IMG/VR virus record: IMGVR_UViG_3300046170_000464
Span: 16,499-80,498 of that record
Direction: 5' to 3' (one strand)
Length of the DNA stretch: 64,000 nucleotides
Source: a virus
Shown piece after piece: positions 1 through 64,000 of the stretch. The translations under genes and the position numbers were made by a program. The notes below the pieces were generated by a model. The model searched no databases. It saw only the letters and a list, made by a program, of their open reading frames with translations, and had not been told where the DNA came from. Numbering within the stretch: the first letter of the stretch is position 1; every line of letters starts with the position of its first letter.

Positions 1-462
1 CAAGATAAATTTATTCCTTTTGACAACTACCGTCGCTGGAATTTAAGTGGTGTCACCCCAGATGTTTGGGGACCAATCGGATACAACTGCGGTTTTAAAT
101 TCCGTCCGGCTGAGTCCGGTGTGATTGGTTTTACAACACTAGGTAACCCATACGGTGGTTTTATGATCATGGATCAAGAAGACTCTGAAGAGTACATTCG
201 CTCAGACAGCAGTCACCCTGTAAAAAGTCACGCAAAAATTGGTTTAAGAAACTGGCCGATTGCCGATCGATCATCAATGGGTTTGGCTTTTGAAAAACTG
301 CTCCCAGGGCAAGAACATCGCCGAGCTATTCCTCTGATAAACGAAAATGGAAAAATTAAAATCCCTGAGTGCGCCTTAGTTCAGCACTTGGATAATAAGT
401 ACTCCTCTGCACTTTTAAAAAACTCTCCTATGATCGACACAGACACAATGTTTACATACTGA
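1..462 (+). CDS. 5'-truncated hypothetical protein, possibly glycosyltransferase-like
   Basis: Frame is open from base 1 (QDKFIPFDNY...). NPYGGFMIMD and LVQHLDNKY resemble, from memory, C-termini of phage GT-like proteins. Weak call. Confidence 0.4.
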   Translation, partial: QDKFIPFDNYRRWNLSGVTPDVWGPIGYNCGFKFRPAESGVIGFTTLGNPYGGFMIMDQEDSEEYIRSDSSHPVKSHAKIGLRNWPIADRSSMGLAFEKLLPGQEHRRAIPLINENGKIKIPECALVQHLDNKYSSALLKNSPMIDTDTMFTY

Positions 463-463
463 C

Positions 464-754
464 ATGTTCTCTTACTCCGATGACACCATCACCCTGGGAG
501 GTATCGAGTTTGACATGGCTATGCCGAGTATTTTTCCCGGCAGCACTGTGGACCACCCCAGTCACTACAACCAAGGTGATGTCGAGTGCATTGACGCAAT
601 GCTTGCTGCAGCTGGAAAAGATGCTGTACAAAACTTTTGTCACCTCTCTTGCATGAAGTATCTCTGGCGCTTTCAACACAAGAACGGAGTTGAAGATTTA
701 AAAAAAGCTGATTGGTACTTAAAAAAGCTTATTGAGCTGAATAAGTTAGACTGA
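464..754 (+). CDS. DUF3310 / SaV-like protein
   Basis: VDHPSHY...ECIDAM...KYLWR..HKNGVEDLKKA.WYL signature. Confidence 0.85.
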   Translation: MFSYSDDTITLGGIEFDMAMPSIFPGSTVDHPSHYNQGDVECIDAMLAAAGKDAVQNFCHLSCMKYLWRFQHKNGVEDLKKADWYLKKLIELNKLD

Positions 755-770
755 CAGAAAGAATTCACAA

Positions 771-1058
771 ATGGACATCCGCGCTTTCGGATCTGTATAC
801 GGGCAGACGCCCATACTGCCTTACGCAAGTGGGTTTGTTTGGGTGCCTTCGGACGGTCAAAAAACTTTTCCTACCTGCCGTTCTCTATTCGTCGAATCTA
901 AAAGTACTCCTGGGACAGATGACGTTTATGTACGTCTAAACGACATGGGAGAAAATCAATTTATACATATTGAAAATGTTGATGGCAATATCGAGTTGCC
1001 TTTTGGGGCAGTTACACTAAGCGGAGGTTCTGTGAACGGCGTAGTCGTCCTTTACTAA
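771..1058 (+). CDS. Hypothetical small virion protein
   Basis: Beta-rich 95 aa ORF ending VVVLY; TAGACT -10-like element at 747-752. Confidence 0.6.
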   Translation: MDIRAFGSVYGQTPILPYASGFVWVPSDGQKTFPTCRSLFVESKSTPGTDDVYVRLNDMGENQFIHIENVDGNIELPFGAVTLSGGSVNGVVVLY

Positions 1059-1065
1059 TAGGACT

Positions 1066-1632
1066 ATGAATTTATTTAAGTGGACTGCATTAGGAGTCGG
1101 TAGTGTTGTTGCTGTAGCACACATTGGTGTGTTGGGGCACATTATCAAAGCAACGAAAGCTCCACAAGCTCCAGTTATAAATTTTCCCAGAGGAGATTAT
1201 TCTTCTTACAAAGTCAAAGCAGATAAAGAAGGTTATACAGTCGAATACAAAGCAAACGATCCTACTGTTCTTGAGTCACAAAAATCTTTATCGCTAGATA
1301 AGGAAAAGAAAGGATTTTTCGGTGGTGGTAGTGAAAATCGTCACGAGTGGCGCAAAGACCAGTTCACTATGGACGGCACTAGGAACCTAGGAGGTGTCGT
1401 AGCAGATGGTGAGGGAAAGTCTGCAAAAGACATAGAGTGCATCGTGGCGGACGCTGGAGCACGGTCACAAGGTGCAATGGCCGGAACTAGTATTGCTGCT
1501 GGTGTTGGTGTTCCTGCTGTTATCGGTATCCCGTATGTTGGGTGGCTAGCTGCTGGATGGGTTTCACTATTAGGCGGAAAATTAGGTTCTGCTGCTGGAT
1601 CTACCGTTGGTAGCATAGTTAATGACTGCTAA
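1066..1632 (+). CDS. Conserved cyanophage membrane protein with glycine-zipper C-terminus
   Basis: N-terminal hydrophobic helix; ECI..DAG..SQG..AG and IPYVGWLAAGW Gly-rich helices. Confidence 0.65.
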   Translation: MNLFKWTALGVGSVVAVAHIGVLGHIIKATKAPQAPVINFPRGDYSSYKVKADKEGYTVEYKANDPTVLESQKSLSLDKEKKGFFGGGSENRHEWRKDQFTMDGTRNLGGVVADGEGKSAKDIECIVADAGARSQGAMAGTSIAAGVGVPAVIGIPYVGWLAAGWVSLLGGKLGSAAGSTVGSIVNDC

Positions 1633-1638
1633 ATAAAG

Positions 1639-1932
1639 ATGAGTTTTACTGGTTACTCCGATATTTTTGCTGATCGTTACGGACGGTCTATTGCCGCCGC
1701 TGATAATCAAAGGCGTCGGGATCAAGAATCCACACAGCAATTCGCTGGGCAAGTTCAGTCAGACTTGAATCAAGAAGCCGGTGGCCCTGTTCCTCCAACA
1801 ATGCCGGACGATGGGAGTAACCCGCAGTTTGATACTGGTATGGACGAGGAAGTAAACGAAAACGTAGAACGCACTAAAAATTACTTACTGGAAGTATCTA
1901 AGAAACGCTTGAATCAAGTAGCAGACGTCTAA
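1639..1932 (+). CDS. Hypothetical protein
   Basis: ATG ORF packed in the + strand operon. Confidence 0.6.
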   Translation: MSFTGYSDIFADRYGRSIAAADNQRRRDQESTQQFAGQVQSDLNQEAGGPVPPTMPDDGSNPQFDTGMDEEVNENVERTKNYLLEVSKKRLNQVADV

Positions 1933-1969
1933 GACTGAGGTAGCATATTGCTACTCGAATCGTTCTTCT

Positions 1970-2782
1970 GTGCTGATCGATTGCTTTCCTTATTTCAATG
2001 AAAAGGAGCTATTAGAACTTCGTATCAAAACTCTCTACGATCATGTAGATGGCTTCTTGATAACAGATGCTAATTATACGCACAGAGGGGAACCTAAAGA
2101 ATTTACTTGCGTTAATACTCTCAGAGAGCTCGGGATTCCCGAAGACAAAGTGCAAGTGCTCCACGTTGAGTTACCTACGTACGAAGAAGCACCAGACCCC
2201 TGGGTCAGAGAAAGAGGACAGAGAGACGCTTTAAGTGTTGGTTTATTTCAGCTGCCAGGAGATACTTTTTTTATATGCTCCGATTGTGACGAAATAGCAA
2301 ATCCGGAAAAGCTAGAAGAGGTAAAACAAGCTGTTCTAGATAACCCTGATAAGACAGTTCGTTTGAGTATGTCTATGCACTACGGACGAGCTGACCGACA
2401 GCTTCAATCACCACAAGAAGAAAAATTCGATTGGCGCTGTGGGGTAGTTAGTACGGTTGATGGTCTAAGGGAATTCGGAACTCTTTCTTCGTTACGAGCC
2501 ACTACGAACAATTATTACGTAGGTGAACGTGATGCAGGGTGGCATTTTAGCTGGATGGGTGATGCAGATAAACGACGAACTAAGTTACGCTCCATCGCTG
2601 AGTATTACATCTGGGATAAACCTGAAGTACAGGAGTTGTGTGACGAATTCAAACCTGAAGAAGGCAACACAGACATGCTTGGTCGTCAGGATCATTTGTT
2701 GACTTCGTATCCAGTGGATAAACTTCCTGAAGGTGCCCTTAGAATAGAAAGAGTTAGAAAATACCTTTTACCTGATGGCTGA
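1970..2782 (+). CDS. Glycosyltransferase family 17-like (beta-1,4-GlcNAc transferase/MGAT3-like)
   Basis: DCFPYFNE.ELLELR...VD.F.I...N.TH.G.PK N-terminus, E..QR, SDCDEI (DxD) and GWHFSW motifs. Confidence 0.85.
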   Translation: MLIDCFPYFNEKELLELRIKTLYDHVDGFLITDANYTHRGEPKEFTCVNTLRELGIPEDKVQVLHVELPTYEEAPDPWVRERGQRDALSVGLFQLPGDTFFICSDCDEIANPEKLEEVKQAVLDNPDKTVRLSMSMHYGRADRQLQSPQEEKFDWRCGVVSTVDGLREFGTLSSLRATTNNYYVGERDAGWHFSWMGDADKRRTKLRSIAEYYIWDKPEVQELCDEFKPEEGNTDMLGRQDHLLTSYPVDKLPEGALRIERVRKYLLPDG

Positions 2783-2918
2783 CAAAATGCCTGCGGAGGT
2801 TTTGGCTAAGTTCCAAAAGGATCGCGACGAAAAAAAGGCTCCTAGTGGTGACGAGGTTAAGATGGAAAAACAGAAACGGGCTAAAGAAAAAGCTCGTTCC
2901 TTCAAAGAAAAGAAGTAA
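2775..2918 (+). CDS. Small basic protein (47 aa), not in ORF track
   Basis: MADKMPAEVLAKFQKDRDEKK...RSFKEKK fills the gap between the GT and portal genes. Confidence 0.6.
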   Translation: MADKMPAEVLAKFQKDRDEKKAPSGDEVKMEKQKRAKEKARSFKEKK

Positions 2919-2926
2919 TTTTTTAA

Positions 2927-5146
2927 ATGGCAGCCTCACTTGACACGCGGAATAAGTTCGAGGAGATCTTAGAGGCTGCTCGGACTCAAGGTCGACAGAA
3001 CCAAGCTGCAACCATGGTGGTGCTGAGCCACTTGCAGCAGATGACCCTCTTGATGATTAAAAAGGGGATCTCTTTTTACTGCGACCAAGACACTCTAAAA
3101 AGCAGAACAAGATTTCTGCACGATGTGATCGAGTTAAATCGGCTTGATATTCGTTTTCCAGCGATTATCCGAAACTTCCTAATTGATGGTTGTGGCCTGT
3201 TTTACTTCCGCCCAGATCAAAAACTTAAATATCAAATCTATTTCTTTAACAAAAATCAATATCGGGTCTTTCACGATCTGAATGGTCAAATTGAAGAAGT
3301 CGTAATTATTTACGATTACAAAGTAAAGAACGCCACCCTTGGTCTACCGAGCGATGTCTACGGACAAAACAAACGGTATGTTCGACTTTCGATTACAGCT
3401 GAGACAATCAGCGAAGTTGAGTCTGACTCAGAACTAAGTTTCGAAGTAGAACCAGGCCCAGGTATCAACGGCACTAAAGTTCGCGCAAATTCTCTTGGTT
3501 TTGTGCCCGCTGTTGAATGCTTAAACAAACCTAACGCCAGCGGCACAGAAGGAGAAGGTGATTTTGATCCGTTTATGGAGCAAATTGTGCTTCATAACGA
3601 GATGATCACCAACATCTCAAAGAATATTGAATTTTTTGGTAACCCTACTCTGATCTCCAGCCGACCACGGTCTGACCTGGTCGAAGCTGCTGATGCCGGA
3701 AGTGCTTTCCGTCCCACAATCAGTTCTCAAAGTGGGTTTGCTGGGAGAGATTCTCCTTCAACACGCGTTAGTGAACCATTCGGTTCAGCGATGGGAGGTG
3801 GCCTTCGTGTGCCTCGCATCATCGCTAACGTCGAACCTTCAGATCGTGTCGGCTACATGACGCCTGACCCGATTAGCGGTGACATGAACCGTTATGTTCT
3901 GTTGCTGAGAGAAGAAATCCGTACCGCTCTTGGCGGTGTGGACGAAATTTCAATCTCGGCAGGCGCAACTGCGACAGAAATTAAAGGTTTGATGGGTCGT
4001 GCCCAAGCCACGGCTCTTCGAAAAAACAAAAGTTTCCTTACTTACGGTTTTTGTCGTCTCTTAGAGATGATGATTTACCACCAGGAAATGATCTTCCGTG
4101 AGTCGTTTATTGCGGCCTCAGGATTAAAGGAACCTAAAGAACCAACTGAATTAACCGAAGACTCAACTGAAAAATATCAGAAAGCTTTACGTCGTTTTGA
4201 CATGAAGCTCGACGAAGAAATTAAAAAAGCCTTAGAGAAAAACAAAGTTCCTCGCGGCGTTATTGGTTTACCAGAAGATGGAGACCGTAGCGTTTCATAT
4301 CGCTTTATGGGCGATGTGTACGAAGATACGGCCTTTGACTTACAGCAAAAGTCAATCGTTGTAAGGAACATGCAAGAGGTTGGTGTTAATAGTGTTGAAG
4401 CTATTAAGTACCTATTCCCGGATAAGACTGAAGCCGAACGTGCCGAAATGTTGAAAGGATTCCCTTTCAGAATGGTTGGACAAACACAGTCGGCAATGCA
4501 GCAATTCCTGGTATTATTAAATCAGATGTATCAGTCTCCGCATCCTCTTGCGCCTGATCAACCCCTTGCGGCTGATCCTAGACTGAATATCACACCGCTC
4601 CTTTACAGGACGTTTGATCACCTTGCGGAAGAATTAACTTACTCGGGTAGCTATGAGCCAGCAGATCCAAGCTTCGACCCCGAGCCCGGTGTCCCCGGCG
4701 GCAGCCCCGGCGGTATACAACGACCAGGGCTCAACAACCGCCTTCCCGCAGTGGGTGGCACAAACGTCTACCCCGGCGGTAGCTTCGGTGCCTACAGCCC
4801 AAGCGCCACAGCAGGTGGCACCGGTTTCGGACCCTTCTATCAACGCCCCGTCCAGCCCGTCAACGTCGCAATCCTCCCCGAGCAACCCTTGGGAAGCAGC
4901 GATGGGGTCCCTGGAACGAGTGTTGGGCCAGATTCCATCCCCCAACCAGGCAGCACCATCACAGACCCTGGAAACACTGCAGGGTACAACACAGCTGAGT
5001 CAGCCTTCACAGGTCCAGCCTTGGGCCTACCAGCAGCAGGCTCCGCAGACATTGCCTACCAGCGCCTCACCGACCCAAACTTCCTCGCAGGCTTCTACGG
5101 AAACCAGCAACGGGGAACTCAGCGCCGCAAGCGTCGAGGTAATTAA
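2927..5146 (+). CDS. Portal protein (probable) with long Pro/Gly-rich C-terminal extension
   Basis: GFVPAVECLN...GEGDFDPFMEQI..HN...NIEFFGNPTL portal-like pattern; size and position upstream of scaffold and capsid genes. Confidence 0.7.
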   Translation: MAASLDTRNKFEEILEAARTQGRQNQAATMVVLSHLQQMTLLMIKKGISFYCDQDTLKSRTRFLHDVIELNRLDIRFPAIIRNFLIDGCGLFYFRPDQKLKYQIYFFNKNQYRVFHDLNGQIEEVVIIYDYKVKNATLGLPSDVYGQNKRYVRLSITAETISEVESDSELSFEVEPGPGINGTKVRANSLGFVPAVECLNKPNASGTEGEGDFDPFMEQIVLHNEMITNISKNIEFFGNPTLISSRPRSDLVEAADAGSAFRPTISSQSGFAGRDSPSTRVSEPFGSAMGGGLRVPRIIANVEPSDRVGYMTPDPISGDMNRYVLLLREEIRTALGGVDEISISAGATATEIKGLMGRAQATALRKNKSFLTYGFCRLLEMMIYHQEMIFRESFIAASGLKEPKEPTELTEDSTEKYQKALRRFDMKLDEEIKKALEKNKVPRGVIGLPEDGDRSVSYRFMGDVYEDTAFDLQQKSIVVRNMQEVGVNSVEAIKYLFPDKTEAERAEMLKGFPFRMVGQTQSAMQQFLVLLNQMYQSPHPLAPDQPLAADPRLNITPLLYRTFDHLAEELTYSGSYEPADPSFDPEPGVPGGSPGGIQRPGLNNRLPAVGGTNVYPGGSFGAYSPSATAGGTGFGPFYQRPVQPVNVAILPEQPLGSSDGVPGTSVGPDSIPQPGSTITDPGNTAGYNTAESAFTGPALGLPAAGSADIAYQRLTDPNFLAGFYGNQQRGTQRRKRRGN

Positions 5147-5564
5147 ACAGTTTGGTGTTGAAGCTCCTGGAATTCTGAATTCTTATGCTTGCGCTTTGGA
5201 GGACATGCTCCTTCAGCAGGCACAAAAGACCGATCAAATCACCGAAAGAGCCGGTGGTATGGAGCAAATCCTTACCAACCCTGATTTCTTGGCTGATTAC
5301 ACTGATCGTTTCTTTACTGAAGTGGTTCCTGTTGACATCGATAGCGATGTTCAAACTCAGGCTCCTCAGCAGTATCAGCAGAACTACGACATGCCTGCTC
5401 CTCCGGCTGCAACTGCCGGTCAACAGCAAGCTGCTCAACCACAGCAGCAGTGGGATGCCTTCGGCGACGCTATGAATCGTTCACCTGAGAACGCATGGCG
5501 TCATCTCGCACATATGAGCCCTGAAGCTCTGCGTTCTAAGCTCCTCTTTATGGAAGCTTCTTGA
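4653..5564 (+). CDS. Scaffolding-like protein, overlapping the portal gene by 494 nt
   Basis: Q/P/S/A-rich N-terminus, helical core, position between portal and capsid; followed by terminator. Confidence 0.6.
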   Translation: MSQQIQASTPSPVSPAAAPAVYNDQGSTTAFPQWVAQTSTPAVASVPTAQAPQQVAPVSDPSINAPSSPSTSQSSPSNPWEAAMGSLERVLGQIPSPNQAAPSQTLETLQGTTQLSQPSQVQPWAYQQQAPQTLPTSASPTQTSSQASTETSNGELSAASVEVIKQFGVEAPGILNSYACALEDMLLQQAQKTDQITERAGGMEQILTNPDFLADYTDRFFTEVVPVDIDSDVQTQAPQQYQQNYDMPAPPAATAGQQQAAQPQQQWDAFGDAMNRSPENAWRHLAHMSPEALRSKLLFMEAS

Positions 5565-5625
5565 CTTAAACCTTAAACCCTGTAACTTTATTAAGTGGAA
5601 GGGTTTAGGGGGCTCTGCCCAGGGA

Positions 5626-5654
5626 AAGACTCCTCGAAAGGGGGGTCTTTTTTC
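5626..5654 (+). terminator. Rho-independent terminator
   Basis: AAGACTCCTC-GAAA-GGGGGGTCTT stem then T-run; an additional hairpin lies at 5571-5610. Confidence 0.8.
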
Positions 5655-5682
5655 TGCTATCTTGATAAAAAAGAAGCTAATT

Positions 5683-5817
5683 ATGAAGTCTTTACAAGCT
5701 AGTGGTCGAGATAAAAGCAAAGGGAAGGAGAAAAAACCTCGTGTAGGAGCATCCCCAGGCCCAGCCAAACAAACTGCGGCTGAACAAGAGGTATTTGACG
5801 AAAATGTTCAACTCTGA
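5683..5817 (+). CDS. Small hypothetical protein (44 aa)
   Basis: MKSLQASGRDKSKGKEKKPRVG...; not in ORF track. Confidence 0.45.
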   Translation: MKSLQASGRDKSKGKEKKPRVGASPGPAKQTAAEQEVFDENVQL

Positions 5818-5847
5818 TTCTCTTTAGTCACTATTTTTGTCAGATTT

Positions 5848-6108
5848 ATGTTGCGTAGTCTTTTTTCGCTAGTTCTTGCCGCTGTCTTGTGGGTTCAAGT
5901 GCCTCAATGGGAAGCCGACTGGTCAAGATGCGCTGTTGATGTACCCGATGTCAGCTGTCATTGGTACGTAGTCGCACCAGATAACACTTTTGGCAAAGGT
6001 TTTGACTGGGCAACAGCACCGTGGTTTGATGTCAACGGCCTGCAAGACGTAAGCAAGTTAAAAAACACGATGCAAGTAATCCATCAAGAATCTTTGTCGG
6101 TTAGCTGA
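5848..6108 (+). CDS. Secreted protein of picocyanobacterial type
   Basis: Signal peptide; Trp/Cys-rich WVQVPQW...CAVDVPD..CHWY..APDN motif. Confidence 0.65.
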   Translation: MLRSLFSLVLAAVLWVQVPQWEADWSRCAVDVPDVSCHWYVVAPDNTFGKGFDWATAPWFDVNGLQDVSKLKNTMQVIHQESLSVS

Positions 6109-6419
6109 AGATCTTTACTTGTTTTTTCTTTAATTTTGTGGAGCACCGTAACTTCAAGGGTATTTAGTATTTTTATACCGGCGTAACCACCTACAAAAGC
6201 CACTGCAACGGCTTCTGTTTTACTTAATTTCATTCGCTCAGCTATCGCAGGGCTGACAAAAGTCGCAAGTAACCAGCCGACAGATAATGCTCTTAAAAAA
6301 TGTGTTATGAACTCGCGTTTACTTCGTGGGTTGACTAAAGCTTCAGTCACGGTGCCTGCAATAGAGCTACCTGCTAGACCAGCATCAACTGCCATCATAG
6401 ATGCAACTTTCTCTAGCAT
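6084..6419 (-). CDS. Holin-like membrane protein
   Basis: Three hydrophobic segments, AFVGGYAG, basic C-terminus. Confidence 0.5.
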   Translation of the reverse strand: MLEKVASMMAVDAGLAGSSIAGTVTEALVNPRSKREFITHFLRALSVGWLLATFVSPAIAERMKLSKTEAVAVAFVGGYAGIKILNTLEVTVLHKIKEKTSKDLQLTDKDS

Positions 6420-6485
6420 CTGACTATTAAGTATTAGTGCTATATGAATCTTAATCAGACTTAGAGTATAAAAAAAGCTCGGTAA

Positions 6486-7313
6486 ATGACTTTTGCTGCT
6501 CTTACAAACTGGAAATACGACAAATCGTTATATCACAACATCCAGTCAGGACCTCAGCGAACTGGATCTAACTTAAATCTCACAGATACTTACTTACTTA
6601 CGTCAAGTGGGTACGTTTACGCAAGTGGGCAACAACAAACCTTTGTCGCTTTGCACGATCAAGGAGCAAACTTTGGAATAGTCACTCCTGGGCCACCAAA
6701 TAGTTCTGGTTACTTCACTACTGACTGGAGAGCTGTGCCCACGGCTGTGTCAGGCTACTGGACCGATTATCAAAACACTTATCCTCATTCATCGGGACTT
6801 TTAACTGTTTACAACGGATTTAGACGTCAAGGTTTAATTAATACTGCTAACAGCACTGTACAAACTGCTTTTGGGCCTGAACCTGGTCTAAAAGACATTG
6901 GACCTTACATTTCCTACGGAAGAAACCTTCCAGATAATCAATTTTATGGTCCGTTTGAGACACCTGAAGGAAATACAGCAGCGCAAGGTAGTACAGGTGG
7001 ACCTGTCGCTTACCCTCTCTCGCAATTCCCTCTTTTAACTAACCCGACACAAGGCGTAACCGGATCTAGGGCTGATTGGGTTTATAACACTCCTGTGTAC
7101 TGCAAGGTGTGGACAGAATCGACGACGTCAAGAGTTCCTCCAGGCGAAACAGCTGACAATACGAATCCAATCGTAAGAGGTAGTTATAGAGGTAGATCTT
7201 CTCGGTATGTTCCAAATTACGGTGGAATCTATGGAGTACTAGGAGAAGGTGTTAGAGGCATGATCCGCACCTTTAGTTCTACAGTTAATAGTTCTAACCA
7301 AAAAGGTATTTAA
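6486..7313 (+). CDS. Virion structural protein
   Basis: T/G/S/Y-rich; adjacent to major capsid gene; 6 SG dipeptides. Confidence 0.6.
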   Translation: MTFAALTNWKYDKSLYHNIQSGPQRTGSNLNLTDTYLLTSSGYVYASGQQQTFVALHDQGANFGIVTPGPPNSSGYFTTDWRAVPTAVSGYWTDYQNTYPHSSGLLTVYNGFRRQGLINTANSTVQTAFGPEPGLKDIGPYISYGRNLPDNQFYGPFETPEGNTAAQGSTGGPVAYPLSQFPLLTNPTQGVTGSRADWVYNTPVYCKVWTESTTSRVPPGETADNTNPIVRGSYRGRSSRYVPNYGGIYGVLGEGVRGMIRTFSSTVNSSNQKGI

Positions 7314-7395
7314 CGCTAAAAACGAGACGTCAGCTATGTAGACATAGTTGATAAAAGGCTAAGATTATTTTGTAGTTTCTTGTGGACACTTATCG

Positions 7396-8511
7396 ATGTT
7401 TATCGATAATGATTTCCCCAAGATTCTTGGTGCGGAACTGTATCGTCCCCATCCTGCTTATATCGTTGAAATGGCTGCCGAACCGGTGGTCGTTCATGAT
7501 TTTTCTAAGCAGCCTGGTCAGACTGTTCAGCTCGATCGTTATCGTTTCTTCGGTAACCCAGGCTCCAAGGAATCTCGGGAACGTACTGCAGAGCAGACCA
7601 TTGGTACTGCTAACAGCCGTAACATCGTCAAGGACAAAGTCCTGGTGACTCTTAAGGAGTACACCGGACCTGCGGACCCTAACGATCCAACTCAGCCTTC
7701 TACTTTCAAGATTGCTCGGGAAACCCTTATCACTGCGCAGCGACTGCTGCTTGATACAGGCAACCTGACCACCTTCCATCAGTCAATCGGCAGTCTGACC
7801 CTGCTCGATGACTATCGTCGGTGGCGCGATCGGGTGTTCATTAATGAACTCCTTAAAGCTGTTTCTAAGGGACAAAGTTCTGATTCCCAGGGTGGTTATT
7901 ACTTCCCAGGTGATCTAGCAACTGGTGCCCTTACCTACACCAACGCCGAACAAGCTAAGTTCGACGTCAAGGACGACCTCCTCCGTGTGGTCAAGTCCCT
8001 CCGTAAGCGCAACACGCCGACCTACCAGGACGGTTTCTATCGCTGCGTTTGCGATCCTACATTCCTGATGCACCTGCGTCAGAACTCTGACTTCCGTGAG
8101 GTCGCTCGTTACCCAGGTAACGGACAGATCAACCCGCTGATGTCGGCTATGCAGCCGAACGCCAGCATCTACATGGGTCAGGGCTTCGGCCAAGCTACGT
8201 TTGTGGCTGGCGAACCGATCATGCCAACTGGCTTCGTCTTTGAAGGCGTGCGATTCTTCGAATCCACCAACATGCCTTCCCAGACCCAGAGTGCAACGAT
8301 CGCAGGTGCGACTGCAGATACCAAGGCTGCCATCGGCATGTTCTTCGGTCCTCAGTCTGTTGGTGTGGGCATCGGCGGTAACAACGCTCAGGTGCTTCTC
8401 AACAACAATGACGACTTCAGCCGTTTCATCATGATGATTTGGAGCCTCTATGCAGGTTTCGAACTTCTGAACGCTGATTTCGCCACAATTGCTTACTCCT
8501 TTGACGCCTGA
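7396..8511 (+). CDS. Major capsid protein
   Basis: 371 aa, strongly biased codons; PGQTVQLDRY, VTLKEYTG, GFVFEGVRFFES capsid-like motifs. Confidence 0.85.
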   Translation: MFIDNDFPKILGAELYRPHPAYIVEMAAEPVVVHDFSKQPGQTVQLDRYRFFGNPGSKESRERTAEQTIGTANSRNIVKDKVLVTLKEYTGPADPNDPTQPSTFKIARETLITAQRLLLDTGNLTTFHQSIGSLTLLDDYRRWRDRVFINELLKAVSKGQSSDSQGGYYFPGDLATGALTYTNAEQAKFDVKDDLLRVVKSLRKRNTPTYQDGFYRCVCDPTFLMHLRQNSDFREVARYPGNGQINPLMSAMQPNASIYMGQGFGQATFVAGEPIMPTGFVFEGVRFFESTNMPSQTQSATIAGATADTKAAIGMFFGPQSVGVGIGGNNAQVLLNNNDDFSRFIMMIWSLYAGFELLNADFATIAYSFDA

Positions 8512-8526
8512 GGAGGAAATTAAACA

Positions 8527-9393
8527 GTGATTAACGCTAATCAGTTACACGTTGCCAAGATTTATCCTGGTAACTACACGAATGTTCTTCGTTACTGGCA
8601 CGAAGTAAAATCCATTGCATCTCAGAATGCAAATGGTGTTGACACGACCATGACGGGTCAGCCCGTTGGTGGTCCTGTCGGTGTTGTGTTCCAGCCTGGC
8701 TGGATTGCACAGCAGGCAGTTGGTTATGTCGACATGAGCTACCAAGCTCTTGGCACTAACAACCAGCTTGCCTACTATGCGCAACCTTATGGCTCAGGTC
8801 AGAACGCTTCTCAGCAGCCTTTCCTGAACGCCAACGTTATCGTTCCTTCACCCGACTTCCACAAAGATGTCCGGGCTGACATTACCGATGGCATTAAAGT
8901 CCCTGCAACAGCCTACGTTTATCGCGCTTCTCTGCGCCTTAGCGGTGGCGACATCGTTAGCAGCGGCGTTGCTGGATCTGATTCTACTCCTGAACTAACC
9001 CTCGTTCCCGCTGTGGGCGAAGGTCTTAAGGATGACGGCACTGTCGTCTCCGGTCAGTTCGGTGCAACCATTACTGGTGCTAACAGCGCTATCGCTAACG
9101 GTAGTGTTGCTTCCACGAACATCTTCGACTCCAGCAGCTGGGCTGCTTTGGGTTCTGAGACTACTTGGAAATTGTTCACCACTAGTGATCAGAGTGCTTC
9201 TGGTCTTTACCAAGGCTCAGGTGTCTATGACCCCCGTGCCGGTGTCAACAAGTTGGCTGGTGATGACAAGGCTCTCGCTATCTGCGAAGTCTGCTGGATT
9301 ATTCCTGATGAGCCACCCGAGCGCCAGGACGTTGCTCTGCAACCCGATGGCCTCACCGAATCTCAGGTGTACACCTCCACTTCTCCTTCCTGA
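8527..9393 (+). CDS. Abundant structural protein (capsid decoration or tail tube)
   Basis: Directly after capsid gene, GAGGAGG RBS, same codon bias, followed by terminator. Confidence 0.7.
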   Translation: MINANQLHVAKIYPGNYTNVLRYWHEVKSIASQNANGVDTTMTGQPVGGPVGVVFQPGWIAQQAVGYVDMSYQALGTNNQLAYYAQPYGSGQNASQQPFLNANVIVPSPDFHKDVRADITDGIKVPATAYVYRASLRLSGGDIVSSGVAGSDSTPELTLVPAVGEGLKDDGTVVSGQFGATITGANSAIANGSVASTNIFDSSSWAALGSETTWKLFTTSDQSASGLYQGSGVYDPRAGVNKLAGDDKALAICEVCWIIPDEPPERQDVALQPDGLTESQVYTSTSPS

Positions 9394-9414
9394 TATACTC
9401 AGCAAGCGAGGACC

Positions 9415-9447
9415 AAAGACCTTTCCTTCGGGAAGGGTCTTTTTTTT
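9415..9447 (+). terminator. Rho-independent terminator
   Basis: AAAGACCTTTCC-TTCG-GGAAGGGTCTTT then T-run. Confidence 0.9.
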
Positions 9448-9518
9448 GTCTTTAACCACATATATTTATTTCTAAATTATTTACGTAACTAAAATATGAG
9501 TAACAAACGAATAGCACT

Positions 9519-9809
9519 ATGTCTGATCTCACAGATCAAATGATTAAGTGCAGGCAGTGTGAGAAATGCGGTGCTAAGTGGATAAACGATCAGCTTTACT
9601 GGGCAACAGGCAAAAAAGGAAAGAACGATGATTTGGCAGGTTTAGTTTGCAACACGGTCAATTCACCGGAGTGCATTAACCCTGAAAAGGGTTCGGAAAC
9701 TGGAGATACCTGGGAGAAAAGACTAGGCAAGCTAAAGCAGCTCTCCACGGTAATGGAGAAGGAATACGATATTAAGTGGGATTCAGGAAGCTCGGGTTCA
9801 GACTTTTAG
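9519..9809 (+). CDS. Conserved cyanophage Cys-rich (Zn-binding) protein
   Basis: CEKCGAKWIN...DLAGLVCN...CINP...GDTWEKR. Confidence 0.7.
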   Translation: MSDLTDQMIKCRQCEKCGAKWINDQLYWATGKKGKNDDLAGLVCNTVNSPECINPEKGSETGDTWEKRLGKLKQLSTVMEKEYDIKWDSGSSGSDF

Positions 9810-10280
9810 AAACCAGAAGAACTCATAGGAATCATTAAGCCACCAGCTCTAGGGATTCTTGCTTGAACTCTTCCCTGAGCTTCCATAGCGTCGGTAAATA
9901 TCTGCTTAGTTTCAGGGTGGTTTCCACCGTAAGCCGCTAAACGAAGATAGTTTTCGACATTAAACAACGGAGCAGAATCTAAAGCATCTTGAACTTCTCT
10001 AGGTCCTCGGGGCCAATCGTTTTGTTTAGCCGTTTCGTTATATAGCTCGACTGCAAACGGAATTAAATCAGCTCCACCTGTAACAAGTGATGCTGCAATA
10101 CCACCACCTCCCACAATCGCTGCGTTTCTTGAACCTTTGCACTGGATCAGGTTCAGGTGAGTTAAGTTCAAAACCAATAGCCTGTGCGTCTGCTGCACCA
10201 GCAAGTTTTTTAAGTGGAGTGTCGTAGTTAGACGCTATTTTCTTAACAAACTCGCCTGCTAATCTTTTAAGTGGTGACAT
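9806..10280 (-). CDS. Hypothetical protein (about 157 aa) split by a +1 frameshift near 10129
   Basis: Removing one base joins ...PDPVQRF to RNAAIVGGGG... Confidence 0.55.
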
Positions 10281-10337
10281 AGTTTTTGCCCGATGGCACT
10301 ATTTTAATCGATACTGGTTTAAGCTACTGCTCGTATA

Positions 10338-10796
10338 GTGACTGCCATGTCTACCAAATTTTTTGCTCCAAGCGGGATCAAGGTTACCGTTTTATCAATT
10401 CATGATGACGGCGAATACTACATGGTCCGTTCGGATACAAGCGGAAAAGTATTTTTTGCTCATAAGGACCAGATCGAAGAGTCAATCGATACAAAGTCTG
10501 AAACAACCGACACTGGCTCCAGAAATCGCCGTGGACGACGCAGCATTTCTAAAACTAAGGACCCAATCGTCGTAAAACCTCAGGTGCCTACGGATAACCG
10601 TGTCAACCTAAATACGTTGACTGCAGAAGGGCTGACACAGGTTCTTCCGGGAGTAGGTATCAAAACAGCTAAAGAAATTATTGAATTAAAGCAAGGTTTG
10701 CCCGGTGAGCGATTTACAAAGCTTGAACAACTTAAAACAGTAAAAAGAATCGACTGGGACGAAGTTTTTTCGACCGGAGAAGTTTACGTAGAATAA
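10338..10796 (+). CDS. Helix-hairpin-helix (ComEA-like) DNA-binding protein
   Basis: RVNLNTLTAEGLTQVLPGVGIKTAKEII...FTKLEQL. Confidence 0.8.
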   Translation: MTAMSTKFFAPSGIKVTVLSIHDDGEYYMVRSDTSGKVFFAHKDQIEESIDTKSETTDTGSRNRRGRRSISKTKDPIVVKPQVPTDNRVNLNTLTAEGLTQVLPGVGIKTAKEIIELKQGLPGERFTKLEQLKTVKRIDWDEVFSTGEVYVE

Positions 10797-10816
10797 AAGC
10801 ATATGTCAGGTAAATC

Positions 10817-11437
10817 GTGGCTCAGTTAACTCAAAACGAATTAGAGCAGATTCAGAGTTATCTAGCTCAACAAGGAGTAACCTTTAACGCCAACACAACT
10901 GACGCCACTAAGCGTGAGATTGTTTATGCGGCAATAAACCAAATTACCCGCAACCCTGCTCAGGTATTTGGCTATAAATTAGACGATTATAATTTCAGTC
11001 GTACTGCGTACCATCTTGCATACAACATAGCTACTGTTCCAGCAGGAGATTATGCAAGGCTTATTGAAGCGTGCAACAGTATTCCTAGTGAATTTTATAA
11101 CGATAAAATTGTTCAGCAAATTGAGCGTTGTGAAGAAGCTGAACGATTTACTGAACTAGCGGACGGTAGAGCGACTAGTAGACAAGAAACTATTCTTGGA
11201 GACGTCAGTCGTTCAATCAATATTCAAGACAAACGCGAGACCGCAAGAATTTGGCGTGAGAACTATATGTATGAGTGTGATCGACTCGCTCAAATGCTTT
11301 ACGTTCCTAACTACAGAGACCCCGTAGCTTCTCGCTACCGTTTTGAAAGATCAGGTGGTGAGTTTATCCAAGCAATTCCTGGACCTCCTGACGTATCACG
11401 ATCTGACCGGTTATATTTCCAAGCAAATTGGCGCTAA
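10817..11437 (+). CDS. Putative head-tail connector / structural protein
   Basis: Helical 206 aa protein in the structural module; function inferred from position. Confidence 0.45.
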   Translation: MAQLTQNELEQIQSYLAQQGVTFNANTTDATKREIVYAAINQITRNPAQVFGYKLDDYNFSRTAYHLAYNIATVPAGDYARLIEACNSIPSEFYNDKIVQQIERCEEAERFTELADGRATSRQETILGDVSRSINIQDKRETARIWRENYMYECDRLAQMLYVPNYRDPVASRYRFERSGGEFIQAIPGPPDVSRSDRLYFQANWR

Positions 11438-11466
11438 TGTGTAAGTATCAAATATAAAGTTCTGAC

Positions 11467-12996
11467 GTGTCATCTTCTAGAGCTAAAGGATTAGCAAATG
11501 CCGTAACTACAGGTGCGTCTAATGCTCAAGTTTTTTTGGAAGGTCTGCAGCAGTTTTTAGGAAATAAAGGTGCTCGTCAGATCTTGGAGCAAGTAGCTCC
11601 TCCAAGGAGTGCTGTTCAAGACGTTATGCAGCAAACTGGTTCTTACGGAGCTGGAATGCGAGAACTTCCAGTTTTACCTCGCCGTTCTGTGAAACCAGAA
11701 TTTGGAGGTGGAATGACACGCCGTCCCGAGCCTGGGATCCCCTCCGGTAATCCTTCTTTGGAAGGACTCACTCGAGGTCCAAGTTTTTCTACAAGGCCAC
11801 CGACTGCAGAAGCTGGAAGAATTCCTCAAGGTCCTGCTCAAAATCTTCCTCCCGAACTGGAAAGGTTTGAAGCACTGCGCCAGATGAATCTGGATCTTCG
11901 AAATCCGACTGGTGCCGTCAACCCAAACACTGGAAAGGGTATGGGAGGTCAGTATTACAGCGGTAAAAGTTCATCACCTGCTGATCGCGATTTAGTTCGC
12001 GGCTCTTTCCAAGCAGATGCCGATCGTGATGTGATGGACATTATGGAAGCCGGACGCCGTAGTCAGCCTTCACAAGTTGCAGAAGGTCAAATGAATATTT
12101 TTGATGAGCAAATGCGCCCACGTGGAATCACCACTACTGATCTCAGCAAAGCAGACATTCGGAATGCGATCCTTGCTGGTGCTTTAGGAATTGCTGGCGG
12201 TGCCGGTGGCATGATGATGGGTGGTGGTCAAGAGCAAGCTCCAGTAGGGACTTCTCTTCAAGATCGAATTGCAGCTCAGATTGAATCTGCTGCACCTCGT
12301 CAAGTTGTTGAGCCCTCTAGCCAAGCTCAAGAAATTGAAGAATTTGTTGCCCGTCAGCCAATGGGTGAAGAGGCTGCTGCCGTCGATGGTTTAATCAGCG
12401 ACGTTTTACAAGCAGTGCAAAGTTCTGGCGCTGAAGCTACTGAAAGGGTCAAAGCTGCAGCACCTAGAGATCCTTCTACCTACAAAAATATCGGTGATTA
12501 CTACGCTGACCGCCGTCGTTTTGTCGAGTCCATGCAGGGTGGAGAGTTCAAAGAAAACATGAAAGAAGCCGTAGCTGAGGAGTCACCTCAGATGACTCCT
12601 GAGAACATCATGGAGTTTGTGCAAAGCAATCCCACCCTTGCTTACGAACTAATGATGCGTGGACAAGGAGAGCGTCCTAACCCCATGCTGAGTGAGCAAA
12701 CTTCCGAGCAAATTACTACTGAGACTGTTGGTAGTTCACTCGGTGACGACAATGTCGCTAATGCTTTGGGTCAAGCAAACGCTGCTGCTGACAACGTGCA
12801 AGCTGAGATGATGGGCGGAACGCTTGAAGGCGCTGCTCGAGCTCAGCAAAATAATGAAATTATTGATGCTTCTCGCCCAATCGTTCGTCCGCAACTACAA
12901 CGCACAGAAACTTTCTTACAAGAAACTGTTCCTGGCGCACGTATGGCTGGATCTAACGAAGCGGTTGGAAGGCTTTTTAATCTGATCCGACAGTAA
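11467..12996 (+). CDS. Putative internal virion (ejection) protein
   Basis: 509 aa, low-complexity A/Q/E/G/M-rich, central Gly-rich hydrophobic segment. Confidence 0.5.
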   Translation: MSSSRAKGLANAVTTGASNAQVFLEGLQQFLGNKGARQILEQVAPPRSAVQDVMQQTGSYGAGMRELPVLPRRSVKPEFGGGMTRRPEPGIPSGNPSLEGLTRGPSFSTRPPTAEAGRIPQGPAQNLPPELERFEALRQMNLDLRNPTGAVNPNTGKGMGGQYYSGKSSSPADRDLVRGSFQADADRDVMDIMEAGRRSQPSQVAEGQMNIFDEQMRPRGITTTDLSKADIRNAILAGALGIAGGAGGMMMGGGQEQAPVGTSLQDRIAAQIESAAPRQVVEPSSQAQEIEEFVARQPMGEEAAAVDGLISDVLQAVQSSGAEATERVKAAAPRDPSTYKNIGDYYADRRRFVESMQGGEFKENMKEAVAEESPQMTPENIMEFVQSNPTLAYELMMRGQGERPNPMLSEQTSEQITTETVGSSLGDDNVANALGQANAAADNVQAEMMGGTLEGAARAQQNNEIIDASRPIVRPQLQRTETFLQETVPGARMAGSNEAVGRLFNLIRQ

Positions 12997-13065
12997 GTAG
13001 ACCACTGCGTAAGCAGTTATCTGCAGTATTCTTGACTTAAACTGGTACCTAGTAGGAGTTAAACA

Positions 13066-13620
13066 GTGGCATCGACCTCGACTAACAAGCAACCAATGAT
13101 GGTCGATCGTCCCTTTTTAAGGGGCGCAAAAATCACCAGTGCAACACCAACTGTTGATCCTGTAAATACTCAGTTTGCAAATTTAGTGCAGCTGGTACGA
13201 GTTGGCGATATCCCCTCTGAGGATGCGGCAATCGTTGAAGATATCTTCGTTGTTTCAAACGAAAGTTACCCAGATAACGGTGGTGTGCGTGCGGCTGCTT
13301 TTGGCATCTACATTTACGCACCGAACCAAGCTGCACCCTCAACTGCTGCTTCAATTCTGATTAACAAATTTACTGTTGGTCTTTCAGGAAGCACTGAAGG
13401 TTTAATTCAACGAGTGGAGCTGCCAAAAACTATCGCTCCTACACCTCAGGTGGGAGATACAGCTTTAGTTCGCCCAATCGAGCTAGGCGGTTCTGAAGCT
13501 TTGTATCTTGAAAAAGGATACGTTCTTGGAGTTGGGTATCTAGGTGATTCTGTCGTCGCGGTTTCAGGTGGTCTGAGTCCTTCTGGTATTTCCATCTGGG
13601 CGCAGGGTGGTTTCTATTGA
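13066..13620 (+). CDS. Tail-associated structural protein
   Basis: MASTSTNKQPMMVDRP...WAQGGFY; beta-rich; AGGAG RBS. Confidence 0.6.
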   Translation: MASTSTNKQPMMVDRPFLRGAKITSATPTVDPVNTQFANLVQLVRVGDIPSEDAAIVEDIFVVSNESYPDNGGVRAAAFGIYIYAPNQAAPSTAASILINKFTVGLSGSTEGLIQRVELPKTIAPTPQVGDTALVRPIELGGSEALYLEKGYVLGVGYLGDSVVAVSGGLSPSGISIWAQGGFY

Positions 13621-13623
13621 TCT

Positions 13624-15192
13624 GTGAGCAAACGTCGCAAGGGTTCTGATTTTTTTGGGTGGGATAACTTCGCACCCAAGAGTTCTCGGTTTGACTTTGG
13701 GGCAGTAAAAGGAGCTAATACCAAACGATCCTTAGACAGGCCAATGCCGTGGGATCAAAAATTTAGACCGGAACAAAATTTAAAAGATTTCAGTATCCTT
13801 TTTGATTACAACTACGCGTCTATGTGGACGCGGTGGAGGAGAGGATACGAACTGTTTATGTATACGAATCAAGCTTTGGTTGGCTTGAACTATACATTTC
13901 GTTATGCAATGAACGGACAATCAGGGTCTGGTGGCACAGAGATTCCTGGTTTGATGTACATGTACCCGTCTACTCAACAAGACATGGGTATGCGGATGGT
14001 AGTTATAAAACCACGCGATAGTATCAACCTTCTTGACTTAGGTTTATCTGTAAAGAGCGTTTTTAACTTTGACATCCTTAACAAAATTATTGGTGTTGAG
14101 TTAAGTAGTAACTTTGGTCCACCTGTGTCTGATATGACTGGGGAACTTGTATCGGATCGATTTAGAGCTGACGGTACTCCAAAAACGACATATAACAATT
14201 ACACGGTTCTTGCAGTTGGTACTAAAGCTGGAGGTCCTCAGGTACCTACCGGTGCAGCAAACTTAGATACTCTGTTTCTCTCGGTAGACGCAGAGCGAAG
14301 TTTCACGACCATAAAAGATGAATCGTTTGCAGCACCAGCAGCGTCGAATCCGATAGTAGGTGAGTTCTTATCGAGTGCGATGAGATTTGGGTGTAACTGC
14401 CCGGACTATCTTGCAAGAGAGGATTTCAATCTTTACAAGTACGCTCAGAAAAAGACATACCCTTACACGGGGACACAAGATTTAAAACCTGGTACTTACG
14501 ACGCAGGTACCGAAACATTTTCTGGTGAAAGGCCAACAAACACAAGAGACCTACCTGGATTTGTTAGAGATTTTGGTTTTATTTACACCAAGGTTCTTTT
14601 AGGAGCACCTCAAGGAACGGACAGCAAGCAGTCGTCCTACTCAGATCCAAATCTTTTATTCTTTCAGCCGAGATTCTGTAAACATATTTATGCCTCGTGG
14701 TGGGATATGCAAAACCGATTTGGGAATTATTCATATCTCAAATCCTTTCTAGCTCAGCCTACTGACGAACCTATGGACGGAAGGTACAGAGAGTACTTTC
14801 AACGTACCTTGGAAAAACAGACTCAGTTTCTTCAAACAGCTGAAAGCTTGAACTGGTGGGAATCTTATTCACCAGCTAGGTCAGACGTTCCGAATCATGT
14901 GCTTTATTCGGACATGAACCCGACGATGGTCAAAGTCCTTAACTTTGACACTCTCGCATCTGGGGTTTCAATCCCTCTAGTGCCAAGTGGATTCGTGATG
15001 TTCGACATCGACGAATTTAACCCTTTACAGCCTGTTCCTCCAGAAGCGCGACCAATTTTTGATGGTGGTATATATCAAAACGGTTCGCCTAGTGGTGTTA
15101 GCGGAACAATTATTTATGATGGAGGACAGTATTTGAACGGCTCTCCACTGCCTCCTTTATTCAGCCCTATCGTGAACGGAGGTACATACTAA
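13624..15192 (+). CDS. Structural protein with split SWIM-like Zn finger and C-terminal DGG repeats
   Basis: CNCPDY...FCKHIYA; FDGGIY/YDGGQY/VNGGTY. Confidence 0.6.
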   Translation: MSKRRKGSDFFGWDNFAPKSSRFDFGAVKGANTKRSLDRPMPWDQKFRPEQNLKDFSILFDYNYASMWTRWRRGYELFMYTNQALVGLNYTFRYAMNGQSGSGGTEIPGLMYMYPSTQQDMGMRMVVIKPRDSINLLDLGLSVKSVFNFDILNKIIGVELSSNFGPPVSDMTGELVSDRFRADGTPKTTYNNYTVLAVGTKAGGPQVPTGAANLDTLFLSVDAERSFTTIKDESFAAPAASNPIVGEFLSSAMRFGCNCPDYLAREDFNLYKYAQKKTYPYTGTQDLKPGTYDAGTETFSGERPTNTRDLPGFVRDFGFIYTKVLLGAPQGTDSKQSSYSDPNLLFFQPRFCKHIYASWWDMQNRFGNYSYLKSFLAQPTDEPMDGRYREYFQRTLEKQTQFLQTAESLNWWESYSPARSDVPNHVLYSDMNPTMVKVLNFDTLASGVSIPLVPSGFVMFDIDEFNPLQPVPPEARPIFDGGIYQNGSPSGVSGTIIYDGGQYLNGSPLPPLFSPIVNGGTY

Positions 15193-15193
15193 T

Positions 15194-15787
15194 ATGACTA
15201 CCACACCGGTTACCCTCTTATCCAAACGTTCTGGTAATGCTTCCGACCGTCCTTTAGTTACGACGGTCCAAGCAGGTGAACTAGCTATAAACTTTGCTGC
15301 TGCCGAAAATGGTCTTTATTTCAAAGATTCTTTAGGTGATATTCGCAAGGTCACTGGGGTTCATTACGGTAGTGCTGCCCCTAATAGTTCTGCCGCTGGT
15401 GAGACTGGTAATTCTGTAGGGGAGCTCTGGCTTGAAGATGGGACTAATAACTTTCTAAGAGTGTGGGACGGATCTACATTTATAAAGATCGGTGCTGCTT
15501 TTGCTGACGTTGCAGGGACTGCCACGGTATCTATCGCTTCAGGAGCGATTTTTGCTAACAGTGCTTTAGTAGCTTCTGGATCGTTTGGATCGATAACCGC
15601 TTCTGGAGCTTTAGGAACTCCAATTGCCTCAGGGTCTCTTGGGTCTGTCCTTGCTTCGGGCGTAGGTATTGCTCTGATTAGTGGTGCTTTCCCCGCAGTA
15701 CCTCCCTCAGGAAGTTTTGGGTACAGAGTCGATCCGCCAAGCGGTTTGTACGTCTCTTTCGGCGGAGGATGGGTTCCAGCTGCTTAA
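15194..15787 (+). CDS. Tail fibre-like protein
   Basis: KRS....RP.....GELAIN....GLYFKD fibre N-terminus; GELW...LRVWDG; 9-aa xASG repeats. Confidence 0.7.
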   Translation: MTTTPVTLLSKRSGNASDRPLVTTVQAGELAINFAAAENGLYFKDSLGDIRKVTGVHYGSAAPNSSAAGETGNSVGELWLEDGTNNFLRVWDGSTFIKIGAAFADVAGTATVSIASGAIFANSALVASGSFGSITASGALGTPIASGSLGSVLASGVGIALISGAFPAVPPSGSFGYRVDPPSGLYVSFGGGWVPAA

Positions 15788-16317
15788 CGAAGGCACGCCT
15801 TCATTTTTCCGGCTGCGTCGAAAAGATTACCAACAATTTCTGCGACACAAACTTCGATGTCGGGAGCGCCTACTTCTCTGGCAGTGTCATAAAGATCTTT
15901 GCCTTTAAAACCGCAGTCCTCAAGATTTCGAATGTATGTAACCATGCTCTCGCGAGCATCGTAGGATTTTGTAGTCTTAAAACTCTTGTAGGAACCCATG
16001 AGTCCTTTTTGACACATCGGCATCAAGTAGTCCATGCTTCGAACTTTTTCTGCAATTCGATTGAAATCACATAAATGTTGTTTGTACTCTTCTTTTAAAA
16101 ATTCACTGACAGTCAGGTGATTGGCACCTTCAATATTTAGTGAAATCAAGTTTGCTTGAATATTTAAGTGATAAAGATAAGAAGCCATTTCAACCATCCG
16201 ATAAATCAGATTGTCTACGTTGGCTTCTTTCTTTACGACGATCTCCTCTACTACAACTTCCTCCGTGGGAGCGGTTAGAGCTTCTTGGAAAACTTGTTGC
16301 AGATTAGAGGAAGTCAT
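15784..16317 (-). CDS. Dps/ferritin-like protein (degenerate ferroxidase site)
   Basis: LNIEGANH....EFLKEEY......RIAEKVRSM aligns by eye to Dps HWNVxG..F...H..FEE.Y......D.IAER. Confidence 0.7.
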   Translation of the reverse strand: MTSSNLQQVFQEALTAPTEEVVVEEIVVKKEANVDNLIYRMVEMASYLYHLNIQANLISLNIEGANHLTVSEFLKEEYKQHLCDFNRIAEKVRSMDYLMPMCQKGLMGSYKSFKTTKSYDARESMVTYIRNLEDCGFKGKDLYDTAREVGAPDIEVCVAEIVGNLFDAAGKMKACLR

Positions 16318-16322
16318 TTATC

Positions 16323-16610
16323 TCAAAACGTACAGGTACCGGTGCTGCACGTAGAAGTTTCACTTTCTACTGTAGCTTCTTCGTTTACATCTTTCTGATT
16401 AGCTTGGCTCTTGAGGTACTCCTGTAGAGCGTCACGATTGATTCGGAAGAGGGATTTAACACCATTGGGCTGAAGGTTTACGTAAGTGCTCTTAGGCCAA
16501 CCACCTGGTTGACGTGACTCAGTGAGAGAGATGCGCTTACGAACAAATCCAGCTGAGCAGTTGAGCAGCTCAGCAGTTTGCGCAATTGTGAGCAGCTTCT
16601 GGGATTCCAT
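16323..16610 (-). CDS. Excisionase-like HTH DNA-binding protein
   Basis: LLTIAQTAELLNCSAGFVRKRI...FRINRDAL.EYL. Confidence 0.75.
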   Translation of the reverse strand: MESQKLLTIAQTAELLNCSAGFVRKRISLTESRQPGGWPKSTYVNLQPNGVKSLFRINRDALQEYLKSQANQKDVNEEATVESETSTCSTGTCTF

Positions 16611-16747
16611 GCGAAACAGGTTTTGAGTGCTTTTAACAGCATGAGATTAGCAGGGATAAAGACAATAGCAATACGAAAACTGATTTACTATTTGTCTTAA
16701 TGTTCTACAGGCGTTATGATTTGTTAAGGTTGATTTGACAGTAACTA

Positions 16748-16999
16748 ATGGCACAAGTCCGATTAGCTGGCGAAGTTTTCTCGGGATATAACAAACCCAA
16801 GCGTGATGTGCAAGGGGGTAAACAATTCTCTGTAGCAGCTAAAGAAGGAGACAAGGTTCGTTTAGTCCGCTTCGGCGACGCGAACATGGAAAACAAGAGT
16901 GACAACCCTGAGAGACGTAAAAACTTTCGTGCTAGACACAGCTGTGACGAGAAAAAGTCAAAGCTTTCAGCAGGATACTGGTCATGTAAGAAATGGTAA
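16748..16999 (+). CDS. Small basic phage protein
   Basis: VRFGDANM..KSDNPERRKNFRARHSC....AGYWSCKKW, a widespread phage motif. Confidence 0.8.
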   Translation: MAQVRLAGEVFSGYNKPKRDVQGGKQFSVAAKEGDKVRLVRFGDANMENKSDNPERRKNFRARHSCDEKKSKLSAGYWSCKKW

Positions 17000-17062
17000 G
17001 CATCTAGTTATACCTTTTCAGTATCTATTCCTAAGTAGACTGAACTCAGAGACAGACTTCTG

Positions 17063-17290
17063 ATGAACGGCTCTGAGCATGTCAACGTTAGTCTCACACT
17101 GGAAGATGAGTTCACCCTTACTCGTATCAAAAATGCCGCCTATGACCTTAAAGGAAGAGACAGAGAGCAGTATCTCTGGAATCGAATTGTCAGATTAGTC
17201 TGCCGAGAAAGAGCTTTTAAATTTATTGTCGACGAACTTGGTGTGGTTGTTGACCCTAATATAAGTGTGTTCGAAGAAATAGAAGATTGA
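17063..17290 (+). CDS. nblA: NblA-like phycobilisome degradation adaptor (copy 1)
   Basis: SLTLEDEF.L......L.....QYL......VCRERAFK matches NblA LSLEQ.F...RE..Y pattern. Confidence 0.6.
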   Translation: MNGSEHVNVSLTLEDEFTLTRIKNAAYDLKGRDREQYLWNRIVRLVCRERAFKFIVDELGVVVDPNISVFEEIED

Positions 17291-17342
17291 AGATCTCCTT
17301 CTCACTTTTATTTTTATCAAGTATTTTCCTTCCGGTTAGCGT

Positions 17343-18219
17343 GATGGCTCAGACACTGACTCAGCAACAAATAAGAGTTCTTGCAGAGAAAGCTGGTTTT
17401 TCTTCTCAAAACTCGAATACGATTGCTGCCGTCTGTAAATCTGAATCTGCTGGATTTGCCGGAGCTCATAACCCCAACGCTTCAATGGGTGACAACTCCT
17501 ACGGGCTTTGCCAGATCAACATGCTGGGGGCTATGGGACCGGAGCGTCGTGCTAAATTTGGAATCTCAAGCAATGAAGAGCTTAAAGATCCTCTTACTAA
17601 TTTAAAAGCAGCTAAGAGAGTATTTGATGAAGAAGGATTTGGAGCTTGGTCAGATTACACAAATAAAAGATATGAAGACCATCTTCCCTCAGGTCCAGCC
17701 ATGAATCAAAGCAATGCTCCAGCAAGCGACAAGGCAATGGCAGCGTTAGGCCAAAATGCTCCAGCTGAATTAGTAAATTTAGTAGCTGCTAGAAAAAATC
17801 TTGAAACAGCATCTGATAACAGCTATGACAACACAAGCTCTAATGGAAGTTCAAATTTACCTCAGGCACAACCGGGTCGCGAAGTAAATGGTGCCCTTGG
17901 AAAATTAAACGAAGCTTCAAGTGCTTTGAACCAAACAGCTTCCCCCGTGGCTGAAGATCAAATGCGTGCAGCAATCTTACAGATGTTCCAACAAGCTAGC
18001 GCTGGGTTGAGCGAGGAACAAAAAAATACAATTACAGGAGCAGATAAACCTAAGGATGATACGTCAGTACAAGCTGATCTACTAAAAAAACTTTTTCAAC
18101 AAAGCATGAAGTCAGCACAGGAAGCTGAAGATCAACGTATTTTTGAATCATTCATGAACAAGTCGAAAGGAGCTATAAACAATGCAGTTCAGTACAAGAT
18201 GGGTAAATCAGTGCTTTGA
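17343..18219 (+). CDS. Virion-associated lytic transglycosylase (SLT/lysozyme-like domain plus helical tail)
   Basis: KSESAG (catalytic Glu), SYGLCQIN, NLKAA, GFGAWS.Y; ATG at 17343 preferred over TTG at 17287. Confidence 0.85.
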
Positions 18220-18255
18220 AAAAAGGTATAATTTAATTAAAGGTCTCGGATAAAA

Positions 18256-19130
18256 ATGAGTACGCCAATCCTCTCTAACGGACAGATGTACTTTGGTGAT
18301 GCTGGTACTCCTAGCTACACGATGGGTAGTGATTTCACTGGAGGGTTTGACTTTAATAATACTGGTGGCTTTTCGCTTCCTGACTTGATGAATAGTGATC
18401 TTACCGGATACGGTGGGAATGCTCCTACCTTCCCGGTTAAACCAGGTTCTATCAATTTTGGATCTAGCGAGAGTGGTTTCACAAAATAATCTAAATAATA
18501 TTTTAGGTTTTTTAAACACTGACGAAGTTAAAGGGGGGATCAGAGCTCTTTTTTCTTCCGGAGATGGCAATCCTTATCCTGGGTTCGATAACGAACTGAC
18601 AGAAGAGACTGTTCAGCGTATTGGTGCTGAAACAGAACTTCGTCTAAATGATTTAAGGAATACCTTAAATGATATTGCTTATCTGACAGGTAAAAGCACA
18701 CCTGAGTTTGTCTCCGAAACAGACGCTAGGTACGCAGGTTATTTAGAACCAGCATCACAGCGTGGTTATGACTATCTCTTTAACAGGCCAGCTCAATTTC
18801 AAGAAACAATCGCAGGAGATAGTGAAAAAGTCAGGGGCTCAATCGATGATTATTTAGAGTCTTACAGCAACCTTGAACCGTAAGACGTTTATGGATCAAG
18901 CTGAAAACCCAACTACAGTCTCTATCGACCCCTCGGTTTACGACAAGCAAATTAATAAGTATATGGACAAAGCAAATATGAGCAGAATGTATGATTATGG
19001 TGATCCCCAGTCGCAAGAATTTATTCAAGGAGCTGGTGCTCCTGGGACTAAATATGATCGCCAACGCATGGCTGGTTTCTTTGCAAACGATCCTGGTGTA
19101 CAACAGTTAATGAGTTACTCATCTTATTAA
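18256..19130 (+). CDS. Putative internal virion protein (about 290 aa) split by two +1 frameshifts
   Basis: Fragments 18256-18489, 18395-18883 and 18873-19130 join on removing one base near 18485 and one near 18872. Confidence 0.55.
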
Positions 19131-19441
19131 TGAGTCTCTTTAGATCTGATATAGAAAGAAAAGCCAACCGGTACACATACCGGAAAGATAGCCACGTAGA
19201 TAAAAATCCTAGTTTTCGTTTAGCCGGTCGTATATTTCAAGAATCTGATGTTCGCACCGAAAAACGTAAAGAGGAAAGATCTTCTTTACAGCGTAGCCGT
19301 CCAGTAGGTTACGGTTTCGCTAATAAAGATGAGTACGGTCCTGACAATGACTGGGATTCAAAAGATTCACTTAGACGTATACACGACCGAGATCACTATA
19401 TAGTCGGTGGAAATCTTGGACTCTCTGCTCCCAGTTACTAA
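19130..19441 (+). CDS. Hypothetical basic protein
   Basis: TAATG coupling to the upstream gene. Confidence 0.6.
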   Translation: MSLFRSDIERKANRYTYRKDSHVDKNPSFRLAGRIFQESDVRTEKRKEERSSLQRSRPVGYGFANKDEYGPDNDWDSKDSLRRIHDRDHYIVGGNLGLSAPSY

Positions 19442-19949
19442 CTGACGGCATATAAAAAACAAAACCAAATACTTTGGAATTTAGTACTGGCTCAAATTCT
19501 TTTGTGTCTTTAAGTAAGCGAGGATGTTCTTTTAAAACGCACATAGGAAGATCTATATTTAATTTTTGAGTGACAATAAGTGCAACCTCAGTAGACGTGA
19601 TAAACACTATACCTTCGTCAAACTCTTTCTTGATCCATTTTTTATAAGCAGTTTCAAGCCAAACTCGTTGATTTGATTTTTTAAAATACTTTGATTTTTC
19701 GAATAATTTGCTTGATTTTGGTTGTTCGCTACCTAGAGCGATATCTCTAGGAGGATATAAATAAATATTTTTAGCTTTCCACTCTTGTTTTAGTCCGTTA
19801 TCTTTCCAATCGAAGAAGCGTGTAGCTTGAACAACAACGTTGGCATCACTACTCGAAGCAGGATCTAAGAATATTTCACCACCTAAAAATGCTGTGGTCG
19901 TTGCGACTAAGTCAAGAGGTGAAACAAAGTCAAAGGAAGCAAGTACCAC
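19371..19949 (-). CDS. Phage N6-adenine DNA methyltransferase-like protein (NPPY replaced by YPPR)
   Basis: LDPASS..AN..V.A..F....DNGL...W...IYLYPP. Confidence 0.7.
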   Translation of the reverse strand: MVLASFDFVSPLDLVATTTAFLGGEIFLDPASSSDANVVVQATRFFDWKDNGLKQEWKAKNIYLYPPRDIALGSEQPKSSKLFEKSKYFKKSNQRVWLETAYKKWIKKEFDEGIVFITSTEVALIVTQKLNIDLPMCVLKEHPRLLKDTKEFEPVLNSKVFGFVFYMPSVSNWEQRVQDFHRLYSDLGRVYV

Positions 19950-20224
19950 TACTCACTTTCTTCAGTAGCCAACATTAATCTCATTTGACTAATCAAACCA
20001 GAGCATCCTGTACCATCCCAGATAACATCGTAGAAGAAATGACCTGCTCCTACCTTGTTTTTCTTGACAGTAATTGACTTTACTGTTCCAACTCCTCTGT
20101 CTTTGCTTGTTTTGACTTTTTTCTGAGCGTTCAAGCTTATAAAGAGTCTTCCCGCGTGATGGTGTTCTGTTACTCGATCTCCTTCTTTGAATTTGGGAAC
20201 AGCAGGGGGTCTTTTTTGAACCAT
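19949..20224 (-). CDS. SH3/KOW-like hypothetical protein
   Basis: KFKEGDRV...G.V....YDVIWD. Confidence 0.6.
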   Translation of the reverse strand: MVQKRPPAVPKFKEGDRVTEHHHAGRLFISLNAQKKVKTSKDRGVGTVKSITVKKNKVGAGHFFYDVIWDGTGCSGLISQMRLMLATEESE

Positions 20225-20226
20225 AT

Positions 20227-20640
20227 TTAAAAGATCAATCCGTTAGTTGCTGAATCGATTTGTTCGTTTGCATGCTCTGGGTCAAGACGCATAAGCTCTA
20301 ATCGCTCTTCTTCGTAAAAGGCAACAAGAGCAAGATCACACTCATCTTCTTTTTCAACAAATTTTATAATTTTTTTGAACATGTCTTCCATGAAACTGTT
20401 CATGGCTTCTTGAGCAATAGCTACATCCGTTTCTAGATCATTAATGGTCACGTACTTACTAGTGTTCGGATCACCAGGGTTAAAAACTAAAATTCCTTTT
20501 CCTCTGTACTTTCGATTTTCATGGTAAAGAGTGATCATGTCACTAATGATGCTTCTGAAAACCCCAGCACTGAGCTTTCGCTCAGCCTCAGATCCCTGAG
20601 AAACCATTTGACGTAATCGATTTACAGCGTCATTAGTCAT
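20227..20640 (-). CDS. Hypothetical protein
   Basis: ATG (MTNDAV) overlaps the stop of the upstream gene. Confidence 0.65.
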   Translation of the reverse strand: MTNDAVNRLRQMVSQGSEAERKLSAGVFRSIISDMITLYHENRKYRGKGILVFNPGDPNTSKYVTINDLETDVAIAQEAMNSFMEDMFKKIIKFVEKEDECDLALVAFYEEERLELMRLDPEHANEQIDSATNGLIF

Positions 20641-20959
20641 ATTTGAAATTGCTCCAAGCGGCCTGCAGGATTTCATAAGGATCATACAGAAATTTAGAGC
20701 TGTTTTTTTCTAGTGGATCAAGCTTGCAGAAATGTTTACCTTCTACTAAACCAGAAGACCCACCTGAAGAAATTCCTTGAAAAATTAGTTTGTCGATAGC
20801 TACTGTGGGCACACCCATTCTCTGAGCGATAGTTTTTCGATTTACAAAAGCAGATGTTCTGCGTGTTTTTGTATTAGCAATCATCTGAAGAGAAACATCG
20901 ATGCTGCTGAGTAAATCTGAAATTGATTTAATTTCTTTTTTTAAAGATTCCATAATCAT
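20633..20959 (-). CDS. Putative HTH DNA-binding protein
   Basis: FVNRKTIAQRMGV...IDKLI...LVEGKHF...YD. Confidence 0.55.
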   Translation of the reverse strand: MIMESLKKEIKSISDLLSSIDVSLQMIANTKTRRTSAFVNRKTIAQRMGVPTVAIDKLIFQGISSGGSSGLVEGKHFCKLDPLEKNSSKFLYDPYEILQAAWSNFKYD

Positions 20960-20960
20960 G

Positions 20961-21089
20961 GCAATAGGAAGGATCCTCTCGACCACCTGACGTCAGGTAA
21001 TCAGAGCGACTTACGTGAGGGCGGAAAACGGTAAAACGCTACCTCAACCTTCCATGGACACAGTGCCGTTTCTTACGCTGTGACCAGGG
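20961..21089 (-). ncRNA. Candidate structured RNA (multi-stem leader)
   Basis: GGAAGG/CCTTCC closing stem, TGAGG/CCTCA stem, 14-bp palindrome ACCTGACGTCAGGT at 20985-20998; G-U pairs favour the - strand. Confidence 0.4.
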
Positions 21090-21551
21090 TCAGTCTAGTA
21101 GTGCTTGTACCTCTTTATGGAAGGTCGGAGCGTCCTCAATGAGTAACTGGATAAGCTTATCTAGCCTTCCAGAGACGTCAAGGCTTTTTGTGCTGTTCAG
21201 AATCATCCAATATTTGTGTGCGTTCAGTAAGTAGTATTGTGACTGTTTAGCTTTTAAAGCTTGACATCGCCATTTTTCAAAATCGAAAGTCGACTTATAC
21301 CTGCTGCTACCCATCGCACACTCAGACTGCCGGATATCAATCTGTAAATCGATATCAACGATGGTGTACTCAATCGATGAAATTTTTGCTGTGCAGTCTT
21401 GAATAGAAATTGGAGGTTCGTTATCGCTGTATATCCAAGGCGGAAGATTTGGAATGATATATTCCTCAGCCCAAAGATTAGGTTTAAGCTGCTTGGTTTC
21501 CCCAGTAGAAGGACTCGAGAATGTCTTCGATGTACTGGTTGAAATCGCCAT
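21090..21551 (-). CDS. Hypothetical protein
   Basis: Coiled-coil-like ORF; start uncertain. Confidence 0.55.
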   Translation of the reverse strand: MAISTSTSKTFSSPSTGETKQLKPNLWAEEYIIPNLPPWIYSDNEPPISIQDCTAKISSIEYTIVDIDLQIDIRQSECAMGSSRYKSTFDFEKWRCQALKAKQSQYYLLNAHKYWMILNSTKSLDVSGRLDKLIQLLIEDAPTFHKEVQALLD

Positions 21552-21936
21552 TAGTGCAATAGAGAGTGTGGTGTTCAAATCGGGTACGGATGACTAAGTC
21601 AAGCTTGCGAAGTTTTTTTAGCTGCTCCCTAGTAGTTGCCTGAGACTGACCCAAAGCCTCAGATAATTCGTTTACGTCTACCGGTTGAAGAGACTGTAAC
21701 TCAAAAACTAAAAAGCGCAGCTTTTGTATTTGGTTATATCTTTTTTTATTCTTTGAATCGATCTCTCTGACAGCTCTATAGAGAGCTTCTCTTGCAGCAA
21801 TTGCTTGATTGTCCCTGTAGACACCTTTTTTAGGACCAGAACCTCTAGAAATTTCTTGGCTTGATCGGTTAGAGGAGTTCTCGGAGATGAAGTCAGACAT
21901 AGATGGTAAGGATTGATACACTTTGAATTTGAGCAA
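21484..21936 (-). CDS. Winged-HTH (ArsR/MarR-like) regulator; true start probably well downstream
   Basis: VNELSEALGQSQATTREQLKKLRKLDLVIRTR. Confidence 0.6.
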   Translation of the reverse strand: MLKFKVYQSLPSMSDFISENSSNRSSQEISRGSGPKKGVYRDNQAIAAREALYRAVREIDSKNKKRYNQIQKLRFLVFELQSLQPVDVNELSEALGQSQATTREQLKKLRKLDLVIRTRFEHHTLYCTNGDFNQYIEDILESFYWGNQAA

Positions 21937-22394
21937 CTGGAGCGCACAGAGTGCTCCTTTTGCACTGGTTTATTCCAGAATTGCGTAAAGATACTTCTAC
22001 GCGTCGTAGTGTAGAAAGAATCGTCAGGTCCTCGAAGCTTCCCTCCGTCGCCGGGAAACTCTAAGCATCGCTCTGGGTCTATGCATGCTCGGTTTTGGTT
22101 GAACCAAGCCCAAAATCGATCGTGCTGAGTCTTAGCACTAAGGATTTCGGATCTACATGCCTCACAAGCGTGTACTCCGTCAAAAGGAAGCTCAACTCTT
22201 TCATGAGTCGCAAGGGTCAATCGAAAGGGCTCTGACCTGCCGCACCTACACCTCCAGGTAACACACCCAGAAAAGTAAAGGACATCCCAGTGTCCACGGC
22301 TTTTTACCAGTAACGGAGTCTCTGTGGGCTCAGGAGGTTCGAAAGGCTCCAAAAGCCCGAACAGCGCAGCTGCTCGAACGTTTCTTGTGTTCAT
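21708..22394 (-). CDS. Zn-ribbon + degenerate HNH + HTH protein
   Basis: WRCRCG, CEAC, VRSSCSNSKCINPYHL, LSERSIQRI. Confidence 0.7.
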   Translation of the reverse strand: MNTRNVRAAALFGLLEPFEPPEPTETPLLVKSRGHWDVLYFSGCVTWRCRCGRSEPFRLTLATHERVELPFDGVHACEACRSEILSAKTQHDRFWAWFNQNRACIDPERCLEFPGDGGKLRGPDDSFYTTTRRSIFTQFWNKPVQKEHSVRSSCSNSKCINPYHLCLTSSPRTPLTDQAKKFLEVLVLKKVSTGTIKQLLQEKLSIELSERSIQRIKKDITKYKSCAF

Positions 22395-22742
22395 AGGCGT
22401 GTTGTTGTTTTTATAAACCGAGTGTAGCGCACACAAGTCATGGTTTGTGCAGTATCAACAGATTTTCTAAGTAATCTAACTTTCTTCTTGAGAGTCAGTT
22501 TCTGAAGAAAACGGCGGTTTTTTACAGACGTGTATCTAGTTTTGCCCCAGCGAAAATCAGTCCAAATACCCCTTGTAACCCTATTTTATTTATCTATACG
22601 TTTATATAAATAACTAATTAGACGACAATTACTGAAAATAAAAGCTCTAATAAGGTTTCATTTTGCAAGCACTGTTTCAGACCTCCTGTGGGCAGCAGAA
22701 CAAGTTACAATCGTATACAATGTTAAAAAGAACTTGGTAATT

Positions 22743-22904
22743 ATGAAACTCACTCCTGCTCCTGATGCTCCGCCTAGCTCTTGGGAATCACTTCGAAGAC
22801 AAGCTGATCTCTTAGGTATACCAGCTTGGAAGCTCGCAGAAGATGCTGCTCGTCATACAGATTCTGAAAAACTAACTTTTTTAGACAGAGTAAATAAACA
22901 GTAG
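22743..22904 (+). CDS. Small hypothetical protein (about 53 aa)
   Basis: MKLTPAPDAPPSSWESLRRQADLLGIPAWKLAE...; not in ORF track. Confidence 0.45.
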   Translation: MKLTPAPDAPPSSWESLRRQADLLGIPAWKLAEDAARHTDSEKLTFLDRVNKQ

Positions 22905-22959
22905 AATTTAATTTCTACAAATACTCAGATAGACTGTTATAAGGAGGTGGACTATTTAA

Positions 22960-24310
22960 ATGCCTGAACGTAATAGCCCTGCGTGTCCACTTCACGGCGT
23001 TTTACCCAGGGCACGTGCACCGCACAACTTCTTCGGAATTGTGTCGGTAGTCGATAACCTCATCGAAACCATCAGCGGCGTGGGAACTACTAGCTACACC
23101 AGATGTCCTTATGGATACCCACCTAACTTCGAAGGTGTAGTAAGGGCACTCGAAGATTTAAACTCCACTGCTAGTGGTATCGAAGCTACTGGAGGATTAC
23201 TAGTCCCTGGTTCTGGGATCAGTATTACGACGAGTGGTTTATACAGCATCATTGCAAGTCTCATTACCCAGTCTTTTCCGGGGTCTGGTGTACTTGGTGT
23301 TCCTAGTGGACAAGGAACTCTCTTTGACGTAAATATTCAAGGATTAGGAAATAACGATGTTGAGTACGACGGAAAACTAATTCAAGTTTCTGGCACTAAC
23401 GAAGGTGCTGTTGCTGTTGTTAGTGGACTTGTAGGTGGTGACGGAATTACTGTTACGGCTAGTGGTTCAACTGCTGTTGTCAGCACTGACCTTATTGGTC
23501 AAGGATCAGTCGATTTCTCCTACAACGGTGCTCGGGTTGGAGTAATTTCTGGAACTTCTCAACAACTTCTTGTTGCTGGATCTGGAACAAGTGTCAGCCA
23601 GAGTGGAGACTTCCAGGTTGTTGATATCGGAATTATTGGGGACACCGGTATTGGTGCTAGTTACTCCGGATCGTTTGTCTCTCTCGAAAGTCTGTTAGTT
23701 GCTGGTTCTGGTTCTGCTGTAAGAACAAGCGGCGATTATCAACAGATCGACGTTGGATCTCTACCAGGAACCAACGTAACAATCGGTTACTCGGGATCCT
23801 TTATTAAGTACAACAGCACTGCTGAAGCAGGTGCCGCTGTGGTTACGATTTCGGGTGACCCTGGAAGTAACTTCGTCGGCGGTTCTCTTTGGTTCGACAC
23901 TAACGAAGGTCGCCTCTTCGTTTATGCGTCTGGAAATAACGTTACCAAACCTGATTGGTATATCGCTAACGCTGAAGCTCTAGCAATTAAGAGCGAAGTT
24001 CCTCCTTCTGGCACAGGCGGACTCAACTCTCCTCCAAGAGATGGAACCATTTGGTTCAACAACCTCATGGGTTCGCTGTTCGTTTACGACGCTGCTACAA
24101 GCGGTTGGTACGAATCCGCTCCTTCTCGTACTCCTTCTTACGGAGATGTACCTCCTGTCAATGCAGTAACAGGCGCTCAGTGGACCTGATTCTCGTAACA
24201 ATGTCATTCACGTTTGGGATGGCTCTGCTTGGGATAACGTCATTGCGAGCGGCAATTCTCCAGGTATGTCTCAAGGTGACGTTATTGGTCTAATCATGGG
24301 TCTGAGCTAA
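22960..24310 (+). CDS. Fibre protein (about 449 aa; +1 frameshift at 24185)
   Basis: AGGAGG RBS; G.LWFD...GRLFVY repeats; the corrected frame continues QWTDSRNNVIHVWDGSAW...GMSQGDVIGLIMGLS. Confidence 0.75.
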
Positions 24311-24334
24311 TATTCTCAGATAATTCCTCTAAAG

Positions 24335-24454
24335 ATGACAAAACCTAGGACTGAAAATCAAATCGAAGCAAAACCAAAACGTACTAAACAGGGCAATGGG
24401 CGTCACTCGAAACCTTCGCACGGGCGTAAGCCCTATAAAGGTCAAGGCAAGTAA
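24335..24454 (+). CDS. Small basic cyanophage protein (39 aa)
   Basis: PKRTKQGNGRHSK...KPYKGQGK. Confidence 0.7.
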   Translation: MTKPRTENQIEAKPKRTKQGNGRHSKPSHGRKPYKGQGK

Positions 24455-24479
24455 ACTTATATAAGAATCTGGTAGAAAC

Positions 24480-24875
24480 GTGCTCTTATCTTTTCGTGCT
24501 GGTGAAAACATCGCTCTAGGTGATGCAGTAGCTGTAGATATGAGCACTTCTGGCTATATCCGTACAGCTAGATCCTCTGGAGACCTCGATGAAGCAAACA
24601 CGATTGGTGTTTCTGTCGACGATGTGAGTACTGGGACACTTTGCCGTGTGGTTACCGACGCACAAGCAGTTGTTTATTCGGGTTTGATTCCTGGTACTAG
24701 ATATTTTGTGAGTGCAAGCGGGGGAAAAGTCGTTGATTACCCAACCTATGTAGCTGGTTTCGATCAGTTGGGAGCTTCTGGAGCTTATTTAGTAGAACTA
24801 GGAACAGCAATTAGTACTGGTTCACTTAGAATTTGTCCTCAACAACCTCGATACGTTGTTAGTGGATACCTTTGA
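24480..24875 (+). CDS. DUF2190/capsid-cement-like structural protein
   Basis: AGENIALGDAV...IGV...GLIPGTRYFVS. Confidence 0.6.
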   Translation: MLLSFRAGENIALGDAVAVDMSTSGYIRTARSSGDLDEANTIGVSVDDVSTGTLCRVVTDAQAVVYSGLIPGTRYFVSASGGKVVDYPTYVAGFDQLGASGAYLVELGTAISTGSLRICPQQPRYVVSGYL

Positions 24876-24914
24876 AAAAGTGTAGAATAAAGCGTAAGTA
24901 TCTGGTTGTGATCG

Positions 24915-25430
24915 GTGCCGAACAGATCGATATTCAACCGCAATTACACAAGTTATCAAGCTGACGGTACAACTGTATACCTAGCTAATGGTCAGGGAGT
25001 TGTCACAAACCCTGCTCCTGAGGCTACTTTGACAGCTGGCGCTAACTTAATTGCGGGAGATATGGTTTCCGCTAGTGGTGCTTTTGCAGTACCTGCTATC
25101 GCTCTTAGTGGTGTAAACGCTTATCAGTTTTCTCCAATTGGTTTTGCCGGAGAAGCGGCAACCCAAGGTTCAGACGTTGTGGTAAATCTAGATGGAGTGA
25201 TTGGCTTAACTTCAGCAAATATCACTGCAGACACAGCTCTTATTCCCGGAGAATATTATTATTTATCTAAATTTGAAGGAGAAGTTGTAAGGTTCACCAC
25301 AACTTCGGGGACTGTCACAGGTTCCGGATCTAATGCATATCAAGCTGCGACAAGTGTTGGGCTAGCTATTACATCTACACAACTAAGTGTGGAAATTTCT
25401 CCACCAGTTCTTCTTTATACTGGAGGGTAA
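24915..25430 (+). CDS. DUF2190/capsid-cement-like structural protein (paralog)
   Basis: AGANLIAGDMV...IGFA...LIPGEYYYLS...VGLA. Confidence 0.6.
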   Translation: MPNRSIFNRNYTSYQADGTTVYLANGQGVVTNPAPEATLTAGANLIAGDMVSASGAFAVPAIALSGVNAYQFSPIGFAGEAATQGSDVVVNLDGVIGLTSANITADTALIPGEYYYLSKFEGEVVRFTTTSGTVTGSGSNAYQAATSVGLAITSTQLSVEISPPVLLYTGG

Positions 25431-25441
25431 AGAGTTAAATC

Positions 25442-26954
25442 ATGGTAGTCCGCAGGCCGGTAGTTTTAGTTAGCGGTGCTCTCGCCGAGCTACCTTTTGG
25501 TGACAGTATTATCACCTCTGCTTCTGGCGGTCTTCTTACCGCAGGCAGTGGTTTAGTAGGTGGCGGTAATACAGATTCCACTATTCGTTTAGATGTAGCT
25601 TTTACAGCTCAACCAAGTGGTCTTATTTATGTAGGAAACGAGATTTCCGTCGATGGTGTTGCGCTTAAACGTTCTACAGACGCATTGGCCTCAGGCAATG
25701 CTGCCTTTATTAGATTCTACGAATGCATTAGCCTCCGGAAATGCAGCTTTATCTAATGCAGCCGTAGCTTTATCTTCTGGTAATGCTGGTCTAACAGAGG
25801 CTGCTATTGCGATTGCCTCTGGAAATGCAGCTTTAGAAGTTGCTGAGACAGCACTAAGTTCTGGTAATTCTTCTCTTCAGCTTGGCGAATACGCACTTGC
25901 TTCAGGAAATGCTGCCTTAGCAGACGCTGCTACTTCTCTTGCTTCTGGTAACGCGGCACTGCTTTTATCTGAAGAAGCACTTGCTTCAGGTAATGCAGCA
26001 TTAATCACCAACGTTCGTGCGCTTGCCTCGGGTAACGCAGCTCTGGAAGACGCTAATACAGCGTTGGCCTCTGGAAACGCAGGTCTTGCAGATGCTGTGG
26101 TAGCCGTTGTTTCTGGCAACGCATCTTTAACAGTTTCTGTCTCAGCTTTAGCTTCTGGTAATGCCGCATTAATAGATTCTGAGCAAGCTTTATCTTCTGG
26201 TATTGCTGCCGTTTCTCTAGCAAACTCAGCTCTTGCCTCTGGTAATGCGGGCTTAGCTGATTCTGCTGTTGCTCTTGCTTCAGGAAATGCTGCCCTCGTC
26301 GACTCCGCTGTCGCTCTTGCTTCAGGCAATGCAGCAGTCGTTCTTTCAAACACAGCTTTAGCTTCTGGTCAGGCTTCTCTAAACCTGGCAAACGTCGCAC
26401 TTGCGTCGGGTAATGCCGGTTTAGCTGTAGCTGAATCTGCTGCTGTATCTGGCAACGCGGCGATCAGTGTTTCTTTAAACGCACTTGCCTCTGGTAATGC
26501 TGGTCTGGCTGTAGCAGTACAAGCACAAGCTTCAGGTAACGCTGCTCTAGAAGATTTAGCAGGAGCTGCTGCTTCCGGTAATGCAGGTATCGCTCTTGCA
26601 CTTGCAGCCCAAGCTTCCGGCAATGCAGCCATTTCAGACGGGATCGTTGCTTTAGCTTCCGGTAACGCTGGATTAGTTCTTGCTGCTGCCGCTGCTGCAT
26701 CTGGTAACGCCGCAATCAGCGATTCAGCTATTGCTCAAGCTTCTGGCAACGCTGCCCTTGTGGTAGCTAATACTTCTCTAGCTTCAGGTAACGCAGCATT
26801 ATCAGTTTCTAGTACTGCACTAGCTTCTGGTAATGCTGGTTTGGTCATCGTGCCTGTAGCGCAAGCTTCTGGCAATGCCGCTCTCGCAGCTTATGCGGCG
26901 AACCCAGGCTTAAGTCAGGGCGCTGCAATCGGCTTAATTATCGCGCTTTCGTAA
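25442..26954 (+). CDS. Coiled-coil fibre protein A (about 503 aa; +1 frameshift at 25706)
   Basis: 29 tandem 14-aa xxxALASGNAALxx repeats; C-terminus GLSQGAAIGLIIALS. Confidence 0.75.
25672..26892 (+). repeat. 42-bp (14-aa) degenerate coding tandem repeat, 29 copies
   Basis: Recurring GCx TCx GGx AAy GCx core at 42-nt period. Confidence 0.9.
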
Positions 26955-26955
26955 A

Positions 26956-28466
26956 ATGACTCTGCGTAGAGGTCTCGTTTATTCCGGCGGTTTTATTGCC
27001 GAAAGCCATGACGATGACGTCATCCCAATTACTGGTGACTTAATCGCAGGTAGCGGCCTCGGTGGTCGTATTTTTACGCTCGGTCTAGCTAATTTTGTTC
27101 AAACTGATTTACCTGTAAATCCTTCTGGACTTTTATACACAGCTGACGGAAAACTAGGACTTGACGGTGCCGATTTAACTTTAGGTCTCACTGCAATTGC
27201 CTCTGGTAGTGCCGCTGTTTCTCTTGCAGTTACTGCCTTAGCTTCTGGAGAAGGAGCAGTCATTGAAGTCTGCCGAAGCTCAGGCTTCAGGTAACGCTTC
27301 TATTGCTACTTCTTTAAGTGCTCAAAGTATCGCAAACAACGCTTTAGCTTCTGGTTTCGAAGCTCAGGCATCTGGTGATGCAAGTTTATCTCTCAACACT
27401 GAAGCACTTGCATCTGGTATAGATGCTCTTGTTGATACTGCAGTCGCTACATCTTCTGGGCAACAAGGACTAGTCAAAGCAAATATTGCAGCTGCTTCTG
27501 GATTTGCAGCAGAGTTCAGAGCAAGTTCAGCTCAGGCTTCTGGCAACGCTGCTTTATTTAATAATCAGTCTGCAATCGCTTCTGGATCAAGTGCGGTTGT
27601 AAATTCAGCGTCTGCTATAGCTTCTGGTGCTGCGTCTGTTCAAGTAAGTGCGGTAGCAATTGCTTCTGGAACTGCAGCGATTATTGACTCATCAATTGCT
27701 TTAGCTTCTGGTAATGCAGCTTTAGCCGACTCTTCAATTGCGTTTGCGTCTGGTAGTGCCGCATCTACTGCAGCTACTGAGGCACTGGCTTCGGGAAACG
27801 CAGCAGTTGTTCAAGCAAATCAAGCTACTTCCTCAGGTAATTTTGCTCTCGCTAACAGTGTCGAGGCTTTAGATAGAGCTTCTGATGCAGTTGTCAAATC
27901 AATCTTTGCTATTTTTCTGCACGACGAAGCAGTTGAAACCTCAGACACAGCCATTGCTTCGGGGTTAGCTGGTGAAGCTATTGCACCGACGGCTATTGCT
28001 TCCGGTGATGCCGTTCATGCTCCTGCTGCAGTTGCTTTGGCTTCCGGAAATGCAGCCTTAGCTCTTATTCCTGAGATTACTGCTTCTGGTAACTCTTCTA
28101 TAACAGTTGCTCTTGTAGCCGAGGCTTCAGGTAACGCAGCGCTATCTCTTTCTTTCAAGGCCAAAGCATCTGGTGATGCAAGTATCTCAGAATCACTTAC
28201 TTCCATATCCGTTGCTAACACTGCAATTGTCAGTGGTGTGGCAGCAATTGCTACGTCTGCTACAGCAACGACTAGTGGTGTCTTATCAGTTACTCAAGCC
28301 GATAGAGCGATTGTTTCTGGAGTCAGAAGCCCAAGCTTCTGGTAACGCTTTAATCTTCGACGGTAACCAAGCACTTGCTTCTGGTAACGCTGCTTTGACT
28401 TTGATCATAAATAATCCTCCAGTAGACCAAGAACAGATGATCGGATTAATAATGGCGCTCTCTTAA
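26956..28466 (+). CDS. Coiled-coil fibre protein B, paralog of A (about 502 aa; +1 frameshifts near 27262 and 28325)
   Basis: Same N-terminal domain (RR.LV...AE...AGSGL...PSGL.Y...DG), ASG repeats, C-terminus MIGLIMALS. Confidence 0.7.
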
Positions 28467-28520
28467 ATATTTCTAGCTAATCAGCTATAATTAATTTATC
28501 TACGGCCACCTGGAAGTCGA

Positions 28521-28841
28521 ATGGCTACCTTCTATAACAAAGTTGTTAAAAATGTAGATACGGGGAAGATTGCAGTATTTCAATCTACTTCTGACAGCAC
28601 GATCGTCTTGAGTATTCTCGTTGCAAATACCACCGGTTCTACTTCTGCTGATGTAACTGTACAGCAAGACAATTCAGCAAATGGTCTAGAAGCTTACTTA
28701 GCTCGTACAATTCCTGTACCAGCTCAAAGTAATCTTGATGTAATTTCAAACAAGTTTATTATTCCTAGCGGCAAAAAAATAGCTGTTCAATCTACAGTTA
28801 GTGGAAGTATGGATACGATCGTCTCTTATGTAGAGGTCTAA
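28521..28841 (+). CDS. Fibre-associated beta-sandwich protein
   Basis: TIVLSILVAN...ADVTV...IPVP..SNL...K..IP.G.KI.V type that commonly follows fibre genes in marine phages. Confidence 0.65.
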   Translation: MATFYNKVVKNVDTGKIAVFQSTSDSTIVLSILVANTTGSTSADVTVQQDNSANGLEAYLARTIPVPAQSNLDVISNKFIIPSGKKIAVQSTVSGSMDTIVSYVEV

Positions 28842-28843
28842 AA

Positions 28844-29629
28844 ATGGAAATTAAAAATTGGACTTCTGCTTTATTTACTAAAGAAGGCAGTGACCCAGCT
28901 TATCTTCCAGAAATTTTTTTCTTACCTGACGGTGACGCTAGGCGTAGTAAATCATGTTTATTAAGTGATATAACAGCAGCTGGGTACATTGGACCTATCG
29001 ATCAACCTCCATTTTCTTCTGTAGGTCAGATAGTAACTTGGGATAGTGTTAATTCAAACTGGGTTGTAACTACAGTTAGTTCTACCGTTGACCCTGATTT
29101 TGAAAATAGTGAGGTTGTTCAGTATTTAAGTTCAGAACTTCGACTTTCTACTGTCGTCACGGATGGAAAACTTTCTCCTTCCTCCAAAAGAGAGCTGTGG
29201 TTGTATCAGGGTAAAATTCGTGAGTTATTAGCAGATAAGGCTGCTGAAGGAGGTAAAATCTCTTGGGGTGAAACACCCTTACGTCCTGAGTCGTTAGTTA
29301 GTTTGTCATTTGCTCAAGAACGAGCAGAAAATTTTATAAACATCGAGCCACAATCTCGAACAGATTATGAAGATTATGGTTTAATTTTTGTTCCTTCTGG
29401 TGTTGAAGCTGAACTTTTACCTTCAATCCCAGCTGATTGGACAAAAGGTTCGGGGTCTCTTCCAAAAGATTTAGTTAATAGAAATTATTTTATCCCAGAA
29501 AATTACTGCATTTCTGATGCTGATTTTAATATTTCCGGTTACTACTATGTTGAAGAATCTAGTGTTTATAGCGATAGAGTAGCTGCTACGATAGAGCAGA
29601 ATCGTCTAGATAAAGCACCCGGAGCTTAA
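28844..29629 (+). CDS. Fibre-associated protein / assembly chaperone-like
   Basis: AAGYIGP...P....Q..TWD...WVV; position in fibre module. Confidence 0.55.
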   Translation: MEIKNWTSALFTKEGSDPAYLPEIFFLPDGDARRSKSCLLSDITAAGYIGPIDQPPFSSVGQIVTWDSVNSNWVVTTVSSTVDPDFENSEVVQYLSSELRLSTVVTDGKLSPSSKRELWLYQGKIRELLADKAAEGGKISWGETPLRPESLVSLSFAQERAENFINIEPQSRTDYEDYGLIFVPSGVEAELLPSIPADWTKGSGSLPKDLVNRNYFIPENYCISDADFNISGYYYVEESSVYSDRVAATIEQNRLDKAPGA

Positions 29630-29631
29630 AT

Positions 29632-30696
29632 ATGGCAGGCGGTAACAGAAAAATTGGCGGTGCCACCGGTAATACCCCTTTTCCTACAGACAGTACGGGT
29701 AAAGGTTCTTGGTCCAGAGAAGAACAATATCGTTTTAAATTACGGGGGGAGTGGCCTGTTTTTCCTGTTGGAGAAATTGGTTTAAATACAGGAGAATACT
29801 TTTATGCTATTTCTAGTGGTGTAGTAACTGGTAGTGGTACTGAATTTATACCCGCTCATGGAGCTAACGTTTCAAGAACAACTGCTGAACCTCTTTTCCA
29901 AGTAATTGGTACAAATTTTGGTATTGGAGATGGAGCTGCTAATTTTGGGGTTCCTGATGTAAGTGATGATCTGGGTTATTTAAAACCAGATATTAATGTT
30001 GTCTCAGGGACTTATTCTTCTGGCACTTTGCCTCAGCATACTCACCAATTTTTTAAACCTCAATCTAATACACCGCGAAGACTTGACTATCGAGCTAACG
30101 AGACTCAGGCTTCTGGTTGGTGGAGTAGCTATGACGGATCTCTTAACAACGGACGTTTTAAAGAAACTGTTTGTTGTATAACTAATACTGAGATGGATTA
30201 CCCAGTGGGCTCCATTATTCAGATTATGTTACCTTGTTCACCAACACTTATTGCGACTCTTCTTCCTGACAACGTTGTCATTGCTAGTGGTCAGCCGATC
30301 AGTCGAACTACATACTCTAACTTATTTGGAAAAATTGGAACTGATTACGGTGTAGGAAACGGATCTACAACGTTTAATATTCCAGATTATCGAGGCGTCT
30401 TCATCCGTGGTATACAAGGATCTGACGGAGGACTACGAATACAGCCTTCTGGAGCAATCACGGGTAGTGGATATTTTGAGTCTGATTTTCATAGACATAG
30501 GCATAGAATTAACCAAACTTTATTTATCAACATCGTACAACAACAAACTCTTGACGGAGGCGCACCTATCGATCCTTTCGGAGAAGCTTATGGCCCTCCA
30601 TCTTCATTAGCATCAAATATTGGTGGTGCAGTTGAAAATAGACCACCTAATATAACAGCATTGAACTGTGTTGTTATTGACACTTTCGCTATTTAA
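29632..30696 (+). CDS. Tail fibre protein with two tail-collar domains
   Basis: VSRTT..LF.VIGT.FG.GDG...F.VPD and ISRTTYSNLFGKIGTDYGVGNGSTTFNIPDYRGVFIRG; HTH/HRH; ENRP.N. Confidence 0.85.
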   Translation: MAGGNRKIGGATGNTPFPTDSTGKGSWSREEQYRFKLRGEWPVFPVGEIGLNTGEYFYAISSGVVTGSGTEFIPAHGANVSRTTAEPLFQVIGTNFGIGDGAANFGVPDVSDDLGYLKPDINVVSGTYSSGTLPQHTHQFFKPQSNTPRRLDYRANETQASGWWSSYDGSLNNGRFKETVCCITNTEMDYPVGSIIQIMLPCSPTLIATLLPDNVVIASGQPISRTTYSNLFGKIGTDYGVGNGSTTFNIPDYRGVFIRGIQGSDGGLRIQPSGAITGSGYFESDFHRHRHRINQTLFINIVQQQTLDGGAPIDPFGEAYGPPSSLASNIGGAVENRPPNITALNCVVIDTFAI

Positions 30697-30698
30697 CT

Positions 30699-31250
30699 AT
30701 GATTGGTCACATCACCTATTCTGCTGTTAATAAAGGTACATCCTTTGTTTCTGCTACAGGAGCAACTTATGTGCTGATGAATAATCAGACAATAAGCCGA
30801 ACGTCCTTCCCTAACTTATCTGTATACTGGGCTATAGGCTCTTTCGGTTCTACTGCAACCGAAATGGTTATTCCCGATATATCGTATTGTCAATTACGAG
30901 GTGTTGATTTAGGTCGGGGCGCTGATCCAGATAGGGCAGATAGAGTATCTATTTCTGGTATTCTTCCTTCGGGTGAGCAGACAGGCAGTTTTCAGGCTGG
31001 ACAGATGTTGTCACATGTTCATGTTTCTGGCACAGGTGCAAGTGGATTCCATGGTTTTGGACCTAATCCTATTTGCCCCTCAAACCAGTACACGCCTTGT
31101 GGCCCACTGACGCTTACAGAAGTAACAAGTACGAATATTCCATACTATAGTCCTGATCACGGGACTAATATTCACACGTCAGGCACTACAGCTAATTGTT
31201 TTGAAGTAGGTGGTGTTACTTGTTTTCCTTATATTTGTGTAGCTGTATAA
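30699..31250 (+). CDS. Tail-collar domain fibre protein
   Basis: ISRTSFPNL...IPD....LRG.D.GRG.DPD...GSFQ....SHVH. Confidence 0.8.
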   Translation: MIGHITYSAVNKGTSFVSATGATYVLMNNQTISRTSFPNLSVYWAIGSFGSTATEMVIPDISYCQLRGVDLGRGADPDRADRVSISGILPSGEQTGSFQAGQMLSHVHVSGTGASGFHGFGPNPICPSNQYTPCGPLTLTEVTSTNIPYYSPDHGTNIHTSGTTANCFEVGGVTCFPYICVAV

Positions 31251-31252
31251 AT

Positions 31253-31894
31253 TTACCTAAGCCATGTAACAAGAGCATATCGTGTGCCTTTAGTTACTGG
31301 TAATGCTTGATGAGGGTACATCCAGTTAGATGGAAAAAATATTCCAGTTCCTTTTTTTTGCTCAATTTTTACTGAATTATTAAAAAAAGATAAACCACCA
31401 TCTTCAAAATCATCGTTAAGTTGTACTGAGCAGCTCACTTTTCTATTTATTCCTTCTAATTCTGTGCCTTTGTTGTCGTTAGCATATAACTCATCTATAT
31501 GCTCCTTAAAAACACAGCCTTCGGAGTATTTAAGTATTGAATAACCCTCGTCGTATGTAAATTGTAAGTGTAGATATTGATCAACATATTTATGAGCACC
31601 ATGTGTAATTTGTTCAAATATTTTATTATCCATACTTTTTATTTTTTGAGAAAGGGGTAAATTAGATAACCAAATTTCTTCACTTGTTCTTACATCTTCT
31701 ACAACAACGTCGCTAGATACATAATCAACTTCGTTATATTTTTCAGGATTTATTTTTGGGTGGTTTACTCCGGATCGCACCCATGAATCTCCGTAATCTG
31801 TTTCTAAAGTTTCAATAATTTCGTCACATAAATCTTCTGAAAATAAACCGTGTTGAATATTTATAAATTCTTGTAAATTTTTATCACTGTACAT
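31253..31894 (-). CDS. 2OG-Fe(II) oxygenase (prolyl-4-hydroxylase-like)
   Basis: HID...RKVSC...LNDDFEDGGL.F...FPS...YPHQA.PV.KG.RY. Confidence 0.9.
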   Translation of the reverse strand: MYSDKNLQEFINIQHGLFSEDLCDEIIETLETDYGDSWVRSGVNHPKINPEKYNEVDYVSSDVVVEDVRTSEEIWLSNLPLSQKIKSMDNKIFEQITHGAHKYVDQYLHLQFTYDEGYSILKYSEGCVFKEHIDELYANDNKGTELEGINRKVSCSVQLNDDFEDGGLSFFNNSVKIEQKKGTGIFFPSNWMYPHQALPVTKGTRYALVTWLR

Positions 31895-31960
31895 ATTTAT
31901 TTTTAAGCTAGCTGTTTTTTACAGTAGACATGTTACCATACTATTTAGGAATGTCTAAAA

Positions 31961-32533
31961 ATGCAACAGACTAAACCATATGAGTATATGCTTGTTGAGG
32001 ACTTTTTTACTCAAGAAGAACTAAGCGTTGTCTGGGATGATTTAGCGATTACATTTGCTCGATCTTTGTGGCAACCACGGTCCTTAGGACAGAATGAACC
32101 TAGCATGGTCTCTAGGTCTGGTTTATTTCTTGATAAAGAAAACAATCATTTACTGCAGGGTGTTACTAAATCAGTAGACAAATTATTTGACGGTTACACC
32201 AGCACATTTGCTGAAATGTGTTTCGCTAACTATCCGGTTATTAACACTAATCGTCACTCTATGTTATGTAGTCTTTATACAAATACTGGATTCTACAAAA
32301 AACACAGAGATACTTCGGTTACGTCTGCTTTGATTTGGTTATGTAAAGAACCTAAATCTTTTACAGGCGGTGATTTAATTCTTCATGATTTAGACGAAAC
32401 AATACCCTTCAAAAATAACACAATGATAATGTTTCCAAGTCAGGCGTTTCACGAAGTAACTCCTGTAGTAATGGACGAGTCTTTAAGTGCAATAGAAGGA
32501 AGAATTTGCTTATCTATATTTATGTCTAATTAA
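31961..32533 (+). CDS. 2OG-Fe(II) oxygenase
   Basis: YKKHRD...KEPK.FTGGDL...FPS...HEV.PV...GR. Confidence 0.9.
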   Translation: MQQTKPYEYMLVEDFFTQEELSVVWDDLAITFARSLWQPRSLGQNEPSMVSRSGLFLDKENNHLLQGVTKSVDKLFDGYTSTFAEMCFANYPVINTNRHSMLCSLYTNTGFYKKHRDTSVTSALIWLCKEPKSFTGGDLILHDLDETIPFKNNTMIMFPSQAFHEVTPVVMDESLSAIEGRICLSIFMSN

Positions 32534-32592
32534 CTCTGCTTTACTTTTAACTAAACATACGACTAAGCTATAGGTAAATCGCACCATTAATT

Positions 32593-33000
32593 TTGGTCGG
32601 TTCGGAACTTGAGCTTGTATTCAATCTCCAATGTTTACAGAAAAAGTCTGCTAGAAAACGGTTCCGACGAAGCATTTTGGACGACTGGCCCGAGTGTGCT
32701 TATTGTGCTCGCCATAACCCCACTACTCTCGACCATGTTGTGCCCCGAGCTGGGGGAGGTCTACACACCCGAAACAACTTAATCGGGGCTTGTGGTGCTT
32801 GTAATCTAGAAAAATCAGACTCACCTTGGTTTGAGTGGTATCGGGGTCAAATTTTTTGGACTTCGGAAAGAGAAGACAAAATTTTAAAGTGGATTAACCA
32901 ACCTGATCCCGATAGTATTTCACCCATATGGGCTCAAAAATCAAGCGAAGAAATTCTTGCTTTACCTACAGCTGTTAATCTTACTTTGGTTAATCTATAA
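32593..33000 (+). CDS. HNH endonuclease
   Basis: CAYC...TLDHVVPR..GG.....NL..AC..CN..K. Confidence 0.9.
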   Translation: MVGSELELVFNLQCLQKKSARKRFRRSILDDWPECAYCARHNPTTLDHVVPRAGGGLHTRNNLIGACGACNLEKSDSPWFEWYRGQIFWTSEREDKILKWINQPDPDSISPIWAQKSSEEILALPTAVNLTLVNL

Positions 33001-33571
33001 ATATTTCTGGTTCAATTAAACTATACCAACCAGTCATTATGTATTTTTTTTCTGTTTTAGAAATAACTCCTCTGTGAGCGTGAGTAAAAGACGGAGGCCA
33101 AATAAGCAGTTTTCCCTCTACAGCTTTTTCTTTTAAACCTAAATATACAAATTCTGTTTCTCCTTCGTCTTCGACGGTGTTTAAATAAATCATCCAAGTC
33201 AAAAATCTTTTACAGGTTCGTAACGATTCGTTTTCAAAATGCGTTGACTTATACCCACCTGCAGGAGGAGTATATTTTTGAATATTAAAGTCTTCTATAA
33301 GTCCAAAATCAGCCTCTTTAATTATTGGAAATTCTTCTGAATATTTTTTAACACCGTCCCATAAAAAGTTTAATAAGTTAACCATGCACGGTATCTGAGA
33401 ACCATTTTTTAAGGAAATAGATATGTCCAATGACTCTTTAATTTTTTTGTTAACTCCTCCAGATATGCGCCCTTCAGCTGCGTGGCTACTCTCATTATCT
33501 TCAAACCACTGTATCACTTCAGTGCACTTTACATTACTCGGTGCGTTGTAACGTCTGATAAAATTTTCCAA
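32990..33571 (-). CDS. 2OG-Fe(II) oxygenase
   Basis: IQKY..GGY...HFE...RFLTWMIYLN.V...GET...WP..FTH.HRG...KYIMTGW. Confidence 0.9.
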   Translation of the reverse strand: MENFIRRYNAPSNVKCTEVIQWFEDNESSHAAEGRISGGVNKKIKESLDISISLKNGSQIPCMVNLLNFLWDGVKKYSEEFPIIKEADFGLIEDFNIQKYTPPAGGYKSTHFENESLRTCKRFLTWMIYLNTVEDEGETEFVYLGLKEKAVEGKLLIWPPSFTHAHRGVISKTEKKYIMTGWYSLIEPEIFID

Positions 33572-33577
33572 AATAAT

Positions 33578-33775
33578 CTATAAAATTACACCGCAGTTAC
33601 GAGGTCCACTACGGCGTATCTGTGACTTTAATTTTTTCTTGTAATTTATATTTTCTTTCTTATTTATCCATGTATCTTCGTTTAGTGTCTTTATCAAATC
33701 GTTAGTCTCTTTGCAGCTAAGAAATCCCTCAGGTACACCCGCTGACAAGAATAAAACCAACATCAACGACGTCAT
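33578..33775 (-). CDS. Small secreted/membrane hypothetical protein
   Basis: Hydrophobic N-terminus, LSC...C motif. Confidence 0.5.
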   Translation of the reverse strand: MTSLMLVLFLSAGVPEGFLSCKETNDLIKTLNEDTWINKKENINYKKKLKSQIRRSGPRNCGVIL

Positions 33776-33948
33776 TTTTTAGCAACCTTAGTAACAATAC
33801 CGGCGATCATCTCAATAATTTTGTAAAATTTTGCGTAAATTTCGTCGTCTTTAGGAGTTGGGGTCATGTTGACAATAGCCAACGCAAGTAGATGAGCTGC
33901 ACCAGCGATTCCGACGATACTAGACCAGTTTTCTAGTAGGAAAGACAT
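33772..33948 (-). CDS. Holin-like protein
   Basis: TM helix then TPTPKDD...YK.IE..AG motif. Confidence 0.65.
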   Translation of the reverse strand: MSFLLENWSSIVGIAGAAHLLALAIVNMTPTPKDDEIYAKFYKIIEMIAGIVTKVAKK

Positions 33949-33995
33949 GATAAAAAGTCGATACAATATAAATATACTCCCAGAATTCTAAATCG

Positions 33996-34283
33996 ATGCC
34001 TGCCATTCTCGAGGACGCAGTCAAGTCAATTATGAAAGACAACCCCGATATGAAAGAGGGGGCTGCCTACGCGATTGCTACAAAAACTCTTCAAAAATCT
34101 GGAGATCTAAAAGACGGAACCGTGCAAGCGACTGAAAAAGGCAAGCGCCGTGGTGAGATGAGCAAGGCTACTCGTGCGAAAACGCGAGCTGAGAAATACA
34201 AGATTGAGCGTGAAAAAGAACGTAAAGGTGAAGCAAAGTCGCGCGGTGGTCGTGATGAGCGGAGCACCAGCGGAAGGCTCTAA
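33996..34283 (+). CDS. Small basic protein
   Basis: AYAIAT..LQKSG.LK.GT...T.KG..R; K/R-rich. Confidence 0.7.
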   Translation: MPAILEDAVKSIMKDNPDMKEGAAYAIATKTLQKSGDLKDGTVQATEKGKRRGEMSKATRAKTRAEKYKIEREKERKGEAKSRGGRDERSTSGRL

Positions 34284-34871
34284 GTGCCGGAGTTTTTACT
34301 CCCCGATATAAAGCTTCCGGAAGTTAAAAAATTTCCGGAACCTGTAATAGATTATTTAGCACCAAAACCGCCTGATTATCCGACGGTCTTGGTGCCTTCT
34401 TATCGTCCTGGTAAAGCAGATAATTACCTGCCAAAAGTAACGCCAAAGGGTCCTGTTGAAGAACCTAAACCTGAAAAATCTGTTGCAGAAAAAATTGTTG
34501 AGGATGTCGTAGACGCTGTACAACCTTCCTTCGACGCATACTCTGGTCTAATAGATTCACTACGAGCAGATCTAGATAAATTCAAACTTGAAGTAGCTGA
34601 AAAAGAAGAAGCAGCTTCTCAAGTTGTTAATACTGTTAGTCTCCCTGGAAATTTAGAGATACCTATACCTAAACCTGAGATACTTGTCGCTGCTGGTACG
34701 ACGGCAACCATATCTGTGGCAGCAACGCTTACAGCCACTGCAGTTTTTAAAAAGTGCGTTAGTGCCCTAAAACCAATTGTTAAGCAAATATTTAATCGGG
34801 TTCAGCGGAAGTTAGGGAAGAAGCCCCCAACTTGGAGTAGGCAGCGATTGGCACAACGTCGTCGCAAATAG
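34284..34871 (+). CDS. Conserved cyanophage membrane protein
   Basis: Pro-rich N-terminus; IP.PEILV.AGTTA..SVAATL; basic C-terminus. Confidence 0.65.
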   Translation: MPEFLLPDIKLPEVKKFPEPVIDYLAPKPPDYPTVLVPSYRPGKADNYLPKVTPKGPVEEPKPEKSVAEKIVEDVVDAVQPSFDAYSGLIDSLRADLDKFKLEVAEKEEAASQVVNTVSLPGNLEIPIPKPEILVAAGTTATISVAATLTATAVFKKCVSALKPIVKQIFNRVQRKLGKKPPTWSRQRLAQRRRK

Positions 34872-35628
34872 CTGAGTAAGGCGATTCGGGCCGGATCATG
34901 TATCCCTTGTCGTACATATTTGTACACTCTCTCATTCTTGTGAGCAAGATATCTACTCTTGTTTTTTGTATTCTTTTACGACCTAGTTCTTTGCATATTT
35001 CTGTAATATTTCCGTCTAACGGGATGCTGATACTGATTTGAGCACCATAATTTTCACTGCGGGTGTACTGCGGGTGAAAGCCATTACCAAGATAAAAAGG
35101 TGAAAAAACCACAGTGCCGCTATTGCAGTAATGCCCAGCTCCGAATCCTTGTGTGCTGTAAGATCCTTGATTTATTTGCACCGCAGAATTTGTAACTGAC
35201 CCGGTGCTTGAAGCGATCGGGTTTGCAATAACAGAAGTTCCTTCATTCGTCTGAGCGTAAGCGGTGTTACAGCACAGAGTTACTGCGAGAACACACTTAA
35301 CGAAGTAGTTGTAGATTCTGTTTCTATCGTCCGTGTGATGTCTTGAGTTTCTGTGACAGCGTTGGCTGCTCTGGTTACTATCTCTAACTGCCAATTTTCT
35401 GCTCCGGTATTCATTGAGTAAGTAGTGCCCGTAGCTCCAATTGCTGCACTCGGAGTGGCGTTGTGTCCCGTGTAACTGGAGTATGCTCCTCCAAACTTTT
35501 CGATTTCGATTGTTTCTGTGATTGTTTGTTCCGTGGTTGTGGTGCTGTTCATTGAGCCTTGAGTAAAGGCTGGTGCAGTGTTCGCGAATGCTCCAACTGG
35601 ACTGAAAAGACTCAGTAAAACTAGCCAT
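34792..35628 (-). CDS. Secreted cyanophage protein; conserved-looking part 34792 to about 35300, start uncertain
   Basis: Signal-like VKCVLAVTLCC..AYA, ANP.A.STGSVTN.AVQIN, YG.QISISIPLD, C..V. Confidence 0.6.
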   Translation of the reverse strand: MASFTESFQSSWSIREHCTSLYSRLNEQHHNHGTNNHRNNRNRKVWRSILQLHGTQRHSECSNWSYGHYLLNEYRSRKLAVRDSNQSSQRCHRNSRHHTDDRNRIYNYFVKCVLAVTLCCNTAYAQTNEGTSVIANPIASSTGSVTNSAVQINQGSYSTQGFGAGHYCNSGTVVFSPFYLGNGFHPQYTRSENYGAQISISIPLDGNITEICKELGRKRIQKTRVDILLTRMRECTNMYDKGYMIRPESPYSAICDDVVPIAAYSKLGASSLTSAEPD

Positions 35629-35642
35629 GTGAGTTTGGTCAT
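35280..35642 (-). CDS. Secreted Thr-rich cyanophage protein
   Basis: Signal peptide, P.FTQGSM.STT, C-terminal TTTSLSVFSQ. Confidence 0.7.
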   Translation of the reverse strand: MTKLTWLVLLSLFSPVGAFANTAPAFTQGSMNSTTTTEQTITETIEIEKFGGAYSSYTGHNATPSAAIGATGTTYSMNTGAENWQLEIVTRAANAVTETQDITRTIETESTTTSLSVFSQ

Positions 35643-35899
35643 GGTTTACTTTTTGTAATATTATCCTCTTCTATCTTAGGTTTTTTTTGTTTTCCGTTGG
35701 TATCAACTGCACGTGAAATTCCATAACCAGCTAAAGATCCACTGAAAATGGAGGCTATAAAAGTAGGATCCATTTTTTGAAAGTAGCCCATGTACGAGAG
35801 TGTTAGCAATGCAGCACTCCACGCAAGAACTGATACTTTTACGACTTCACCAAGTAATTCGAACGATCGTTTGCTACTTTGGCTTTCTTCTTCAGCCAT
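35639..35899 (-). CDS. Two-TM membrane protein
   Basis: VL.WSA.LLT.SY...MDPTFIAS.FSG.LA.YGI. Confidence 0.75.
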   Translation of the reverse strand: MAEEESQSSKRSFELLGEVVKVSVLAWSAALLTLSYMGYFQKMDPTFIASIFSGSLAGYGISRAVDTNGKQKKPKIEEDNITKSKP

Positions 35900-36037
35900 G
35901 GCGTAGAAATTTACGTGTCGTACCTTAAGATACTGCCTTGATGATTACTTTTAAATGAGAAAATACGATTTGACTGTATTAGCTAAAATTAAAGGACGGG
36001 ATCATCTCCTTTCTCAATTCGTTTGTGAAATTATCTA

Positions 36038-36259
36038 ATGGCTGAGACTGCGAAGAAAAAACATCCTGAAAAATGGGCTAGAGCCAAGGCTAAAGCTCGT
36101 AAAAAAATGGGCGGACACTCTGCTCGAGCTATGCAGTTGGCTACCAAATACTACAAAGACGCGGGCGGAGAGTACGAAGGTAAAAAATCTAAGAAAAACA
36201 AACTCTCTAAATGGTCTAAAGAGGATTGGCAGACCAAAGAAGAGTATGAAAAAAAGTGA
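36038..36259 (+). CDS. Small basic DNA-binding-like protein (N-terminal half of a DUF5872-like family)
   Basis: SARAMQLA..YK.AGG.Y...LSKW.KEDWQTK. Confidence 0.7.
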   Translation: MAETAKKKHPEKWARAKAKARKKMGGHSARAMQLATKYYKDAGGEYEGKKSKKNKLSKWSKEDWQTKEEYEKK

Positions 36260-36452
36260 TTTTGGAGAAGAAGCTTACGTAACTTGCATTTTTGACGAAC
36301 GCTCTGTACGTGCGTTAAATGACGCTGTTATTTTCACTTTGAATAATTGGGCTGGTCAAGGAGATATTGACCAAGAAAAAATAATAGATTTGAGATACTT
36401 CCTACAAGGAGCTATATTTGAGTTTGAGTATGGAAGAGGCAGTGGCGGATAG
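36246..36452 (+). CDS. Hypothetical protein
   Basis: 68 aa ORF overlapping both neighbours; W.G...Q..I..LR..L...IFE. Confidence 0.6.
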   Translation: MKKSDFGEEAYVTCIFDERSVRALNDAVIFTLNNWAGQGDIDQEKIIDLRYFLQGAIFEFEYGRGSGG

Positions 36453-36657
36453 AGCTCGGGAAAAAGGGAGGACAGAACGCTATCTGCCAAAAGCAGCGTG
36501 GGCGTCTATGTCAAAGGAAGAGCGTCGTGCTACCGACGAAAAGAAAAAGCGTGCCACAAAGGGAAAGCCTGTCAATACGCATGTAGCTAACACTGAGACA
36601 GCAAAAAGAGCTGGTAAAAAAGCTCGTTCTTACAAAGCATCTAAGAAAAATGGCTAA
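36442..36657 (+). CDS. Small basic protein (C-terminal half of a DUF5872-like family)
   Basis: TERYLPKAAW..MS.EER.ATD.KK....HVANT..AK.A; GTG start with upstream GGAAGAGG. Confidence 0.7.
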   Translation: MADRAREKGRTERYLPKAAWASMSKEERRATDEKKKRATKGKPVNTHVANTETAKRAGKKARSYKASKKNG

Positions 36658-36781
36658 ACAGGGAACTTGTTGGGACGGCTACGTTCAAGAAGGTATGAAG
36701 AAAAAAGGGAATCGTATGGTTCCTAATTGCGTTCGGGCGAAGAAGAAGTCTCGGGCTCATCTTCGCAAAAAGAGTAAGTAG
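36650..36781 (+). CDS. Small basic protein with CW.GY...VPNCV motif (43 aa)
   Basis: MAKQGTCWDGYVQEGMKKKGNRMVPNCVRAKKK; not in ORF track. Confidence 0.7.
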   Translation: MAKQGTCWDGYVQEGMKKKGNRMVPNCVRAKKKSRAHLRKKSK

Positions 36782-37076
36782 ATCCCATAGCTGGGCCTAG
36801 CGGAGTATTCTCTCTATCTTCGTCAAAATTGAATTCGTAGTAAAGAGGCTCCAAATCTTTTGCTTCTGTAGTTGTCCAGTACTCATGTAGTTGCTCTGTT
36901 TGTATATTTAGACTTTTTAACGTCATTTGAGCCTTATATTCAATCCAGTCTTCGAAGCAGTGATGACGAATTTTTAAAATCCAGGGGTTAAAGCTAAGTT
37001 TTTTGTTCAGAAAACACAAAAAGTCTGTGGCTTGGTAAGCCATAGCGTTAATTTTGCTGTACTTGATGGGTTTCAT
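36723..37076 (-). CDS. Hypothetical protein
   Basis: 117 aa ATG ORF. Confidence 0.55.
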   Translation of the reverse strand: MKPIKYSKINAMAYQATDFLCFLNKKLSFNPWILKIRHHCFEDWIEYKAQMTLKSLNIQTEQLHEYWTTTEAKDLEPLYYEFNFDEDRENTPLGPAMGSTYSFCEDEPETSSSPERN

Positions 37077-37142
37077 TTGATAAAAAATCTAAGTCCGTAT
37101 TATTAATACTAAAATAAAAGATATAAACGCAAACTAGATCAC

Positions 37143-37544
37143 ATGGCTCAGGTCACCTTTAATCGTGAACTTGGGGCTGCCCCAGTCGGGATTACTCGTT
37201 TTAGTCAGTATCGTTCTGAAGACGGTGGCAACGTCGTTGTCAACTTCACCACAGAAGATACTTCTGAAGGAACCTTTAAACGTGCTGATAAGTACGGTGT
37301 TACCTCTAGTGCCACTGGAACAGGTACTGTGACACTTCAAGCAGGGTCGATGTCTGTAAAGCGTGTTTTCATTATGGATGGAACTGACGGTTCGATCTTG
37401 GGTGAGGTCGCTCCTCCTAAAACTTCAAACCGTCTTGATGTCTCGTTCACTTTCTCTGTGGGAGCATCGGTTGAGAACTATCTGTACGTTGAAAAAACTG
37501 ATCGTTCTCCCTGTGTTTACCGCGTCACTTACACTGCTGCTTAA
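37143..37544 (+). CDS. Putative virion structural protein
   Basis: Beta-rich, T/S/V-rich, biased codons, own -10-like element at 37110. Confidence 0.6.
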   Translation: MAQVTFNRELGAAPVGITRFSQYRSEDGGNVVVNFTTEDTSEGTFKRADKYGVTSSATGTGTVTLQAGSMSVKRVFIMDGTDGSILGEVAPPKTSNRLDVSFTFSVGASVENYLYVEKTDRSPCVYRVTYTAA

Positions 37545-37561
37545 ACCCAAACAGTAAAAAA

Positions 37562-37717
37562 ATGACTTCCCCACAAGATTGGGAGTGCTCTATCGCTGAA
37601 AAAGTCTTAGAAACTATGGAAGAAGGGGGTAAAACCTCTTCTTCCTACTATGTTTCTTTACAAGAGCAACTGAAGCTGTGTGAGAAAAAAAATCAACAGC
37701 TTAGTCCTGAATCCTGA
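37562..37717 (+). CDS. Small hypothetical protein (51 aa)
   Basis: MTSPQDWECSIAEKVLETMEEGG... Confidence 0.4.
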   Translation: MTSPQDWECSIAEKVLETMEEGGKTSSSYYVSLQEQLKLCEKKNQQLSPES

Positions 37718-37881
37718 TGGGTTTCTGTACGTATTAGCTGCTCTCCTTACGCAGTCAAGCTCACTGTCTTGGAAGCAGTTTTCTAGTCTTTACAACTCAA
37801 CTTTAAGAGCTGCTCTGGTGGTGTTGTTATTTCACTTTGTCTTAGGCAAAATAAATCAAAGACACCAACGCTAGAACCAGG

Positions 37882-38685
37882 GTGACTACTGATAAGCACC
37901 CTCTTCTGAGTCAATCTCTTTATGCCAAGCATGATACTTGGTTGACTACTTCTGCTCAAGATCCTGATGAGCTAGATCCGACTGAAAAGCTTTTTGTTCA
38001 GCGAGGTAGTGCTTGGGAGTGGGTTCAGATAGTTATTTCAGCTGGTACTCCTTTCAAAGAGGTGCGGCTCAAAGCGCAGCCCGAAACCTCCTGGTATTTC
38101 TATCAACCGCATTGGAAAATAATAAATGATCTAGACAAAGAATTTTTATACAAACCTAAGAAACATGTACAACTAAATACTCCCTATATAAAACAGTTAG
38201 GCCCTAATGACACAAACTGTTTTAGTGCATCTTGTGCCATGTTGTTAATGTCTCTCAAAGACATCGGCCCAGAAGAAGCTAAAGATTATATGGACGCGGT
38301 TTGTGAAAACGGAGAAAGTTCTGAAGCTTGGGTGCAGGTCAAAACGTTAGAACAATACGGTTTGCACGCAGAGTTTCGACAAGACGGGGACTGGAATGCC
38401 ATAGAACAGCTTTTAAGAGATGAAATTCCAGTTCCTTTAGGTATTTTGCATGCAGGACCTGTTGACAACCCAGGCGGAACTGGTCATTGGGTTTGCGCTG
38501 TGGGCATAACTGAAGACCAGAAAAACATAATCGTACATAACTCTTTAGGTGACTTGGATCTAGATGAGGGTGTTTATGAGTCTGATCATGGAGCGCATGT
38601 TAAATATGAGAAAACAAAGTTAGCTCCTCGCTGGATGGTGGAGAAGGGCTACAGTTCTGGGTGGTACATCAAAGCAAAACCATGA
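37882..38685 (+). CDS. Peptidase C39-like cysteine protease (candidate endolysin)
   Basis: Y..Q....CFSASCAM, GHW, VHNS.G papain-like catalytic motifs. Confidence 0.8.
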   Translation: MTTDKHPLLSQSLYAKHDTWLTTSAQDPDELDPTEKLFVQRGSAWEWVQIVISAGTPFKEVRLKAQPETSWYFYQPHWKIINDLDKEFLYKPKKHVQLNTPYIKQLGPNDTNCFSASCAMLLMSLKDIGPEEAKDYMDAVCENGESSEAWVQVKTLEQYGLHAEFRQDGDWNAIEQLLRDEIPVPLGILHAGPVDNPGGTGHWVCAVGITEDQKNIIVHNSLGDLDLDEGVYESDHGAHVKYEKTKLAPRWMVEKGYSSGWYIKAKP

Positions 38686-38894
38686 CTTCGTATAACCAGA
38701 TCTTTGAGACCTGGAGCAACGAGCAAGAAAATCGAAAAGCTCTGTTTATGGACTTTTTGTATCAGCGTTCTGGTCGGTCCAACAGCTTATATACCGGTTT
38801 GTGGGACGAGTGGTGCAGAGAGTCAGGTGAATCTGCTAGGGAAGATCATTTCACTGCTGTTCATACAGGTGATTGTAAAATTAAAACAACCTAA
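38682..38894 (+). CDS. Conserved cyanophage hypothetical protein
   Basis: FMDFLY..SGR.N.LYTGLW. Confidence 0.65.
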   Translation: MTSYNQIFETWSNEQENRKALFMDFLYQRSGRSNSLYTGLWDEWCRESGESAREDHFTAVHTGDCKIKTT

Positions 38895-38905
38895 GATTAT
38901 TTAAT

Positions 38906-39142
38906 ATGGCGCAGCGCGATTATGAAAAAGAATATCGTGATTACCACGGTTCAAAACGTCAAAAGAAACGTCGTGCTGCGCGTAACAAGGCTCGTCGACA
39001 TATGGAAAAGAGTGGAAGAGTATCTAAGGGAGACGGAAGAGAAGTCGATCACAAAGATTTCAACCCGGAAAATAACAACTCTTCGAATATTCGGGTAGTT
39101 AAAGAGAAAACTAATCGCGAGAAACAGCCCAAACGAAGCTAA
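38906..39142 (+). CDS. Small basic HNH-like protein
   Basis: RDY.KEY..YH....KRRA.RN.ARR....GDG.EVDH......N..SN.RV...NR. Confidence 0.75.
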   Translation: MAQRDYEKEYRDYHGSKRQKKRRAARNKARRHMEKSGRVSKGDGREVDHKDFNPENNNSSNIRVVKEKTNREKQPKRS

Positions 39143-39151
39143 ACTAAACCT

Positions 39152-39673
39152 ATGGAAAAACAAAACTTCCTTCAGCGACCTGGTGGACTAGGTCCGACCG
39201 GTGCCTTGAAACCTCTTGGTATGTCTGCGGCTCAGCCTGCTTCATACATGAACGACGCAATCAGTATGACGTCGCGTCGTCAAGCGTATACCGACGATGT
39301 AAATAGGGTATTTGCCCAGTACAACATCGATCACGGAACTTACATGAGGGCTCCTGTTAACCCTCTTCCCTACGCTGATGGGAACATTACTAAGTCTGCT
39401 GAGGTGACCGGGCCTGCTGGTTACAACCATCAAGAGATGCCTTTACCTGAGCGTCCGATGGATATGTCTGCGGGACAGTATGTTCACGAGACGGTTAATC
39501 AGGCTGACCCAGCTATGCGAGCCAATGTACAGGCTTTGACTTTGCTTCCTCAGCAAAACTTCCTAAATAATCGTGACTTACAACCACTGACTATGCAAAA
39601 CGATTATCGCCGTCGCGATGATCTCTTGCTTCAAGAACAAGTTTTAGGAGGATCTACTAGTGCACCGAAGTGA
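39152..39673 (+). CDS. Hypothetical protein
   Basis: 173 aa, Q/P/M-rich. Confidence 0.65.
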   Translation: MEKQNFLQRPGGLGPTGALKPLGMSAAQPASYMNDAISMTSRRQAYTDDVNRVFAQYNIDHGTYMRAPVNPLPYADGNITKSAEVTGPAGYNHQEMPLPERPMDMSAGQYVHETVNQADPAMRANVQALTLLPQQNFLNNRDLQPLTMQNDYRRRDDLLLQEQVLGGSTSAPK

Positions 39674-39803
39674 CCGGACAAGACCTACCCGTATGGCGGG
39701 TATGGCATTAGGTATGGGTCCAGCTGATATGGTGCGTGCAGTAAGTAATCCGTCTGAGATTACTGCACGTCTCCGTTACCAAGAGACTTTTCCGAGAAGC
39801 TGA
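39660..39803 (+). CDS. Small hypothetical protein
   Basis: (V)HRSDRTRPTRMAGMALGMGPADMVRAVSNPSEITARLRYQETFPRS; not in ORF track. Confidence 0.4.
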   Translation: MHRSDRTRPTRMAGMALGMGPADMVRAVSNPSEITARLRYQETFPRS

Positions 39804-39832
39804 CCTATTGTTACCCGAGATAATCCTTGGGT

Positions 39833-40552
39833 ATGCACACGGTAAAGCTTGACTGGATAACCCCTGATGCAGAAAGGGTTATCGCTCGTCATGCGCGTGT
39901 CTCGACGGCAGATCCAGATAGAGAAGAATATGCTCGACTTCTGTCTTATTGCATCAAGCATGGGCATTGGTCGATTCTTGAGCAGGCGAATATAAGTTTT
40001 GAGATTATTACTTCTAGGGCAATTAGCGCACAGCTCATTCGCCACAAAAGCCTGTGTTTTCAAGAGCTTTCTCAGCGTTACTCGAACCCGTTTACCGTGA
40101 TGTCCGACGACATTCACGATCACCCAAAAGAGTTTCATATTAGAAAACAGGCGGAGAAAAACCGGCAATCCAGTGTGGAGGAGGTAGATCTCGATCTAAT
40201 GACTAATTTTCGAGAACGAATTCATCGAGTCGATGCAGAGTTGCGTTCTCTCTATGAAGACATGCTTGATTCCGGCGTGGCTCGTGAGTGCGCAAGAAAT
40301 ATTTTGCCTTTGTACACTCCCACCAGACTTCATGCAAATGGAACAGTTCGCTCTTGGGTGCATTACGTAGGTCTACGTGCCAAGGAAGATACTCAACTTG
40401 AGCATCGTTTGATTGCTCGTCAGGTTGCTCTAATCTTCGGAACCCAGCTACCGGTCGTCACGAAAGCTTTGGTAGCTACCGAGGATCAATCACTAGACGG
40501 TTGGAGATTTATGTCAGGCTGGTCTTCTGAACTCTCTTCTTCTTCCCAGTAA
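39833..40552 (+). CDS. thyX: FAD-dependent thymidylate synthase
   Basis: ARVS, GHWS.LE, SRAIS.QL.RHK.....SQRY, GVARE.AR.ILP, TQ.EH. Confidence 0.95.
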   Translation: MHTVKLDWITPDAERVIARHARVSTADPDREEYARLLSYCIKHGHWSILEQANISFEIITSRAISAQLIRHKSLCFQELSQRYSNPFTVMSDDIHDHPKEFHIRKQAEKNRQSSVEEVDLDLMTNFRERIHRVDAELRSLYEDMLDSGVARECARNILPLYTPTRLHANGTVRSWVHYVGLRAKEDTQLEHRLIARQVALIFGTQLPVVTKALVATEDQSLDGWRFMSGWSSELSSSSQ

Positions 40553-40668
40553 CCAATAAAAGTTTCTTCTTCGATGAAACCCTTAAGGTTGGCGAGAGCT
40601 TGATCCAGTAGCTCTTGATCTTCTTCGCTAAGTTTTTCAGCTTTGTCGTCGAGTTCTTTTTCAGACAT
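40486..40668 (-). CDS. Small acidic protein
   Basis: MSEKELDDKAEKLSEEDQE...; ATG overlaps the upstream stop. Confidence 0.55.
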   Translation of the reverse strand: MSEKELDDKAEKLSEEDQELLDQALANLKGFIEEETFIGYWEEEESSEDQPDINLQPSSD

Positions 40669-40849
40669 CTTCTCGGTTGCGTAGAAAAGCTCGTCGGGCT
40701 TCCTCACGAACTTTATCAAGTAAGTGAGGAAATTTCTCTTCAGCTAAATGCGCACTTGACACGTAAGTAGCTACCTCAATTCCGTCTTCTTTTACGGAAA
40801 CTCTGTACATAGAGTCCTTTGTGACTACTTCTATGTTTTTCTCAATCAC
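40661..40849 (-). CDS. Conserved cyanophage hypothetical protein
   Basis: V.V.EDGI....YVSS.HL.E.K. Confidence 0.65.
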   Translation of the reverse strand: MIEKNIEVVTKDSMYRVSVKEDGIEVATYVSSAHLAEEKFPHLLDKVREEARRAFLRNREDV

Positions 40850-41405
40850 TTGGTTCTTTCCAGGGATTTTCCATTGGAGGGTTAGCAGCTTGGCGAACAG
40901 CTGCAGCCTGGGCTAGCTGAGCAGTCCTGAGTGCTTGTCGATGTTGCTCAAGTTGCTGGTTAAGTGACGCAGTTTGTTGAGAAGCCCAGTTCTGCGCGTT
41001 GGCTGAAAGTTCGTCCAGTGCGTTTGCACTGTGGGGGAAATTAAATACAGCACCTACTCCCTCATTGTTATTAATTTTAGTTGCCCCCGTGGTTTCGGCG
41101 AGCGCAGATAAAAATCCGTAAGCTTGATCCACACCGACGTTGGCTACGAAAGAGAGTTCGACAGGGTCTACTAAACCGCGACTGCGTTCGTAAAGCGCAC
41201 TGAACGCACCACTAACTCGGTGAGCAGTGTCAGAACCTTCACGCTCTTGTCTGACTTTTTTATCAGAAATTGAGATACCGGCAAGAGTACCTCCGATAAA
41301 CGCCAAAGGTGCTCCTACAAATTCGGGACTGGTGATTGCTGTTGTGACTGCAGCAACGCCTCCGATGAAGATGGTCAGTGGAAAGGATTTAAGTTGCAGC
41401 ATCAT
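40842..41405 (-). CDS. Membrane-anchored hypothetical protein
   Basis: Two N-terminal TM segments; start probably near 41405. Confidence 0.6.
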   Translation of the reverse strand: MMLQLKSFPLTIFIGGVAAVTTAITSPEFVGAPLAFIGGTLAGISISDKKVRQEREGSDTAHRVSGAFSALYERSRGLVDPVELSFVANVGVDQAYGFLSALAETTGATKINNNEGVGAVFNFPHSANALDELSANAQNWASQQTASLNQQLEQHRQALRTAQLAQAAAVRQAANPPMENPWKEPSD

Positions 41406-44145
41406 GTTTTTGGAAATTAGACTCCCATTTGGAAAAGTCCGGTAGTTGGGCGAACTCAACAGGATTTGGTAAGCGAGTGTCACCATGGGAGGCGCGATCC
41501 GATGTTAGATCAAAAGGCTTGAGGCGTATACCTTTGATTGCAGGTAACCCTGTTTTAGTTACTGTCCTGCAACCAGGGAGCTTAAGTATGTTGGACAATG
41601 TTTCCATTGTGCGTTCAACAAACCGTGGCTTAGCTGATGGCTTGTAGCCACATGCTTTACAGAAGTTAGCGTAACTTGCGTAGAGTTCGCTATATGCATT
41701 TTTTACAAACATGCCTTTCTCTGACTCGTCTGTACTTGGTCTGGCGGCTCCTCGGCCAACCACTGTCGAACTATTTGGCGCGTAGAGACAGCACTCAGCC
41801 ATCCAAGCTACATACTGATTATTGAATACCAAAGCGTCGATGTTGGTTTGCGCTAGTGATGGAGCATGCTTTACAGGGTTGGCTAGAACGTCACGCATGT
41901 CGTCAAAAGACATGGATAGTGCCCAGCTGACAATGCCAGGCAGTTCTTCTACAAAGTCACCTTCGAGGCGGTCTCCGTAAACACTCAAAAGTTCACGACG
42001 TTGACTAGGAGGGACGACTTGATCCATGACGATTGTCAACCGTCTACGTTCGAGACCACTCGTAGAATCATTCGAGCTGATGTGCTCGTTACTTGCGATA
42101 CAAACAAGACACTCAGGTTTAAAGCTGATAATTTCTTTTCCATATTTTCGTTCAGCTCTCAGCGTGTCAGACGCAGAAGTCAGTTTTTTAAGCACGTCCA
42201 TGCGCTTGTTGTAATTTGATTCATCAGTCAAAAGCAACAAACGTTTACCTATAAGGTTGTATGTCTCGAATTTATTAGCTTCAATAAGTTCCAAACTTGA
42301 TGTGTGGGTACTGTTAAAACCAGCAAGAGCAATCATCAACTGTTGCATGGTGGATTTACCTGTGCCACCAGGTCCAACCAAGTGCAAAAATCTTTCACCA
42401 GAGGTGTACCCAGTGAGGAGCGCTCTTGAATAAGCCTGAATTAAAGTCGCTTGTCCTTTTCGGAGTGAGCTATCTAACCAGGCTAAAAATTTAGGACATT
42501 TTTTTTCTTTATCCCAGTTGTAAAGAAGACGACTACGGAAATAAAGTTCTTTGTTTTGTCCAGGATGGAATTCAAATGTGGTGCTGTCCAAGGCACCATT
42601 CTGAAAAGGTATATAACCTCTTCCCATACTGAAAATGCTGACCCTTCCTCCATTCAAAGACTTCAGCATCTTTGCTTGAAGCATGGAGTAAACACTGTTA
42701 ACAGTAGACGACTGATATTTTGGAAGAACACCAGCAGTGACGAAGGTATCTAGGGCGTTTACAATTCTCTTTTTGACGTGCATTTCATCTTGTACGTACC
42801 ATATGCCTAGGTCGTTATCATACGTATAAAAATTATCGTGCGTACTATCGTATAAGTAGTTATCTCCTTGATTTGTTGCAATGATCTCTGCAACGTCGTT
42901 TTCTGCGAAGGCTCTGTTTTGTTGCTGTACGTTCTGAAGATTTACCAGCTGAGCCGGTGTTTGTGGGACAGACATGTTTTCTTCCGGTGTTTTTGTTGAT
43001 GTTGTTGTGTTGGGCTTTTCGTTTATCGAAAAGTCGTCAAAGGTAAGAATTGAGTTGACAGCCTTGGGCTTGACTTGCTTAATGGCTTCCTTAATCTCGT
43101 CTGTCGCGACACTGTCGTAAACATCTTTATTGACTGATCGAAGACGTTTCCAAGCTGCGATCTCGTCGTGCTCTGACGCCATAACGATTGCTGGCCTGAT
43201 TGACTCGACGTCGCGAATGCTTTCAACTATTCGAGTAAACTTCCCATCTACCTCCGCAGGGTACGCATATACAGCATAGAACGCACGATGTGCGTATGTC
43301 AAGGGTGACACCTGAGTAGGTATCCCCTGGTCTCTAAGCCAATTTGTCCATCCAATGATTTCCTTGACTGCTCTGGTTACAGCAAGGCTTCTGTCGTCTA
43401 CAGGCTTCCCTTCCAGAATGTCCACCACAGATCTGGAGAGGAGACGCTGAAAGTCAACACCCTCATCGTCAACAGCGATATTCTCAAGCGCTTCCGTGAC
43501 GTCGAATCTATTTCCTTTTTCTTCCTTAGGTAATGAATGATAAATTTTTAGAGCTTCATCAATTTTTTCAGTCGGAATAAACTTTTCGGAAACTTCGAGT
43601 ATGCCGCCTTGTGACCAAGCCCCATAGAAAAGGTTTGGAACCTGCGTGGCTCTAATGTCGGACCCAGGTATATCTTTTGCAATTGCACGTGTAAACCATT
43701 GATAAAACTCTCCGTCAATAATCGGTTTTTCTAGACCAAAGACCAGTCGAAACCTAGGCCACGACTCAGATGTAGAGGGAGAGTCGTAAGCTAATGAGAG
43801 ATATTTTTTACAAATATCTAGCTCTTTTGCTTCTTCCCAAGTCAGTTCTTGCTTTTGTATTTTGTTTCCATTTTGGTCTTTTCCATCAGCTTGATTATCT
43901 ATATCAATAATGATCAGACCGGCTTGAATAAGTCCAGTACCGTCTTTTATTCTTTTACCTTCGACTAAATGCCAGGCACATAAACCTTTACTTTGACCAA
44001 CTTCGTGTGAAATTTCTTCAGAAGTATATGTACAAGGACGCCAGTTATTATTAAAAGTACGAAAGTCACCACCTTGCTCAATCTTGCCCGTAACAGCATC
44101 GAGCGCACTGACTACTTTGCTGTTTACTGAGCAAATGAAATGCAT
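41389..44145 (-). CDS. Primase-helicase (prim-pol-like N-terminus plus D5/P4-type SF3 helicase)
   Basis: IIDIDN, SPS....PRFRLVF; PFQNG.LD; Walker A GPGGTGKST; LLTDE; IASN; RRR. Confidence 0.9.
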   Translation of the reverse strand: MHFICSVNSKVVSALDAVTGKIEQGGDFRTFNNNWRPCTYTSEEISHEVGQSKGLCAWHLVEGKRIKDGTGLIQAGLIIIDIDNQADGKDQNGNKIQKQELTWEEAKELDICKKYLSLAYDSPSTSESWPRFRLVFGLEKPIIDGEFYQWFTRAIAKDIPGSDIRATQVPNLFYGAWSQGGILEVSEKFIPTEKIDEALKIYHSLPKEEKGNRFDVTEALENIAVDDEGVDFQRLLSRSVVDILEGKPVDDRSLAVTRAVKEIIGWTNWLRDQGIPTQVSPLTYAHRAFYAVYAYPAEVDGKFTRIVESIRDVESIRPAIVMASEHDEIAAWKRLRSVNKDVYDSVATDEIKEAIKQVKPKAVNSILTFDDFSINEKPNTTTSTKTPEENMSVPQTPAQLVNLQNVQQQNRAFAENDVAEIIATNQGDNYLYDSTHDNFYTYDNDLGIWYVQDEMHVKKRIVNALDTFVTAGVLPKYQSSTVNSVYSMLQAKMLKSLNGGRVSIFSMGRGYIPFQNGALDSTTFEFHPGQNKELYFRSRLLYNWDKEKKCPKFLAWLDSSLRKGQATLIQAYSRALLTGYTSGERFLHLVGPGGTGKSTMQQLMIALAGFNSTHTSSLELIEANKFETYNLIGKRLLLLTDESNYNKRMDVLKKLTSASDTLRAERKYGKEIISFKPECLVCIASNEHISSNDSTSGLERRRLTIVMDQVVPPSQRRELLSVYGDRLEGDFVEELPGIVSWALSMSFDDMRDVLANPVKHAPSLAQTNIDALVFNNQYVAWMAECCLYAPNSSTVVGRGAARPSTDESEKGMFVKNAYSELYASYANFCKACGYKPSAKPRFVERTMETLSNILKLPGCRTVTKTGLPAIKGIRLKPFDLTSDRASHGDTRLPNPVEFAQLPDFSKWESNFQKHDAAT

Positions 44146-44210
44146 GAGAAGTTCTGTAGTTCCGTCATTCTGCCCTAAATCCGGAGTTTCGCCACCTTGG
44201 TAGCAAAGAT

Positions 44211-45000
44211 TTAAGACTGTGTAGCCTTCGGGCGGACCTCAGTAAAAAATTTATTTACTAGTTCCAACCACGCAGCTTCATCTTTTTCAACCTCTGTTTC
44301 ACCGAAAGTGAATACTTGAGTTTGATACTCGTCGAAAGGAGTAGAAACGATGATCTGCGTTTTACTAATCTTAATTCCTAAGCACGACTCAGCCGCAAGT
44401 TTGTAAGCAGCTAGTTGAAGCCTCGTCTTTTTAACCTTAAAAACTCCCTGAGATCATTGCTTTTTTAGTTTTTTCATCCAAGTTATGTTTCTTAGTGGGG
44501 AATCGAGCGCTGTATGGACCAGCACTAGTTTTAAAATCTGCAAGAATTATTTCGGCGTTGTGGTCCATATAGATCAAATCACAGCAACCTGCGTACCCAT
44601 GACCTGAGTTTTCGTCGTAGTAAAAGATTCTTCCTACACCGTCATCCCCTACATACTTTGACCACTTGGGTTGATTAAAGGGTCTTTCAGACCAGAGCAC
44701 TCGACCACCGTCGAGAAGTTCATCGATCCTTTCAGGCACTCCTACCCAGTAAGGAGCGTAGTTTTTGGGAGGTACAACCCTTAGACCTCGTATGTAATTT
44801 TCACTAGCTTCGTGTATCCAAGTTCCTCTCGCAGCAGCTGCGTCTGCTACTCCTGGATTCATCACGTTCCAGTGAGCTAGTTTCTGCTGAGTTTTAGCGG
44901 TCGCAGTGCTACTAAGAATCGAAGTGACAGATGGCAGGTACTCAGGTACACCAGGGCACTGATAATGCCTTAAGCCATTGATAGTTTTCCTAGTATCCAA
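44211..45000 (-). CDS. PD-(D/E)XK exonuclease (Cas4/MGME1-like); +1 frameshift at about 44447
   Basis: PSVTSIL, RGT.IH, SE, YAG..DL, DFKTS; corrected frame supplies QLAAY and ends at 44211. Confidence 0.85.
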
Positions 45001-45021
45001 AACTTTTACCTTTGAGTAATT

Positions 45022-45333
45022 TTAAAACGGTTCTAAATCGGCGTCTGAATTTGAAGGGCTTTCAGGCTCATCGTCTATAAAAAATTCGCTCTTCTGATAT
45101 TCAAAATCACGATTCCGCTGATCTAACTCGCTCAATAGGCAGCGTCCCGCTGAGAACGAATCAGCGATTAGTTCAGCAATCTCGTCAGCTTCCCTTCCTT
45201 GCCCTGTGTGGTCGACACACTCTTGCAAAAGTTGGTTGCTCACTAAGATTGAGGTGATTGTGTCCAGCTTCTTGTTGGTTTCTTGCTGGGTTTCAATCCA
45301 TTGAGATAGTAAGAGTTGAAGTCGTCCTTTCAC
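45022..45333 (-). CDS. Hypothetical protein with acidic C-terminus
   Basis: 103 aa ORF in the replication operon. Confidence 0.6.
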   Translation of the reverse strand: MKGRLQLLLSQWIETQQETNKKLDTITSILVSNQLLQECVDHTGQGREADEIAELIADSFSAGRCLLSELDQRNRDFEYQKSEFFIDDEPESPSNSDADLEPF

Positions 45334-45335
45334 TT

Positions 45336-45860
45336 TTATGAAAATGACTTTGGTCGCTGCCAGCTTACATCGAAATCAATTTTTGTCTCTTTATTTCTCG
45401 GTTTAGCTTTATTAAACACATACCACGCAGATGTTACTGAGTCTTTTGTATTTCTCTGATCCGCACGGAATACCGGACGAGGGTTTAAAACAATAATATT
45501 GGATAAAGGTTTTGACTTTAAGAAATCAGCTCGACCTCTCGTAGGTTCTAAAAAGGTCAGACGATCGAGAATTATTAGTCCTTTTTTAGCTAGCTCAAAG
45601 CCCGGTTCGATAATCCAGTCGAGTTCCTGCTTTCCTTGTGTTATCGCTACTGTCCAGTCAAAAGCTGGCAAGCTCTTCCACCACTGCAATTCAAGGTAAG
45701 AAATATCATCAGGCGCACTGATGCAGTCTGTGTAACCCCATGAAATCAGTTGAGTCTTAAGTTCTCCTGCATTATCGCTTGGTAGGACTACTCGACCAGG
45801 GCATAGCTTTCTTTCTGCAATAGGATTGAAAATATTGTTTGGGACTTGGTAGAACGACAT
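45336..45860 (-). CDS. DNA methyltransferase-like protein lacking NPPF
   Basis: FDW.....; RLTFLEP...R..FL...PLS..IV...RP.F.....KDSVTSAWYVF. Confidence 0.65.
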   Translation of the reverse strand: MSFYQVPNNIFNPIAERKLCPGRVVLPSDNAGELKTQLISWGYTDCISAPDDISYLELQWWKSLPAFDWTVAITQGKQELDWIIEPGFELAKKGLIILDRLTFLEPTRGRADFLKSKPLSNIIVLNPRPVFRADQRNTKDSVTSAWYVFNKAKPRNKETKIDFDVSWQRPKSFS

Positions 45861-46104
45861 GGAGTCAGAATCAGAAAAGCTTGTAGGACGTTTGAGGGAT
45901 TACATGACGATGGAGCAAGAGTTCTACCATCTTCATTTCATGAGTCGAGCTAAAGAAGTAGACAGCGTTCCTGAGTTAATTGAGATCTTAGATCTTTTAC
46001 ACGCAAACTACCTTGTACAAAAACGTTTATTCTCACAACTTTGTTTATCTGTAGCAGAGTCTGGAGCTGAGCTCCCTCCACTGAAGTCCCTACTGAAGCC
46101 ATGA
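45859..46104 (+). CDS. nblA: NblA-like protein (copy 2)
   Basis: MTMEQEF....R.....EL.E.L..L..NYL.QK.LF.QL. Confidence 0.55.
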   Translation: MESESEKLVGRLRDYMTMEQEFYHLHFMSRAKEVDSVPELIEILDLLHANYLVQKRLFSQLCLSVAESGAELPPLKSLLKP

Positions 46105-46126
46105 AAAAAGGTCGCCGAAGCGACCC
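46104..46126 (-). terminator. Rho-independent terminator
   Basis: - strand GGTCGC-TTCG-GCGACC then TTTTTT. Confidence 0.85.
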
Positions 46127-46154
46127 TTGTTGAATAAACCTGAATGGATTTGAC

Positions 46155-46961
46155 TTAGACAGATAAGCCAGCAGCTTCAAGAGCTTCCTTTTGTTCCTTT
46201 GTCAGTTCTTTAGTTTCTGACTTAGGTTCCGGAGGTGCACCTTTAGGGTTGCCAGCACCAGCAGGCAGAGACGCCAACCCTTCTGACTTAGGCGCTTCAA
46301 TTTGTGGATGAGCTTCATTGAATGCTTCCTTAATTTCAGTGTGGTCTTTTCCGAGAGGTAGCTCGACCAGATTCGCACCGGAGATATGAGCACGAAGTGC
46401 AGAAGATACCAGCTCTCCTCCATCGCCATTGAGCCACTCATCAATATCTTTGACGAGAGATTTTTCTTCGTCGTTACCAACCGGTCGATCTGCGAATTCC
46501 AGAACGTTGTAATTAACTTTACCAGTGTCTGCACCCGTCACCGGATCAGTCTGAGTAAAGCTTTTCTGGACAAACTTAGTCTTTGTAATAACTTCCGCAA
46601 CGTTGATGCGGTTGTTATAAAGAGTCTGAAAGTAAGAAATAAAATTCTTCTGACTGCTTTTGCCAGAAATAATAGCGGTAGCGACGCAACGAGAAGGAAG
46701 TAAACGATGCGTAGGGTCCACACCCACGAAAGCGATACGGATGAATTCTTGATGACTCCGCATTCCAAGGTTCCCATAGAAGGGACTAAAGCCGAGCAGT
46801 ACAAATGAGATAGGGATCCCGTTGTCATTCGAGTCGGTAATTGCTTGATCCGGATCTGTGTCCGATTTCCAACGGCGCTGTTGGAGATCAATGCGAAGAG
46901 TGTGCGGTGGTACTTGGCAGAGAATTTCATCTGCTGCAAATTTGCCTGCAATGTAAGTCAT
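46155..46961 (-). CDS. Hypothetical replication/recombination-module protein
   Basis: 268 aa, follows SSB, ends at terminator. Confidence 0.7.
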   Translation of the reverse strand: MTYIAGKFAADEILCQVPPHTLRIDLQQRRWKSDTDPDQAITDSNDNGIPISFVLLGFSPFYGNLGMRSHQEFIRIAFVGVDPTHRLLPSRCVATAIISGKSSQKNFISYFQTLYNNRINVAEVITKTKFVQKSFTQTDPVTGADTGKVNYNVLEFADRPVGNDEEKSLVKDIDEWLNGDGGELVSSALRAHISGANLVELPLGKDHTEIKEAFNEAHPQIEAPKSEGLASLPAGAGNPKGAPPEPKSETKELTKEQKEALEAAGLSV

Positions 46962-46964
46962 AGA

Positions 46965-47612
46965 TCAGAGAGAAAAGTTAATTGAACCAATAGCCGCTGC
47001 AGAGACTTGTCCTTTTTCAGGGTCAGCTGCTTTTTTAGGCGCGGACTTCGTGCCTTTAGGTAGGTACAGGATTTGATCTACTGCGTAGTTCAGATACTGC
47101 TTGTCATCCTTTTCGCTTGTGCTCACTCGACCAACTGCGATCGTTGGAGTTCCATTAGGAAGTTCGGAAAGCTGCTTCGAATGTTCGTTCCATGCGGTGA
47201 GCTTGAACCAGTTTGTCTCTTGGTCGTCTGGTGCCTGCCAAGCAATAGACCGATTTGTGACAGTTGAGTCACCGACTTCATTTTCTTCAGACTTAGGTCC
47301 TAACCCGCCACACGCCATGAAAGTGTTGATGGCAAGGATGTCGGAAAAGTTATCCCGTGAGACAACCAGCATTGGCTGCATCTGTAGAACACCATCCGGC
47401 GTGGCCTTAGTCGGTCCAATGGCTAGGACTTCTTGAGATTCTTTTAGATCCAGAAGAAGTTTTCCGACATAGTGATCAGCTTTTTGAATCAGCTGAACCT
47501 TTGTGGAGATACGTTTTGCAGATGAAGGAAGAGATTCAGCAATCACATTGACTTTTCCGTCTTCAGTGCTTGCCTCGTCTGTAATCCTGACTCCCATCAG
47601 AAATACGTTCAT
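46965..47612 (-). CDS. ssb: Single-stranded DNA-binding protein with two OB folds
   Basis: IN.F...G.LG....V...SIA.....TNWFKLTAW...L..G....VGR.; the N-terminal half resembles a second OB fold. Confidence 0.7.
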   Translation of the reverse strand: MNVFLMGVRITDEASTEDGKVNVIAESLPSSAKRISTKVQLIQKADHYVGKLLLDLKESQEVLAIGPTKATPDGVLQMQPMLVVSRDNFSDILAINTFMACGGLGPKSEENEVGDSTVTNRSIAWQAPDDQETNWFKLTAWNEHSKQLSELPNGTPTIAVGRVSTSEKDDKQYLNYAVDQILYLPKGTKSAPKKAADPEKGQVSAAAIGSINFSL

Positions 47613-48138
47613 GCTTTAAGTTCCGGTAAATCGTTGAGCGGTGTACGTTTAGTGCCTTGGCGATTTGCGGAGCGCTCACACCTTGGCCTCGGAATGCTAG
47701 AAGCATTTGAAGGTCTCCGCTACCCAATTTTGAGTTTCGTGACTTGAGATACTGGTTATGGTATGGGTTGATGCACATATGGTTCTTGCATTGATTTTTG
47801 ACTACACCATCTCTTTCTATGTCCAGGTATCCCAAAATTAACGGACGCACGTAGTACCTCTTTCCGAATACATATGTACTGGGTACTTTGTTAGTCATTG
47901 AGCCTGTCCACTCAAAACAAGCCCTGTGGTCAAAATCGTTAAAAGCAAGCCTCTCATAGAGTTTGCTCAATCGAGTTTGCTTGGTTTTTCCATAACCAAG
48001 TTCAAACTTCTCAGCGCTAAGACTTCTGGATATGTCTAAAGCCTGTCCCTGCGCGTGGGCAGCGTCTAAAGCAGAAACCCCTAACTCAATCTCTTTATTA
48101 TTTTTTACTAATTTGAGTTTGTAGTACTCAATAGACAT
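47563..48138 (-). CDS. Degenerate HNH + HTH protein
   Basis: CFEWTGS, VKNQCKNHMCINPYH, GVSAPQIAKALNVHRSTIYR. Confidence 0.75.
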   Translation of the reverse strand: MSIEYYKLKLVKNNKEIELGVSALDAAHAQGQALDISRSLSAEKFELGYGKTKQTRLSKLYERLAFNDFDHRACFEWTGSMTNKVPSTYVFGKRYYVRPLILGYLDIERDGVVKNQCKNHMCINPYHNQYLKSRNSKLGSGDLQMLLAFRGQGVSAPQIAKALNVHRSTIYRNLKHERISDGSQDYRRGKH

Positions 48139-48146
48139 CGTTTGGC

Positions 48147-48249
48147 TGCCACTCTGCAGCTTGTTCAAGCTGTAATTCGGCATCCCAAGCAGGCGCAGTC
48201 ATAAGAGAATACAGTTTTACCCATATTCTCAAGCGACGAGCGCACTTAC
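48147..48249 (-). ncRNA. Candidate structured leader RNA (two long hairpins)
   Basis: AAGT-GCGC-GTCG-GAGAATA/TATTCTC-TGAC-GCGC-GCTT and TGCC-CAGCTTG/CAAGCTG-GGCA stems. Confidence 0.4.
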
Positions 48250-48264
48250 TGAAAAGATTCATCA

Positions 48265-49380
48265 CTACATATACTTTGCGTACTCATCGTAGAGACCACC
48301 GCCGCCTTGTACGTTACCGCCACGCAGACGTGAGGTGTTCCTAGAAATGTACTTAGCGATTTGCTTATTAGATGCACCACCCGCCTTAGCTGCTTCGACA
48401 TCCTTGTGGCCGAAATACTCAGCGCTTTGTCCAGCTGATAGACGAATCTCTGGCGCATTTCTAACAATCCTTTCAGGCTCGAGACTTGGTGATGATGCCG
48501 CTCCGATTGACGCTCCCGATGACACTGCTGCCGTTGCTGGTGTTGGTGATGGTGATGGTGATGGAGTAGCAAATCCTGCAGTCATTTGACCAATCTCACT
48601 TTCACCACCGGGTGTGTTCGGACCACGGAGAAGATCTAAATTCTTTTGCAAGAAGCTTTTAATATTGTCATCTGAGTAACCAGACTGACGAGCAGCAGCA
48701 AGATCTTCTTTACCAAAGTATTTGGCGTCTTGACCAAAGTTAGTAGAGATTTCAGGAGCACCAGAGTATGACTGAGCGTTCCGGAATGCTTGTGTTTGCT
48801 GTGCACCTGGGGTAGCTGTAAAACCTTGCTGTGCGTTAGCAAAGTCTCGTGTGATTGCTTTCGATGTATCTACTCTTCCACGTGAAACTTCATCCATCAA
48901 TCCACCTTGACCTTCGCGGTTGCTCATAGCGAGCATGTAAGGATTGCTTGAGAGATAGTTTTGGATATCTTCGTTCGAGTAACCGTAATCTTGAGTTGCT
49001 TTTTTATAATCTTGATGACCGAATAAAGCTGTCTGACCGTAGTCCCTAGCGATGTCTTGAAGACTTTTTCGATTATCTGCTTCTACCGGCTCTTCAGTTT
49101 GAGGAGAAGGTAACTGAGGTTGAGCAAGATCACTAGGTGCCTGCACTTGTTGCGAGCGAGGCATCAAGGCAAGAGTCGTAGTTACTGCCGACTGTGGCTG
49201 CGGTAAATAAGTTAAACCACCTCTGCCTTTCGAAGTTGTTGAAAACGAAAGTGCCGGATCGAAATCACCCTGTTCGCTTCCTTCGCTGTCTTCGAAAAGC
49301 TTAAAAAGATCTAAACCAAACAATCCGCCTGCCTTACGCAGACCCTGTTTCATCGGAGAGTTATAACGAAGTGAAGTCAC
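48265..49380 (-). CDS. Protein with three internal repeats
   Basis: FG..D...A...G.S...I..(Y/F)(L/I)..N repeated three times. Confidence 0.7.
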   Translation of the reverse strand: MTSLRYNSPMKQGLRKAGGLFGLDLFKLFEDSEGSEQGDFDPALSFSTTSKGRGGLTYLPQPQSAVTTTLALMPRSQQVQAPSDLAQPQLPSPQTEEPVEADNRKSLQDIARDYGQTALFGHQDYKKATQDYGYSNEDIQNYLSSNPYMLAMSNREGQGGLMDEVSRGRVDTSKAITRDFANAQQGFTATPGAQQTQAFRNAQSYSGAPEISTNFGQDAKYFGKEDLAAARQSGYSDDNIKSFLQKNLDLLRGPNTPGGESEIGQMTAGFATPSPSPSPTPATAAVSSGASIGAASSPSLEPERIVRNAPEIRLSAGQSAEYFGHKDVEAAKAGGASNKQIAKYISRNTSRLRGGNVQGGGGLYDEYAKYM

Positions 49381-49411
49381 TATTGGTGAGTGCAGCTACA
49401 TATACTCTAAT

Positions 49412-49930
49412 TTAGCTCAGTTTTAGCCAATAACGACTGATATCAAAACCAGGCCCGATGACACTTTTGAGTGTTCTAGCTGTTCTTAAAGCTTCCTCAT
49501 GACTCTTAAAACGCTTTGCTTTTTGTCGATGCTTGGTATATGAGCACAGAAGTTTCTTTTCTTGGTTTAGGCAGTCTTCTACAAACTCACCGTGGCGAGT
49601 AACCACCCAAACCTCTTTTAGGGAGAGGAGCGGCATATTATTACGCTCTTCTTCTGTGTAAAGTTTTCCTGATAACTTTACCTTGGATTGATTATTTGTC
49701 TTTTTATTTGTGGTGGTCTGAACCTTTTTTACTTCTTTGATCGCTCCGTCTTGCTTGAGAGTCTTGTTTAATTTTCTAGCTGCGTTAGCTGCCACCAAGG
49801 GTTTGTCATAGAACTCTTTCGTTAGCACGATGCATTTTTCAGTTTTTATACAACCTATGTATCCACTGTCTGTCTTAGCAGTAAAAAATTCTTTGTTTTC
49901 GATTGAGGGGAACCAAGCAGTAAAACTCAT
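49412..49930 (-). CDS. Hypothetical basic protein
   Basis: ATGA overlap with the polymerase stop. Confidence 0.65.
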   Translation of the reverse strand: MSFTAWFPSIENKEFFTAKTDSGYIGCIKTEKCIVLTKEFYDKPLVAANAARKLNKTLKQDGAIKEVKKVQTTTNKKTNNQSKVKLSGKLYTEEERNNMPLLSLKEVWVVTRHGEFVEDCLNQEKKLLCSYTKHRQKAKRFKSHEEALRTARTLKSVIGPGFDISRYWLKLS

Positions 49931-51822
49931 TTTTCAGCCCAAGAATCGCCGATGTTGGCATCGCACTTCACTGGCACTTTAGTGATAATTGTTTCTCCTG
50001 CATCTTTCATTTCTCTTTCTAGTATCGTTTTGTAGTGTTCTGTTTTGCCTTCTACTGCTTCGAATATTAATTCGTCATGAACTGTAGCAATCGGTCTGAA
50101 CTCGTGATTAACAAATTTGCTCAGTCTTGCGATAGCCAACTTCAAGACATCTGCTCCAGCTCCTTGAATAATCGTGTTAGCACAAGTAGTCATAGCTGCG
50201 TCGTCGTAACTAAGTAGCCTCCTTCTTCCGATTGGAGTTCTTACGTAAGTCCAACCATCCTGAACCATTGCATTTCTTTCGCGGTGCCACTCCCTTAAAC
50301 GAGGGTAAGCACGATGAAAACCAGCATGTGCGACTTTGGCTTCAGAAAGAGAGATGATATTTCCTGAACTGGCTGCATACGTTTTGTACTTTTTAAATCC
50401 CATACCGTAAAGCAAAGCGAAATTCAGGGTCTTACCCATCTGCCTTTGAGATTTTTCTACCTGTTCAATCCCTACGTGGTAAATAAGACTCGCTGTAAGA
50501 GAGTGAAGGTCAGCTCCCTCTTGGAAAGCTTTGATCATTTGAGGAATACCAATCAACTCCGCAGCTAATCGAAGTTCGATCTGCGAGTAATCGGCAATAA
50601 CAAATTTAAAACCAGGCGACGGTACAAAACATTCTCGAAACTCTTTATCCCTGGGTACCTGCTGGATATTGATTCCCCAGTTTTCTTTTTTCTTTTTGCC
50701 AGTTACTCGTTTTGCACCCGAGCTAGTGAATCTTCCGCTGTTAGCTCCGTAGGAGTTATAACCACTGTGCATATGACCTGACACAGGGTTTATGTTGTCG
50801 ATAATTTTTTGCGTATGAGCCAGAGCTGTCTCTAGCTTTGTTCGTTTCCTAAGCAGATTGAGTGTGTGATCGTCGCTATCAAATTCGCTTAAAGCGACTT
50901 GCGACAGAGTCTGCTTTCCTGTTCTTGGGTCAACTGGTAAATCAGTGTCGACTTCGTTGAAGCATCTAATGCACTGTGCATTAGATCCAGGATTGAATTC
51001 CTTCTTAGCGTTTTTTCCGATGGCGATTGATCCATCGGCAAGTTTGGGGAGTTTTTTTTCATCGGGGAGACGACGATCAAGGTCCTCACAAAATAATCTA
51101 GTCGCTGTGTCCAGCTCCTGCTGCTTTCTAAATTTTAGAGCTTTCACTTTATTGACATCCACATTAAACCCATAGTGACACATTAAAGCCACAGGGCGAA
51201 TAACTTGACTCTCGAGAGTGTAGACCTCAAGTAGGTTTTCAGCTGCTAGCTCTGTCAACTGCAAAGCCGCGATCTTAGGAAGTATGTCAACGTCTTTCGC
51301 TGCATATTCAATTTGCTCAATCGCTAACTCATCAGCACTCCAATCAGAAACTTGTTGTTCTTTCGATATTTCGAGATCTAAACGTCTTGAGACGACCGCC
51401 TTCAAGGAACAACTGACGTCTCCAAAAAAGACTTTTTCAGTTTTAGGGCTTACCTTCTTTTCCTTAAACCCAGCACAGAGACAACGCTCAGCAAGAAAGG
51501 TATCAAAGATTTTCTTTTTGTAATCAATACCCAGTTTTAAGAAAAACTGCATATCAAAGTTTGCGTTGTGCAGGAGAAGCATCTCTCGAGACTCGATCAG
51601 AGCCTTAAGACCGTCGGTGTTTTTGCACTTAAAAAAATCTATGACATAGACGATCCGGTCAGCGACATCTTCTTGAGTAGTACAAAGCTGAAGTAACCGT
51701 GGTTCATGGACTCTTGCATCTAATCCTGTCGTTTCAAAGTCAGCGCAAAGTTTGGGAAGGATCCATAACTCAGCTAACGCTTTTTCAAGCTGATCCCTTG
51801 TCGTTATGTAATTGATTTGCAT
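49927..51822 (-). CDS. polA: DNA polymerase, family A, with 3'-5' exonuclease
   Basis: DFETTG, HNANFD, YAAKD exo motifs; ADYSQIELR, RQMGKTLNFALLYG, VHDE polymerase motifs. Confidence 0.95.
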   Translation of the reverse strand: MQINYITTRDQLEKALAELWILPKLCADFETTGLDARVHEPRLLQLCTTQEDVADRIVYVIDFFKCKNTDGLKALIESREMLLLHNANFDMQFFLKLGIDYKKKIFDTFLAERCLCAGFKEKKVSPKTEKVFFGDVSCSLKAVVSRRLDLEISKEQQVSDWSADELAIEQIEYAAKDVDILPKIAALQLTELAAENLLEVYTLESQVIRPVALMCHYGFNVDVNKVKALKFRKQQELDTATRLFCEDLDRRLPDEKKLPKLADGSIAIGKNAKKEFNPGSNAQCIRCFNEVDTDLPVDPRTGKQTLSQVALSEFDSDDHTLNLLRKRTKLETALAHTQKIIDNINPVSGHMHSGYNSYGANSGRFTSSGAKRVTGKKKKENWGINIQQVPRDKEFRECFVPSPGFKFVIADYSQIELRLAAELIGIPQMIKAFQEGADLHSLTASLIYHVGIEQVEKSQRQMGKTLNFALLYGMGFKKYKTYAASSGNIISLSEAKVAHAGFHRAYPRLREWHRERNAMVQDGWTYVRTPIGRRRLLSYDDAAMTTCANTIIQGAGADVLKLAIARLSKFVNHEFRPIATVHDELIFEAVEGKTEHYKTILEREMKDAGETIITKVPVKCDANIGDSWAEK

Positions 51823-51828
51823 AGCATT

Positions 51829-51855
51829 AAAAAAGGGCCGCTTCATTTGCGGCCC
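51829..51855 (-). terminator. Rho-independent terminator directly upstream of polA
   Basis: - strand GGGCCGC-AAATGAA-GCGGCCC then TTTTTT. Confidence 0.75.
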
Positions 51856-51877
51856 ACTGAGCTTAGCTCGCTCTTAC

Positions 51878-52660
51878 TCAGGCAACGCGTCCTTCCCAAA
51901 ATTTTAGGATGTATTCATCAACGTCTGCCCAGGTGTCGACAAGAACCTCGCCTTGTTCAGTCAAGTTGAGCACGTACACCTTGCGTTGCAAAAAGCTTTG
52001 AGTCTCGTTCAGCTTTTTGTCGGTCGAGCCGTAAGTGGTTTCCTCGCTGACTTTTACTAAACCTCTTTCTACGAGGTAAGCAAGACCATCACGCATCGCT
52101 CCGTATACCGGCGATGAATGATAGGTCATGACTCCTTTTTGAGCCTTAGCAACGAAAGGAGAATACTTGCTCTTTATTTTTTTAAATCCCTTGAACAGCT
52201 CGGAATTTTTTGATAGACCCACACTTGCCAAGCTATTGGCTTGCTTTACAGCAATTGAACGCAGTGTTAAGTCCGAATGCCTTGCCAACTCAGAGAGAAT
52301 CATTGCTGCTCCTGCTGATCTGGTGTTGCGAGCAACAAGCAATTCTTCAAGGGCAACATCCAAAGAAACTTTCTTTACTTGAATGTCACTGATCGTGTTA
52401 CGACTTTTTTTCTTTGAATTTCCCTTTACTTTTTTAGTAGAGCCTGGAGTAGCCATGGCTAGCTTTGCTGCCAAAGCGGCAAGCTCTGGATGCTTCTTCT
52501 CAATACTCAGCTTGAATAACTTTGTACAGTCAAGAAGACTTGAGTCCACATGATCCATCAAGTCGACGGTCACTGAAGGCAGTGAGTCCGATAGTGTGCA
52601 CAGTGTGGTTGCCTCCGACTCTTTAAGTTGGACGCCAGCAATTTGAAAGTTGACTTTCAT
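51878..52660 (-). CDS. Hypothetical protein, possible winged helix
   Basis: LAYLVERGLVKV...VLNLTEQG. Confidence 0.65.
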   Translation of the reverse strand: MKVNFQIAGVQLKESEATTLCTLSDSLPSVTVDLMDHVDSSLLDCTKLFKLSIEKKHPELAALAAKLAMATPGSTKKVKGNSKKKSRNTISDIQVKKVSLDVALEELLVARNTRSAGAAMILSELARHSDLTLRSIAVKQANSLASVGLSKNSELFKGFKKIKSKYSPFVAKAQKGVMTYHSSPVYGAMRDGLAYLVERGLVKVSEETTYGSTDKKLNETQSFLQRKVYVLNLTEQGEVLVDTWADVDEYILKFWEGRVA

Positions 52661-52705
52661 AAGAATGATTGATCCTCGCTAAGAGTAATAATGATCATTG
52701 TGTAG

Positions 52706-53080
52706 TCAACCCTTCCTAGATTTCAATATGTCCTTTTCAACTTCTCTCACTATGTGCCACAGTTCGTATGAAGTACACTGGATTACTCCGTAAAGCTCTT
52801 TTAGGCTTAAACAAGCATAGTCTTTACTTATATATTTACTTACACATATAGTTTTTTCTGACCTTGGTATTCCTCCTGTGTCTAACGTCAGCACATTAAA
52901 TACCTCTGGGCCTGAAAGATATGTGATTAAACGTCCTTCAAACGTCGTTACGTGACGTGTGTCTTGATATTGAGTAAGACAATTTGCTATCCAATGCAAT
53001 AATTCTGCGTTGTCTAGCTTTGTGACATACTTTTCGGATATTGAATCTACAGTGGCAATTGCTTCTCTTAAGGGATGCAC
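52706..53080 (-). CDS. Hypothetical protein
   Basis: 124 aa ORF. Confidence 0.55.
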   Translation of the reverse strand: MHPLREAIATVDSISEKYVTKLDNAELLHWIANCLTQYQDTRHVTTFEGRLITYLSGPEVFNVLTLDTGGIPRSEKTICVSKYISKDYACLSLKELYGVIQCTSYELWHIVREVEKDILKSRKG

Positions 53081-53115
53081 TTGCTTACAGCATAAGTATT
53101 TAATTTAATTACCAC

Positions 53116-54657
53116 TTACTTAATCGCCTTCTGAAATAAGTCAGAAGACTCTGCATCTTCACAAATATCAACCAAATGTACTGAATCGCAGAACCGTAAA
53201 AGACTTTCACTCTTTTTACCTATACAAAATCCAAAGACATCGATTTTATTATTATCTTTAAAAGCGTTAAATCTACGAACAGTTAAGTCAGTCACTTGAC
53301 ACTCCCCGTCTGTAATTATCAAAATATCTGCTCTTGGGTCTATGTCAGCACGTACAGAAGCGTGAATCATAACTTGATCGAAAGAAGTTCCGCCTCTGGT
53401 GTACCAAGCCATCAGAAAGTTAAGTAACCCTTCGTGGTCATTGCTGCGAGGCTCTAAAACTATGCTCTGGTTTACTCCTGTGTCGAACAAATGTATTTGT
53501 ATTTCTCTATGCTCCTTCGAACATTGTTCCGCAATCACATATGAGATTGCTTTGGACCACAACTCGGAATCACCCGCCATAGATCCAGAAATATCTACAT
53601 ACATGACTACTGGACCTTTGCTTAATTCTTTTACTGATGCTTCAAAATCTTTGCTGAGAATAGTTTTTTGAGAATGTTTGTACGCAAATAAAGCTTTACC
53701 TTCTTCTGTTGCAGCTAAAGCAATTTCTGAAGAAAAAGCTTTAGTCACATCGTCAGACATTTTTGCACCAACAATGTCGCTAAAAGACGAATTATGTTTC
53801 TTAGCTCTAATTCGTTGAGCCCAGGCTTGTTTCATCCCTCCAAGTCTTTTTGCTAACTCCATTAATCGTCGGTTTGTCTGTAGGCGTTTGGCTAGCTCTT
53901 GCTTTTGTTTTACATCGTTCAACTTGACTCCAAACCCCTCGTGGTTACCTGCCATAGCATTCATGGCCTCTTGTATATCTCCAGCCTCTTTATGGCCTTG
54001 TTCAATGCTGTCTTGTATTTCGCTCTTGTACTGATTGTTAGCGTTGCTAAGAATATCCTCGATCCGTTGACCTAATTCTTTTCCCTGTTGTCTGAGTTGA
54101 GAAGCTTTTTGATTGTCACCAGCTTTAATAGCGTCAGTAAAATCCTTTCTCATCTGCTGCAAATCACTAGCCATAACTGTTAGTGCTTTTTGCACAGATT
54201 TATCCTCCTCAATCATTTCTCCAATGACATCAGCTATTTCGTTAAGGATGCATACAGCTGTGTTTCCTGATTCAAAATGTTTTCCTAAACAATTTTCATA
54301 AACAGCACTGTATATCGGGCTAGTTGCTAGACCAATCAGGATATTTTGCCAAAGCACATTCTCAGGTTTATACCCTTTAGGTGGTGCAGGATTAGAACCA
54401 TCTTGTTTTTCCTGAAGGTATTTTTCTATATCCTCCATTGACACAGAAAGATTAACGTCTCCCCCGGTGTATAAGAATTCAAATAACTCTTTACCAAATC
54501 GACTCAGTTGTCTGATGTCGTACTGATCTGAGAAGTAATTAACCCGTGGCTTAGCTTCGCGTACAAAATCAGGCCATAGAAAATCAGTAAGCGCAGAAAC
54601 AGCAAGGACCAATGGCTCTGCTTCAGCAAGTCTTATTACATCGATAGATCTTTTCAT
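53116..54657 (-). CDS. vWA (MIDAS) domain protein, ViaA-like
   Basis: GPVVMYVDISGSM, GGTSFD, ILIITDGE. Confidence 0.9.
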   Translation of the reverse strand: MKRSIDVIRLAEAEPLVLAVSALTDFLWPDFVREAKPRVNYFSDQYDIRQLSRFGKELFEFLYTGGDVNLSVSMEDIEKYLQEKQDGSNPAPPKGYKPENVLWQNILIGLATSPIYSAVYENCLGKHFESGNTAVCILNEIADVIGEMIEEDKSVQKALTVMASDLQQMRKDFTDAIKAGDNQKASQLRQQGKELGQRIEDILSNANNQYKSEIQDSIEQGHKEAGDIQEAMNAMAGNHEGFGVKLNDVKQKQELAKRLQTNRRLMELAKRLGGMKQAWAQRIRAKKHNSSFSDIVGAKMSDDVTKAFSSEIALAATEEGKALFAYKHSQKTILSKDFEASVKELSKGPVVMYVDISGSMAGDSELWSKAISYVIAEQCSKEHREIQIHLFDTGVNQSIVLEPRSNDHEGLLNFLMAWYTRGGTSFDQVMIHASVRADIDPRADILIITDGECQVTDLTVRRFNAFKDNNKIDVFGFCIGKKSESLLRFCDSVHLVDICEDAESSDLFQKAIK

Positions 54658-55835
54658 TTTTGATACCTAGAAATTGACTCTGCAACTTGGTCTACGTTGT
54701 GATTAATTTCTTGACAAACTTTTGTAGCTTTATACCTGGTAGCAGCGGTAAATCGCATCTGATCGTTATCAAGCGTTGCTTCTACTTTCTGAGCCACAGT
54801 TTTCAAGTCGTTATGTAGCTGTTTAAGTTTTCCAACGTGAATACTAAGCTCAGAGATTTTATCAATTTGTTTAGTTCTTAGAGAGTTGTATTCGTTCATC
54901 AAGCCGGTTGAAGCTCGCTGAACTGATCGCAAGAATTTATCTGCTGTGGGGACACACTGATCAACAACTTCTTTAATCGTTGCCACATCCTCCTCTGTTT
55001 GGTAAACGATATGAGGCAGAGTCGAATGTAGATATTCGGGGAGTAAAGAGTCTTCTCCTTGAACAACTGCCCACCCTCTTAGAAATTTCAGTATCTGTAC
55101 ACGACGTCTGTCTGAAACAAATACACCTCTTCCTTCAAGCATATCTATACACTCTGTGAACACATCAATAAACGTGTCTGTGACTGTGATCTCCCCTGCT
55201 GCTGTCTGCAGTTTTGAAATAGACTCGAGAGTCAGCCCTGAAGAAATATCAGGTCTACCTCCTTTTAGTGCCCAGTTGTAAAGTTTGCGTTTATTTGTAG
55301 GTTTCTTCAAACCAGATACAGTTGGTCGAAAAAGAAAACGATCACAAAACGCTTGAAGTGACTCGTCTGATGGGAAAGAGTTTGTTGCTGCAACGACTGA
55401 TTTGATCTCTGTTTGAATTAATTCTTTCCCATTGTTGAATGTTCTTTCGTTAAGAATTTGCAAGAGTGAGTTTAAGACTGCAGAACTTCCACGAAATAAT
55501 TCGTCTAAGAAAGCTATGTTGCTGTCAGGTAAGTATCCTTTTATATCACGCGTGTACTCATCTTTGAGTAACTTCGAAACTGCAACGGGACCGTAAAGCT
55601 CGGAAGGATCTGTGGTTGGAGAAAGAAGATAACTAAAGAATTTTGAGTTGTTAAATCCCTTCGCTACTTGTCTCACTAACTCAGACTTTCCAGTACCAGG
55701 AGCGCCGAACAAAAAGCAATTTTGCTCAGTGATAATGGCTGCAATGATGCCGTCAATGACGTCAGTCCTTTCCAGGAAAGCGTTATTCAACTGTGTACGA
55801 AAATTTTGAAGGTCTGTGAAAGTAGTAGTGTCCAT
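54654..55835 (-). CDS. MoxR-family AAA+ ATPase, RavA-like
   Basis: GAPGTGKSEL, FLDE, LN.LL.ILNER.F.NG, AATN, DRF, SDRR. Confidence 0.9.
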   Translation of the reverse strand: MDTTTFTDLQNFRTQLNNAFLERTDVIDGIIAAIITEQNCFLFGAPGTGKSELVRQVAKGFNNSKFFSYLLSPTTDPSELYGPVAVSKLLKDEYTRDIKGYLPDSNIAFLDELFRGSSAVLNSLLQILNERTFNNGKELIQTEIKSVVAATNSFPSDESLQAFCDRFLFRPTVSGLKKPTNKRKLYNWALKGGRPDISSGLTLESISKLQTAAGEITVTDTFIDVFTECIDMLEGRGVFVSDRRRVQILKFLRGWAVVQGEDSLLPEYLHSTLPHIVYQTEEDVATIKEVVDQCVPTADKFLRSVQRASTGLMNEYNSLRTKQIDKISELSIHVGKLKQLHNDLKTVAQKVEATLDNDQMRFTAATRYKATKVCQEINHNVDQVAESISRYQK

Positions 55836-55898
55836 GTTTAAAAGAAATTACGTTTGCGTTTGTAAGGCCCGTGAATAGATTTACCAGGGACTAAGTAC

Positions 55899-57101
55899 TT
55901 AAAAGTCGAGTTCTGTTCGTAGAAAGCTTTCCGACGAAGAACCTTCCTCCATGATCGTTTCAATGTCGGAAGATACAGCAACACGTTCCCGAGCTTTGCC
56001 AAGAACTTGTTGTAAATGCCGAGCCCTGTACTTGTAAACGCTCGTTTGAACCTCAATCTCTTGTTCAATCGTTTGGAGATCATGAGTGGAGTCGCACTGG
56101 GAAAGGTTAGTTAAAAGGTCTTTGTACTTATTTGTAAGCGTCAAAGACATCTGAAGAGATTCGAGTCCTTTAGAAGAAGTTGCTTCTTGAACTAGAAACT
56201 GAGATTCCTCTCGTATCTCTTCACGAATTTGAGTGTACTGCTCAAAGGCGTTGACGCGTTCTACTCCTTTCGGAGCATCCCTCATTGTCTGACCGATCTT
56301 TATCAAAGAAGTGATCAGCCCGTGGATACCTTTCAACTGAGGTAAATGTTTCGCCGCGAGTTCGATTTCATCTTTTATTCTCTGCCACGATCCTCGTTTA
56401 GTGTCTCTTTTCAGAACGATGTCGCCAACCTTGTTAGCTGCTCTGGAGTCCAGGTCATCGAGTAACTCAGCAATAGTGCCAAGACTTCTGTCGAGAGCTC
56501 CGTCGCAAGCAGCTTTTAAAACTTGAGACGTATTTACAGTGGCTTCATTTTGAATCTGACTTGCAAGAGTTTGGGGGTCATCAATCTTTTGCATGGTCGC
56601 AGGGTATGGACCTACAACTGAGACGTTAATTGGAGCCGAGAACTCTGCTTCAGTCGGAAACATTTTGAGGTAAGCCTCGCGAACTAGGTCGAGCTCGTGC
56701 TTGTCCACAAAGAGTGGAGAGAAAAAGTTGTCGACAGTTCTCTTCCAGTTCGAATATTCTTCAGGCCAAGAATCTTTAAGAAGCAAGTTGCATTCTTTTA
56801 CCTTGTCTCTGATTTCTTTGATCCGCTCCATAGCTTCTTCAAAGTAATCAGGATGAAGAAAATGGATATCGCCATGGTTAATGGTGCACCGATCGTAAAG
56901 TTGTACCTGAAGCATTCTCACGTCACGAAGGTGATCCTTCAAAGCGTTAGAAAGCTTTGGTCGAATTGACAAAGCACTAGCTTGCTTGAGTGTGTCTATG
57001 ACACCGTCAGGTAATTTGTAGTCTTCAAAAGCAATCTGTACGCTCTGCCTCACGGATGATGAGACAGAGCAGTGAAGGATGTAAATCTCAGGATTGTTCA
57101 T
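55899..57101 (-). CDS. DUF3150-like coiled-coil protein
   Basis: 400 aa helical protein upstream of MoxR-vWA; family call from context and memory. Confidence 0.55.
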   Translation of the reverse strand: MNNPEIYILHCSVSSSVRQSVQIAFEDYKLPDGVIDTLKQASALSIRPKLSNALKDHLRDVRMLQVQLYDRCTINHGDIHFLHPDYFEEAMERIKEIRDKVKECNLLLKDSWPEEYSNWKRTVDNFFSPLFVDKHELDLVREAYLKMFPTEAEFSAPINVSVVGPYPATMQKIDDPQTLASQIQNEATVNTSQVLKAACDGALDRSLGTIAELLDDLDSRAANKVGDIVLKRDTKRGSWQRIKDEIELAAKHLPQLKGIHGLITSLIKIGQTMRDAPKGVERVNAFEQYTQIREEIREESQFLVQEATSSKGLESLQMSLTLTNKYKDLLTNLSQCDSTHDLQTIEQEIEVQTSVYKYRARHLQQVLGKARERVAVSSDIETIMEEGSSSESFLRTELDF

Positions 57102-57514
57102 TTAGATAAACGCTTGTAAGCGGTAGTCACCTTTTCTGTTACGAAGTCAAAGCCTTTGATCTTTAGCTTTTCGATCACAGACTTACGCTTAGCCTTCAAG
57201 AGCTTCAGCTCACGCTCTTGCTTTTCGATTCTGATGTCGAGTTTGGCAAGTTCGTCACAAGGAACTGGTAACCGGGTCACTCGCACGATTACTTGCGCAC
57301 CAATCTCGGGGAAACGAAAGAGCGAGTCTGGTCCTTGGAATTGATCTAGTTCAATCCCTTTGTGCTCAGCAATAGTAAGAGCTGTGTTGAGAGTGTCGCG
57401 AGCAGCTTCCCAGGGTGCTCCAAAAGATTCACCAACCTCCGCTAGAGCGTGGTCGCACTCACCCCATAAGCGAGCTGTAAGAAAGGCTTTGTCTTGCAGA
57501 GATTCGAGTTTCAT
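57098..57514 (-). CDS. Hypothetical protein, first gene of the MoxR operon
   Basis: MKLESLQ...; ATGA overlap with the next gene. Confidence 0.65.
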   Translation of the reverse strand: MKLESLQDKAFLTARLWGECDHALAEVGESFGAPWEAARDTLNTALTIAEHKGIELDQFQGPDSLFRFPEIGAQVIVRVTRLPVPCDELAKLDIRIEKQERELKLLKAKRKSVIEKLKIKGFDFVTEKVTTAYKRLSK

Positions 57515-57556
57515 GTTCTTAGAATGTGATGGTGTTGATGGGTTGTCACAGAGCTG

Positions 57557-57585
57557 ATGGTAAGGCATCTTCTACCCTGTGTCAA
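57557..57585 (-). promoter_or_regulatory. Sigma70-type promoter
   Basis: TTGACA-17 nt-TACCAT on the - strand, about 40 nt upstream of ATG 57514. Confidence 0.75.
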
Positions 57586-57729
57586 CTCTGTATCGAGTTT
57601 TACTTTCGTTTGGTGTCTTGCGGTAGTACAAACAGAAACACTTGTTATAAAACTTTTTCATGGGAATTGATTAATTTCAATGATTGTCGTTGTGTTGTAA
57701 ATGTATACAAAGTTTTAACATAAGTAGAT

Positions 57730-57760
57730 AAAAAAATAAAGCGCGAAATTGCGCTTTATT
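57730..57760 (-). terminator. Rho-independent terminator
   Basis: AATAAAGCGC...GCGCTTTATT stem with T-run on the - strand. Confidence 0.7.
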
Positions 57761-57766
57761 CCTGCT

Positions 57767-58012
57767 TCAAAATGGTAACTGAGGGACTTCTGAATCTGAT
57801 GATTCTTTTGGAAGGGGTAAGCCTTCGAAGTCTCCGTCGAAACCATCTACAGGTAGAGGAATCGGGATCAAACTCGTGACCATTTCGGTCAGTTCGAGTT
57901 TTGCATCAGCGATGATGCTAGGCAACTTCATGTAAAGAACTAAAGCACCTGTTGTTAGTCCCGCTGAGAGCAAGAACCCGAGAACACCGAGCAGATTAAT
58001 TAACTTGGTCAA
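57767..58012 (-). CDS. Cyanophage membrane protein
   Basis: N-terminal TM, Pro-rich tail ending LPF. Confidence 0.65.
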   Translation of the reverse strand: MTKLINLLGVLGFLLSAGLTTGALVLYMKLPSIIADAKLELTEMVTSLIPIPLPVDGFDGDFEGLPLPKESSDSEVPQLPF

Positions 58013-58182
58013 GATAGTCTTGCTCCTTGCTATAAGGTTTAGTTGAATAATAATCAGCTAAATCATAAACATAAGGAATCAGCCAAGTTGGCGGCCAACA
58101 GCTTTCCCAGTTAACTGGTTGTAAGCAGCCGACCACCACTACTCGATAAAAGGACCAGCTGTAGCTGGCCCATTTTCGTGCT

Positions 58183-58542
58183 TCAGAACTTAATCTTTGC
58201 GCCCAATTTCGAGCCCCATGAAAAGTCGTCGCCGGTCACTCCGCTGAGCTCACCGTACAAAGACAGATTCTCTTCAGCGTCGATAGCGATTGAACCCCCC
58301 AGCTTCCCAGCCAGTTCAACGTCGCTGTCCGTTCCCTCGGGGAGAATCAAGGCAGGTCCTCCCTGGACAAACCAGGAATAACCATCACCGCCATCTTCAT
58401 ATCCGATGTCGAGCGTAACAGCGCCGCCCAAATAATCGTCGCCTACAGTCGATCCATTGAATTCGGGGTTGAAATAGGGACCTGCGATAGCGCTAGTGCC
58501 AAGACCCAGAAGGGCGAAAGTAGCCAAAAATGATTTGATCAT
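58183..58542 (-). CDS. Small outer-membrane beta-barrel (porin-like) protein
   Basis: Signal peptide, AGPY, IGYE, VQGGP, LYGELS, terminal KLGAKIKF (C-terminal Phe). Confidence 0.8.
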   Translation of the reverse strand: MIKSFLATFALLGLGTSAIAGPYFNPEFNGSTVGDDYLGGAVTLDIGYEDGGDGYSWFVQGGPALILPEGTDSDVELAGKLGGSIAIDAEENLSLYGELSGVTGDDFSWGSKLGAKIKF

Positions 58543-58566
58543 GATTGAGATAAAACCAAATAAACT

Positions 58567-58929
58567 TTAGTCGTTGTGCCAATTAGGTGTATTTACTTGT
58601 GCCAGTTCTGGAGCGTGGTCACCTGAGTGGATAGCCCAGGGGGAGAATCGAGCCCACAGTCTTCTACCGTCATCGGTTAAATAGATTTGAGTTGTCCTTG
58701 TATCCACTGGGTCCGGAACTTGCTGAACCATGTTGGTCTTGATAAGTTTGCGGACTGACCTAGCCAAAGTCGTCTCTGGGTCATCCCTCAATGCTGGGTA
58801 CTGCTTCAGGCTGCTCCTTAAAAGAGGAAGAGGGTGAGACTCAGCAATGACCAAGAAAACTTGAAATGCATGGAGACTTGTGACGTTTGTTTGTCTTGCA
58901 AAACTATCAAGCAGACGAGATAAAGTCAT
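58567..58929 (-). CDS. MarR-like winged-HTH protein
   Basis: TLARSVRKL....V....DPVDTR...IYLTDDGR. Confidence 0.8.
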   Translation of the reverse strand: MTLSRLLDSFARQTNVTSLHAFQVFLVIAESHPLPLLRSSLKQYPALRDDPETTLARSVRKLIKTNMVQQVPDPVDTRTTQIYLTDDGRRLWARFSPWAIHSGDHAPELAQVNTPNWHND

Positions 58930-59135
58930 TTTGAAAACACATGCAAGGGAACACAATAGTAGGCGTCACCAACGACAGTTGTTATTGAAATAAGTCTCCG
59001 TGGATGGACCATGTCACATACCTCTTTCTCCGCTCTGTTGAGTTGAACTTGCATCCCTCTCGTTAGAAGCATTCCGACACCCGAGCTGCAGCAGACAATT
59101 AGCAAAGTGGAAATAATTGTGTTGATTTTAGACAT
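58926..59135 (-). CDS. Small membrane protein
   Basis: N-terminal TM; C...VGDAYYC. Confidence 0.55.
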   Translation of the reverse strand: MSKINTIISTLLIVCCSSGVGMLLTRGMQVQLNRAEKEVCDMVHPRRLISITTVVGDAYYCVPLHVFSK

Positions 59136-59362
59136 TGTGTAACACGAGGAACTACAGGAGTTAAGTAGTAAAGATTAGAGTAACAACAGTTACAAAAACA
59201 AAAGCCATGGAAACTGCATTGGTTACCCATCTCGATAAGAAACGCTCTGCACAGAAGCGTGAGCAGAACAAGATGCGGATGGAAAGGAGCCTCGATAAAA
59301 CAGAGGGACGCAACGTCCTTGTTTACCGGGGTGTGCCTTACGTACGGGCTCAAGCCAAATAG

Positions 59363-59590
59363 TCAGCTTTCGATTGTTCGCGAAAGATCACTAGCTTCAA
59401 TCAGCCTTTTCAAGACGAGCAAACCCTTCACTGTTATTGGCTCGAGTTCACGTTCAAGATCCAGCTTCAGGCGTATATCGTCCTTGAGCTGGGTCTTTTC
59501 GTGTGAGCTGATGGAATCGAGAATGAATAAAATTGCTTCGCTGTAGATTTCTTCTGTGTTAGCCATCGATTGAGGTTGCAGGGTGTTCAT
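59363..59590 (-). CDS. Hypothetical protein
   Basis: Early-region small ORF. Confidence 0.5.
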   Translation of the reverse strand: MNTLQPQSMANTEEIYSEAILFILDSISSHEKTQLKDDIRLKLDLERELEPITVKGLLVLKRLIEASDLSRTIES

Positions 59591-59954
59591 GAGTTAATCG
59601 TTTGAATTTGAATGCCTGTGGGGACTGTGAGATCTCAGCCCACGCAAAAGAAAAACTTTTATCGGGATGGACCTTCTTCCAGTACCACTTGCCTTTGAGT
59701 TGTACAATCTCAGCTGTACCGTTGAACTCTTTCAACAGCGCATTTATCCGAGACTTTGTTGTAACGGTGAGAAATCCATGATGGTTGACTTCAAGTTCTT
59801 CATCAGTAATCTTGCAGATACATTTTGAGTACAAATAAACGTTCACACGCTTTGTAACTCCAGGAAAGTCGATAATCTCAACGCGAGTGTTCCTCACTTT
59901 GAGATTTTGCTGCGATTTGCAAGCTTTCAACATGTTTTCTTCGATCTTTCGCAT
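59559..59954 (-). CDS. Conserved phage hypothetical protein
   Basis: MRKIE..M......NT.V....VYL....I......T.TTKSR.NALL. Confidence 0.7.
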   Translation of the reverse strand: MRKIEENMLKACKSQQNLKVRNTRVEIIDFPGVTKRVNVYLYSKCICKITDEELEVNHHGFLTVTTKSRINALLKEFNGTAEIVQLKGKWYWKKVHPDKSFSFAWAEISQSPQAFKFKRLTHEHPATSIDG

Positions 59955-60129
59955 AGCTTGTGATTGGTCTAGCAAGGTAGTAATAAGCAAGTGGATTTAG
60001 TGTCTGTAGTTCCTTGACCTTGTCATAAGCCGCAGACCACGTTTCACATTCTTCCACCAATAAACCTCTAGCCCCCGTGGATGCATCACGCATCTTGATA
60101 AAACAACATGTCATCGAAAGTAAACCATT

Positions 60130-60171
60130 AAAAAAGTGCTTACCCTAAGCATTGTTGCTTAGAATGAGCAC
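60130..60171 (-). terminator. Terminator-like hairpin
   Basis: GTGCT..TAAGCA/TGCTTA..AGCAC stem with T-run on the - strand. Confidence 0.55.
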
Positions 60172-60564
60172 AGTGTCAAACTATAAGTCAGGATTCAATG
60201 ATTTCAGGTTGATCGTTAGCTCCTAAACGAAGCTCAGTAGCTCCAGATAGCACGCCATCTTTGGAGACCATTACCTCTTTCTTCTGTTGTTCATCACTCA
60301 AGTTGCGAATGATGTCTAACGCAAGTTGTTCGAAGGTGTACATCGATTTAAGTACTAATCATTCTAATTTTAGGGGCAAGGTTCAAAATCATTTGGTATA
60401 CAAGCATAGATTAAGTTGTGTTCAGTTTCTGCTCTGAACTTAACCAGTGCATCCATAGAATCTTCAGCCGTCACAACTGTTTTAGTCAAGTCGTTGTTGA
60501 CGTCTCGGTAACGAATCAAGTAAGTACTGGTCGTCACATCTCTCCTGTGGTGGGTGTTTTGAAT

Positions 60565-60765
60565 TCAAGCATTGATCTGAAAATAGGGGTGATCAGTTTC
60601 TAATACCTGGTTACTACCTGACGCAAACACAAACCGATCAATCGGCAGGTACTCGTCAGTTTCAGCACAATAAACAGTAGGGATACAATCCAACTGTTCT
60701 TTGTCTAAAACCTCAAGAATCTTCATCAATTGGTAATAACTCGGAGTATTGCCACGTTCAGACAT
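60565..60765 (-). CDS. Hypothetical protein
   Basis: Y.QL...L..L..EQL....TVY....DEY.P...DHPY. Confidence 0.65.
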   Translation of the reverse strand: MSERGNTPSYYQLMKILEVLDKEQLDCIPTVYCAETDEYLPIDRFVFASGSNQVLETDHPYFQINA

Positions 60766-60796
60766 GTTCTACCAGCTTTGATTTAATCATAATTGG

Positions 60797-60985
60797 TTAA
60801 GGTTTCGGAGGTCCGTGGTGGTTAGTACAGTTCTTCCTTGCTAAGGCGGACTGGTCGCGTCGATACTTGCGCCAGAAAGCTTTCTCAAGGGCTGTGAGTT
60901 TAGGCTGTGGCTTTGAAAGTTGTTCAAGGGCTTTGTCCTTAGCGGCTGCGATGTTGTTTTCAGGGTTTGTATACCAGTGGTTCAT
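60797..60985 (-). CDS. Hypothetical protein
   Basis: ATGA-coupled small ORF. Confidence 0.55.
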   Translation of the reverse strand: MNHWYTNPENNIAAAKDKALEQLSKPQPKLTALEKAFWRKYRRDQSALARKNCTNHHGPPKP

Positions 60986-61185
60986 ACTCTTAAGCTCGGT
61001 AACTCGTCAGGCATCTTGCCCGTGAGCTTAGGGTCGAACACGTGACAAAGAAGGGATCGAATCAGTTTGTTTCTGATCTCATAATGTTCTGGATCGGTTT
61101 GTTGTTCATAGCAGTTGTTCCCTTGAAGTGAGTCCAGCAAAACCCACAGTTCTGCTTTGGTCAGTCCTAAGCACTTGGTTTTCAT
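60982..61185 (-). CDS. Hypothetical protein
   Basis: Small early ORF. Confidence 0.55.
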   Translation of the reverse strand: MKTKCLGLTKAELWVLLDSLQGNNCYEQQTDPEHYEIRNKLIRSLLCHVFDPKLTGKMPDELPSLRV

Positions 61186-61209
61186 GGCGATGATGATAGG
61201 GGAATTCCC

Positions 61210-61908
61210 TCAGTTGGTTACATACTTGGCACCGGAGCCATGAGCCTCAACAAAGATGTCGGTCTTAGCTCCGTCGCACAGTGAGCAGGTGATGCACTGC
61301 GCCTTACTATTAGCAGCAGTCGCGGGACACAGCTTGCCACTGAAGGACTGTTCACCCTTTGCCACAACAGCAAACGTCTTCCACCCGTGAGCACTGGCGT
61401 CTAGGTAGTCAGCGAACGAATCACATGAAGCTTGGAACACTCCTTTGCACCACTGTGCCCATGGTTGTCTCCACTGGTGTGTGTAACCCGTGTGACCTGC
61501 AGCGTGCTCATTCAGCAGTGTGATCAGTGACGGTGAAATCATTGCTGGATCACCGTAAGCCCCGTAGCGTATCTTTCGACCCTGAATGTCAGAAGGATTT
61601 AGATCAGATAACTTGCCATAGATACCACGCTTATATGATTTCCAAACTGCATTTGGGGCTTGCCCGACATTCACGTAGCAAGACCTTGAACCATCTGATT
61701 GTTTACGGTGTGGACAATCACCGCAGACAGTATCATCCATCCCGAGGTTAACTGCATCAACTGGATTTATATTCTCGTGGAGTATCCATAGTTGACACAT
61801 ATCTCCTGTCTTAGTGTTACTTGAACCCATGGTCATTATCACCACGAAGGGTGAACCATTGACTGGAGATGTTCCGTGTTGGAGAACGTAGCCTTTGAAC
61901 TTAGTCAT
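61210..61908 (-). CDS. gp88-like Fe-S / radical-SAM-like phage protein
   Basis: N.KTG.M.Q, CGDCPHR...CYV, R.GAYGDP, TGYTHQW, CPA...C..C.LC. Confidence 0.7.
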   Translation of the reverse strand: MTKFKGYVLQHGTSPVNGSPFVVIMTMGSSNTKTGDMCQLWILHENINPVDAVNLGMDDTVCGDCPHRKQSDGSRSCYVNVGQAPNAVWKSYKRGIYGKLSDLNPSDIQGRKIRYGAYGDPAMISPSLITLLNEHAAGHTGYTHQWRQPWAQWCKGVFQASCDSFADYLDASAHGWKTFAVVAKGEQSFSGKLCPATAANSKAQCITCSLCDGAKTDIFVEAHGSGAKYVTN

Positions 61909-62070
61909 CTGAATAATTGATTGATGTTGTTTGTGTAAAAGTTTGAGGATCGTTAAAGTCGATGTTCTCGCATAGTCCTACATACTGTCGGAATGCATCA
62001 TCGTCACCACCCTCACGCCATGTGATCCTGTCGTAGATAACAGTTCTGGTGATTGTGATTCTTGAAATGT

Positions 62071-62283
62071 TCATAGCATCCGAGCCTTTCTACGCTCATC
62101 ATGCTCGTCCCAATATTGTTGCGCCGTGGGGTTAGGAACGAGGCTGATGATTTGTTCATCCTGCCTAGCCATTGCTGACCATTTGTTAGCAGCCTGTGTC
62201 AAATCTTTTGCATAGATGCACATACTATCGCGAGTGTATTCTGTACCACTCCATGTATGATATAGAGCCATGAAACGTTTCAT
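62071..62283 (-). CDS. Hypothetical protein
   Basis: MKRFMALYH...; AGAGGTG RBS-like; ATGA overlap. Confidence 0.55.
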   Translation of the reverse strand: MKRFMALYHTWSGTEYTRDSMCIYAKDLTQAANKWSAMARQDEQIISLVPNPTAQQYWDEHDERRKARML

Positions 62284-62576
62284 ACTGTCACCTCTTGAGG
62301 TTGATGATGTCTGTGCCACCAGTCTGTAACGTGCTTGCGTACGTGACATTGACACTCACAAAATGTATCAAAGGCTCGCTTATTCAAAGGATGATCAATG
62401 TCCATGTAGTCCCACGACATGTAAAACATACCGCTGTATCTACACTTAACGATCTTCCCCACGCGTTCATCACCCTCACCGATCGGATCACATAGATACA
62501 CATACTTGTGTGCACTGTGTTTGTGATAACTAGCAGGCTCGATAAACTCAACGTCGATTGTTAATGGGAGTGACAT
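62280..62576 (-). CDS. Hypothetical protein
   Basis: Early-region ORF. Confidence 0.55.
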   Translation of the reverse strand: MSLPLTIDVEFIEPASYHKHSAHKYVYLCDPIGEGDERVGKIVKCRYSGMFYMSWDYMDIDHPLNKRAFDTFCECQCHVRKHVTDWWHRHHQPQEVTV

Positions 62577-62578
62577 GG

Positions 62579-62842
62579 TTAGAAAGAAGTAGGGAAGTAA
62601 GTTTGTAAGTAAGCGATATCACTATGAGTTAAACACTTGGAAGCTGAGTGATAAATAGTCACTCCACCTGAACAATGAGTGAACGAATCACTGTAGATAG
62701 CAGGCCACTGTTCACTGTTAACTTGAACATGTACGTCCACAGTTTCGATGTCAGTTGCAACGTGGACGTTTATACAACGCCCTGAAGGTAAGCGAACGTA
62801 GTGTTTAGAACCACGAGGAAGATCAAAGATAGATAGTTTCAT
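62579..62842 (-). CDS. Hypothetical protein
   Basis: Early-region ORF. Confidence 0.5.
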   Translation of the reverse strand: MKLSIFDLPRGSKHYVRLPSGRCINVHVATDIETVDVHVQVNSEQWPAIYSDSFTHCSGGVTIYHSASKCLTHSDIAYLQTYFPTSF

Positions 62843-62844
62843 GA

Positions 62845-63204
62845 TCAATTCCAGTAGTTACCTAACTCAAACTCTGCACGGTAGCTGTCAGTTAGTTGCT
62901 CAGATACCCACAGACGAAGTGATCTAGGGAACGTGTTGCGTATTGACTGAGTCATACTGCACTGAGTCAATAAGTAATCCTTAGCTGCAGGCATTACTAG
63001 ATTTCGTTCGACATAGTTGATGGCTCGCTCATAGTCGAACTCACCTCGTTTGTGAAACTTAGAGAGACATTTACCAACGACGTTGGCATGTTCACCTGAA
63101 AAGTTGCGAGCATGAAGTTCTAGTTCAGTCGCTGCGTGGCAATCAAAATCAGTCATGAAATCACCTGTAAGTTGATGTAAAAGGTCATGATCATAAATGA
63201 TCAC
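62845..63204 (-). CDS. Conserved phage hypothetical protein
   Basis: A.EL.L.A.N......L.K..KRG.FD.E.A.......AAK.Y......FP...R. Confidence 0.65.
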   Translation of the reverse strand: MIIYDHDLLHQLTGDFMTDFDCHAATELELHARNFSGEHANVVGKCLSKFHKRGEFDYERAINYVERNLVMPAAKDYLLTQCSMTQSIRNTFPRSLRLWVSEQLTDSYRAEFELGNYWN

Positions 63205-64000
63205 GATTCAAATGATGTAGGTTGACCTATTACTAACGTATGCAGAATCTGCACTTGGTAGTGAATAAGTCAACCAAAGTGAATGAAACTAAAAAGTGTA
63301 CATAGAGCACACACAATGTGATACAAAGTATTCAGTTGTTGTGAAAACTATTCAGTTTTAAATGGTGGGGGTACCACATGTCTGCCTGTGTGTTGATACA
63401 TACAAGCCAGCATGGATACAAAGTTTTAGATGACCGGCCGGTTTCGCTTTACCCTAACCAGTGTCCACGGGATCCCGCCCGACGTGTGACACTGCGGCAG
63501 TGAGCTGTCCGCTTCTTCAGTCGATTATTAAGTTGTCTAGGTTCTGGCTAAGGTTCAACGTTTGTCGTTGTTCCGTCGCTTGTTATCAAGTGTCGCAGAT
63601 GCTGCCAGAAATGGCAAGATCTTGAGACGGTTCGGTGATTGGTCCAAGGGGACAAACTACCTGGCGATCCGAAAGGGGAAGAAGCGAAGTCCTAAGCCCT
63701 GTTCGTGTCGTTGAGATAACAATACATCCCACCAGTGCCATCGACCGCTGACTGTGTGCCGCTTGTTCGATTGTCATACTGTGTGCGGTCTGTGCTCTCA
63801 GTAGTAAAGGAAACGCGCGCGCGATTAAATCATACGACCCACCCCCCGTGGGTTCACTTGTTACAAACTGAAACAATGATAGGAAGGGGGCGACCCACCA
63901 AGTCATCATGATCCTTCATATGTATACCCACAATGTGTAATTATCTCGACCCCGCAATCGGCCTTTTTTTACATATAAAACATACTCGACGGGGCGGGCG

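Follow-up and report, generated by a model that had tools for sequence, protein, structure and literature searches.

Ser-Gly dipeptides in the tail-fibre proteins of an S-EIV1-like cyanophage that encodes glycosyltransferases

Structural arm and sugar genes

The window, the whole 64,000-nucleotide stretch of DNA that was analysed, makes up most of an 80.5-kb viral contig. The virus is an S-EIV1-like marine cyanophage, and it is widespread; relatives of its major capsid protein are encoded in 594 IMG/VR stretches (the best 80 of the 594 are 91–98% identical), and Synechococcus phage S-EIV1 is its sole named relative. The features of the structural arm and its border are collected in Table 1. 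The first of them, the end of a 290-aa ORF, had been put forward in an earlier note as a possible second glycosyltransferase (GT). It shows no GT signature: Pfam and PHROG searches and a tblastn search against S-EIV1 gave no match, and the ORF is preceded by a 506-aa ORF with a Terminase_6C domain. In contrast, the GT17-like glycosyltransferase named in the same note is confirmed. Its PF04724 match lies above the curated cut-off, over profile positions 77–207 of 348 only, and its DxD motif (S104-D105-x-D107-E108) is intact and invariant in 35 homologues. A total of 328 homologues was found, with PF04724 on nearly all among the 120 listed. In 20 of the 20 relatives with enough flanking sequence the gene immediately precedes the portal gene, and no promoter- or terminator-like site was found on the plus strand from terminase to portal.

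Further glycosyltransferases, which had been suspected upstream of the window, were found there as GT4, GH130-like and weak GT2 genes, together with three methyltransferase genes; relative to the structural genes, the GT4/GH130-like pair is on the other strand. Among solved structures, the GT4 enzyme has its best match in B736L of chlorovirus NY-2A (E 1e-14, residues 13–360), GtfA is absent among its PDB matches at E ≤ 0.01, and no GT14/Branch family enzyme was found in the genome. Judging from the family names, the probable product of this toolkit is a methylated glycan, perhaps with mannose in it. The operon position of the GT17-like gene makes virion proteins a reasonable candidate for the acceptor of that glycan. 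Nothing ties the sugar enzymes to Ser-Gly (SG). At the far border, beyond the coordinates considered in the earlier note, two 2OG-Fe(II) oxygenase genes directly adjoin the end of the fibre module; their products are possible candidates for protein-modifying enzymes.

Table 1 Features of the structural arm and adjoining genes, in window coordinates
Feature	Position	Strand	Remarks
ORF of unknown function, C-terminal 153 aa of a 290-aa ORF (genome 16088-16960)	1..462	+	After large terminase
GT17-like glycosyltransferase, 270 aa, soluble	1970..2782	+	PF04724, E 1.6e-12, 47.7 bits vs cut-off 26
Portal protein	2927..5146	+	phrog_20475, phrog_64; 43% identity to S-EIV1
Major capsid protein, 371 aa	7396..8511	+	phrog_1357
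Tail-fibre-like protein, 197 aa	15194..15787	+	phrog_356 minor tail protein, residues 10-155
Beta-rich fibre protein, 449 aa in intact relatives	22960..24307	+	SG 20 vs 7.7 expected
Small fibre-module protein, 131 aa	24480-24875	+	
Small fibre-module protein	24915-25430	+	
Fibre A, 503 aa in intact relatives	25442..26954	+	~90-aa N-terminal domain, then 29 exact 14-residue repeats
Fibre B, 502 aa in intact relatives	26956..28466	+	Paralogue of fibre A
Fibre-module protein	28521-28841	+	SG excess not significant
Fibre-module protein	28844-29629	+	SG excess not significant
Tail-collar-domain fibre protein	29632-30696	+	PF07484 Collar, E 1e-24; tail-fibre PHROGs
183-aa protein related to 29632 protein	30699-31250	+	Tail-fibre PHROGs
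2OG-Fe(II) oxygenase	31253-31894	-	PF13640 at genome 47754-48038
2OG-Fe(II) oxygenase	31961-32533	+	PF13640 at genome 48765-48974

Distribution of Ser-Gly

Expected SG numbers were obtained by shuffling the residues within each protein. Across the structural arm, 150 SG were observed against 59.7 expected (z 13.6), compared with 76 GS (z 2.2), and SG ranks first among all 400 dipeptides for over-representation; the remaining ORFs of the genome hold 88 SG against 90 expected. The hand counts were reproduced for the ORFs (named here by their starts) at 15194, 24480, 24915, 29632, 30699, 6486 and 8527 (six SG in each of the last two), for the major capsid protein (none against 1.8 expected) and for the 918-aa primase (two). 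The count of 21 SG in 449 aa at 22960 is correct for the intact orthologue in one relative (G001), whereas here an extra base near 24185 leaves a 409-aa ORF with 20 SG and shifts 40 aa into the next frame; public contigs from three runs have one letter fewer at this place.

Contrary to the claim in the earlier note, the excess is not virion-wide. The head and tail core (12 ORFs, 2927-15192) contains 36 SG against 24.4 expected, a 1.5-fold ratio within the range of control phages, and the portal protein shows no excess (5 against 4.8). The fibre module contains 114 SG against 36 (3.2-fold), and all six ORFs with an individually significant excess (p ≤ 0.003; 15194, 22960, 24480, 25653, 26956 and 27263) lie within it. 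As controls, the structural proteins of five phages only were used: lambda (1.65-fold), P-SSP7 (1.54-fold), Syn5 (1.24-fold), T7 (0.99-fold) and the T4 long tail fibre (0.94-fold), with a pooled ratio of 1.29 and single proteins reaching 2.0- to 2.5-fold (P-SSP7 gp17, Syn5 gp54). With fibres A and B removed, the eight other fibre-module proteins hold 57 SG against 24 expected (2.4-fold, z 7.8), about twice the pooled control. The description of the SG-bearing proteins as non-homologous is accurate in general, BLASTP having detected no similarity among these eight, but not for fibres A and B (46% identity, E 8e-35).

Among the individual proteins, 15194 has a conserved N-terminal fibre domain followed by short ASG-containing repeats (9 SG against 3.7 expected, p 0.003). 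The 24480 and 24915 proteins, for which Pfam and PHROG searches gave no match, have 6 against 1.7 (p 0.002) and 4 against 1.9 (not significant), respectively, and the values for 29632 (8 against 3.9, with 7 GS) and 30699 (5 against 2.4) are marginal. The excess is Ser-specific: in the fibre proteins SG is raised 2.4-fold, compared with 1.1-fold for TG and 1.3-fold for DG. SG codons vary across sites, and for five of the seven orthologue sets conservation is somewhat higher at the Ser of SG than at other Ser residues (roughly 0.63 vs 0.51, by our own weighting). Outside the repeats, Val or Ile stands at −3 in 29 of 57 sites and Phe, Tyr or Leu two residues past Gly in 23 of 57. No acidic flanks were found around SG, the flanks being hydrophobic or small.

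Repeat shaft and turn sites

Fibres A and B share the repeat unit ALASGNAALxxxxx, exactly 14 residues long. All 27 intervals between the 28 consecutive SG of the main fibre A ORF measure 14 residues, and one further unit in the preceding frame piece completes the 29 SG repeats counted in the earlier note. The fibre A frame has one extra base here, near 25704, and its orthologues are intact in G001, L120-L123 and public contigs; in fibre B an extra base occurs twice, near 27266-27269 and near 28323-28324, and public contigs have one letter fewer at each. An AlphaFold2 (AF2) model of an intact fibre A orthologue contains a continuous helix over residues 92–293 (pLDDT about 85–95), and Pfam, PHROG and PDB sequence searches with fibre A gave no match. 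The exact two-heptad repeat and the predicted long α-helix together imply that the assembled fibre forms a coiled coil. Within the heptad register of the repeat, Leu occupies every d and Asn every second a, with Ser at f and Gly at g. Of 811 units anchored without reference to Ser or Gly, 757 have the Ser and 769 the Gly in place, and 6 have Thr instead of Ser. This Ser is nearly invariant over about 800–1000 units in 120 proteins, which is not usual for a solvent-exposed coiled-coil site such as the outward f position. The repeat shaft is a shuffled fibre module: in other environmental proteins it is fused to Laminin_G_3, CBM_4_9 or Peptidase_S74 C-terminal domains.

The excess could in principle be an artefact in which one SG unit was copied many times with no selection on SG, and half of it does lie in two paralogous repeat proteins, whose repeat Ser codons are TCN in 49 out of 51, as would be expected if the units share a common ancestor. 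However, the synonymous codons are scrambled (for SG in fibre A, 10 different codon pairs), S-G-N is invariant where other repeat positions vary, and the 2.4-fold excess persists in eight proteins among which BLASTP detected no similarity. These codon data, with the excess seen outside the repeats, largely refute this explanation, which we consider very improbable.

In the AF2 model of the G001 orthologue of 22960, all 21 SG fall at the ends of strands or helices and outside regular elements (coil 12, strand ends 6, helix ends 2), with pLDDT below 50 in the SG-rich middle, where the turn assignment is weak.

With moderate confidence, we read the SG excess mainly as a structural signature of the tail-fibre proteins of this lineage, with no demonstrated glycosylation sequon. 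About half of the excess stems from the two paralogous fibres, in whose predicted α-helical shaft Ser f would face outward and Gly g would immediately precede the core Asn, so that S-G-N may form part of a packing unit that was duplicated and then, we infer, kept by selection. In the beta-rich fibres, SG would mark the passage from a strand or helix into a tight turn, and the context [V/I]-x-[A/P]-S-G-x-[F/Y/L] is the pattern that two packed strands and their joining turn might leave. The head and tail-core proteins have only a mild SG preference (about 1.3- to 1.6-fold), as in the structural proteins of other phages. Several observations count against this reading. A generic turn preference would raise Asp-Gly and Asn-Gly too, yet the excess is Ser-specific; the 2.4-fold ratio outside fibres A and B, the near-invariant exposed Ser and the conservation of Ser in SG also speak against it, as do the unusually complete glyco-toolkit and the position of the GT17-like gene inside the structural operon in every relative.

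Ser-Gly and glycosyltransferase content

The proposal of the earlier note is that the Ser of SG is an O-glycosylation acceptor. One exposed site per 14-residue coiled-coil repeat, together with turn sites on other fibre proteins, would then yield a sugar-coated fibre. A phage GT, most plausibly GT4, would start the glycan, the GH130-like, GT17-like and GT2 enzymes would extend it, and the methyltransferases would cap it. This proposal is consistent with the Ser-specific excess in non-homologous fibre proteins, the near-invariant Ser at the exposed f position of the predicted helix, the reality of the toolkit, the GT17-like gene in the terminase-portal operon of all relatives and the chlorovirus match of GT4. 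It also fits phage S-CBS4, which keeps, next to the portal gene and between it and the head protease gene, a GT4 homologue (44% identical) together with genes annotated as GalT and methyltransferase.

In contrast, the SG excess does not follow GT content. All members of the lineage carry the GTs, and the comparison rests on S-EIV1, S-CBS4 and lambda. S-EIV1 has GT4 only, without the GT17-like, GT2, GH130-like and methyltransferase genes, and contains 87 SG against 48 expected (1.8-fold, z 6, SG-specific); S-CBS4, with its cluster, stays at the baseline level (1.3-fold); and lambda, with no annotated GT among the structural genes examined, reaches 1.65-fold. Enrichment in relatives lacking GTs had been named as evidence against the link between SG and the GTs, and it is found in part, because S-EIV1, which lacks most of them, keeps the excess and S-CBS4 reaches only baseline. 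Ser is also almost never exchanged for Thr, and no flanking sequon is shared between the repeats (A-S-G-N) and the remaining proteins ([VI]-x-[AP]-S-G-x-[FYL]). SG as a glycosylation sequon is possible but unsupported, and in our estimate unlikely.

The GT set might instead act with SG irrelevant to it, on other virion sites or on an acceptor outside the virion, for example LPS or the envelope polysaccharide of the host, an alternative that we likewise regard as doubtful. GT4, GT2 and FkbM-type methyltransferases belong typically to polysaccharide and LPS pathways, and the opposite strand of the GT4/GH130-like pair and the independence of SG excess from GT content point in the same direction. 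Host cell-surface modification is, moreover, the usual reading of such genes in the cyanophage literature (PMC12801897). Against a non-virion target stand the GT17-like gene, flanked by terminase and portal in an interval where no promoter- or terminator-like site was found, and the S-CBS4 cluster, located within the head-morphogenesis module; if such genes were co-expressed late with those of the virion, a virion target would be more fitting than the host surface.

Comparison with known systems

Virions of mycobacteriophages Che8, Corndog and Myrna are reportedly O-glycosylated by phage-encoded GTs, with glycans said to have been located by mass spectrometry on C-terminal Ser/Thr of capsid and tail-tube subunits. 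The phage described here is likewise tailed and has several cytoplasmic GTs, with its own virion proteins as the proposed target and shielding or surface modification as the proposed role. It differs in that the candidate acceptors are fibre proteins and that the capsid protein is without SG. Chloroviruses are eukaryotic viruses that N-glycosylate their major capsid protein at atypical sites. As in PBCV-1/NY-2A (GT4 enzyme B736L, PDB 3OY2/3OY7), soluble GTs are virus-encoded, independent of the host secretory pathway and accompanied by methyltransferases; unlike there, nothing implicates the capsid protein, and similarity extends to one enzyme only.

In the serine-rich-repeat adhesins of Gram-positive cocci, the GT4 enzyme GtfA/GtfB starts cytoplasmic Ser O-glycosylation and further GTs extend it; the repeats are Ser-dense and disordered (SASASAST-like). 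The phage shares a fibre-like protein with many short Ser-containing repeats and the GT4 family, but each of its 14-residue helical repeats holds a single Ser, no accessory secretion system takes part, and its GT4 is closest to the chlorovirus enzyme. The eukaryotic GT17 enzyme MGAT3 (GnT-III), anchored in the Golgi as a type II membrane protein, puts the bisecting GlcNAc on the β-mannose of N-glycans; the PF04724 family and the conserved DxD are shared, whereas the phage enzyme is a soluble 270-aa protein with a partial profile match. The analogy drawn earlier with proteoglycan O-xylosylation (XYLT1/2, GT14) extends to the Ser-Gly dipeptide only and fails otherwise, as xylosylation sites have acidic flanks and neither these nor a GT14/Branch gene was found.

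T4 fibritin and the stalks of trimeric autotransporter adhesins are segmented or Asn-layered trimeric coiled coils, with core Asn layers in the adhesin stalks. The phage shaft has no sequence similarity to any solved structure, and its strict 14-residue unit with invariant S-G-N is, to our knowledge, not a described motif. Like these fibres, it is predicted to combine a heptad-based helical shaft and recurrent core Asn with exchangeable receptor-binding heads.

SG excess in the fibre module

Expected frequencies of the dipeptides Ser-Gly (SG) and Gly-Ser (GS) were obtained by shuffling the residues within each protein, and a baseline was set by calculating the same SG ratio over the annotated structural proteins of five reference phages. 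An earlier note on this sequence had described SG as enriched across the whole virion and had proposed it as an acceptor motif for glycosylation. All of its SG counts are reproduced here, and in the structural arm SG ranks first among all 400 dipeptides. Because many different codon pairs encode SG, this signal lies at the level of the protein. The excess is not virion-wide, however: it belongs to the fibre module only, and the ORFs with a significant excess (15194, 22960, 24480, 25653, 26956, and 27263) all lie within that module.

Observed and expected dipeptide counts in the genome and in the reference phages
Protein set	SG observed	SG expected	SG z or ratio	GS
Structural arm	150	59.7	z 13.6	76 (z 2.2)
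All other ORFs of the genome	88	90	z -0.2	100
Head and tail core, 12 ORFs	36	24.4	z 2.6	33
Fibre module	114	36	z 14.8	43
Fibre module without fibres A and B	57	24	z 7.8	39 (z 3.4)
Lambda	47	28.5	1.65×	
P-SSP7	51	33.2	1.54×	
Syn5	58	46.6	1.24×	
T7	24	24.2	0.99×	
T4 long tail fibre	24	25.4	0.94×	
Five controls pooled	204	158	1.29×	~1.0×

A mild SG preference (1.2–1.65×) is present in the structural proteins of lambda, P-SSP7, and Syn5, with T7 and the T4 long tail fibre near 1.0×; an SG excess on its own should therefore not be taken for a glycosylation sequon. The controls also suggest that signals of this kind stem in part from a general feature of phage tail proteins. Single control proteins (P-SSP7 gp17 and Syn5 gp54) reach 2.0–2.5×, and so the proteins at 6486, 8527, 24915, 29632, and 30699, which had been listed as enriched, are ordinary. 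The 2.4× of the fibre module without the repeat fibres A and B is about twice the pooled control value, and it is specific to Ser (SG 2.39×, TG 1.12×, and DG 1.31×, relative to 1.17× for TG and 1.27× for DG in the pooled controls). This Ser-specific part of the excess is real and not fully trivial.

The reading with the best support treats SG as a structural signature. In the fibre-module proteins other than fibres A and B, Val or Ile is found at position −3 of SG in 29 of 57 cases, Ala or Pro at −1, and Phe, Tyr, or Leu two residues past the Gly in 23 of 57, a context that reads as a predicted strand-turn-strand pattern. SG in the beta-rich fibres would mark the point at which a strand or helix gives way to a turn. 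In an AlphaFold2 (AF2) model of the beta-rich 22960 protein (449 residues when intact) from G001, a close relative with intact fibre genes, none of the 21 SG sites falls inside a regular element; six are at strand ends, two at helix C-termini, and 12 in coil, a placement that is only indicative because the SG-rich middle of the model has a pLDDT below 50. The conservation of SG sites among orthologues shows a small and inconsistent effect.

The repeat shaft of fibres A and B

Fibres A and B are paralogues. Both begin with an N-terminal domain of ~90 residues (MxxRxPxVLxSG...PPGD), followed by the 14-residue units that make up the shaft, and end in a short C-terminal tail. In fibre A, all 27 intervals between SG sites are exactly 14 residues long; Leu or Ile recurs at every seventh residue (unit positions 2 and 9), and Asn is at position 6. 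Across 120 environmental homologues, 978 units anchored on S-G-N give the consensus A-[L/Q]-A-S-G-N-A-[A/G]-[L/I]-x-x-[A/G]-x-[T/N]. With the units anchored independently of Ser and Gly, these residues are still found at their positions in 757 and 769 of 811 units, respectively, and Thr replaces Ser in six. Other environmental proteins combine the shaft with a C-terminal Laminin_G_3, CBM_4_9, or Peptidase_S74 (endosialidase-chaperone) domain, which marks it as a module shuffled among receptor-binding heads. This shaft module, a predicted coiled coil with a 14-residue S-G-N unit, has not been described before. Searches of Pfam and PHROGs with the fibres gave no family above cut-off, and a PDB sequence search with fibre A gave nothing useful.

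In the AF2 monomer of the intact G001 orthologue, prepared from a 45-sequence alignment, residues 92–293 form one uninterrupted helix (pLDDT ~85–95), and the remaining repeats are modeled with low confidence. The only contrary hint is a sub-threshold match of two homologues to the beta-roll family LbR_Ice_bind (21 bits versus a cut-off of 30), which is set aside because the helix is confidently predicted. From the repeat sequence, we infer a heptad register in which Leu would occupy position d, Asn would alternate with a variable small or aliphatic residue at a, and Ser and Gly would lie at f and g, so that Ser would face the solvent and Gly would directly precede the core Asn. SG in the shaft proteins would thus be part of a duplicated two-heptad packing unit.

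A hydrophobic tail is common to the ends of the 22960 protein and fibres A and B (...IGLIIALS in fibre A and GSVIGLIMGLS in the intact 449-residue orthologue), and in the environmental protein P0121 the N-terminal domain of the 22960 protein occurs in fusion with 14-residue repeats and a Laminin_G_3 head. The shared tail and this fusion indicate that fibre parts are shuffled as modules.

Relative to intact orthologues, the fibre genes of this record carry four single-base insertions (near 24185, 25704, 27266–27269, and 28323–28324). Two further frame breaks, near 18870 and 44474, lie in unrelated genes and bring the total relative to G001 to six. The extra fibre-gene bases are absent from G001 and from the related loci L120–L123, and every public contig that covers each place has one letter fewer (three runs at 24185 and four at each of the other three places). 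Programmed +1 frameshifting was considered and rejected on the basis of these four single extra bases and their absence from relatives and covering contigs; they are errors in this record or mark it as a rare defective variant. The true products of the 22960 protein, fibre A, and fibre B genes are 449, 503, and 502 residues long.

Glycosyltransferase genes and their genomic setting

The full record, of which the window takes up bases 16499–80498, is 80,498 bp long and is estimated in IMG/VR to be 100% complete. A 482-nt exact direct repeat is located near both of its ends, as would fit a complete genome with terminal redundancy or circular permutation, although IMG/VR lists the record as linear. 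Synechococcus phage S-EIV1 (portal identity of 43%) is the sole named relative and the only one in culture. A relative of the capsid protein is encoded on 594 IMG/VR stretches; the best 80 of these are 91–98% identical, several of them on contigs of 78–87 kb. An uncultured marine lineage that is also closest to S-EIV1 was described by Flores-Uribe et al. (bioRxiv 10.1101/325100) and may be the same lineage. In six related records (G008, G011, G013, G014, G016, and G022; loci L138, L152, L170, L173, L181, and L169), the major capsid gene is split, with residues 1–38 and ~37–371 matching ~1 kb apart, which suggests that an intron, intein, or homing endonuclease has been inserted into this gene in part of the lineage.

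Coordinates of the features (window positions unless marked genome, which refers to the whole record)
Feature	Position	Strand	Remarks
482-nt exact direct repeat	genome 1-482 and genome 79749-80230 (window 63251-63732)		
2OG-Fe(II) oxygenase	genome 4447-5070		
Methyltransf_24	genome 5296-6021	minus	
FkbM methyltransferase	genome 6391-7092	minus	
GT2	genome 7137-7907		weak; 24.9 bits versus cut-off 23.3
Second Methyltransf_24	genome 7910-8590		weak
GH130-like	genome 12269-13360	minus	ESM Atlas score 0.98 to clusters carrying PF04041
GT4	genome 13360-14523	minus	44.7 bits
Large terminase	genome 14568-16088		first in rightward arm
290-aa ORF	C-terminal end 1-462		directly after terminase in arm order
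DUF3310 and two small ORFs			between 290-aa ORF and phrog_605 gene
phrog_605 gene	1066-1632		188 aa, Gly-rich; common to T4-like cyanophages; precedes GT17-like gene
GT17-like	1970-2782		between phrog_605 gene and portal
Portal	2927-5146		
Major capsid protein	7396-8511		
Tail genes			after major capsid gene, followed by fibre module
Fibre module	15194-15787 and 22960-31250		
22960 protein	22960-24307		
Fibre A	25442-26954		
Fibre B	26956-28466		
2OG-Fe(II) oxygenase	31253-31894	minus	prolyl-hydroxylase-like
2OG-Fe(II) oxygenase	31961-32533	plus	prolyl-hydroxylase-like

The GT17-like protein matches PF04724 with 47.7 bits (gathering cut-off 26, E-value 1.6e-12), and this family is precomputed on nearly all of 120 listed homologues; its nearest Atlas clusters are GT17 in 30 of 30 cases. 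The match covers profile positions 77–207 of 348 in the window protein and up to 24–273 in relatives. A DxD-type motif, S-D-x-D-E, is found at residues 104–108, of which S104, D105, D107, and E108 do not vary among 35 homologues with identities of 51–83%. No solved GT17 structure for comparison was found, and a PDB search with the GT17-like protein gave nothing useful. The gene lies directly upstream of the portal gene in all 20 relatives with enough flanking sequence, and no sigma-70-like promoter or intrinsic-terminator-like site was detected on the plus strand between it and the terminase and portal genes. Four related records (G008, G009, G010, and G023) carry two tandem GT17-like genes, and the window carries one. 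The neighboring phrog_605 gene shares 74–80% nucleotide identity with ~217 T4-like cyanomyovirus records and was not found in the loci of 80 relatives searched; it is probably a recent acquisition beside the GT17-like gene.

The suggestion that further glycosyltransferase genes would lie upstream of the window is borne out by the GT4, GT2, and GH130-like genes found there. The best solved-structure match of the GT4 protein is B736L of chlorovirus NY-2A (E-value 1e-14), followed by MshA (1e-3). A possible second glycosyltransferase had also been placed at 1–462, but this part of the 290-aa ORF has no Pfam or PHROG match and no detectable family, and this reading is rejected. Each of the four complete relatives examined carries the GT17-like, GT4, and GH130-like genes, and the GT2 and Methyltransf_24 genes were found in three; the fourth record is 92% complete. 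Two prolyl-hydroxylase-like 2OG-Fe(II) oxygenase genes directly follow the fibre module, and P-P-S-G is present in several fibre proteins; the 2OG-Fe(II) oxygenases could be modifiers of fibre proteins.

In S-CBS4 (NC_016766 9916-12282, locus L198), a cyanosiphovirus unrelated to this lineage, a GT4 homologue of 44% identity is located between the portal and head protease genes and is adjoined by annotated galactosyltransferase and SAM methyltransferase genes. S-CBS4 thus adds a second cyanophage lineage in which the head-morphogenesis module contains sugar genes, and the retention of glycosyltransferase genes beside the portal gene is firmly established in both. Because of this position, and its recurrence in S-CBS4, a virion-related role for the glycosyltransferase set is plausible, at what we estimate to be somewhat less than an even chance. 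The set itself is real and notable.

SG relative to the glycosyltransferases

Co-occurrence of the 14-residue-repeat fibre and the GT17-like gene is uninformative: 19 of 21 long fibre-carrying contigs have the gene, the two without it are fragments, and all belong to the same capsid lineage (MCP 89–96% identical), except for one half-complete fragment without an MCP match. Within the lineage, no member without the glycosyltransferases was found for contrast, and the isolated phages that carry a GT17-like gene offer no usable comparison, being few in number and distant (24–26% identity). In S-EIV1, where GT4 (42% identical) is the only one of the sugar genes found, the portal-to-fibre proteins contain 87 SG versus 48.4 expected (1.8×, z 6.0), with GS at expectation and the fibres at 2.1–3.4×. 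The structural proteins of S-CBS4, which has the GT4 homologue, are at baseline (122 versus 94, 1.30×). Lambda reaches its 1.65×, yet no glycosyltransferase is annotated among the structural genes examined, and lambda is not known to encode one. In this small sample of eight genomes, the SG excess does not track glycosyltransferase content.

These comparisons bear on the proposal that SG is a glycosylation sequon. A sequon would fit the near-invariance of the exposed Ser and the fact that the excess is both specific to Ser and larger than in the controls, but the occurrence of the acceptor motif does not match that of the enzymes in S-EIV1, S-CBS4, and lambda, and this explanation is considered unlikely. 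The analogy with the Ser-Gly acceptor of proteoglycans fails on both of its defining features: no match to PF02485 (GT14, the Branch family of xylosyltransferases) is present in the 80.5-kb genome, and SG is flanked by Ala, Pro, Val, Ile, or Thr before and Asn, Thr, Ser, Phe, Tyr, or Leu after, without acidic residues. Nothing was found that links the glycosyltransferase set to SG, and SG as a structural signature is retained as the preferred reading.

It is quite unlikely, in our assessment, that this globally widespread lineage of marine S-EIV1-like cyanophages O-glycosylates its own tail fibres through a phage-encoded pathway. In such a pathway, every 14-residue repeat of the coiled coil would offer one exposed Ser as an acceptor, or ~30 sites per chain, and turn-located SG in other fibre proteins would add to these. 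A chlorovirus-related GT4 would act as the initiator, joined by a GH130-like mannoside enzyme, the GT17-like protein as a GlcNAc transferase, GT2, and methyltransferases, and the receptor-binding apparatus would end up coated with sugars at regular intervals. Fibre glycosylation, if real, would extend phage virion glycosylation to an abundant marine cyanophage lineage and define a simple, periodic acceptor on a coiled coil, which is relevant to how hosts are recognized, to grazing, and to the stickiness of particles in the ocean. To our knowledge, phage virion glycosylation has so far been shown only in actinobacteriophages. The putative system described here has in common with mycobacteriophage-type virion glycosylation that the glycosyltransferases are phage-encoded, here as the GT17-like, GT4, GT2, and GH130-like genes.
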